Shown here: piece by piece, positions 1-32,000 of the stretch
How the letters are laid out: every line of letters starts with the position of its first letter
Numbering within the stretch: the stretch's first letter is position 1
DNA from: Vibrio alginolyticus NBRC 15630 = ATCC 17749
Lineage (GTDB): Bacteria > Pseudomonadota > Gammaproteobacteria > Enterobacterales > Vibrionaceae
Reading direction: 5' to 3'
Assembly (NCBI RefSeq): GCF_000354175.2
Contig: NC_022349.1
Span: 3,270,001-3,302,000, forward strand
Length of the DNA: 32,000 nucleotides
Position numbers and translations under genes: made by a program
Notes under the pieces: model-generated
Database searches by the model: none
Told to the model about the DNA's origin: nothing
Seen by the model: the letters and a program-made list of their open reading frames with translations, nothing else

Positions 1-261
1 CCGGGGCGTCAGAACAGTGGGTCAACAGTGTTTTCTTTTCCATAAATCAGGTACTTCCATGCATTAATATTTTAGCGTACGAATTTGTTATTATTCCCTG
101 GCGGGTGTAACTGTACTGCCATGTTTCACCATAAATAATCTATTCTTACGTTGGTTTCAACAAAATATCCGCGTGTCGCCGCAAGCTGGTCAGATTGTGG
201 GCTGATGTCACTCCTATTCCTCTGATATACTCTCGATAATTTTTCAAACTCAATACCAAGC

Positions 262-2202
262 ATGATCGCAAAAACTTTTTCCTCTGATGGCGCGTTAGGT
301 AAGGCCATTCCTGGCTTTCAAGCTCGTCAGCCACAAATCGATATGGCGGAAGCCGTCAGCAGTGCGATCAAAGATCAAACCCAGTTGGTGGTGGAGGCAG
401 GAACCGGAACCGGTAAGACCTTCGCATACCTAGTCCCTGCGCTGTTGAGCGGTAAAAAAGTGATCATCAGTACAGGCTCGAAAAACTTGCAAGAGCAGTT
501 GTACCATCGTGACTTACCGCTCATGGTCAATGCGCTTGGTTTTTATGGCCAAGTGGCGTTATTAAAAGGGCGTTCTAATTATCTGTGTTTGGATCGTTTG
601 AGCCGCCAAATGGTCGAAAGCCACACTAATGAATCTGACCCGACATTATTAACTCAACTTGTTAAAGTGCGTGCTTGGTCATCAGAAACCAAAACAGGTG
701 ACCTTGGGGATTGTGATGATCTACCAGAAGACAGCATGATCATTCCGACCATCACCTCAACCAATGATAACTGTTTAGGTAAAGAATGTCCGAGCTACAC
801 TGATTGCTTTGTATTGAAAGCGCGTAAGCGAGCCATGGATTCCGACATTGTTGTAGTGAACCATCACTTGTTTCTTGCTGATTTAGCGATCAAAGAAACA
901 GGATTCGGTGAACTGATTCCAGAAGCCGATGTGTTTATTTTTGATGAAGCTCATCAGTTGCCAGATATTGCGAGCGAATATTTCGGCCAGTCAGTTTCAA
1001 GCCGCCAAATTCACGATCTTGCCAAAGACATTGAAATAGCCTATCGCACCGAAGCCAAAGATATGCGTCAATTGCAAAAAGTGGGCGACAAACTCATGCA
1101 AAGCGCAATGGACATGCGGATTGTATTGGGTGAGCCAGGCTTTCGTGGCAACTGGCGTGAGGCGTTGCAATCAGGTTCTATTAAGCGAGAATTATTGCGC
1201 TTAACTGACAGCCTCGAATTGGCGATTGATGTACTCAAAATAGCCTTAGGGCGCAGTCAATTACTGGATACCGCCTTTGAACGAGCAAATTTGATCAAAG
1301 GCCGTATCGACCGGGTATGTGATGTCGATATTACCGGTTACTCATACTGGTACGATACCTCGCCTCGTCATTTCGCTCTGCACATTACGCCTCTTTCTGT
1401 CGCGGACAAGTTCCATGAGCAAATAGAGATTAAACAAGGCGCTTGGATTTTCACGTCAGCAACCCTAGCCGTATCGGGCGATTTCAAGCACTTTACTGAG
1501 CGCCTTGGCCTCAAGCCTACAAAGCAATTTTCTCTGCCGTCCCCCTTTGATTATCAAAAGCAAGCGCGCCTTTGTGTGCCAAGGTATTTGCCAGAGCCAA
1601 ACAGTAACGGCTTAGCGGATAAGTTAGTCCGAATGCTTGCTCCGGTGATTGAAGAAAATGATGGTCGCTGCTTCTTTTTATGTACCTCGCACAGCATGAT
1701 GCGTGAACTAGGTGAGAAGTTCCGAGAAGTACTTGAGCTGCCTGTGTTAATGCAAGGGGAGATGAGTAAGCAGAAAACCTTGGCGGAGTTTATGGAACTG
1801 GGTAACGCTTTACTCGTGGCGACGGGCGCTTTCTGGGAAGGGATTGATGTTAGAGGTGATGCGCTGAGCTGTGTTATTATCGACAAATTACCGTTTACCG
1901 CCCCTGACGATCCGTTACTCAAAGCCCGTATCGAGGATTGTCGATTACGTGGCGGTGAACCATTTGCTGAAGTACAAATCCCGGATGCAGTGATTACGTT
2001 AAAGCAGGGAGTCGGGCGATTAATTCGAGATCAGAAGGATCACGGTGCGTTGATCATTTGTGATAATCGCCTCGTCACGCGAGACTATGGTGGTATTTTC
2101 CTCGGAAGTCTACCACCTATCCCAAGGACGCGAGACTTAGATGGAATCAAAGCATTCCTGAAAGCAGAACAATCTGTCACAGACGCAAGTGCTGAGGCAT
2201 AA
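262..2202 (+). CDS. yoaA: ATP-dependent DNA helicase, DinG/YoaA (XPD-like Fe-S) family
   Basis: 646-aa ORF with Walker A 'EAGTGTGKTFAYL', DEAH box 'FIFDEAHQL' and a Cys-rich Fe-S region (CLDRL ... NCLGKECPSYTDCF). Size and N-terminus (DGALGKAIPGFQARQPQ) resemble E. coli YoaA rather than the longer DinG. It sits next to tsaB, as in E. coli. Confidence 0.85.
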   Translation: MIAKTFSSDGALGKAIPGFQARQPQIDMAEAVSSAIKDQTQLVVEAGTGTGKTFAYLVPALLSGKKVIISTGSKNLQEQLYHRDLPLMVNALGFYGQVALLKGRSNYLCLDRLSRQMVESHTNESDPTLLTQLVKVRAWSSETKTGDLGDCDDLPEDSMIIPTITSTNDNCLGKECPSYTDCFVLKARKRAMDSDIVVVNHHLFLADLAIKETGFGELIPEADVFIFDEAHQLPDIASEYFGQSVSSRQIHDLAKDIEIAYRTEAKDMRQLQKVGDKLMQSAMDMRIVLGEPGFRGNWREALQSGSIKRELLRLTDSLELAIDVLKIALGRSQLLDTAFERANLIKGRIDRVCDVDITGYSYWYDTSPRHFALHITPLSVADKFHEQIEIKQGAWIFTSATLAVSGDFKHFTERLGLKPTKQFSLPSPFDYQKQARLCVPRYLPEPNSNGLADKLVRMLAPVIEENDGRCFFLCTSHSMMRELGEKFREVLELPVLMQGEMSKQKTLAEFMELGNALLVATGAFWEGIDVRGDALSCVIIDKLPFTAPDDPLLKARIEDCRLRGGEPFAEVQIPDAVITLKQGVGRLIRDQKDHGALIICDNRLVTRDYGGIFLGSLPPIPRTRDLDGIKAFLKAEQSVTDASAEA

Positions 2203-2231
2203 CCCAATAAATGAGAGTTGTAGAGAGTTAA

Positions 2232-2933
2232 ATGAGCGCAAAAATTCTTGCTATCGATACAGCGACTGAAAACTGTTCAGTTGCGTTGTTGGCTAATGAT
2301 CAAGTGATTTCACGTAGCGCGGTTGCACCACGCGATCACACCAAAAAAGTACTGCCAATGGTTGATGAAGTACTCAAAGAAGCTGGCCTGACTCTACAAG
2401 AGCTGGATGCGTTAGCGTTTGGACGTGGTCCAGGTAGCTTTACTGGCGTTCGTATCGGTATTGGTATCGCACAAGGTTTGGCGTTCGGTGCTGACTTACC
2501 TATGATCGGCGTTTCAACGCTGGCTGCAATGGCTCAAGGTAGCTATCGCTTACATGGTGTGACCGATGTCGCTGTGGCTATTGACGCACGTATGGGTGAA
2601 GTTTACTGGGCACGTTACACTCGCCAAGCAAACGGTGAGTGGGCAGAGATGGATGCAGAGTGCGTAATTCCACCAGCACGTCTCGTTGAAGAAGCACAAG
2701 CAGACGACAAAACGTGGACGACAGCAGGTACTGGTTGGGATGCTTACCAAGAAGTATTAGCAGACCTACCGTTTAATTTGACGCATAGTGACGTTCTGTA
2801 CCCTGATTCACAAGACATCGTGATTCTTGCTGAACAAGAATTTAAAAAGGGTAATACCGTGCCGGTCGAAGATTCGAGCCCTGTTTATTTACGTGATAAT
2901 GTGACATGGAAAAAACTTCCTGGTCGCGAATAG
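2232..2933 (+). CDS. tsaB: tRNA threonylcarbamoyladenosine (t6A) biosynthesis protein TsaB (YeaZ)
   Basis: 233-aa ORF. The N-terminus '[17 protein letters not shown]' and '[19 protein letters not shown]' are typical of the YeaZ/TsaB ASKHA fold. Synteny with yoaA supports the call. Confidence 0.9.
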
Positions 2934-2959
2934 TCCGTTTTTCATTAACCTGACAAAAA

Positions 2960-2983
2960 GCAGGGCGTTTGCCCTGTATTTTT
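2960..2983 (+). terminator. Candidate rho-independent terminator after tsaB
   Basis: Stem CAGGGC / GCCCTG (2961-2966 / 2971-2976), loop GTTT, followed by TATTTTT. The stem is short and the T-run is interrupted. The next ORF starts only 11 nt downstream. Confidence 0.45.
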
Positions 2984-2993
2984 ATGGAGTGCT

Positions 2994-3299
2994 ATGGCGT
3001 CGATTAATGGCTTGCCTCCTTCTTTGATTCCCGGTGCAAATCGCACTCATAAAGCCAGTCAAAAGAAGCAGGTAAATAAATCACAAACAAAGCAGCCTGT
3101 AGGTCAGCCTTCAAAGGTTGCTAACGCCGTGGCGCACTCCATAAAACACGTGGATGAGTCCCAAATTCACCGAGCTCAAGTGCAATATGACCTTCCTGAA
3201 GGGGGCGCACGTAAAGCAATGGAGCAGTACATGGATGTCATGAATCGAGCTAAAAAAGAGGAACTGGCTCAATTACTTGGTGTCGATATTTACGTGTGA
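2994..3299 (+). CDS. Small hypothetical protein (basic, Gln/Lys-rich N-terminus)
   Basis: 101-aa ORF with GGAG 7 nt upstream of the ATG. I recognise no family. The coding call rests only on ORF length, the RBS and its position between conserved genes. Confidence 0.5.
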   Translation: MASINGLPPSLIPGANRTHKASQKKQVNKSQTKQPVGQPSKVANAVAHSIKHVDESQIHRAQVQYDLPEGGARKAMEQYMDVMNRAKKEELAQLLGVDIYV

Positions 3300-3340
3300 G
3301 ATCTCCCCAGCTTGGGGTTACTAATATTGAAAGGTGGTTT

Positions 3341-3898
3341 ATGAAGGTTTTTGGACGGTTTTTTCTCGCATTATTTGCTACGGTTGGTTTGTCTGCGTGT
3401 AGCTCTTTGCCAGAGGAGCTAAATGCAAGCACAGAATTGGTCGTTACAGACTATAAAGCGTTTGCTGAGTCTCAGGGGCAAGTGAGTGAAGATGTTCGCC
3501 TTGGTGGAATCATCGCTAAAGTGGATAACTTTAAAGATAAAACGCGTCTAGAGATTGTAAACCTTCCTATCAGTGAGTCTGGTAAACCTGATATTGATGA
3601 AGAGCCTACGGGGCGTTTTGTCGCCTATTTTGATGGCTATTTAGAGCCTGTCGCCTTTAGTGAAGGCCGTTTGGTGACGGTTGTAGGCAAAGGAGCAGGG
3701 GAAGAAGAAGGAAAGATCGGTGAGCACGGTTACATCTTCCCAGTAATTAAGGGGGAAGGGTACCGTTTATGGAAAATTGAAGAACGTGTACGCATGTATG
3801 ACTCGCCAACCTACTTTTACCCATGTTACTCGATTAACTGCCGCATGTGGCGTAATGATTTCCCGCAAGACGGTAAAGTGATAAAACAGGTCAAATAA
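3341..3898 (+). CDS. Slp-family outer-membrane lipoprotein
   Basis: Start moved to the internal ATG at 3341 (RBS AAAGGTGG upstream), giving the signal peptide 'MKVFGRFFLALFATVGLSAC' with lipobox LSAC. The body (RLGGII..V....DKTRLEIVNLPI...GKPDI) aligns by eye with E. coli Slp/YeaY. E. coli has yeaY next to fadD and tsaB. Confidence 0.85.
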   Translation: MKVFGRFFLALFATVGLSACSSLPEELNASTELVVTDYKAFAESQGQVSEDVRLGGIIAKVDNFKDKTRLEIVNLPISESGKPDIDEEPTGRFVAYFDGYLEPVAFSEGRLVTVVGKGAGEEEGKIGEHGYIFPVIKGEGYRLWKIEERVRMYDSPTYFYPCYSINCRMWRNDFPQDGKVIKQVK

Positions 3899-3904
3899 TC
3901 TGCG

Positions 3905-4759
3905 ATGCATGAGCGTCAATTCGAGCTTCCTGCCGGCAAAATGGCAGCCCTTGAGATAGGGAACGAGAAAACGGCTGACTTGTCAGTCGTTTTTCTTCAT
4001 GGGTGGTTAGATAATGCGGGCAGCTTTAAAGCGCTCATGGAGCAGTTGAATCAACTTAATCCTCACTTACACCTCCTCGCCATCGATCATTTTGGTCACG
4101 GTTTATCGAGTCATAAATCTCACGATAATTATTACCCCTTTCACGACTATATTGCCGATTTGTATCAGTTTTTGGACGAATTATCACCAAACAGACTGAT
4201 ATTAGTAGGGCATTCACTTGGTGCTTTAATCGCAAGTTGCTATAGTGCAGCGTTTCCAGAGCAGGTCGAAGCTCTTGTGCAAATTGAGGGAGCAGGACCT
4301 CTTCATGAGGATCCTACTAACAGTTTGCCTCGTCTTCGCGATGGCGTTTTAAGTCGAATAAGACAGCAAAACAAGCCAGAGCGAGCCATTGCCTCCTTCG
4401 ATCTGGCGTTAAAATTACGCATGCAAGCCAACCAATTAACCGCTGAGCAACTTCTACCGATAGTCGAGCGTGGAACAGAGCAGCGAGGAGATAAATGGTA
4501 TTGGCGGCATGACGCCAAGTTAAAATGTGCGTCGCTTTACCGAATGGCGCAAGCGCATGCTAACTCGATTACCAGCCAAATACGTTGTCCTCATTTGATT
4601 GTATTAGGCGATCAAGGATTTCAGAATTTACCATCTAACCAAGCTGATTGGGGAGAGAACCCACCGCAAGTGGTTTCTGTCAAGGGTGGTCATCACTGTC
4701 ATTTAGAGCAAATACTCGAGGTCGCAACGCGAATTCTTGGTGTAGTTAACAAAATTTAA
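3905..4759 (+). CDS. Alpha/beta-fold hydrolase
   Basis: 284-aa ORF with oxyanion-region 'VVFLHGWLDN', nucleophile elbow 'GHSLGA' and a C-terminal 'GGHHCHLE' His region. The start is uncertain (ATG 3905 or ATG 3941). Confidence 0.8.
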   Translation: MHERQFELPAGKMAALEIGNEKTADLSVVFLHGWLDNAGSFKALMEQLNQLNPHLHLLAIDHFGHGLSSHKSHDNYYPFHDYIADLYQFLDELSPNRLILVGHSLGALIASCYSAAFPEQVEALVQIEGAGPLHEDPTNSLPRLRDGVLSRIRQQNKPERAIASFDLALKLRMQANQLTAEQLLPIVERGTEQRGDKWYWRHDAKLKCASLYRMAQAHANSITSQIRCPHLIVLGDQGFQNLPSNQADWGENPPQVVSVKGGHHCHLEQILEVATRILGVVNKI

Positions 4760-4865
4760 ACAAGTGTTTGAGAGTTGCGTGCTCAAGCACGTTCGCTGTG
4801 CTGTAATAGCTTTCAAAATAAAAAGGACGCTATTTTTTAGCCAGTTATAAACGAGGAGTAACATC

Positions 4866-6557
4866 GTGGATAAACCATGGCTTTCACGTTATCCAAGTGA
4901 CGTACCTGAAACCATTAATCCAGAGCAATATGAGTCTTTGGTAGAAATGTTTGAACAGTCTGTACAAAAATATGCAGACCAACCAGCATTCATGAACATG
5001 GGCTCGGTTATGACCTTCCGTAAATTGGAAGAGCGTAGTCGCGCATTCGCAGCGTATCTGCAAAACGAGTTAAAACTGCAAAAGGGTGACCGTGTTGCTC
5101 TGATGATGCCAAACCTACTGCAATACCCAGTGGCGTTGTTTGGTATTTTGCGTGCAGGTTGTATCGCCGTAAACGTTAACCCACTTTACACTCCTCGTGA
5201 ACTTGAACACCAATTGAATGACTCAGGTGCGACGACGATTGTGATTGTGTCTAACTTTGCGAATACGTTAGAACAAATTGTCGATAAAACACCAGTCAAA
5301 CACGTAGTGTTAACCAGTCTTGGTCAAATGCTGCCACGAGCGAAAGGTACGATTGTCGATTTTGTCGTGAAGTACGTTAAGGGCATGGTGCCTAAGTACG
5401 ATTTACCTGGTGCAATCTCAATGCGTCAGGCTCTACGTAAAGGTCGTCGTCTACAATACGTTAAACCGTTTATGTCTGGGGATGACATTGCATTCCTGCA
5501 ATATACGGGGGGGACGACAGGTGTCGCGAAAGGTGCGATTCTGACTCATCGCAACATGATTGCGAACGTTCTACAGGCAAAAGGCGCGTACGGACCGGTT
5601 TTATCTCCGGGGCGTGAATTAGTCGTAACAGCGTTACCGCTGTATCACGTATTTGCTCTTACCGTAAACTGTCTGCTGTTTGTCGAAATGGGTGGTCGTA
5701 ACTTACTTATTACCAACCCTAGAGATATTCCAGGGTTCGTGAAAGAGCTACAAAAGCATCCGTTTACTGCGATTACGGGCGTGAATACCTTATTTAATGC
5801 ATTGGTCAACAATGAAGATTTCCACGAGTTGGATTTCAGTAATCTACGTTTAGCCGTTGGCGGCGGCATGGCAGTGCAGCGCTCAGTGGCAGAAAGATGG
5901 CAAAAGACCACGGGTTGCTATTTGCTCGAAGGTTACGGTCTAACAGAGTGTTCTCCGTTGGTGGCGGCATATCCGCATGATCTTGTTGAATACAATGGCT
6001 CTATTGGTCTGCCGGTACCATCAACAGAAGTTCGTATCGTGGACGAAGAAGGCAACGCTCTTGCGAATACTGAAACTGGTGAACTTCAAGTTCGTGGTCC
6101 TCAGGTTATGCAAGGTTACTGGCAACGACCTGAAGCAACGAAAGATACGATTAACGAAGACGGCTGGCTATCAACTGGCGACATCGTTAAGTTCGATGAC
6201 GAAGGCTTCCTGCATATCGTTGACCGTAAGAAAGACATGATCTTAGTATCAGGCTTTAATGTTTACCCGAACGAAATTGAAGACGTTGTAGCACTACACG
6301 GCAAAGTACTTGAAGTTGCTGCTATTGGTCAGCCGCATGAAGTGTCTGGTGAATTAGTGAAGATTTATGTCGTGAAACGCGATCCGAGCTTGACCAAAGA
6401 CGAAGTGATCGCGCATTGTCGAGAACACCTAACTGGCTACAAAGTTCCGAAGTTGGTTGAATTCCGCGAAGACTTACCTAAAACCAATGTCGGTAAGATC
6501 TTGCGTCGTGTTTTACGCGAAGAGAATGACGCTGAACTTGCGAAGAAAAGCGCATAA
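4866..6557 (+). CDS. fadD: Long-chain-fatty-acid--CoA ligase
   Basis: 563-aa ORF with a GTG start and GGAG 9 nt upstream. The N-terminus '[24 protein letters not shown]' parallels E. coli FadD. AMP-binding motifs '[12 protein letters not shown]' and 'GYGLTE' are present. It sits next to rnd, as in E. coli. Confidence 0.93.
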
Positions 6558-6596
6558 GCCGATTTCGTCGAGTCGAGAGATTTAAAAAATGATAGA

Positions 6597-6622
6597 ATGC
6601 CAGCGTTTTGCTGGCATTTTTT
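6597..6622 (+). terminator. Rho-independent terminator of fadD (also the upstream hairpin/U-tract of rnd)
   Basis: 8-bp stem ATGCCAGC / GCTGGCAT (6597-6604 / 6610-6617), 5-nt loop, then a T-run to 6622. Confidence 0.8.
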
Positions 6623-6636
6623 ATAGCGAGAAGTAT

Positions 6637-7755
6637 GTGAACTATCAAATTATTACTAAAAACAAAGACCTAGAAGAGGTTTGCACTCATGCCCGAGAGG
6701 CAGACGTAGTGATGCTGGATACCGAATTCGTTCGTATTCGCACTTTCTACCCGCAGTTAGGTCTGATTCAGCTTTTCGATGGTAATCGCCTCTCGCTGAT
6801 TGATCCGACTGAATTAACGGATATGACGCCGTTTGTAGCGCTATTAAAAGATACTTCTGTGCTAAAAGTGCTGCACGCATGTGGTGAAGATTTAGAAGTT
6901 TTCCAAAACGCTTTTGGTTGTACACCATTCCCTATGGTGGATACGCAGCTGATGGCCGCTTTTCTCGGTCACGGCCTATCGACAGGCTTCGCATCGCTGG
7001 TGGAAGAATATTTAGGCGTAGAGCTCGACAAAAGTGAATCACGTACCGACTGGATGGCTCGTCCACTGACACAAAAGCAATTAGATTATGCTGCCGCAGA
7101 TGTTCATTACTTGTTACCGTTATACGAAAAGCTGTTCGATAAGGTGACGCAAGCAGGTTGGTGGGAAGCTGTACAGCAAGAAAGTGATTTACTCGTTTCG
7201 AAACGTATTCGCGTAACCAATGAAGAGAATGCCTACCTTGATATTAAGGGCGCTTGGCAATTAAAACCTTCTGAGCTGGCGATTTTAAAGCCATTGGCGA
7301 CGTGGCGTTATCGTGAAGCAATCAAACGAGATTTAGCGCTGAACTTTATCTTCAAAGAAGGTGATCTATTAACGGTCGCTCGTCTTGGTTTAACGAACTT
7401 TAAGAAGATGGAAGCAGAAGATATTGATATCCGAGCGATTAACCGCCATGGCGCGAAGATTGCCGCGATTGTTAAACAAGCGAAGCAAACACCTTCTGAA
7501 GAGTATCCTGCGAAAATTGAGCGTTTAATGGACTATCCGGGTTACAAGCAGGTCTTCAAAAATATGAAAGACTTGGTGAAATCGGCTTCGCAGAAGTCAG
7601 GTTTAGCCACGGAGTTCCTTGCCTCTAAAAAGCAGATCAATCAGTTGATCAGTTGGGTTTGGAAAAAAGATCGTGACCCAGAAGTATTGCCTGATTTGAT
7701 GCAAGGGTGGCGTTTGGATTTACTCGGCGACAAGATGAACAAAGCATTAAAGTAA
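6637..7755 (+). CDS. rnd: Ribonuclease D
   Basis: The ORF-track start (6589) lies inside the fadD terminator, so the start is moved to the in-frame GTG at 6637. This gives 'NYQIITKNKDLEEVC', which parallels the E. coli RNase D N-terminus. DEDD 3'-5' exonuclease motifs (MLDTEF, HACGEDLEV, YAAADVHYL) are followed by an HRDC-like C-terminus. Confidence 0.9.
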   Translation: MNYQIITKNKDLEEVCTHAREADVVMLDTEFVRIRTFYPQLGLIQLFDGNRLSLIDPTELTDMTPFVALLKDTSVLKVLHACGEDLEVFQNAFGCTPFPMVDTQLMAAFLGHGLSTGFASLVEEYLGVELDKSESRTDWMARPLTQKQLDYAAADVHYLLPLYEKLFDKVTQAGWWEAVQQESDLLVSKRIRVTNEENAYLDIKGAWQLKPSELAILKPLATWRYREAIKRDLALNFIFKEGDLLTVARLGLTNFKKMEAEDIDIRAINRHGAKIAAIVKQAKQTPSEEYPAKIERLMDYPGYKQVFKNMKDLVKSASQKSGLATEFLASKKQINQLISWVWKKDRDPEVLPDLMQGWRLDLLGDKMNKALK

Positions 7756-7765
7756 TGAAAGATGA

Positions 7766-7794
7766 AAAAGGTTGGCCTCGATGCCAACCTTTTT
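7766..7794. terminator. Bidirectional terminator between convergent rnd and minE
   Basis: Stem AAAAGGTTGGC / GCCAACCTTTT (7766-7776 / 7783-7793) with loop CTCGAT. A-run and T-run flanks give a U-tract on both strands. Confidence 0.8.
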
Positions 7795-7832
7795 CGTTCT
7801 AATTAGAGCATTCGTCTTGCGAGAGAAACTGA

Positions 7833-8096
7833 TTACTTTTCTTCGTCTGGTAGCTTCACATTTAGCTCAAGAACTGAGATATCGTCGTCTTTGTGCTCAA
7901 ATGTTAAGTCAACCATATTTGGATCAATTGCCACGTACTTGCTGATCACCTTCAAGATGTCTTCTTTTAATTGAGGCAAGTAAGACGGCGCAGGATCATT
8001 TTGGCTGCGGCGCTCTGCGACAATGATTTGCAAACGCTCTTTAGCTAGATTCGCAGAAGTTTTCTTCTGTGGACGGAAAAATTCTAATAATGACAT
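7833..8096 (-). CDS. minE: Cell division topological specificity factor MinE
   Basis: 87-aa ORF, '[29 protein letters not shown]'. It lies immediately downstream of minD. Confidence 0.95.
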
Positions 8097-8098
8097 GT

Positions 8099-8911
8099 CT
8101 AGCCTCCAAAGAGTCGTTTAAAGAGTCCTTTCTTCTCCTCAGTAAGGAAACGAAATTCAACCTGATTGCCTAATAAGCGATCAACGGTGTCAGAATAAGC
8201 CATACCCGCATCGGTGTTATCGTCAAAAGTGACTGGCACACCTTTGTTTGACGCGTTAAGCACGGCTTGGCTTTCTGGAATCACGCCCAGTAGTGGAATA
8301 TGTAAGATCTCCTCTACGTCTTCAACGCTTAGCATTTCGCCTTGAGTGACGCGAGATGGGTTGTAGCGAGTCAGTAGAAGGTGCTGTTTTACTGGCTCTA
8401 GCCCTTGTTCTGCACGCAGTGACTTGGAATCTAAAATACCGAGAATGCGGTCAGAGTCACGCACAGAAGAGACTTCTGGGTTCGTTGTGACAATGGCTTC
8501 ATCGGCATAGTACAAGGCCATTAACGCGCCTTGCTCGATACCTGCTGGTGAATCACAAATAATGAAATCAAAGCCCATTTCATCAAGTTCGCCGAATACG
8601 CGCTGAACACCATCTTTTGTCAGTGCGTCTTTATCACGAGTTTGAGAAGCAGGAAGAATAAATAGGTTGTCCGTGCGCTTATCTTTGATCAGCGCTTGGT
8701 TTAATGTCGCTTCGCCGTTAATGACGTTCACAAAGTCATACACGACGCGGCGCTCACAGCCCATGATTAGATCGAGGTTACGCAAACCGATGTCAAAATC
8801 GATCACCGCGGTCTTTTTTCCCTTAAGAGCTAGACCAGAGGCGATGGCTGCGCTTGAAGTGGTTTTACCAACGCCACCTTTACCAGACGTTACTACAATA
8901 ATGCGTGCCAT
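8099..8911 (-). CDS. minD: Septum site-determining ATPase MinD
   Basis: 270-aa ORF with deviant Walker A '[10 protein letters not shown]' and a C-terminal amphipathic helix '[11 protein letters not shown]'. Confidence 0.97.
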
Positions 8912-8927
8912 TTTTTTCCTTTTTAGA

Positions 8928-9590
8928 TTAAATCGCGAGAACTTCTAAATGTAATGATTCATCGGCTTTACTGATCATTACTTTCTTTTGCCAGTACTCG
9001 CTTTCAATTTGATCGCTTAACCAGTAGTCACCCGCAATGGATACCAGTTCTGCTTGTAAATCGTGGCAAATAATACGCGCTTCCTGCTGACCACTTGCTC
9101 CTGCAATCGCACGACCTCGAAGTGTGCCATGGATATGAATAGAGCCGTCAGCAATGACTTCAGCACCTGCACTTACGTGCGCTAGCACCACCAAATCACC
9201 ATCTTTTGCGTAGATCTGTTGTCCTGAGCGGACAGGCGTACGAACTACTTTCGTTGGTGCCATTTTGGCAGGTGCTTGGCTTGGCGATTTGCTCGCCGAC
9301 ATAATGGCGAAGCCAGCTTCGGAAGCAAGGTTTTGTACACGCTTGTCTTTACAGCCCGTTACACCGACTGGAATAAAACCGGCATCTGAGATGCCTTGTT
9401 TAAGCTTAGGGAAATCAATGTCGCCTTGTACTTTTGCTATATTGATTACCAAAGGCGCGGATGCAAAAAAAGAAGGTGCTTGAGAAACTTTTTCTTGCAA
9501 AAATTCGACAGTCTTTGCGATCTCATTGTCAGAAAGGTGTAAAACTGACAATGTAAAACTGCTACCTTTAAGGTCTGGTGAATGGGTCAT
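8928..9590 (-). CDS. minC: Septum site-determining protein MinC
   Basis: 220-aa ORF with the C-terminal beta-helix region '[24 protein letters not shown]'. It heads the minCDE operon. Confidence 0.93.
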
Positions 9591-9787
9591 CGTGGACTTC
9601 TTGCCTTTATTGAAAGAGCGTTGCCTTAAACTAGGTATGTCATGTTATATTTCATCCTTTGACGCAGCAAGTTCTCTCGTGGGCAAATAGGTGAATTAAT
9701 CTCAAATTTGCTATTAAGTTTGCGAGAATTTGACGTTTACAACCTAATCCGCACTCAACGCGGCTAAATCAGCATAAAAGGCGTGTC

Positions 9788-10069
9788 ATGCTTTGTTCTA
9801 TTTATAAAAGCTCGAAAAAAGAAGGTACTTATCTCTATATTCCGAAAAAGGATGATTTTTCACAGGTTCCTGACACCTTAATGCAGATGTTCGGTAAGCC
9901 TATCGCTGTCATGACGATTAAACTTGATGGCCGTAAATTGGCACAAGTTGATATCGAAAAAGTGAAGGCTTCATTACAAAATGATGGCTTCTTTCTTCAG
10001 GTTCCACCGCCGCCGGAGAACCTATTAGAAAAGTACAAAGAACAAAAAGCCCAGCAGAAAGGCGAATAA
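9788..10069 (+). CDS. ycgL: YcgL domain-containing protein
   Basis: 93-aa ORF, '[36 protein letters not shown]', matching the YcgL family as I recall it. It is divergent from minC, as in enterobacteria. Confidence 0.8.
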
Positions 10070-10117
10070 CGTCATCGTTTTTCATCTGGGATTTCTGCCT
10101 TGCTCAAGGAGGGCAAT

Positions 10118-11089
10118 ATGAAAAAGATACTGGCTACCATGCTTAGCGTTGGTATGTGTACCTCGGCTTTTGCAAGTAGCGAGGGTTTTGATGAATACTT
10201 GAATAAGCTGCGTGCTGAAGCTCGTGATAAAGGTATCTCAGAGCAGGTCATTAGTGCTGCTTTTGCTAATGTTGAGTACAAGCCCCGAGCAGTCAAAGCC
10301 GACCGAAACCAACCAGAAAAGAAACTGACATTGGATGAGTACATTCCTCGCGCGGTGCCTGAATGGAAGGTGAAGCAAGCCAGACAACTCTACAAAGAGC
10401 ATTACACCGAGCTAAAGCGTATAGGCGATGAGTACGGTGTCCACCCGCGCTTTATTGTGGCACTTTGGGGAGTTGAAAGTAACTTTGGTAAGTTTACCGG
10501 CAACTTTAAAGTGATTGATGCACTATCCACAATGGCATTTGAAGGCCGTCGTGAAGAGTTTTTCCGTAAAGAGACTATGTCGGCACTTCAGATCCTCGAT
10601 CAAGGCCATATTGAGCTAGAGAATTTTAAAGGCTCATGGGCTGGTGCGATGGGTCAATGCCAGTTTATGCCAAGCTCTTTCCTTCGTTTTGCTGCTGACG
10701 GCAACGGTGATGGTAAAAAAGACATATGGCAATCTGAAGCGGACGTGTTTGCATCAACCGCTAACTATTTGAGCAAGTCTGGTTGGGATGATAAATATAC
10801 TTGGGGTCGCCAAGTTAAGGTTCCTAAAAATATTGATCGCAGCCTAGAAGGGCGCACGGCTGAAAAAGGCAAATACCTTCAAGAGTGGAGCCAATTAGGT
10901 ATCACAAAATATGACGGTAGCCCGTTGCCAAAACTGGATGAAGACATCAAAGCATGGTTGATCATGCCGGACGACGAGAATGGTCGTACGTATCTGGTTT
11001 ACAATAACTACAACGTATTGATGAAGTGGAACCGCTCTTACTACTTCGCACTTGCTGTGAGCCACTTGGCTGACCGCATTAAATACTGA
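10118..11089 (+). CDS. Lytic murein transglycosylase (MltB/Slt35-like, soluble periplasmic form)
   Basis: Start moved to ATG 10118 (RBS AAGGAGGG). The signal peptide is 'MKKILATMLSVGMCTSAFA'. The catalytic-Glu motif 'ALWGVESNFG' and 'GAMGQCQFMPSSF' are present. Confidence 0.85.
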   Translation: MKKILATMLSVGMCTSAFASSEGFDEYLNKLRAEARDKGISEQVISAAFANVEYKPRAVKADRNQPEKKLTLDEYIPRAVPEWKVKQARQLYKEHYTELKRIGDEYGVHPRFIVALWGVESNFGKFTGNFKVIDALSTMAFEGRREEFFRKETMSALQILDQGHIELENFKGSWAGAMGQCQFMPSSFLRFAADGNGDGKKDIWQSEADVFASTANYLSKSGWDDKYTWGRQVKVPKNIDRSLEGRTAEKGKYLQEWSQLGITKYDGSPLPKLDEDIKAWLIMPDDENGRTYLVYNNYNVLMKWNRSYYFALAVSHLADRIKY

Positions 11090-11125
11090 TCTGCCACAAA
11101 CAATTCGGCATCCAGTCTTCAATAC

Positions 11126-11154
11126 AAGGGCTCTTCGGAGCCCTTTGTTTTTTC
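11126..11154 (+). terminator. Rho-independent terminator after the transglycosylase gene
   Basis: Stem AAGGGCTC / GAGCCCTT (11126-11133 / 11138-11145), loop TTCG, followed by TGTTTTTT. Confidence 0.75.
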
Positions 11155-11176
11155 TATAACCAAATCGAGGTAAAGC

Positions 11177-12121
11177 GTGTTATCTGAACGTGCCGCACAA
11201 ATGGTGATTTTCTCCGCTCTTCTTAAACATAAAAGCTTCACAGCTGCTGCAAAGAGCTTAGGCGTGTCGGTGTCTCATGTGAGTAAACAGTTGAGTCAGT
11301 TAGAAGCGTCTCTTGGTATCAAGCTTGTTCAACGCACTACGCGAAGCTTTACGCCGACTGAGGCAGGGAAAACCTTTTTTCATCACTGTGAGCAAGTGGT
11401 ACAAGCGGTGAGCAGCGCCACATTAGAGATGGAAACCCAGCGGGATGAAGTAGCAGGTTTGGTACGTCTTGGGTTGTCACAATCATTTGGTACCTTACAC
11501 ATTATTCCAGCGATTCAAGAGTTACGCGAACTGTATCCTCAACTTCAAGTGGAAGTACATCTGTTTGACTATAAGGTCGATATGTTGGCCGAAGGGCTCG
11601 ATTTATGGGTAACCAACAACGAGCATTTGCCTGAAGGTTACATTGCGCAGCGTTTGACGGATTGCCAGTTTGTTGTTGCGGCATCGCCAGATTACTTATT
11701 GAAACATGACACGCCAACAGAACCGGATGACCTATCTGCTCACAACTGCCTCATATACAGAAGCTGGGAGCGTGACTATACGGGGTGGGCGTTTACCAAA
11801 GATCAGCAAGAATTGAATGTAAAAGTTTCGGGTAACTATTCAGTGGATCTGGCAGAAGCCGTTCGGGATGCGGCTATTGCAGGTTGGGGTATTGCCTACC
11901 TTGCCACTTACTTGCTGGGGGATGAGTTTAGAACGGGTAAGTTAATACAGCTGTTACCTGACTGGAAAGCCAGCCAGTCGATGCCGTTTTATGCGGTATA
12001 CCCAAGCCGCCAGCATATGCCAAAAAAAATATCCGCGGTGATTAACTTTATCAAACAGAAGATCGGCAACCCTTGTCATTGGGACCAACGTTTGGCGCCT
12101 TACATCTCTATTCCTAAGTAA
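11177..12121 (+). CDS. LysR-family transcriptional regulator
   Basis: 314-aa ORF with an N-terminal wHTH 'SFTAAAKSLGVSVSHVSKQLSQLEASLGIKLVQRTTR' and a LysR substrate-binding C-terminus. The start is GTG 11177 or ATG 11201. Confidence 0.85.
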   Translation: MLSERAAQMVIFSALLKHKSFTAAAKSLGVSVSHVSKQLSQLEASLGIKLVQRTTRSFTPTEAGKTFFHHCEQVVQAVSSATLEMETQRDEVAGLVRLGLSQSFGTLHIIPAIQELRELYPQLQVEVHLFDYKVDMLAEGLDLWVTNNEHLPEGYIAQRLTDCQFVVAASPDYLLKHDTPTEPDDLSAHNCLIYRSWERDYTGWAFTKDQQELNVKVSGNYSVDLAEAVRDAAIAGWGIAYLATYLLGDEFRTGKLIQLLPDWKASQSMPFYAVYPSRQHMPKKISAVINFIKQKIGNPCHWDQRLAPYISIPK

Positions 12122-12150
12122 CAGGATCAATGACGTTGTAGAACGACACA

Positions 12151-12172
12151 TAAAGTGATTCACTTCACAAAA
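12151..12172. promoter_or_regulatory. Candidate CRP (cAMP receptor protein) site upstream of the nucleoside transporter
   Basis: AGTGA-N6-TCACA (12154-12169) matches 9 of 10 core positions of TGTGA-N6-TCACA. An AAAAATTTTT tract lies directly next to it. Confidence 0.5.
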
Positions 12173-12196
12173 ATTTTTCCTGAACCAGAAACATAT

Positions 12197-12210
12197 TTTC
12201 CATATGGAAA
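12197..12210. promoter_or_regulatory. Perfect 14-bp palindrome TTTCCATATGGAAA (candidate operator)
   Basis: The palindrome is exact and lies 28 bp downstream of the CRP-like site in the 257-bp lysR-nupC spacer. The binding factor is unknown. Confidence 0.3.
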
Positions 12211-12220
12211 TAATTAAAAT

Positions 12221-12236
12221 AAGCAAACGTTTATCT
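12221..12236. promoter_or_regulatory. PurR/LacI-type box-like sequence upstream of the nucleoside transporter
   Basis: AAGCAAACGTTTATCT compared with the E. coli Pur box ACGCAAACGTTTNCNT. The GCAAACGTTT core is identical. Confidence 0.4.
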
Positions 12237-12378
12237 TCAATAAATTCAAGTGGTTATTTTATTGGTTAGTTATTGGTCGCTTAAACTTTTCACACTGTTA
12301 ACATCCTCAACTTGCAGCATTTTGAGTCCGCTATACAATCCGGTGCCTTCCATATCCCCCTTCTGTCGGATTCATTTT

Positions 12379-13578
12379 ATGAACTCAATTATTGGTATCG
12401 TAGCCATACTATTCCTAGCATGGCTACTTTCTACAAATAGAAAAAATATAAAGCTGAGAACGGTGTCGTTTGCGTTTGCTTTGCAGGTACTGTTTGCGTT
12501 GTTGGTTTTATATGTACCAGCAGGACGAGATGCGCTGAATTCAGTGAGCAGTGTTGTGTCGAATTTGATCAACTATGGTCAAGAGGGCATTGCGTTTTTA
12601 TTCGGTAATTTGGCGACAGGGGGCTTCACCTTTGCGATCAATGTTCTGGGTATCATCGTTTTCTTCTCCTCTCTTATCTCAGGTCTTTATCACATTGGTG
12701 TGATGCCAAAAATCATTAACTTTATCGGTGGTGGTATTCAAAAGCTGCTAGGTATCGGTCGTGCTGAGTCTTTGTCTGCTACGGCGAATATCTTTGTTGG
12801 CACCATTGAAGCACCATTAATGGTAAAGCCTTACCTAAAACACATGACTGACTCGCAGTTCTTTGCAGTTATGACAGGTGGTTTAGCGTCAGTTGCTGGC
12901 GGAACGTTGGTTGGTTACGCATCACTGGGTGTCGACCTCAATTATCTTATTGCTGCTGCATTTATGTCGGCACCTGCCGGCTTGTTGATGGCAAAAATTT
13001 TAATGCCAGAAGATACGGATAAAGCAGCAGATATCGACATTAGCCAAGTTGAAATTCCACGTGCAACTAACGTGGTTGAAGCATTAGCCGATGGTGCCAT
13101 GGCGGGTGTACGCATTGCTGTATCGGTCGGTGGTACGTTACTGGCGTTTATTAGTGTCATTGCAATGCTAAACGGCATGTTAGGCTGGATAGGTGATCTA
13201 ATTGGGACACCATTAAGTTTTGAGCTCATCCTAGGTTTTGTGTTTGCGCCAGTCGCTTGGTTGTTGGGTATACCATGGCAAGAAGCAACCACAGCAGGCT
13301 CGCTGATTGGTAACAAGATTGTGGTGAATGAGTTCGTCGCTTTCATCCAGCTTGCAGAAGTGAAGTCTCAACTTAGTGAACACTCACAAGCAATCGTGAC
13401 GTTTGCTTTGTGTGGCTTTGCAAATATCTCAAGCATGGCGATGCTGATTGGTGGGTTGGGCTCTTTGGTACCAGAAAAGCGTGCATTTGTTTCTAAGCAT
13501 GGTTTCCGTGCGATTATCGCTGGTGTCATGGCGAACTTAATGAGCGCTTCTATTGCGGGCGTGATTTTAAGTCTGTAA
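12379..13578 (+). CDS. nupC: NupC/NupG-family concentrative nucleoside transporter
   Basis: Start moved to ATG 12379 ('MNSIIGIVAILFLAWLLSTNRKNIKLRTV', typical of a NupC N-terminus). The protein is polytopic and hydrophobic, 399 aa. The 43-codon upstream in-frame extension in the ORF track is low-complexity leader sequence. Confidence 0.88.
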   Translation: MNSIIGIVAILFLAWLLSTNRKNIKLRTVSFAFALQVLFALLVLYVPAGRDALNSVSSVVSNLINYGQEGIAFLFGNLATGGFTFAINVLGIIVFFSSLISGLYHIGVMPKIINFIGGGIQKLLGIGRAESLSATANIFVGTIEAPLMVKPYLKHMTDSQFFAVMTGGLASVAGGTLVGYASLGVDLNYLIAAAFMSAPAGLLMAKILMPEDTDKAADIDISQVEIPRATNVVEALADGAMAGVRIAVSVGGTLLAFISVIAMLNGMLGWIGDLIGTPLSFELILGFVFAPVAWLLGIPWQEATTAGSLIGNKIVVNEFVAFIQLAEVKSQLSEHSQAIVTFALCGFANISSMAMLIGGLGSLVPEKRAFVSKHGFRAIIAGVMANLMSASIAGVILSL

Positions 13579-13602
13579 TTGAAATAGATATCAACAATTA
13601 GC

Positions 13603-13628
13603 AAAAAGGCTCCTCGCGGAGCCTTTTT
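13603..13628. terminator. Bidirectional terminator between convergent nupC and folD
   Basis: Stem AAAAAGGCTCC / GGAGCCTTTTT (13603-13613 / 13618-13628), loop TCGC. Confidence 0.85.
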
Positions 13629-13646
13629 CGTATCTGAAGTTTTACG

Positions 13647-14507
13647 TTATTTGTCTGTGTGGAACTGTTCGCAAGCGAGCATCGTGTTCTCAATTAAACT
13701 TGCGACGGTCATTGGGCCAACGCCACCAGGAACAGGAGTAATAAAGCTCGCACTTTCACGTGCTTTGTCGTATTCCACGTCGCCAACTAGTTTGCCTGAA
13801 TCAAGACGGTTAATACCGACATCGACCACCACTGCGCCTTTTTTAATCCATTCACCAGGGATGAAGTTAGGCTTACCAACCGCAACCACGACAACGTCAG
13901 CTTGACGCACATGACTCTCTAGGTCTTTGGTAAAACGGTGACATGTTGTTGTTGTGCAGCCCGCAAGCAGCAGCTCAAGTGTCATTGGACGACCAACAAT
14001 GTTTGATGCGCCAACCACAACCGCATGTTTACCACGCAGCTCAATGTTGTAACGGTCGAGTAGGGTAATGATGCCCTTTGGCGTGCAAGAGCGAAGCTTT
14101 GGAATACGCTGCGCAAGACGACCAACGTTGTAAGGATGGAAGCCATCCACGTCCTTCTCTGGGTGAATGCGCTCTAAAACATGTGTTGTGTCTATGCCCG
14201 CAGGAAGGGGTAATTGCACTAGAATGCCGTCAATTTCATCATCGTTGTTTAATTCATCAATCAGCGCTAGTAACTCTTCTTCTGAGCTAGACGCAGGAAG
14301 GTCAAAAGACTTAGAAACAAACCCAACTTCTTCACATGCGCGGCGTTTGCTACCGACATAAACCTGAGAAGCAGGATCTTCACCAACTAGAACCACTGCT
14401 AAACCAGGAGCACGTAGCCCAGCTTCAACACGTGCTTTAACACGTGCAGCCACTTCGGATCGAACAGTTTGGGAAATGAGAGTTCCGTCTATATTTTGAG
14501 CAGTCAT
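13647..14507 (-). CDS. folD: Bifunctional 5,10-methylene-THF dehydrogenase / methenyl-THF cyclohydrolase
   Basis: 286-aa ORF with '[29 protein letters not shown]', 'ILVQLPLP' and '[10 protein letters not shown]', which are canonical FolD motifs. Confidence 0.95.
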
Positions 14508-14578
14508 GACTTTCCTTATAAATTAAGAAGGCAGATTATCTGCGGCGCATTGTCGCAGAATTTCTTATTAACATCCAT

Positions 14579-14594
14579 ACGCAAACGTTTGCTT
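14579..14594. promoter_or_regulatory. PurR box upstream of folD
   Basis: ACGCAAACGTTTGCTT fits every specified position of ACGCAAACGTTTNCNT. It lies 72 bp upstream of the folD ATG. Confidence 0.55.
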
Positions 14595-14668
14595 TGTGGT
14601 GTTTTTGAACATTAAGCGTTTTAATGGACTTTTTTTAGGCATTCAGATCAGAATGTTATGAAAACCCG

Positions 14669-14696
14669 TTGATTTACCCGTTTGAACTCGTATAAT
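14669..14696 (+). promoter_or_regulatory. Sigma70 promoter of the tRNA-Arg gene
   Basis: -35 TTGATT (14669-14674), 16-nt spacer, consensus -10 TATAAT (14691-14696), then a GC-rich discriminator (CCTGTCCC) 14 nt before the mature tRNA 5' end. Confidence 0.65.
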
Positions 14697-14710
14697 CCTG
14701 TCCCTGTAGC

Positions 14711-14787
14711 GCGCCCTTAGCTCAGCTGGATAGAGCACGTCCCTTCTAAGGATGTGGTCATTGGTTCGAATCCAATAGGGCGTGCCA
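14711..14787 (+). tRNA. argU: tRNA-Arg (anticodon UCU, reads AGA)
   Basis: 77-nt cloverleaf folded by hand. Acceptor GCGCCCT/AGGGCGT, D-arm GCTC-AGCTGGATA-GAGC, anticodon arm CGTCC-CTTCTAA-GGATG, variable loop TGGTC, T-arm ATTGG-TTCGAAT-CCAAT, discriminator G, encoded CCA. Closely resembles E. coli argU. Confidence 0.93.
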
Positions 14788-14798
14788 TTTATTCAAAA

Positions 14799-14839
14799 GC
14801 CTCGATAACTCTTTGAGTTGTCGGGGCTTTGTCGTTTTT
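14799..14839 (+). terminator. Rho-independent terminator of the tRNA-Arg gene
   Basis: 13-bp stem GCCTCGATAACTC / GAGTTGTCGGGGC (two G-U pairs), 3-nt loop, followed by TTTGTCGTTTTT. Confidence 0.65.
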
Positions 14840-14928
14840 AGGTTTTTGGCTGTAATTGCCACTCTATCTACAACTTTTGAATGGCATTCTAGCCATTGCA
14901 ATTTCTAGCAATCTGGATAGCCACCAAC

Positions 14929-14957
14929 AAAAAAGCGCTGGTTAACCAGCGCTTTTG
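14929..14957 (-). terminator. Rho-independent terminator of the ape operon
   Basis: Stem AAAAGCGCTGG / CCAGCGCTTTT (14931-14941 / 14946-14956), loop TTAA. On the minus strand it is followed by a T-run. It lies 15 nt after the apeR stop codon. Confidence 0.7.
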
Positions 14958-14972
14958 CATTTACTAAGGGCA

Positions 14973-16196
14973 TTACATCTTTTTAAAGATGATGGAGGTG
15001 TTGATGCCGCCAAAGGCGAAGTTGTTACTCATCAAATATTTCACGTCCAGCTCTCGGCCTTGTCCGGCGATGTAGTCTAAATCACCACATTGCTCGTCGA
15101 GGTTTTTTAGGTTGAGCGTTGGGTTGAACCAGCCTGTGTGCATCATTTCTAAACCTAGCCACGCTTCAATCGCGCCACAGGCGCCTAGTGTGTGGCCAAA
15201 GTAGCTCTTGAGTGAACTGATTGGCACTTTGCCCAGAGCATTCGCTGTTGCGTTGCTTTCCGCAATATCGCCGCGGTCGGTGGCAGTGCCGTGAGCAGAT
15301 ACATAGTCGATCTTCTCAGAAGGAATGCCCGCGTTTTGCAAAGCCATTTCCATACAGATTTGCATGGTTTCCATCTGTGGTTGAGTGACGTGTGCGGCAT
15401 CACAGTTGCTGGCAAAACCGATGATTTCTGCATAGATTTTCGCGCCACGAGCGACGGCGTGTTCGTACTCTTCCAGAACTAGCGTTCCCGCACCTTCACC
15501 AATCACCAAACCATCGCGATCGGAGTCATAAGGTCTTGGTGTGCTTTTCGGGTCTTCATTCTTCAGACTGGTGGCAAAAAGGGTATCGAAGACCGCGGAT
15601 TCCGTTGGGCACAATTCTTCAGCGCCACCAGCAACCATGACCGTTTGGTAGCCGTGCTTGATCGCTTCGTAGGCGTAGCCGATTGCTTGGCTGCCAGAGG
15701 TACATGCACTGCTGGTTGGGATCACTCGGCCTTTCAAACCGAAAAATAGACCAACGTTCACTGCCGTGGTATGCGGCATCATTTGCACGTAAGTCGTTGC
15801 GGTGATCGCTTTGGTGGTTTTCTCATTCAGCATGACACCAAATGCACCGATTGCATCAGTACTGCCTGTTGATGAGCCGTATGCGATACCCGTTTGACCA
15901 TTGGTGAGTACGTCGTTACCAATCAAACCTGCTTGGCTTAGTGCGTTTTCTGTTGCGACGGTCGCCAATTTGGAAACACGCCCCATGCCGCGTACTTGCT
16001 TGCGCTTGTAGTGCTTTGGCAGTTCAAAATCTAAAATTGGTGCCGCGAGCTTGGTGTTCAAACCATCATACTGTTCGTAAGAAGGCATGTATTGCGTCGC
16101 GTTCTGGCAGTCACGCAGTTTTGGTTCGACAGATTGCCAATCGTTACCAAACGCAGTCACGCCTGACATTCCGGTTACAACAACTCGACGGCTCAT
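14973..16196 (-). CDS. apeR: Beta-ketoacyl-ACP synthase (FabB/FabF-like), APE cluster
   Basis: 407-aa ORF with the Cys-His-His triad motifs 'SSACTSGS', 'SAHGTATDRGD' and 'FGHTLGACG'. It is the last gene of the operon. ATGA overlap with apeQ (16193-16196). Confidence 0.88.
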   Translation of the reverse strand: MSRRVVVTGMSGVTAFGNDWQSVEPKLRDCQNATQYMPSYEQYDGLNTKLAAPILDFELPKHYKRKQVRGMGRVSKLATVATENALSQAGLIGNDVLTNGQTGIAYGSSTGSTDAIGAFGVMLNEKTTKAITATTYVQMMPHTTAVNVGLFFGLKGRVIPTSSACTSGSQAIGYAYEAIKHGYQTVMVAGGAEELCPTESAVFDTLFATSLKNEDPKSTPRPYDSDRDGLVIGEGAGTLVLEEYEHAVARGAKIYAEIIGFASNCDAAHVTQPQMETMQICMEMALQNAGIPSEKIDYVSAHGTATDRGDIAESNATANALGKVPISSLKSYFGHTLGACGAIEAWLGLEMMHTGWFNPTLNLKNLDEQCGDLDYIAGQGRELDVKYLMSNNFAFGGINTSIIFKKM

Positions 16197-16918
16197 ACTA
16201 GGCCTCCGTTTACCGAAATGACTTGGCGAGTTACATAGCCTGCGATGTCAGACATAAGGTAACTGACTAAACCAGCAACTTCTTCTGGCTCTCCCATGCG
16301 GCGCAAAGGAATTTGTGGCATCGCATGTTCTTTCACGTGTTCGTCTACCATGCCTGTGTCGATAAGTCCTGGAGCAACGCAGTTGACGGTGATTTTGCGT
16401 TTTGCCAGTTCAAGCGCGAGTGATTTTGTTGCACCAATTACGCCCGCTTTCGCTGCGCTGTAGTTAGTTTGACCACGATTCCCCATTAGGCCAGAGACTG
16501 ATGCAAGCGTAACAATTCGGCCGCCTTTGCGCTTTTGCACCATTGGCATAACACAAGGGTGAAGAACGTTGTAGAAGCTGTCTAAGTTGGTATGAATCAC
16601 ACCATCCCATTCTTCTTCGGTCATCGCAGGGAAAGCGGTATCTTTTGTGATGCCAGCGTTGTTCACGACGCCATAGTAAGCGCCGTGTTCGGCGATATCG
16701 GCTTCTAGCTTCTCACGACAATCTGCACGATCACTGATGTCGAATTGGATAAGACGACAGCTACCACCATGTTGTTCGATGGTGTCTAGGGTATTTTGTG
16801 CGCCTTGTTGATCGCCCATGTAATGGACGATGATTTGGAAACCATCTTTGGCTAATTGAACGGCAATGGCTTTACCGATGCCTTTGCTGGCACCTGTAAC
16901 GAGGACTTGTCGGGTCAT
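16193..16918 (-). CDS. apeQ: 3-oxoacyl-ACP reductase (SDR), APE cluster
   Basis: Start moved to ATG 16918 (ATGA overlap with the apeP stop). 'VLVTGASKGIGKAIA' (TGxxxGIG), 'NNAG' and 'YSAAKAG' (YxxxK) are present. Confidence 0.88.
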   Translation of the reverse strand: MTRQVLVTGASKGIGKAIAVQLAKDGFQIIVHYMGDQQGAQNTLDTIEQHGGSCRLIQFDISDRADCREKLEADIAEHGAYYGVVNNAGITKDTAFPAMTEEEWDGVIHTNLDSFYNVLHPCVMPMVQKRKGGRIVTLASVSGLMGNRGQTNYSAAKAGVIGATKSLALELAKRKITVNCVAPGLIDTGMVDEHVKEHAMPQIPLRRMGEPEEVAGLVSYLMSDIAGYVTRQVISVNGGLV

Positions 16919-17379
16919 TGTTGACTCCTGATTTTCATTTCTTGTAATTTTTCTTCTGATGGAACGTAAACGTTCAATTGGCAAGTCGCTACAACAGTTC
17001 CTTGTAGCTCAATACGGGCTGAAAAAACCGCCATACCGTTATCTTCCATAACTTTTTCAGCATACACATCGAGCACCTGTCCGCGAGAAAACGTATCGCA
17101 TTCAGACGTGTATCGACGGCTACCAAGCAAAAAGCCAATCGGTGGCGCTTGTTCTTTCATTAATGCGTGGTAACCAGACCACGCCGCGACAGATTGCGCC
17201 ATAAACTCAATGCCAACGTAAGCTGGCACAGTTTGAGAGGCCGAGTCGAAGAACGGATTGTGTTCTGCGATATCAACCTGGCAGTGAATCGTATCTTGTT
17301 GAACATCCAAGGCACGATCGACCAAAATCATTGGTTTGTCGTGTGGCAAAAGTTGTTCGATGGGAGGAAGTTTAGTCAT
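16915..17379 (-). CDS. apeP: FabA/FabZ-like hotdog dehydratase, APE cluster
   Basis: Start moved to ATG 17379 (8-nt overlap with the apeO stop), giving 'MTKLPPIEQLLPHDKPMILVDRAL', the typical N-terminus of APE/FabZ-like dehydratases. The ORF-track extension would overlap apeO by 100 nt. Confidence 0.8.
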   Translation of the reverse strand: MTKLPPIEQLLPHDKPMILVDRALDVQQDTIHCQVDIAEHNPFFDSASQTVPAYVGIEFMAQSVAAWSGYHALMKEQAPPIGFLLGSRRYTSECDTFSRGQVLDVYAEKVMEDNGMAVFSARIELQGTVVATCQLNVYVPSEEKLQEMKIRSQQ

Positions 17380-18559
17380 GAGCGTAACCAAAAATAAGAC
17401 TAATATTATTGCCACCAAAAGCAAAAGAGTTGCTGAGAATCGCTTTGTTACCCAGTTTGGTTGGCGTCTCAACTAACGATATATGGATATCGTCTGCTTT
17501 GGTTTCGCAGTGTTGTATTGGCAAATCAAGGTTGTACTTGAGAATATGCCAAGCGATCGCGGCTTCCGTTGCACTTGCAGCGCCTAATGTGTGTCCGGTA
17601 AGTGGCTTTGTAGAGCTCACAGGGACGGAGTCACCAAAGCAGCGGTGAATGGCTTTGCTTTCCATCGCATCGTTTAACGGCGTTGCTGTGCCATGCGCGT
17701 TGATGTAACCAATGTCTTGTGCTGTTAGTCCTGCATTGGCCAACGCTTTCTTCATCGCTTCTTCTGCGCCTAACCCTTCTGGATGTGGTGCGGAAATGTG
17801 GTGCGCGTCTGAGCTATCGCCAGCTCCGAGAAGAGCAACGGGCGCGGGTGTTTTGCTTAGCAACATTAATGCTGCGGCTTCGCCGATATTGATGCCGTTA
17901 CGATGTTGGTCAAACGGTTTACAAAGAGTATCGGATAGGGCTTCTAAACCGTTAAAGCCGTTTAGTGTGAGGCGACAAATGGTATCCACGCCACCCACAA
18001 TGACGGCATCAACAATGCCCGAGCGAATCAGGCGTTGCGCGGTTAAAAAGACACGACCACTAGAAGAACAGGCGGTTGAAACTGAGTAATGTGGGCCGCT
18101 CAAATCAAAGTAGGCGGCAATAAAATCGCTGCAGTTGCCAAGCTCTTGTTTGGTGTAATGGTAATCGGCAGGAAACTCGCCGTTTGCCAGCTTATCTCCA
18201 AACGCGATTTCGCCATCTGAAATGCCAGATGTGCTGGTGCCGATCACGACCGCGATACGGTCACGACCATATTTAGCAATGGCGTCACGCACGTCGCCTT
18301 CGATTTGCTGCAAAGCCGAAAGTGCGAGGCGGTTGTTTCTCGTATCAAACTGGCTGAGTGCGGGTGGTAATTGCGGTAACGCCTGTGCGATTCGACCGAT
18401 TACTGTTTGGCGGCCTGAATTTAAAATATCTTGGTCAACCACCATGTTGGATGGCTTCGCTCCTGATAAACACTGGTGGATGAGCGCATCATCTTGTCCC
18501 ATGGCAGAGTGAAAGCCACAGGCCTGAATATACAAAGGTTGAGAAGAGCGAATAGGCAT
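17372..18559 (-). CDS. apeO: Beta-ketoacyl-ACP synthase (KS partner of the CLF-like ApeC)
   Basis: 395-aa ORF with 'STACSSSG' (active Cys), 'NAHGTATPLND' and 'TGHTLGAAS'. Confidence 0.88.
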   Translation of the reverse strand: MPIRSSQPLYIQACGFHSAMGQDDALIHQCLSGAKPSNMVVDQDILNSGRQTVIGRIAQALPQLPPALSQFDTRNNRLALSALQQIEGDVRDAIAKYGRDRIAVVIGTSTSGISDGEIAFGDKLANGEFPADYHYTKQELGNCSDFIAAYFDLSGPHYSVSTACSSSGRVFLTAQRLIRSGIVDAVIVGGVDTICRLTLNGFNGLEALSDTLCKPFDQHRNGINIGEAAALMLLSKTPAPVALLGAGDSSDAHHISAPHPEGLGAEEAMKKALANAGLTAQDIGYINAHGTATPLNDAMESKAIHRCFGDSVPVSSTKPLTGHTLGAASATEAAIAWHILKYNLDLPIQHCETKADDIHISLVETPTKLGNKAILSNSFAFGGNNISLIFGYAHD

Positions 18560-18579
18560 ATTGTTATTCTAAATTGTTC

Positions 18580-19191
18580 TTAATTAATCTGATGTTGCAG
18601 TGTTTGAATAGAAATTGAAAACTGATGTTTGAGGTGGTGAAAATCAATCTTACCCTCTAATTTGTTAGAAGAACTGTATTGAATCTCAATGATCTTTTCA
18701 CCGTCGCTATCAAAGATGGCGCGAGAATTATTTTTATCAATCATTTGCCACCTTACCTCATTTAACGATCCTTCCCAAGCGGAACTCGGCCAGAGCGTGA
18801 TCATCAGGTTAAATAATACCTGTTCTGGCTGCGGTAGCGTACCTTGCAAACCGTTGAGTACTTCGGTTTGGATTTGTTCTCCATCGTAAGACAACGAGAG
18901 CACTCGCGTCCCCCAAGATGAGAAGCCTGCCAGTACCACTTCGTTGCTAGTCACTTGCAGTTGCACCGGAAGTTGCTCAGATGTGGGTTTGTCGTCAATT
19001 ACCCAAGAGGCCGTAATCAATTGGCTGGCCGTCAACTGATAGCCCAAGCTGGCTGGAGTCGGTAAGTTAACTTGGGTGTTCTCAGCAATATCGACTTGAG
19101 GTGTCGATTGGTGAGGTACCAAGCTGCATGCACTTAAAAACAGACTCAGTACGATTAACGTCGCGCAGCGAAAAGCATGGTTAAAAATCAT
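18580..19191 (-). CDS. apeN: Lipoprotein of APE clusters (DUF3261-like)
   Basis: 203-aa ORF with signal peptide and lipobox 'LSLFLSAC'. ATGA overlap with apeM (19188-19191). It sits between the exporter and KS genes, as in described APE clusters. Confidence 0.7.
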   Translation of the reverse strand: MIFNHAFRCATLIVLSLFLSACSLVPHQSTPQVDIAENTQVNLPTPASLGYQLTASQLITASWVIDDKPTSEQLPVQLQVTSNEVVLAGFSSWGTRVLSLSYDGEQIQTEVLNGLQGTLPQPEQVLFNLMITLWPSSAWEGSLNEVRWQMIDKNNSRAIFDSDGEKIIEIQYSSSNKLEGKIDFHHLKHQFSISIQTLQHQIN

Positions 19192-21530
19192 GACGTCGTT
19201 CCCTCTGTTTTAATCGCAATCGGAGAGAGCAGCCAAGCAACAAAAATACCACTTAACACCGTAATGCCGAAACTGTGAATCGCGTGAGTTTGGCTTAGTG
19301 ACAGCAACCCAAATGACAGCAGAGTGGTTATTGCCGAAAGGGTGATCGCCAATAGTGTGCTCACGCTGCGCGCTTTCTCGGCAAAGAAAAGAGTGTAATC
19401 GATCCCGATACCAAGAATGAGTACTAAGCCAAGCAAGTTGAACAGGTTTAATGTTGTTCCCATCGCGACAGCAGTTGCCAGACCGCACGCGCAAGCAATC
19501 AATGATGGCAGTAAAACTCGCCAACTGTGTTGCAGACCGTACCGCTTGATTAACACCAGAAAGATCACAGTACTGGCGGCTGCCAATAGCTCCATGATTT
19601 TGATTCGGTATTCACCAAATAGGGCGGAAATTTCTTCTGCTTTGTTTAGGTAGACAACGTCAGGCTGCGATTTGGCAAAAGACTTAACAACGGCGGAGTC
19701 TTGCAATTGGTTTAACACCACTACCGTTGCCGATTTTCCTTTAATTTTACCCAAATGGAGAAAACGCACAGGCGCTGATACTGGGTTTTGCAAGTACTGA
19801 TCAACCGTGACAGGGATAAAGTCGGCGTCCATTTTCGGCTTTTTATTTAAGCCCAGTCCGGATGCAAGTGGGCTGGATTGTGTTGCGTAAAGATCGCGAA
19901 TCAATTGATAGTCTTGTTGCTGACGTTCCACTGAGCTCAAGTAGCGGCTCAGACTCTGGTAGCTTTCGATGGTGCTGTCCGCTTTCCACGCTTCTAATGT
20001 TGGCGTCAAAGACTCCAGTTTTTTCATTAGGTTTTCGTCATCGTCGGCGGTAACGACCAACATTTGCTGCGAAGATTGCATGCCACTGAGCGTCGTAATC
20101 AAGGTTTCTTGCTGCTTGAGATCTTTCGGCATCGTTTGCAGCAGACGAATGTCGTCATCGTAGTTCAATTGCAGCAAGAAAAAGCCACTCGCAACCACAC
20201 ATAACATCGGTAATCCGACTTTAATTCGAGGTTGATTCCAAAGCGTTAACCATTTCGCCAACAGTGATTGTCCCGGTAAATTCGAAATGGAGCGCGATGG
20301 GTTACGAGCCAGTATCGGATACCAAGCCACCACGGTGATGTAAGCGGCAATCAGACCAATGGATGAAAACAGCGCAAGCTGCTGCAAACCAGGAAACGGT
20401 GCCACTAACATGCCCAAATAGCCGATCAAACTGGTGATTAAGCCAAGTGTGATCGCTATGAAAATATGCTTTAACCCTTGCTCGCTATCCCATTCATTTC
20501 CCGCCGCAAGGCGTTCGGTTAGGTAGTGGAATGCGTAGTCGATAGACACGCCGATTAAACTTGCGCCAAACACTAAGCTGAACAGATGGACTTTTCCAAA
20601 AATCCACGTCGTAACGGACAACGCAACGAGCAAACCAATGGTGATGGAAAGCAGTGCCAGAGACAGTGGCATCACACTACGAAAGACCAACACGAACAAT
20701 GCAATGATACCGAGCAGAGAGAACACACCTATGGTACTGATCTCCGATTTGGCACTTTGCGTACCAAAGTCGGCGTAAAATAGAACGCCAGTATGTGCCA
20801 CTTTAGCGCCATATTTCTGCGCGACGCTTTGCTCTAGCGCTTGAATGTCAGGGACGGCAAGCTGCCCAGTTAGGCTATAAGGCGAGTCTTTTAGCTCAGC
20901 AGTAATAAGCAAGTATTGAGCACCGTCTTTTTCGACGGACAGATAGCCGTTATCCAATCGGAAAGAGGACGATTGCTGGGTAACTTGGCTTAAATAATCA
21001 CGAAATAGCAAGAAAGGATCATTTTGTAACTCTTGCCCAGTCACTCCAGAAAAGGGGTTGTACAGAGATTGAATCACATGCTGCACTTGCTGTTCTGGAT
21101 TTTTGCTTAAACGCTCTCGTTGTTCAGGCGTCAGCAATTGGAAACGGTGCTTAAAGTAGTAACTCGCCCAAGTTTGCTGCTCTTGAGGTGAGATTTTTCC
21201 CACCACATCGCGAAAATGATTACTTTGTCGTAACCCCTTATCAAATTCAGTGGCCGCTGCAAAAAGGGCATTTTTGTCCGGCGCTGTGATCACGAAAATG
21301 ACTTTGTCGCTCATACTTGCCGAGACCGACTCAAAGGCTTGCTCAGCCACTGGGTTTTGTTGGTTCTTCGGCAACAGTTTTAAAATGTTGGTCTCAATCG
21401 GAGATTCTGCACTCCAAACCCACTGTTTGAGTAGCAACGCGCCCGCTAAAACAACGAGATTGAGCCAAACCAGAGCAAGGGTATGAGTGCCAAGACTGAG
21501 TTTAGAAACGGAATTGAGCGTCTTCGGCAT
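19188..21530 (-). CDS. apeM: MMPL/RND-superfamily membrane exporter, APE cluster
   Basis: 780-aa ORF. Two blocks of clustered hydrophobic helices are separated by large soluble loops, which is the duplicated MMPL architecture. Confidence 0.85.
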   Translation of the reverse strand: MPKTLNSVSKLSLGTHTLALVWLNLVVLAGALLLKQWVWSAESPIETNILKLLPKNQQNPVAEQAFESVSASMSDKVIFVITAPDKNALFAAATEFDKGLRQSNHFRDVVGKISPQEQQTWASYYFKHRFQLLTPEQRERLSKNPEQQVQHVIQSLYNPFSGVTGQELQNDPFLLFRDYLSQVTQQSSSFRLDNGYLSVEKDGAQYLLITAELKDSPYSLTGQLAVPDIQALEQSVAQKYGAKVAHTGVLFYADFGTQSAKSEISTIGVFSLLGIIALFVLVFRSVMPLSLALLSITIGLLVALSVTTWIFGKVHLFSLVFGASLIGVSIDYAFHYLTERLAAGNEWDSEQGLKHIFIAITLGLITSLIGYLGMLVAPFPGLQQLALFSSIGLIAAYITVVAWYPILARNPSRSISNLPGQSLLAKWLTLWNQPRIKVGLPMLCVVASGFFLLQLNYDDDIRLLQTMPKDLKQQETLITTLSGMQSSQQMLVVTADDDENLMKKLESLTPTLEAWKADSTIESYQSLSRYLSSVERQQQDYQLIRDLYATQSSPLASGLGLNKKPKMDADFIPVTVDQYLQNPVSAPVRFLHLGKIKGKSATVVVLNQLQDSAVVKSFAKSQPDVVYLNKAEEISALFGEYRIKIMELLAAASTVIFLVLIKRYGLQHSWRVLLPSLIACACGLATAVAMGTTLNLFNLLGLVLILGIGIDYTLFFAEKARSVSTLLAITLSAITTLLSFGLLSLSQTHAIHSFGITVLSGIFVAWLLSPIAIKTEGTTS

Positions 21531-22122
21531 CCGTGAGTTCCTGAGGTAGAGAGGTCTGGTTTGTAAACGTGATTTCGGTCTTATCGCCGCGCAGCTCTTG
21601 TAGGGTTAGGCGATCAATATGCGTTTTACCGGAAAGGGTGATGGCTTTAAACACCGCATTTAATGGTGACTGTTTGGGCACTAAAACGAGCTGCCACTGA
21701 TTGTTCTCAACTGAAAAATCGAGTGTGAATTGTTCTTGCAGTGCAGAAGTATCCCCGTGGAACACGGATAAAAACACATGACTAAAGTAGAACGCCATTG
21801 GGTTTTCTTGTGCAGAGATCGTTTTCGGTGCTTGGTCGGCAAAAGTTTGACGAAGTTTGTTTTCCGTCAATACCAAATTGACTGCGAAAGGTTCTGTTTG
21901 TTGCCACAACAAGCCATGTGTTTTGCTCAGTGTGAACTGACCTTTAGAGGTTAGAGGTTGACTGAACATTTCCAGATGACGCTGCTGCGTAAAATCTCCG
22001 CGCACGATTTCATGCTGAGACAACTGCTGTTGAAGCGACGCCAAATCTGTTACGTTTGCTGTCGGTGTGGCCAGTGCTGGAACAGAAAATATCAACAAAA
22101 AAGAGAGTAACCACTTTTGCAT
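21502..22122 (-). CDS. apeL: LolA-like outer-membrane lipoprotein carrier protein, APE cluster
   Basis: Start moved to ATG 22122 (TAATG junction with apeK), giving the signal peptide 'MQKWLLSFLLIFSVPALA'. 'GDFTQQRHLEMFSQPLTSKGQF' is LolA-like. Confidence 0.78.
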   Translation of the reverse strand: MQKWLLSFLLIFSVPALATPTANVTDLASLQQQLSQHEIVRGDFTQQRHLEMFSQPLTSKGQFTLSKTHGLLWQQTEPFAVNLVLTENKLRQTFADQAPKTISAQENPMAFYFSHVFLSVFHGDTSALQEQFTLDFSVENNQWQLVLVPKQSPLNAVFKAITLSGKTHIDRLTLQELRGDKTEITFTNQTSLPQELTDAEDAQFRF

Positions 22123-22568
22123 TAGTTCAGGCTCCCATGGTTGTGCCATTGCTCTACTTTATCTAAAAAAACTGCTGGAGAAACAAAGCACATCTCTTGC
22201 TTTTCAATGGATACAGCGACTTGCGTTGTATGCGCTTTGCACATACGTTGATTCGTTTCGGCGTCGTAAATCACGTAATCCACACGCAAGCGGTTTTCCC
22301 ACTCAGTGAGTTGCGCGGTAATACGAATGGTGTGATTAAACGGAATCGCCTTCACGTATTTAACGCGCGTATCGATGATCGGCCACATGTACCCAGAGTC
22401 TTGCATATCGCGATAGCTGTATTGAATCTTCTCCATCAGCACACGACGCGCTTCTTCAAAATACCGAAAGAAGTTGCCGTGATAAATCACGCCCATCGGG
22501 TCAGCATCTTGGAATGAGGTGACCATTGTCACCTCCGCTTCTAATGGGTAGAGAACCTGCTCTTGCAT
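22122..22568 (-). CDS. apeK: 4HBT/YbgC-type hotdog acyl thioesterase, APE cluster
   Basis: Start moved to ATG 22568 (GGAGG upstream, TAATG junction with the ammonia-lyase stop). 'DADPMGVIYHGNFFRYFEEAR' is the YbgC/4HBT signature. Confidence 0.82.
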   Translation of the reverse strand: MQEQVLYPLEAEVTMVTSFQDADPMGVIYHGNFFRYFEEARRVLMEKIQYSYRDMQDSGYMWPIIDTRVKYVKAIPFNHTIRITAQLTEWENRLRVDYVIYDAETNQRMCKAHTTQVAVSIEKQEMCFVSPAVFLDKVEQWHNHGSLN

Positions 22569-24121
22569 TATACCTCCGCGTAGAGTGGCCAATGACGTTG
22601 CTGAATGCGTTCAATGAAATGACGCAAATCTTGTTCCAATGGGCGATCTTCAATCACAAATTCAAACTCGCTCAGTACGGCGTCACGAATTACTCGCAAA
22701 CTCTGACTCATGTGGTGTTCGTCCAATTCGTTATGACGGCGACGAATCTCAACCGCTTGAACGCTTGCTAGGAGTGAAGCCGCAGCAACTTGCTCTGTTA
22801 ACTCAAGTACGCGTAAGCAATCACGAGCCGCAATGGTGCCCATGCTCACTTTGTCTTGGTTGTGACATTCGGTTGAGCGAGAAAAAACGCTCGCTGGCAT
22901 GGTGTTTTTCAACGCTTCTGCCGTCCAAGCTGAGATACCAATCTGAACCGCTTTAAAGCCGTGGTTGATCGGTTTACGCTCGCCTTCTGCACCGGTTAAG
23001 TTAAACGGCAGGCCGTTATTGAACTTGTAATCCATCAGTTGCGCCATCTGACGGTCCAGCAAGTCAGCTAAGTTGGCAATGTTCACTTTCAACGTATCCA
23101 TCGCCATTGCGATATGACCACCGTAGAAGTGACCGCCGTGCAGAACGCGCTCGTTGTCGCCATCGATAATTGGATTGTCGTTGGCACTATTTAGTTCATT
23201 CTCAATCAATTGACGTAGCCAAGGCAGTGAGTCTTGCACCATGCCAATTACGTGTGGCGCACAACGCAGCGAGTAACGATCTTGCAGTCGGTCGCTATTG
23301 CGTGGCGGACGTTCAGCATTGAGATCATCACGCAGCCAAGCTGCAACTTGCTGTTGACCAGGGTGAGGTTTTACCGCAAACAACGCTTCATCAAAGTGGA
23401 AATCGTTACCTTGCATACCTACAGAGACCATTGCGGTAATCTTGGTGCAAAGCTGCGCTAGGTATTCTGCACGTTTGTAGGCAAGACAGGCGAGGGCCGT
23501 CATCACGGATGTACCGTTCATTAACGCCAAACCTTCTTTTGGTTTTAGGCGAATTGGCTCAATGCCCAGCTCTGCGAACACTTCTTGTGTTGGTCGCACA
23601 TCGCCTTTGTAAAGCACTTCACGCTCGCCAATCAAGGTCGCCGCTAGGTAAGAAAGAGGCGTTAAATCGCCGCTTGCGCCCACCGAGCCTTCTTGTGGAA
23701 TACGCGGCGCAATGTCGTGGTTGATAAGCGTAACGATTTGGGTCAACAGATCGTGAGACACGCCAGATACGCCCTGCGACAATGAACATAAACGTGTTGC
23801 CAACACCGCACGAGCTTGCTCATGAGAAAGGATTTGACCTAAGCCACAGCCATGGAAGCGCGTAAGGTGCAACGGAAGTTCATCCACAAGAGCGGGTGGA
23901 ATCGCCACTGTACATGAATCGCCGTAACCCGTGGTCACGCCGTAAATAACGCCTTCTTCTTTCAGTAACCGTTCCAGAAACGCCACGCCACGATCGATTT
24001 TCGCGGTAAATTCTGGCGAGGTGTTCATGCTTGCCTTTGCACCTTGAGCAATGGCAACGACATCTTCGATGGTTAAAGATTGGGCACCAAAAGTGATGTT
24101 GTGATTATTGTTGTTTGTCAT
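22568..24121 (-). CDS. MIO-dependent aromatic amino acid / histidine ammonia-lyase family enzyme (substrate unresolved)
   Basis: 517-aa ORF with 'YGVTTGYG' and the MIO-forming Ala-Ser-Gly in 'GSVGASGDLTPLSYLA'. Full-length HAL/PAL/TAL fold. It is embedded between apeJ and apeK. Confidence 0.88.
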   Translation of the reverse strand: MTNNNNHNITFGAQSLTIEDVVAIAQGAKASMNTSPEFTAKIDRGVAFLERLLKEEGVIYGVTTGYGDSCTVAIPPALVDELPLHLTRFHGCGLGQILSHEQARAVLATRLCSLSQGVSGVSHDLLTQIVTLINHDIAPRIPQEGSVGASGDLTPLSYLAATLIGEREVLYKGDVRPTQEVFAELGIEPIRLKPKEGLALMNGTSVMTALACLAYKRAEYLAQLCTKITAMVSVGMQGNDFHFDEALFAVKPHPGQQQVAAWLRDDLNAERPPRNSDRLQDRYSLRCAPHVIGMVQDSLPWLRQLIENELNSANDNPIIDGDNERVLHGGHFYGGHIAMAMDTLKVNIANLADLLDRQMAQLMDYKFNNGLPFNLTGAEGERKPINHGFKAVQIGISAWTAEALKNTMPASVFSRSTECHNQDKVSMGTIAARDCLRVLELTEQVAAASLLASVQAVEIRRRHNELDEHHMSQSLRVIRDAVLSEFEFVIEDRPLEQDLRHFIERIQQRHWPLYAEV

Positions 24122-25820
24122 GTGGCTGATTACTTAAAGTCCAGAAGTTAAAAAAGTTGTACCACTGTAACGGCGCTTGCAGTGTGTGGTGTTCTAATCT
24201 GTGTGCGTACTGTTGAACAACGCGTTCTAGTGCCTGCTGACGCTCCTTGCGCGGTAGCGTGATTTGGTCACTAAAGTGTTCAAAGTACACATTAAAATGC
24301 GGAGTGTTCGCTTCATCGTCGCGTAGGCCGAAGAGTAGATAGACCGGCGCTTTTAATACCGAGGCTAGCATGAATGGGCCTTGCGGGAATGGGGCAGGTT
24401 TACCAAGAAAATCTGCCCAAACGACACGATTTTCTTTGCTGGTGGAAGTGCGATCGCCAACGATCACCACCCATTCGCCTTGCTCGATTTTTTGTTGAAG
24501 CAAAATCGCGGTGTCTGGTCCCATTGAGCTGACTTGAATCAGATTCAGTTCCGAATTTGGGTTTACCGCCTTCATTACCGCATTAAATTGTTCAGCGTGT
24601 TGGGTAAATACCAAGGCATTGATTTTGACATGAGAGTGTCGACGACCAAGCGCACGGCAGAGTTCGATATTGCCAAGGTGCGAGCCTAAAATGAGCACGC
24701 CTTGTTTTTTCTGCGCCATCTCTTCGAAATGATGCTGGCCGTGAATGGTTAGGTTAGCGACGTTAAAGTCACCTTGCCAGGCAGCCAGTTTATCGAGCAT
24801 GGTACGCCCAAAGGAAAGCAGATGATGATAGCTGTCCAACTGCTTTGGCAGTGCGATGTTCTGCTGCGCTGCGTAGTGCTGTAAGTTGTTCAGGTAAACC
24901 TCAGACGCTTCACGGGCAGATTTACCCGTGAAGTGGTAGTAGCGCATGACTAGCTTTAAAATCAGGTCGAACGCTTTTCTACCGAACAAGCGGTAAACCG
25001 CGAGCAAGGTTTTGATGCCTAAAATCGTGCCTTGTTCTTTTCGTTTCGACCAGTGGGCATTGCTGTCGTCTGTGTGACTGTGCTTTCTGGCGAGTAGCGA
25101 AGGAATGCGCGGCAACATGCCAAAAAATAGGCGAGTGTGCATCCAGCTTATCTTGACGTTATCCCACAATGCGTCGAAGTGGGAAATGCCACCTTCAGGG
25201 TAGATCACGCGCGTTGGAACAAAATCAATATCGACGCCTTCCCAGTACATTCGCACCAGAATTTCGATATCAAAATCCATGCGTTTGCCGATGCTGTACT
25301 TGTTCAACACGGCGACCGTTTTCGCCACTGGGTAGGCGCGAAAACCGCACATGCTGTCTTTGATAGACAGTGACAAGGTTTCTATCCACACCCACACGTG
25401 CGTAGCGTAGCGACCATACAAACGGGATTTAGGTACGCTCTCGTCGTATATCGGTTGGCCCGAAATCAGGTTATCTGGTTTTGTTTCGCTGGCGCTGAGC
25501 AATTTCGGCAATGCTTCTAGGTCGTGCTGACCATCTGCGTCGATTTGAATGGTGTGCGTAAAACCAAGTTGGTGAGCTTGATGTAGGCCTGCCATCACCG
25601 CGCCACCTTTGCCTTGGTTTTCACTCAAACTAATCAGTTTTATCAGCCCTTGTTCACTCAAAGCAGAAAGCGCTTGTTTGGTGTCTTCATTGCTGCCGTC
25701 GTCCACGACCAGCACTGGCAAAGCGAAAGAGGATAACGATGCCACCACGTCTGCAATTGTGCTGCCGTGGTTGTAGCAAGGAATTAAAAAGCAGGGACGG
25801 TAATCACTCACGTGACTCAC
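24105..25820 (-). CDS. apeJ: Fusion protein: family-2 glycosyltransferase (N-terminal) and LpxL/HtrB-like acyltransferase (C-terminal), APE cluster
   Basis: 571-aa ORF. N-terminal 'FLIPCYNHG...VVDDGSNEDT...IQIDADGQHD' is GT-A/GT2. C-terminal 'ILGSHLGNIELC' (HX4E) is a lipid A late-acyltransferase-like domain. The start is GTG at 25820 or 25811. Confidence 0.82.
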   Translation of the reverse strand: MSHVSDYRPCFLIPCYNHGSTIADVVASLSSFALPVLVVDDGSNEDTKQALSALSEQGLIKLISLSENQGKGGAVMAGLHQAHQLGFTHTIQIDADGQHDLEALPKLLSASETKPDNLISGQPIYDESVPKSRLYGRYATHVWVWIETLSLSIKDSMCGFRAYPVAKTVAVLNKYSIGKRMDFDIEILVRMYWEGVDIDFVPTRVIYPEGGISHFDALWDNVKISWMHTRLFFGMLPRIPSLLARKHSHTDDSNAHWSKRKEQGTILGIKTLLAVYRLFGRKAFDLILKLVMRYYHFTGKSAREASEVYLNNLQHYAAQQNIALPKQLDSYHHLLSFGRTMLDKLAAWQGDFNVANLTIHGQHHFEEMAQKKQGVLILGSHLGNIELCRALGRRHSHVKINALVFTQHAEQFNAVMKAVNPNSELNLIQVSSMGPDTAILLQQKIEQGEWVVIVGDRTSTSKENRVVWADFLGKPAPFPQGPFMLASVLKAPVYLLFGLRDDEANTPHFNVYFEHFSDQITLPRKERQQALERVVQQYAHRLEHHTLQAPLQWYNFFNFWTLSNQPHDKQQ

Positions 25821-26172
25821 CCAGTTTCATTTTGCCTGAAGAGTGAGTCACCAAGGTTTCACCGTTTTTCGATGTGTACTTAAAGGTCAATTTCTCGCGC
25901 TCATTGTCCCAAGAGAGTGAGAGACAAACGTCGGCGTTTGGCAGAATCGGCTCTTGAAATTTGATGACTTCCATTCCTTTAAATACCTTGGGAGTGTTCA
26001 AATATTGAACGGCGTAGAACAACGCCCAATCAATTTGAGTGACGCCGGGTAAAAGAGGGAAGTGATTGAAATGACCTTGGAAATCTAAGATGTCAGCATC
26101 CACTCGCAGCGACAGCTCCGCGGTATGGTCACTCACTTCAATATTCTGAATAGTTGGTTTTCTTTTATCCAT
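25804..26172 (-). CDS. apeI: Hotdog dehydratase (partner of ApeP), APE cluster
   Basis: Start moved to ATG 26172 ('MDKRKPTIQNIEV'). 'FQGHFNHFPLLPGVTQIDWAL' is FabA/FabZ-like. Confidence 0.78.
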   Translation of the reverse strand: MDKRKPTIQNIEVSDHTAELSLRVDADILDFQGHFNHFPLLPGVTQIDWALFYAVQYLNTPKVFKGMEVIKFQEPILPNADVCLSLSWDNEREKLTFKYTSKNGETLVTHSSGKMKLGESRE

Positions 26173-26182
26173 GTTACTAGCT

Positions 26183-27583
26183 TTATTGGAATAGTTTTTC
26201 AATTTCAGCAACTTGGCGTTTGCCTTGGCTGTTCAATGGAATTTCGTCGACCACTCGGAATTTTCTCGGGATAGCGATCGGTTCTAGCCAATTGCGCAGT
26301 GCCTTGCGAAGCTCAAGCCAAAATTTGCCTTTACCAAGTTCATTAAGCACATCGCTGCCTTGATCGTTAAGTACGATGATCGAGACTAATGTGAGGCGAC
26401 CAGATTCTTCCATTGGGATCACCACGCTTTCTTGAATCCACGGCAATTGCTCTAAACGTTTTTCCACTTCGACAAGGGAAATACGCTTTTCTTCGACTTT
26501 GACGATTCGGTCAGTGCGTCCACGCAATTCAAAAGAAATGCTATCATGGAAATAGCATTCATCCGCAGTTTGGTACCAAGTGTTTTCATCAATGTGTGGC
26601 GAGCGGAGCTTTAAACAATTTTCATGGTTAAGCTCGGCTTCAACACCAGGGAATAACGTCCAGGGAGTGCTAGCTACGTGCTGCTGACGGTAAGCGATGC
26701 CGCCGGTTTCTGTGCTGCCAAACACTTCAATAGGAAGTGACCCAAACAACTCCTGGCTGTGCTGCGCCGCTTGGTTTGGCAAGGGGCCACCAGAAGAAAA
26801 TACACACCGAATCGCAACCGGATCGTGCTCTTCACTGAGTCGTTTTAGTAACGCAGGGCTGCTTACTAGCGTGGTGTCAGCGTCAGCGTGATGGACAATT
26901 TGCTCTGGGAACTCAAGGTTGTGTGCTGAAAATGGACGTGCGGAGCACAAAGGCCACAATACGCGGAACAGCAAGCCGTAAATGTGTTGATGAGAAACGG
27001 TGCTTTCAACGCGTGTGCTGGCAATCGTGTCGCCCCATAGGTTATCTAGAATAGCAACTTCGATATCGAGCTGTTTCAGCGTTTTTGCAATGGCTTTTGG
27101 TGTGCCGCTTGAACCCGAAGTAAATAGCGTTACTGGTATTTCTGCCAGGTTTAATTCACGCCAAAAATAAGGTTGTTTGGCCTCTGGCTCGCTAATCACG
27201 GTGGTTTCTAGCAATGATTGAGCTTCGATCAAAAGCGAGCTCACGAGTTCTGGAGCCGAGACATCGGCATCATGCAGCAACAAATCGTAGTGCTCACTGA
27301 GCTCTTTGAGTGCTTCTGGTTGGTAATTACCAGGTAATACAATGGATTTTCCTGCATAACAACAAGCAAAAAAGCCAACGGCAAACAGGTAGCTGTTGCC
27401 AAAACACAACGCAATGTTTTGCGTTGGTTGGGTTTCTAGCTGTTGAGTAAGTGTTGCGACGTGCTGTTGGAAATCACCCCACGTGATAACCGTATCGCGA
27501 TCGTAAGAGACTGGGGATTGCTCAGACCTCTCTGCGATGAACAAGGTCGCAAGGGAGGTAAAGCTCGAATACGTTGTATTCAT
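26183..27583 (-). CDS. apeH: AMP-dependent (adenylating) aryl-acid:ACP ligase, APE cluster
   Basis: Start moved to ATG 27583 (AGGA RBS, 4 nt after the apeG stop). Adenylation cores 'FTSGSSGTPK', 'FGSTETGG' and 'GRTDRIVKVEEKRISL' are present. Confidence 0.85.
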   Translation of the reverse strand: MNTTYSSFTSLATLFIAERSEQSPVSYDRDTVITWGDFQQHVATLTQQLETQPTQNIALCFGNSYLFAVGFFACCYAGKSIVLPGNYQPEALKELSEHYDLLLHDADVSAPELVSSLLIEAQSLLETTVISEPEAKQPYFWRELNLAEIPVTLFTSGSSGTPKAIAKTLKQLDIEVAILDNLWGDTIASTRVESTVSHQHIYGLLFRVLWPLCSARPFSAHNLEFPEQIVHHADADTTLVSSPALLKRLSEEHDPVAIRCVFSSGGPLPNQAAQHSQELFGSLPIEVFGSTETGGIAYRQQHVASTPWTLFPGVEAELNHENCLKLRSPHIDENTWYQTADECYFHDSISFELRGRTDRIVKVEEKRISLVEVEKRLEQLPWIQESVVIPMEESGRLTLVSIIVLNDQGSDVLNELGKGKFWLELRKALRNWLEPIAIPRKFRVVDEIPLNSQGKRQVAEIEKLFQ

Positions 27584-27587
27584 ACGA

Positions 27588-28148
27588 TTAGTGTTCCTTT
27601 CGAACAAATTGACGCACGATCCATTCTCCAGCGAACAAGCCACCAGCAAGTAAGTAGCTGATGAGGCCGTTATAAAGCGTCCATATTTTTACTGGTAGGA
27701 AACAGGTATAGAGTGCAACGGCAGCGTTGAGCGTAAAAAAGGCGCACCAAACCACCGTCACTTTGCGAGTGTAAGCCACGCCACTAGCCGGAAGGTCGGG
27801 TTCTTGCAAGCGAGCAAGCCTCTCTATGATCGATTGCGGCTGTTTTAAGCTCAGTCCAAATACACACAGCATACATAAATTGACAACGACAGGGTAAAAC
27901 TGAAGCCACCCGTGTTGTTTAAACACCATGCCAAGTGTAATTAGAACAATGCCAACAGCGCCCGTAGCGAGCGCCAAGAATTTAAACTCTTTTAGTGGGG
28001 TCTTATTTGCGACGAAAACACGCAAAAGTAACGCAGCAATTAACAAGCCCCCAACTAAGTTCAAGCCATATTTATCTATACCGAAATAGACGGCGAAGGG
28101 GTAGGCAAGCAGTACAATTGCAGACAGACCAGTCAGCAATTGGCGCAT
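27588..28148 (-). CDS. apeG: Polytopic inner-membrane protein of APE clusters
   Basis: 186-aa ORF that is hydrophobic throughout. TAATG junction with apeF (28146-28150). Its position matches apeG. Confidence 0.7.
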   Translation of the reverse strand: MRQLLTGLSAIVLLAYPFAVYFGIDKYGLNLVGGLLIAALLLRVFVANKTPLKEFKFLALATGAVGIVLITLGMVFKQHGWLQFYPVVVNLCMLCVFGLSLKQPQSIIERLARLQEPDLPASGVAYTRKVTVVWCAFFTLNAAVALYTCFLPVKIWTLYNGLISYLLAGGLFAGEWIVRQFVRKEH

Positions 28149-28405
28149 TAACTTTCCTTCAATAACTCAGTAACAGCGTTAACCACATCGTCAACGGTTC
28201 TTACTGCACTAAACTCTGCTGGCTTGATTTTTTTGCCAGTGACATTCTGTAGGTGTACGACCAAATCAACGGCGTCAATGCTATCAAGATCGAGATCTTG
28301 GTATAAGTGCGCATCTGATTGAATGTCGGCTGCGTCAATTTCGAACAGCTCAACAAGCGCATCTTTAACTTGTTCAAATACTTGATCTTTATTTACATCA
28401 GTCAT
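28148..28405 (-). CDS. apeF: Acyl carrier protein 2, APE cluster
   Basis: 85-aa acidic ORF with the phosphopantetheine site 'LDLDSIDAVDL'. Confidence 0.88.
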   Translation of the reverse strand: MTDVNKDQVFEQVKDALVELFEIDAADIQSDAHLYQDLDLDSIDAVDLVVHLQNVTGKKIKPAEFSAVRTVDDVVNAVTELLKES

Positions 28406-28420
28406 GAATATACCTACAAC

Positions 28421-28681
28421 TTATTCATTAGTTTGAGAAGAAACGTATTTCGCTAGATTTGCTACAGACGCAAAGTGTTCGCGCGTATTTGAGTCGTCGG
28501 CATCAATAACGATGTTGTATTGTTTTTTTATTGCGAGTCCAAGCTCAAGCGCGTCGATAGAATCTAAGCCAAGTCCATCACCAAAAAGTGGTGCATCCGT
28601 TTCAATATCATCTACGGTTAAATCTTCAAGGTTTAAAGCATCAATAATAAGTTGCTTAATGTCGTTGTGTAACTGTTCCAC
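28421..28681 (-). CDS. apeE: Acyl carrier protein 1, APE cluster
   Basis: 86-aa acidic ORF with a GTG start and the phosphopantetheine site 'LGLDSIDALEL'. Confidence 0.88.
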   Translation of the reverse strand: MEQLHNDIKQLIIDALNLEDLTVDDIETDAPLFGDGLGLDSIDALELGLAIKKQYNIVIDADDSNTREHFASVANLAKYVSSQTNE

Positions 28682-28694
28682 TGGGACCTGCTTA

Positions 28695-29462
28695 TTAATA
28701 AAAGTTTTCTGGAAAAATGTTTTCAGCTAGGTGCTGTTGTAAGCGTCGCGCCGCTATTGTCGGCGACGTAGTTTGCTTTATAAAGGGGGTAATCTCAACT
28801 TTATCCTTAACTTCAACCCTGAAAAAGGGCTTTGTTGCCGGTACTTGATACCATTTTTTCTCTTTTGTGAGGAAACTTGGCGTTACCGTAATATGGACAA
28901 CTCTTAAATCTCGTTCTGTTCTTACCGCAATTTGTGCTGCACCGCGTTGTAATTTCGGCTCTACACCTGGTGTTGTTCTTGTTCCTTCAGGAAATATAAG
29001 CAACACGTTGCCTTTGTTAAATCGTTCATCACAAAGTGCTAATAAATCATCCGGTGCTTCATTGGGAATATATCCGGCTGCTTTTACGATGTGCTTCATA
29101 AAAGGATTCGACCATATTGCCGATTTTACTAAACAGTCGCAGCGATTTAATTGTGAAGCAATGAGAACGTAATCGATTAAACTAGGGTGGTTGGCAACAA
29201 TTAAACAATTACGATCTTGTTGAAGAATATCGGCACCAATAATTTGATAATCGATTGCGCCACTCAACTTCATCAATTTACAAAATGTGTTGAATGAATA
29301 TCGAATCGCACCCTGAACTTTATATTCGCGTTCCGTTTGGTCTGAAACAAAAATACGAATGGTCGGAATAACAATGAAACTCAGTACTAAACCACCTAAC
29401 CCAAATACTGAAAAACAAAAGCCTGTTGCTAGCACACGCCAATACTGATTTAAGCGAGTCAT
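28695..29462 (-). CDS. apeD: PlsC/LPLAT-family (1-acyl-sn-glycerol-3-phosphate-type) acyltransferase, APE cluster
   Basis: Start moved to ATG 29462 (ATGA overlap with the apeC stop). N-terminal TM segment, HX4D 'NHPSLIDY' and 'FPEGTRT'. Confidence 0.85.
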   Translation of the reverse strand: MTRLNQYWRVLATGFCFSVFGLGGLVLSFIVIPTIRIFVSDQTEREYKVQGAIRYSFNTFCKLMKLSGAIDYQIIGADILQQDRNCLIVANHPSLIDYVLIASQLNRCDCLVKSAIWSNPFMKHIVKAAGYIPNEAPDDLLALCDERFNKGNVLLIFPEGTRTTPGVEPKLQRGAAQIAVRTERDLRVVHITVTPSFLTKEKKWYQVPATKPFFRVEVKDKVEITPFIKQTTSPTIAARRLQQHLAENIFPENFY

Positions 29463-30187
29463 TTTTTGTGCCATTCCCAAGCTTGTTGCGGAGCGAAAAT
29501 AGTCCACTGGCTTTTATCTAACAAGTATTGTTGCAAAAATACTAAACCTTGAGGAAGAGGATGACCGGAACGTTCTGCGTTTATGGAGCTTTGTATCGCG
29601 AACTTGTCTCCATGAGAAAGTATTAAGCCAAGTCCAAACCCTTGGTATTGTTGGTTTTCATATTCTAAATAAGAGTCAGGCATAGGCTCATCAAAATCAA
29701 CAAGCAGTACTTTTTTGTCAGGATTGTCGGACAAAAACAGCCATGCTTCTAATATTGCGCTTTGGAATGTGTTTTCTGCCGCAGCGATAGAAGTTAGGGG
29801 AATGGGTTGTTTAGTTGCGATAGTGGCAAGCCCTGCGGCGGTATTGTGCACCGATTGAGAAAAAGCCATCGGAGACGCCTCTTCTCCATTAATTATATCT
29901 TCAACTAGTGCGACGCTGCGATGCAGTTCACCATGACGGCTTGAAAATACAAGGTAATCAACTTGATGTTGATTAAGCATTTCGATTGCAGTTTGTACCG
30001 CCAGTTTACTGAGTGGGCTCATTCTTCTGCGCATCATCGCAGGAATATTTGCAACATTGATTTTGCCATCTTCTGGCCATTTTATCTCTGTTGCCCATTG
30101 TTTCCATTCATTGGATTCGGATAAACCGAATGAATTCGCTGTCCACGCATCAATATTGAACGAAATGTTGATCTTCGAGTTTGGCAT
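29459..30187 (-). CDS. apeC: Half-size KS-like protein (chain-length-factor-type partner of ApeO), APE cluster
   Basis: 242-aa ORF with thiolase-fold N-terminal-like sequence (RRMSPLSKLAVQTA...) but no active-site Cys motif ('FSQSVHNTAAG' instead). It is the first gene of the minus-strand operon. No obvious SD precedes the ATG. Confidence 0.78.
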   Translation of the reverse strand: MPNSKINISFNIDAWTANSFGLSESNEWKQWATEIKWPEDGKINVANIPAMMRRRMSPLSKLAVQTAIEMLNQHQVDYLVFSSRHGELHRSVALVEDIINGEEASPMAFSQSVHNTAAGLATIATKQPIPLTSIAAAENTFQSAILEAWLFLSDNPDKKVLLVDFDEPMPDSYLEYENQQYQGFGLGLILSHGDKFAIQSSINAERSGHPLPQGLVFLQQYLLDKSQWTIFAPQQAWEWHKK

Positions 30188-30221
30188 ATTGGGTTAAATT
30201 GTTTATTTTACAGCTCGATAC

Positions 30222-30242
30222 AAATTGGGGTTGACCCAAATT
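30222..30242. promoter_or_regulatory. Imperfect inverted repeat in the divergent ape promoter region (candidate operator)
   Basis: AAATTGGG-GTTGA-CCCAAATT, with 7 of 8 arm positions complementary. It lies in the 76-bp spacer between apeC (-) and the lipoprotein gene (+) and contains TTGACC. Confidence 0.3.
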
Positions 30243-30263
30243 CACAATAAAAAGGAAATTATC

Positions 30264-30662
30264 ATGTCGCGTTTTAAGCTGTATGTCTCGTTATTATTAA
30301 CTTTGCTTCTTGTTGGTTGTGGACGAGTACAACCTGTAATGAATGTGGAGGATACTCCAGTTGCTTATGATCTTCAAAATAAACAAGTAAAAATGGCCAT
30401 AGTGCAATCAGCAACTAACCGAGGCTGGACGATCGAAGAAGTAAGCCCTGGTGTTCTTATTGCAAAAATCCACGTTCGTAAACACTCTGCAGAAGTAAAA
30501 ATCCCATACAATAATAAATATTACTCAATTATTTATCTCAACTCAGTAAATCTCAAAGCAAGTGATGGCAAAATCCACCGCAATTACAATCGTTGGGTAA
30601 ACAACTTGAATGTTGATATTCAGCGAGCTATTGCATTGTTGGGCAATCAATCTCAACAATAA
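30264..30662 (+). CDS. Hypothetical lipoprotein, divergent from the ape operon
   Basis: Start moved to ATG 30264 (AAAAGGAAA RBS). Signal peptide and lipobox 'LLLTLLLVGC'. I recognise no family. Confidence 0.7.
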   Translation: MSRFKLYVSLLLTLLLVGCGRVQPVMNVEDTPVAYDLQNKQVKMAIVQSATNRGWTIEEVSPGVLIAKIHVRKHSAEVKIPYNNKYYSIIYLNSVNLKASDGKIHRNYNRWVNNLNVDIQRAIALLGNQSQQ

Positions 30663-30671
30663 AACTATTAA

Positions 30672-31757
30672 TTGCAGTTAGGTTTTTCCGTGTTAAATCA
30701 AAATAATGACCCTTTTAATGCTTTTGAAGCGAAGACAGAAGCTCAGAAGTTATCTTTTGCACCAATCGTGTTCCAGACCGCCAAAACGCTTCGAGATTTA
30801 GGTATTTTAGCCGTTTTAGACAGCGCTGGCGCTCAAGGCATGAGTGCCACAGATATTGCCGAGAAAACGGGAGTATCAGAATATGGTGTTAAAGTACTGT
30901 TGGATATGGCGATTAGTGCGCATATTGTTTTATGGGAACGACCTAACTATTCGCTTGCAAACCTTGGTTTTTACCTTCTTCATGATGGTATGACGAATGC
31001 AAACATGGATTTTACGGCAGATGTTTGTTACGCCGCGATGATGCATTTGACGGAAGCAATTCAAGAAGGTAAACCGTCAGGTTTGAAAGAGTTGGGCAAT
31101 TGGGAGACCATTTATCAAGGTCTATCGACGTTACCAGAACAAGCCAAACAGAGCTGGTTTAAGTTCGATCATTTCTATTCGGATCGCTCGTTCCCACTTC
31201 TGCTTAAAGAAGTATTTGCAAGCAAGCCAAAGCATCTTGTGGATATTGGCGGAAATACGGGAAAATGGGCGATTCAGTGTTGTAAACATGACCCTGACGT
31301 TCAAGTGACGATTGTTGATTTACCACAGCAATTAGAAGTAGCGATGAAGAATGTTTCAGAAAACCAGTTCGTCGAGCGTGTACGTCCATACCCTGCAAAC
31401 ATGCTGGATAAAGCACAAACATTGCCTGGACACGCTGACGTATGGTGGATGAGCCAGTTCTTGGATTGCTTTTCCCCAATTGAGATCCTCAATATCCTTA
31501 AAAAAGTTAAAGCCCAGTTAACGAAGGGAGATACTATTTACGTATTGGAGCTGTTTTGGGATGCTCAAAAATACGCGGGAGCTTCCTATAGCCTTAATGC
31601 CACTTCTCTTTATTTTACCTGTTTAGCTAACGGTAATAGTCGCTTTTATCGCAGTGATGATTTCTTAGAAATTGTCGAAGCGGCAGGTTTATCTGTCGTT
31701 GAAAGAACCGACAATATTGGCCTTGGTCATACCTTATTAAAACTACAAGCAAACTAA
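30672..31757 (+). CDS. apeB: SAM-dependent methyltransferase (class I, with N-terminal wHTH/dimerisation-like domain)
   Basis: 361-aa ORF with SAM motif I 'LVDIGGNTGKWA' and an acidic post-I 'VTIVDLP'. There is no in-frame ATG near the 5' end, so the start must be TTG 30672 or GTG 30690. Confidence 0.8.
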   Translation: MQLGFSVLNQNNDPFNAFEAKTEAQKLSFAPIVFQTAKTLRDLGILAVLDSAGAQGMSATDIAEKTGVSEYGVKVLLDMAISAHIVLWERPNYSLANLGFYLLHDGMTNANMDFTADVCYAAMMHLTEAIQEGKPSGLKELGNWETIYQGLSTLPEQAKQSWFKFDHFYSDRSFPLLLKEVFASKPKHLVDIGGNTGKWAIQCCKHDPDVQVTIVDLPQQLEVAMKNVSENQFVERVRPYPANMLDKAQTLPGHADVWWMSQFLDCFSPIEILNILKKVKAQLTKGDTIYVLELFWDAQKYAGASYSLNATSLYFTCLANGNSRFYRSDDFLEIVEAAGLSVVERTDNIGLGHTLLKLQAN

Positions 31758-31764
31758 ATTCAGA

Positions 31765-32000
31765 ATGAAAACAGAGCTCAAGCAAGTTGTTGTCGTAGGA
31801 GCGGGGCCATCAGGTTCAACCGTTTCTGCGTTATTAAAATCGCGTGGCATAGATGTTGTTGTCTTAGAAAAAGCGACTTTTCCACGCTTTTCCATAGGAG
31901 AAAGCCTGCTCCCTGCATGTATGGAAGTTGTTGAACAAGCAGGAATGACCAATGCAGTAAAGCAGTTTGGCTTCCAGTATAAAGATGGTGCTGCATTTCG
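31765..32000 (+). CDS. FAD-dependent oxidoreductase, flavin-dependent-halogenase-like (5' fragment, runs off window)
   Basis: My own translation from ATG 31765: MKTELKQVVVVGAGPSGSTVSALLKSRGIDVVVLEKATFPRFSIGESLLPACMEVVEQAGM... It has the GxGxxG dinucleotide fold followed by 'FPRxxIGESLLP', a block I associate with flavin-dependent halogenases and related monooxygenases. It is open to the window end. Confidence 0.7.
   Translation, partial: MKTELKQVVVVGAGPSGSTVSALLKSRGIDVVVLEKATFPRFSIGESLLPACMEVVEQAGMTNAVKQFGFQYKDGAAF

What the first reader, a model, noticed from the sequence alone, without database searches (positions are those of the whole stretch)
14973..32000. Aryl-polyene (APE) type II PKS-like pigment-lipid cluster: the accessory system of this window
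The minus strand from 30187 down to 14973 has no gap longer than 20 nt. In order it encodes a half-size KS-like CLF, a PlsC-type acyltransferase (HX4D, FPEGTRT), two ACPs (LDSIDA), a polytopic membrane protein, an adenylating enzyme (TSGSSGTPK) and a hotdog dehydratase. These are followed by a GT2::LpxL-like fusion, an MIO ammonia-lyase, a 4HBT thioesterase, a LolA-like protein, an MMPL exporter and a lipoprotein. The operon ends with a KS (Cys-His-His), a FabZ-like dehydratase (LPHDKPMILVD), an SDR ketoreductase and a second KS. This order and content match the apeC..apeR layout of characterised APE clusters in E. coli CFT073, Vibrio fischeri ES114 and Xenorhabdus doucetiae (Cimermancic 2014, Grammbitter 2019, Johnston 2021, cited from memory). 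The family itself is therefore described. This copy carries extra genes (ammonia-lyase, halogenase-like flavoenzyme) that predict a product different from the 4-hydroxybenzoate-primed E. coli/Xenorhabdus APEs. No malonyl transacylase, PPTase, regulator or chorismate-utilising gene is visible, and the cluster is truncated by the window end.
Basis: partly seen in the sequence, partly recalled or inferred. Interest (0 to 1): 0.7.

Follow-up and report, generated by a model that had tools for sequence, protein, structure and literature searches.

The report
Vibrio-type aryl polyene pigment cluster
This is the standard 20-gene cluster that vibrios use to make a yellow, membrane-anchored aryl polyene pigment lipid, matching gene for gene (15 of 20 genes checked) the Vibrio fischeri ES114 cluster that has been expressed heterologously, so it is real but ordinary.

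Summary
The minus strand from 30187 to 14973 is one tightly packed 17-gene operon. Three genes run the other way from 30264 and pass the window end.

The interpretation as an aryl polyene (APE) cluster is supported. Pfam ApeI-like, ApeP-like, Ketoacyl-synt_2 (CLF) and DUF3261 all score far above their cut-offs. All 18 E. coli ApeA–ApeR proteins have colinear orthologues here, at 29–70% identity.

The window is Vibrio diabolicus-like chromosome (99% identity). The far boundary, read from that genome, lies about 1 kb past the window end, where the halogenase-like gene is followed by an unrelated SLT-like gene.

The "extra" genes are not special to this copy:
- The ammonia-lyase sits in the same slot in all 80 Vibrionaceae loci fetched.
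- The halogenase-like gene is in 55 of those 80.
- Both are present in Aliivibrio fischeri ES114 (VF_0844 neighbourhood), whose cluster has been expressed heterologously.

Arylpolyene clusters are already reported in 81 of 151 Vibrio genomes.

The most likely mechanism, inferred and not shown, is a start from tyrosine-derived p-coumarate, as in flexirubin synthesis. ApeB would then methylate the ring, and a CndH-like halogenase might halogenate it.

Verdict: already known, low interest.

The parts
14931..14956 (-). Intrinsic-terminator-like hairpin just downstream of the apeR stop; likely end of the operon
   Evidence: 11-bp stem (6 GC pairs) followed by a T-run, 17 nt after the apeR stop
14973..16196 (-). 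apeR, stand-alone KS (Cys-His-His)
   Evidence: NF006587 751 bits against a cut-off of 470. 70% identical to E. coli ApeR.
16193..16984 (-). apeQ, ketoreductase FabG2 (likely start Met23 at 16918)
   Evidence: TIGR01831 FabG2 417.5 bits against 338.85. 66% identical to E. coli ApeQ.
16915..17472 (-). apeP, hotdog dehydratase (likely start Met32 at 17379)
   Evidence: Pfam PF22817 ApeP-like 101.6 bits against 27. LPHDKPMILVD motif.
17372..18559 (-). apeO, KS partner of the CLF
   Evidence: NF006618 556 bits against 407. 49% identical to E. coli ApeO.
18580..19191 (-). apeN, DUF3261 lipoprotein (LSAC lipobox)
   Evidence: PF11659 115.9 bits; sequence
19188..21530 (-). apeM, MMPL/RND-type exporter
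   Evidence: PF03176. 36% identical to E. coli ApeM over 770 aa.
21502..22149 (-). apeL, LolA-like periplasmic carrier
   Evidence: PF03548/PF19574. NF053544 flexirubin LolA2 E 8e-26, below its cut-off.
22122..22592 (-). apeK, 4HBT-fold thioesterase (likely start Met9 at 22568)
   Evidence: PF13279. 49% identical to E. coli ApeK.
22568..24121 (-). MIO-dependent aromatic ammonia-lyase, predicted tyrosine ammonia-lyase. Absent from the E. coli cluster.
   Evidence: PF00221 554 bits. ASG149, F89-H90 and HNQD are invariant in 80 loci. Best NCBIfam hit is BagA/FevW TAL, below its cut-off. No counterpart in the E. coli locus. Present in ES114.
24105..25820 (-). apeJ, GT2 :: LpxL-like acyltransferase fusion
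   Evidence: PF00535 + PF03279. 51% identical to E. coli ApeJ.
25804..26211 (-). apeI, hotdog dehydratase (likely start Met14 at 26172)
   Evidence: PF22818 ApeI-like 78.8 bits against 28.5
26183..27649 (-). apeH, adenylating aryl-acid:ACP ligase (likely start Met23 at 27583)
   Evidence: PF00501 + PF13193. TSGSSGTPK. 37% identical to E. coli ApeH.
27588..28148 (-). apeG, polytopic membrane protein
   Evidence: Weak IspA-like hit only. 47% identical to E. coli ApeG.
28148..28405 (-). apeF, ACP (elongation carrier by analogy)
   Evidence: NF003757 129.8 bits against 65. 65% identical to E. coli ApeF.
28421..28681 (-). apeE, ACP (starter carrier by analogy)
   Evidence: NF006617 90.8 bits against 70. 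63% identical to E. coli ApeE.
28695..29507 (-). apeD, PlsC/LPLAT-type acyltransferase
   Evidence: PF01553. HX4D and FPEGTRT.
29459..30187 (-). apeC, half-size KS-like chain length factor; first gene of the operon
   Evidence: PF13723 236.8 bits against 25. Orthologue of VF_0844, 53% identical.
30188..30263 (.). 76-nt divergent intergenic region between apeC and apeA
   Evidence: Sequence. One weak promoter-like match on the + strand, 30181-30209. No function shown.
30264..30662 (+). apeA, small lipoprotein (MSRFKLYVSLLLTLLLVGC lipobox)
   Evidence: 43% identical to the E. coli 'lipoprotein' that heads the ape locus; sequence
30672..31757 (+). apeB, SAM-dependent ring methyltransferase
   Evidence: PF00891 + dimerisation domain. 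NF053543 FlxJ family 480.8 bits, cut-off 560. 52% identical to E. coli ApeB.
31765..32000 (+). N-terminus of a flavin-dependent halogenase-like protein, 414 aa in the 99%-identical genome L001. Cut by the window end; it would end near coordinate 33010.
   Evidence: L001 1110-2354: PF04820 Trp_halogenase 80.8 bits. PDB 3NIX E 1e-109 and CndH 3E1T E 8e-37. Lys73 in 55/55 and WxWxIP in 51/51 orthologues.

Best explanation
This is the Vibrionaceae-type aryl polyene (APE) lipid gene cluster. It is orthologous to VF_0841-VF_0860 of Aliivibrio fischeri ES114 and sits in a Vibrio diabolicus-like chromosome.

**Proposed pathway (by analogy, not shown here)**
1. The MIO lyase deaminates L-tyrosine to p-coumarate.
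2. ApeH adenylates the aryl acid and loads it on the starter ACP ApeE.
3. The ApeO:ApeC KS-CLF pair and ApeR extend it with malonyl units. ApeF probably carries the malonyl units, loaded by the housekeeping FabD.
4. ApeQ reduces each beta-keto group and ApeI/ApeP dehydrate, building the conjugated polyene.
5. ApeB C-methylates the phenol ring. The CndH-like flavin halogenase may halogenate the carrier-bound aryl group.
6. ApeK releases the acid. ApeD and ApeJ attach it to a glycolipid anchor.
7. ApeG, ApeM, ApeL, ApeN and ApeA move the lipid to the outer membrane, where the polyene quenches reactive oxygen.

**Shown here:** gene content, order, family membership and orthology.

**Inferred:** every enzymatic step, the tyrosine/coumarate start and the halogenation.
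For: **Family models**
- APE-specific and APE-typical models score above their cut-offs: ApeI-like, ApeP-like, Ketoacyl-synt_2, DUF3261, FabG2, PRK09185 and PRK09116 KS, and both ACP models.

**Orthology**
- 18 of 18 E. coli Ape proteins are colinear with the window at 29-70% identity.
- The ES114 locus has the same order and the same extras, with TAL 82% and Hal 66% identical.
- The layout is the same in 78 of the 80 Vibrionaceae loci; L066 and L069 carry a reduced version.

**Operon structure**
- Genes are tightly coupled and a terminator follows apeR.

**TAL**
- The MIO triad is present.
- Gln occupies the position that is Glu in HALs and Gln in TAL/PAL (criterion quoted in PMC3992019; residue seen).
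- The nearest 50%-cluster relatives carry F-H or Y-H at the switch. PMC8773403 reports Tyr at the first switch position in the S. clavuligerus TAL.
- FlxA of the related flexirubin cluster is a proven TAL despite a non-canonical switch motif (PMC3992019).
- A. baumannii ApeH loads p-coumarate on ApeE in vitro (PMC12624758).

**Downstream steps**
- The anchor, export and antioxidant roles are taken from X. doucetiae and E. coli work (bioRxiv 10.1101/2020.12.19.423268; PMC8253772).
Against: - No enzyme of this cluster was assayed.
- The first switch residue is Phe, as in PALs, so a cinnamate product cannot be excluded from sequence.
- ApeH's best family hit (4-coumarate-CoA ligase TIGR02372, below cut-off) is shared by the 4-HBA-using E. 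coli type. It therefore says nothing about the starter.
- From memory, the published V. fischeri product is a methylated 4-hydroxyphenyl polyene without halogen. That leaves the halogenase without a known product.
- I could not read Cimermancic 2014.
Confidence: 0.9

Rival explanations
1. It is the same APE cluster, but the starter is 4-hydroxybenzoate from UbiC, as in E. coli and Xenorhabdus. The lyase would then serve another purpose, for example feeding a side product or salvaging coumarate.
For: ApeH is an orthologue of the 4-HBA-loading enzyme family (PMC8253772). ApeH family scores do not separate the two types.
Against: - The lyase is fixed in one slot inside the operon in 80 of 80 loci.
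- It is the most conserved protein of the cluster, with a median identity of 88%.
- It is kept even in the reduced clusters L066 and L069 that lost the lipid and export genes.
- ApeH is among the most diverged enzymes relative to E. coli, at 37% identity.
Confidence: 0.15
2. The lyase is a phenylalanine ammonia-lyase, because Phe sits at the selectivity switch. The 'halogenase-like' flavoenzyme would then actually hydroxylate the ring.
For: F89 aligns with the Phe of PALs at the RsTAL His89 position (PMC9002059).
Against: - The flavoenzyme keeps the halogenase Lys (55/55) and WxWxIP (51/51).
- It is missing from about 20 loci with full coverage of that flank that keep the same lyase.
- His90 matches the His of the tyrosine-specific SgTAM.
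- Switch motif 1 is not predictive in FlxA (PMC3992019).
Confidence: 0.07
3. It is not a pigment cluster but a second fatty-acid, lipid A or PUFA synthesis locus.
For: The KS, KR, DH and ACP proteins also hit FabF, FabG, FabZ and AcpP models.
Against: - Those hits fall below the curated cut-offs, while the APE-associated models pass.
- The CLF, aryl-acid ligase, MIO lyase, DUF3261, LolA-like and MMPL set is colinear with the E. coli and V. fischeri ape loci, whose pigment production is reported in PMC8253772.
Confidence: 0.01

Closest known systems
Aliivibrio (Vibrio) fischeri ES114 APE cluster, VF_0841-VF_0860 (APE_Vf; Cimermancic et al. 2014, cited via PMC8253772)
   Same: - Gene order and orientation are identical for the 15 window genes that could be matched in L082.
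- That includes the divergent MT/halogenase-like arm (an unrecognisable small ORF sits in the apeA slot) and the lyase between apeJ and apeK.
- The TAL motif LHLTRFHGCG and the Hal motif WYWLIP are identical.
   Different: - Identity is 46-82% per protein.
- Chromosomal neighbours differ: yecM/argS in ES114, folD/tRNA-Arg here.
- The small apeA-slot ORF is not recognisably similar.
E. coli ape locus (ApeA-ApeR), as annotated in strain Z1323HEC0423 (L081). The CFT073 version is functionally dissected in PMC8253772; the X. doucetiae version was reconstituted in vitro.
   Same: All 18 proteins have colinear orthologues with the same domain families.
   Different: - E. coli has no ammonia-lyase and no halogenase-like gene.
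- apeA and apeB are co-directional with the rest in E. coli and divergent here.
- The acpT PPTase follows apeR in E. coli and is absent here.
- The reported starter there is 4-hydroxybenzoate.
Flexirubin cluster of Chitinophaga pinensis / Flavobacterium johnsoniae (PMC3992019)
   Same: An APE-type polyene machinery with a cluster-encoded TAL (FlxA) that supplies 4-coumarate. NCBIfam flexirubin models FlxJ, FlxB, LolA2 and FlxA are among the hits.
   Different: All flexirubin-specific models score below their cut-offs. There is no DarA/DarB dialkylresorcinol module. The organism is a gammaproteobacterium, not a member of Bacteroidota.
Xanthomonadin cluster (Xanthomonas, Lysobacter)
   Same: An aryl polyene with head-group tailoring. 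Halogenation is the precedent for a halogenase in an APE cluster (PMC8253772).
   Different: No chorismate-derived 3-HBA/4-HBA supply gene is present here, and the gene order differs (from memory; not compared here).

Membership tests
Aryl polyene (APE) biosynthetic gene cluster | KS plus half-size chain length factor pair (ApeO + ApeC) | tested here: met
   PF13723 236.8 bits for ApeC. NF006618 556 bits against 407 for ApeO.
Aryl polyene (APE) biosynthetic gene cluster | Second stand-alone KS (ApeR) and FabG2-type KR (ApeQ) | tested here: met
   NF006587 751 bits against 470. TIGR01831 417.5 bits against 338.85.
Aryl polyene (APE) biosynthetic gene cluster | ApeI/ApeP dehydratase pair | tested here: met
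   PF22818 78.8 bits against 28.5. PF22817 101.6 bits against 27.
Aryl polyene (APE) biosynthetic gene cluster | Tandem dedicated ACPs (ApeE, ApeF) and an adenylating aryl-acid ligase (ApeH) | tested here: met
   NF006617 and NF003757 score above their cut-offs. AMP-binding domains are present. The substrate of ApeH was not tested.
Aryl polyene (APE) biosynthetic gene cluster | Lipid attachment and export set: LPLAT, GT2-LpxL fusion, LolA-like, MMPL, DUF3261 | tested here: met
Aryl polyene (APE) biosynthetic gene cluster | Colinearity with experimentally characterised clusters | tested here: met
   E. coli 18/18. A. fischeri ES114 15/15 window genes matched within the fetched stretch.
Aryl polyene (APE) biosynthetic gene cluster | Produces a membrane-bound yellow aryl polyene (about 400-450 nm) | not testable with these tools
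   Needs extraction and HPLC-UV/MS.
Tyrosine ammonia-lyase (MIO enzymes) | Ala-Ser-Gly MIO triad | tested here: met
   GASGDLTP is invariant in 80 loci.
Tyrosine ammonia-lyase (MIO enzymes) | Motif 2: Gln (TAL/PAL) rather than Glu (HAL) | tested here: met
   STECHNQDKVSMG. Criterion from PMC3992019. The column assignment rests on my alignment of the NQD/QED motif from memory of HAL and PAL sequences.
Tyrosine ammonia-lyase (MIO enzymes) | Motif 1: His at the RsTAL His89 switch position | tested here: not met
   Phe89-His90 is found here. FlxA and Tyr-type actinobacterial TALs also fail this test yet are TALs (PMC3992019, PMC8773403), so the feature is not decisive.
Tyrosine ammonia-lyase (MIO enzymes) | Preference for L-tyrosine in vitro | not testable with these tools
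   Enzyme assay needed.
Flavin-dependent halogenase | GxGxxG, catalytic Lys and WxWxIP | tested here: met
   GAGPSG is present. Lys73 aligns with the Lys of CndH 'FPIKRGGTF' and is found in 55/55 orthologues. WYWLIP/WFWLIP is found in 51/51.
Flavin-dependent halogenase | Halogenating activity on the APE head group | not testable with these tools
   No halogenated Vibrio APE is known to me.
Flexirubin cluster | DarA/DarB dialkylresorcinol module, and flexirubin equivalog models passing their cut-offs | tested here: not met
   FlxA 364.7/700, FlxB 280/340, FlxJ 480.8/560 and LolA2 90.7/125 all fall below cut-off. DarB gives only a weak KS-level hit, E 2e-6.

The most novel reading that the evidence does not exclude
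Vibrionaceae APEs may be primed by an unusual Phe-His-switch MIO lyase and then ring-halogenated on the carrier protein by the CndH-like enzyme. In seawater the halogen would probably be bromine. Marine vibrios would then carry xanthomonadin-like halogenated aryl polyene lipids that heterologous expression in E. coli did not reveal. The halogenase would be an optional tailoring module, present in about two thirds of lineages.
Probability: 0.2. Interest if true: 0.4.

Novelty: already known. Interest (0 to 1): 0.15.

Why it matters
APE lipids protect Gram-negative bacteria from oxidative stress and promote biofilm formation (PMC8253772). The cluster is therefore a plausible fitness factor for a Vibrio living on hosts or at vents. 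For this window, the main gain is a clean annotation with a defined far boundary.

Two small questions remain open:
- What is the real substrate of the Phe-His-type lyase? It is the most conserved protein of the cluster.
- What does the halogenase-like enzyme do?

Neither would change how the family is understood.

Tried and rejected
1. **ApeH family hits as a clue to the starter.** Its best NCBIfam hit is 4-coumarate-CoA ligase (TIGR02372), but E. coli ApeH gives the same best hit with a similar score. The clue is not discriminating.
2. **Reading lyase specificity from the Watts switch.** The F-H pair matches none of the canonical pairs H-L, F-L or S-H. The literature says the motif fails for FlxA (PMC3992019). 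Left open.
3. **Reading Cimermancic 2014.** Look-ups by PMC id, DOI and PubMed id all failed. The APE_Vf structure is therefore cited from memory only.
4. **Finding ES114 through the lyase.** Two protein searches listed only Vibrio and Photobacterium hits. The faster-evolving ApeC query found VF_0844.
5. **Rfam scan of the window.** It found only the tRNA. No riboswitch or sRNA is associated with the cluster.
6. **Promoter scan.** It gave fewer matches than the shuffled sequences (12 against 23.8). No promoter claim is made.
7. **Flexirubin and xanthomonadin membership.** Considered and rejected (see the membership table).

Full report
**What is in the sequence**

On the minus strand, from 30187 down to 14973, lie 17 genes:

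| Order | Gene | Product |
|---|---|---|
| 1 | apeC | half-size KS-like chain length factor (PF13723, 236.8 bits) |
| 2 | apeD | PlsC-type acyltransferase |
| 3-4 | apeE, apeF | two ACPs |
| 5 | apeG | membrane protein |
| 6 | apeH | adenylating enzyme |
| 7 | apeI | ApeI-like dehydratase (PF22818) |
| 8 | apeJ | GT2::LpxL-like fusion |
| 9 | TAL | MIO aromatic ammonia-lyase (PF00221, 554 bits) |
| 10 | apeK | 4HBT thioesterase |
| 11 | apeL | LolA-like protein |
| 12 | apeM | MMPL exporter |
| 13 | apeN | DUF3261 lipoprotein |
| 14 | apeO | KS |
| 15 | apeP | ApeP-like dehydratase (PF22817) |
| 16 | apeQ | FabG2 ketoreductase (TIGR01831, above cut-off) |
| 17 | apeR | second KS (NF006587, above cut-off) |

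- Junctions overlap or are at most 20 nt apart.
- A strong terminator-like hairpin follows apeR at 14956-14931.
- Divergently, after a 76-nt spacer, come three genes: a small lipoprotein (30264-30662), an O-methyltransferase-fold protein (30672-31757), and the first 78 residues of a flavoprotein starting at 31765.

**Origin and far boundary**

- A scan of one genome per species found a 99%-identical locus in Vibrio diabolicus (L001). It also found 79 further loci at 83-93% lyase identity, nearly all in named Vibrio, Photobacterium or Aliivibrio genomes.
- The left 14.5 kb of the window is housekeeping: yoaA, tsaB, slp, fadD, rnd, minE, minD and folD. A tRNA-Arg(TCT) lies at 14711-14787.
- In L001 the flavoprotein is 414 aa. 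It is followed by an SLT-like gene unrelated to the pathway.
- The cluster therefore ends about 1 kb beyond the window. It has 20 genes.

**Test against characterised clusters**

- *E. coli.* A distant DNA search hit the E. coli ape locus. tblastn then showed that all 18 E. coli proteins, lipoprotein through KS (ApeA-ApeR), have colinear orthologues in the window at 29-70% identity. Only the lyase and the flavoprotein lack a partner. E. coli has acpT after apeR; the window does not.
- *A. fischeri ES114.* A search with the fast-evolving CLF returned 'VF_0844 [Aliivibrio fischeri ES114]'. Fetching that locus showed the same architecture:
  - Trp_halogenase-like (410 aa), methyltransferase and a small ORF lie divergent from the CLF.
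  - Then come the acyltransferase, two ACPs, the membrane protein, the AMP-binding enzyme, ApeI-like, GT2+LpxL, Lyase_aromatic (511 aa), 4HBT, LolA and MMPL.
  - Identities to the window run from 46% to 82%. The lyase motif LHLTRFHGCG and the flavoprotein motif WYWLIP are identical.
- PMC8253772 states that heterologous expression of the ES114 cluster showed it contains all genes needed for APE synthesis.

**Distribution**

- In the 80 loci the lyase is always present. The whole apeC-apeR set is present in 78; L066 and L069 carry a reduced version, and a few others are cut by contig ends. The halogenase-like gene is present in 55.
- About 20 loci with full coverage of that flank lack the halogenase-like gene, among them the V. 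mediterranei group and many Photobacterium. It is therefore an optional tailoring gene.
- An antiSMASH survey reports arylpolyene clusters in 81 of 151 Vibrio genomes (PMC11247349). V. parahaemolyticus genome papers list them routinely (PMC13065059).

**The lyase**

- It has the MIO triad (ASG149).
- It has Gln in the NQD motif where HALs have Glu; that criterion is quoted in PMC3992019.
- At the Watts selectivity switch it has an unusual Phe89-His90 pair.
- No NCBIfam equivalog passes its cut-off. The best is BagA/FevW TAL, followed by HAL and FlxA.
- In an exhaustive search of 50%-identity representatives, the nearest families (40-65% identity) mostly carry F-H or Y-H, followed by GCG. PMC8773403 reports Tyr at the first switch position in the S. 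clavuligerus TAL, a true TAL.
- FlxA of the flexirubin cluster has a HAL-like switch yet prefers tyrosine about 1000-fold. Its authors conclude that specificity cannot be read from sequence (PMC3992019).
- The lyase is the most conserved protein of the cluster, with a median identity of 88% against 50-57% for ApeN, ApeC, ApeH, ApeM and ApeL.
- It is retained in the reduced clusters of two Photobacterium species.
- A. baumannii ApeH can load p-coumarate on ApeE (PMC12624758).
- Taken together, I infer, but have not shown, that tyrosine-derived p-coumarate is the starter.

**The flavoprotein**

- It scores 80.8 bits on the Pfam Trp_halogenase model.
- Its closest solved structures are 3NIX, an uncharacterised flavoprotein (E 1e-109), then the carrier-protein-dependent halogenases CndH, PltA and Bmp2-like enzymes.
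- Lys73 aligns with the Lys in CndH's FPIKRGGTF and is invariant in 55 orthologues. WxWxIP is kept in all 51 full-length copies.
- It therefore looks like a working halogenase. From memory, however, the published V. fischeri product is not halogenated. This is the one loose end.

**Mechanism**

The rest of the pathway is taken by homology from E. coli, X. doucetiae and A. baumannii work:
- ApeH loads ApeE.
- ApeO:ApeC and ApeR condense.
- ApeQ reduces.
- ApeI/ApeP dehydrate.
- ApeB methylates.
- ApeK releases.
- ApeD and ApeJ attach the polyene to a GalNAc-phosphoglycerol lipid.
- ApeG, ApeL, ApeM, ApeN and ApeA export it.

Sources: PMC8253772, bioRxiv 10.1101/2020.12.19.423268 and PMC12624758. 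None of this was tested here.

**Verdict**

It is an orthologue of an already characterised and widely annotated cluster. I rate it 'already known' with low interest. A modest residual question concerns the lyase's substrate and the halogenase's product.

Noticed in passing
L066 6779-14526 and L069 (Photobacterium lutimaris, P. makurazakiensis): A reduced cluster: apeC-apeE-apeH-apeI-TAL-(apeK)-apeO-apeP-apeQ. It lacks apeD, F, G, J, L, M, N and R. In L066 two ABC exporters and an OEP outer-membrane channel flank it on the opposite strand. It may make a free or differently exported aryl polyene.
   Followed up: partly
window 14711-14787 (+): tRNA-Arg(TCT) with its own promoter-like site (14669-14696) and terminator-like hairpin (14796-14830). 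It sits between folD and the end of the APE operon. folD is the neighbour only in the three Harveyi-clade loci; ES114 has yecM/argS instead. The cluster therefore sits in different chromosomal contexts in different lineages.
   Followed up: partly
window 22568-24121 (-) and 80 loci: The lyase is the slowest-evolving protein of the cluster, with a median identity of 88% across Vibrionaceae. It evolves more slowly than either KS. Its LTRFHGCG switch region is invariant.
   Followed up: yes
L001 1110-2354 (-); PDB 3NIX: The halogenase-like protein matches the structural-genomics entry 3NIX ('flavoprotein/dehydrogenase') over its full length with E 1e-109. A solved structure of this APE-associated halogenase family therefore already exists, without an assigned function.
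   Followed up: no
representatives P0147 (2535 aa), P0149 (975 aa), P0256 (924 aa): Some relatives of the lyase are domains inside much larger proteins, with the lyase domain internal or C-terminal. These are possibly fusions with PKS/NRPS-type modules.
   Followed up: no
literature: PMC12943865: A 2026 paper on a V. alginolyticus-like strain shows a block of ORFs labelled VF_0841 to VF_0860 and attributes it to surfactin. Those labels are the V. fischeri APE cluster tags, so the attribution looks mistaken.
   Followed up: no
window 30000-31000: GC content drops to 0.39-0.41 over apeC, apeA, the start of apeB and the divergent spacer. Over most of the operon it is 0.46-0.52.
   Followed up: no
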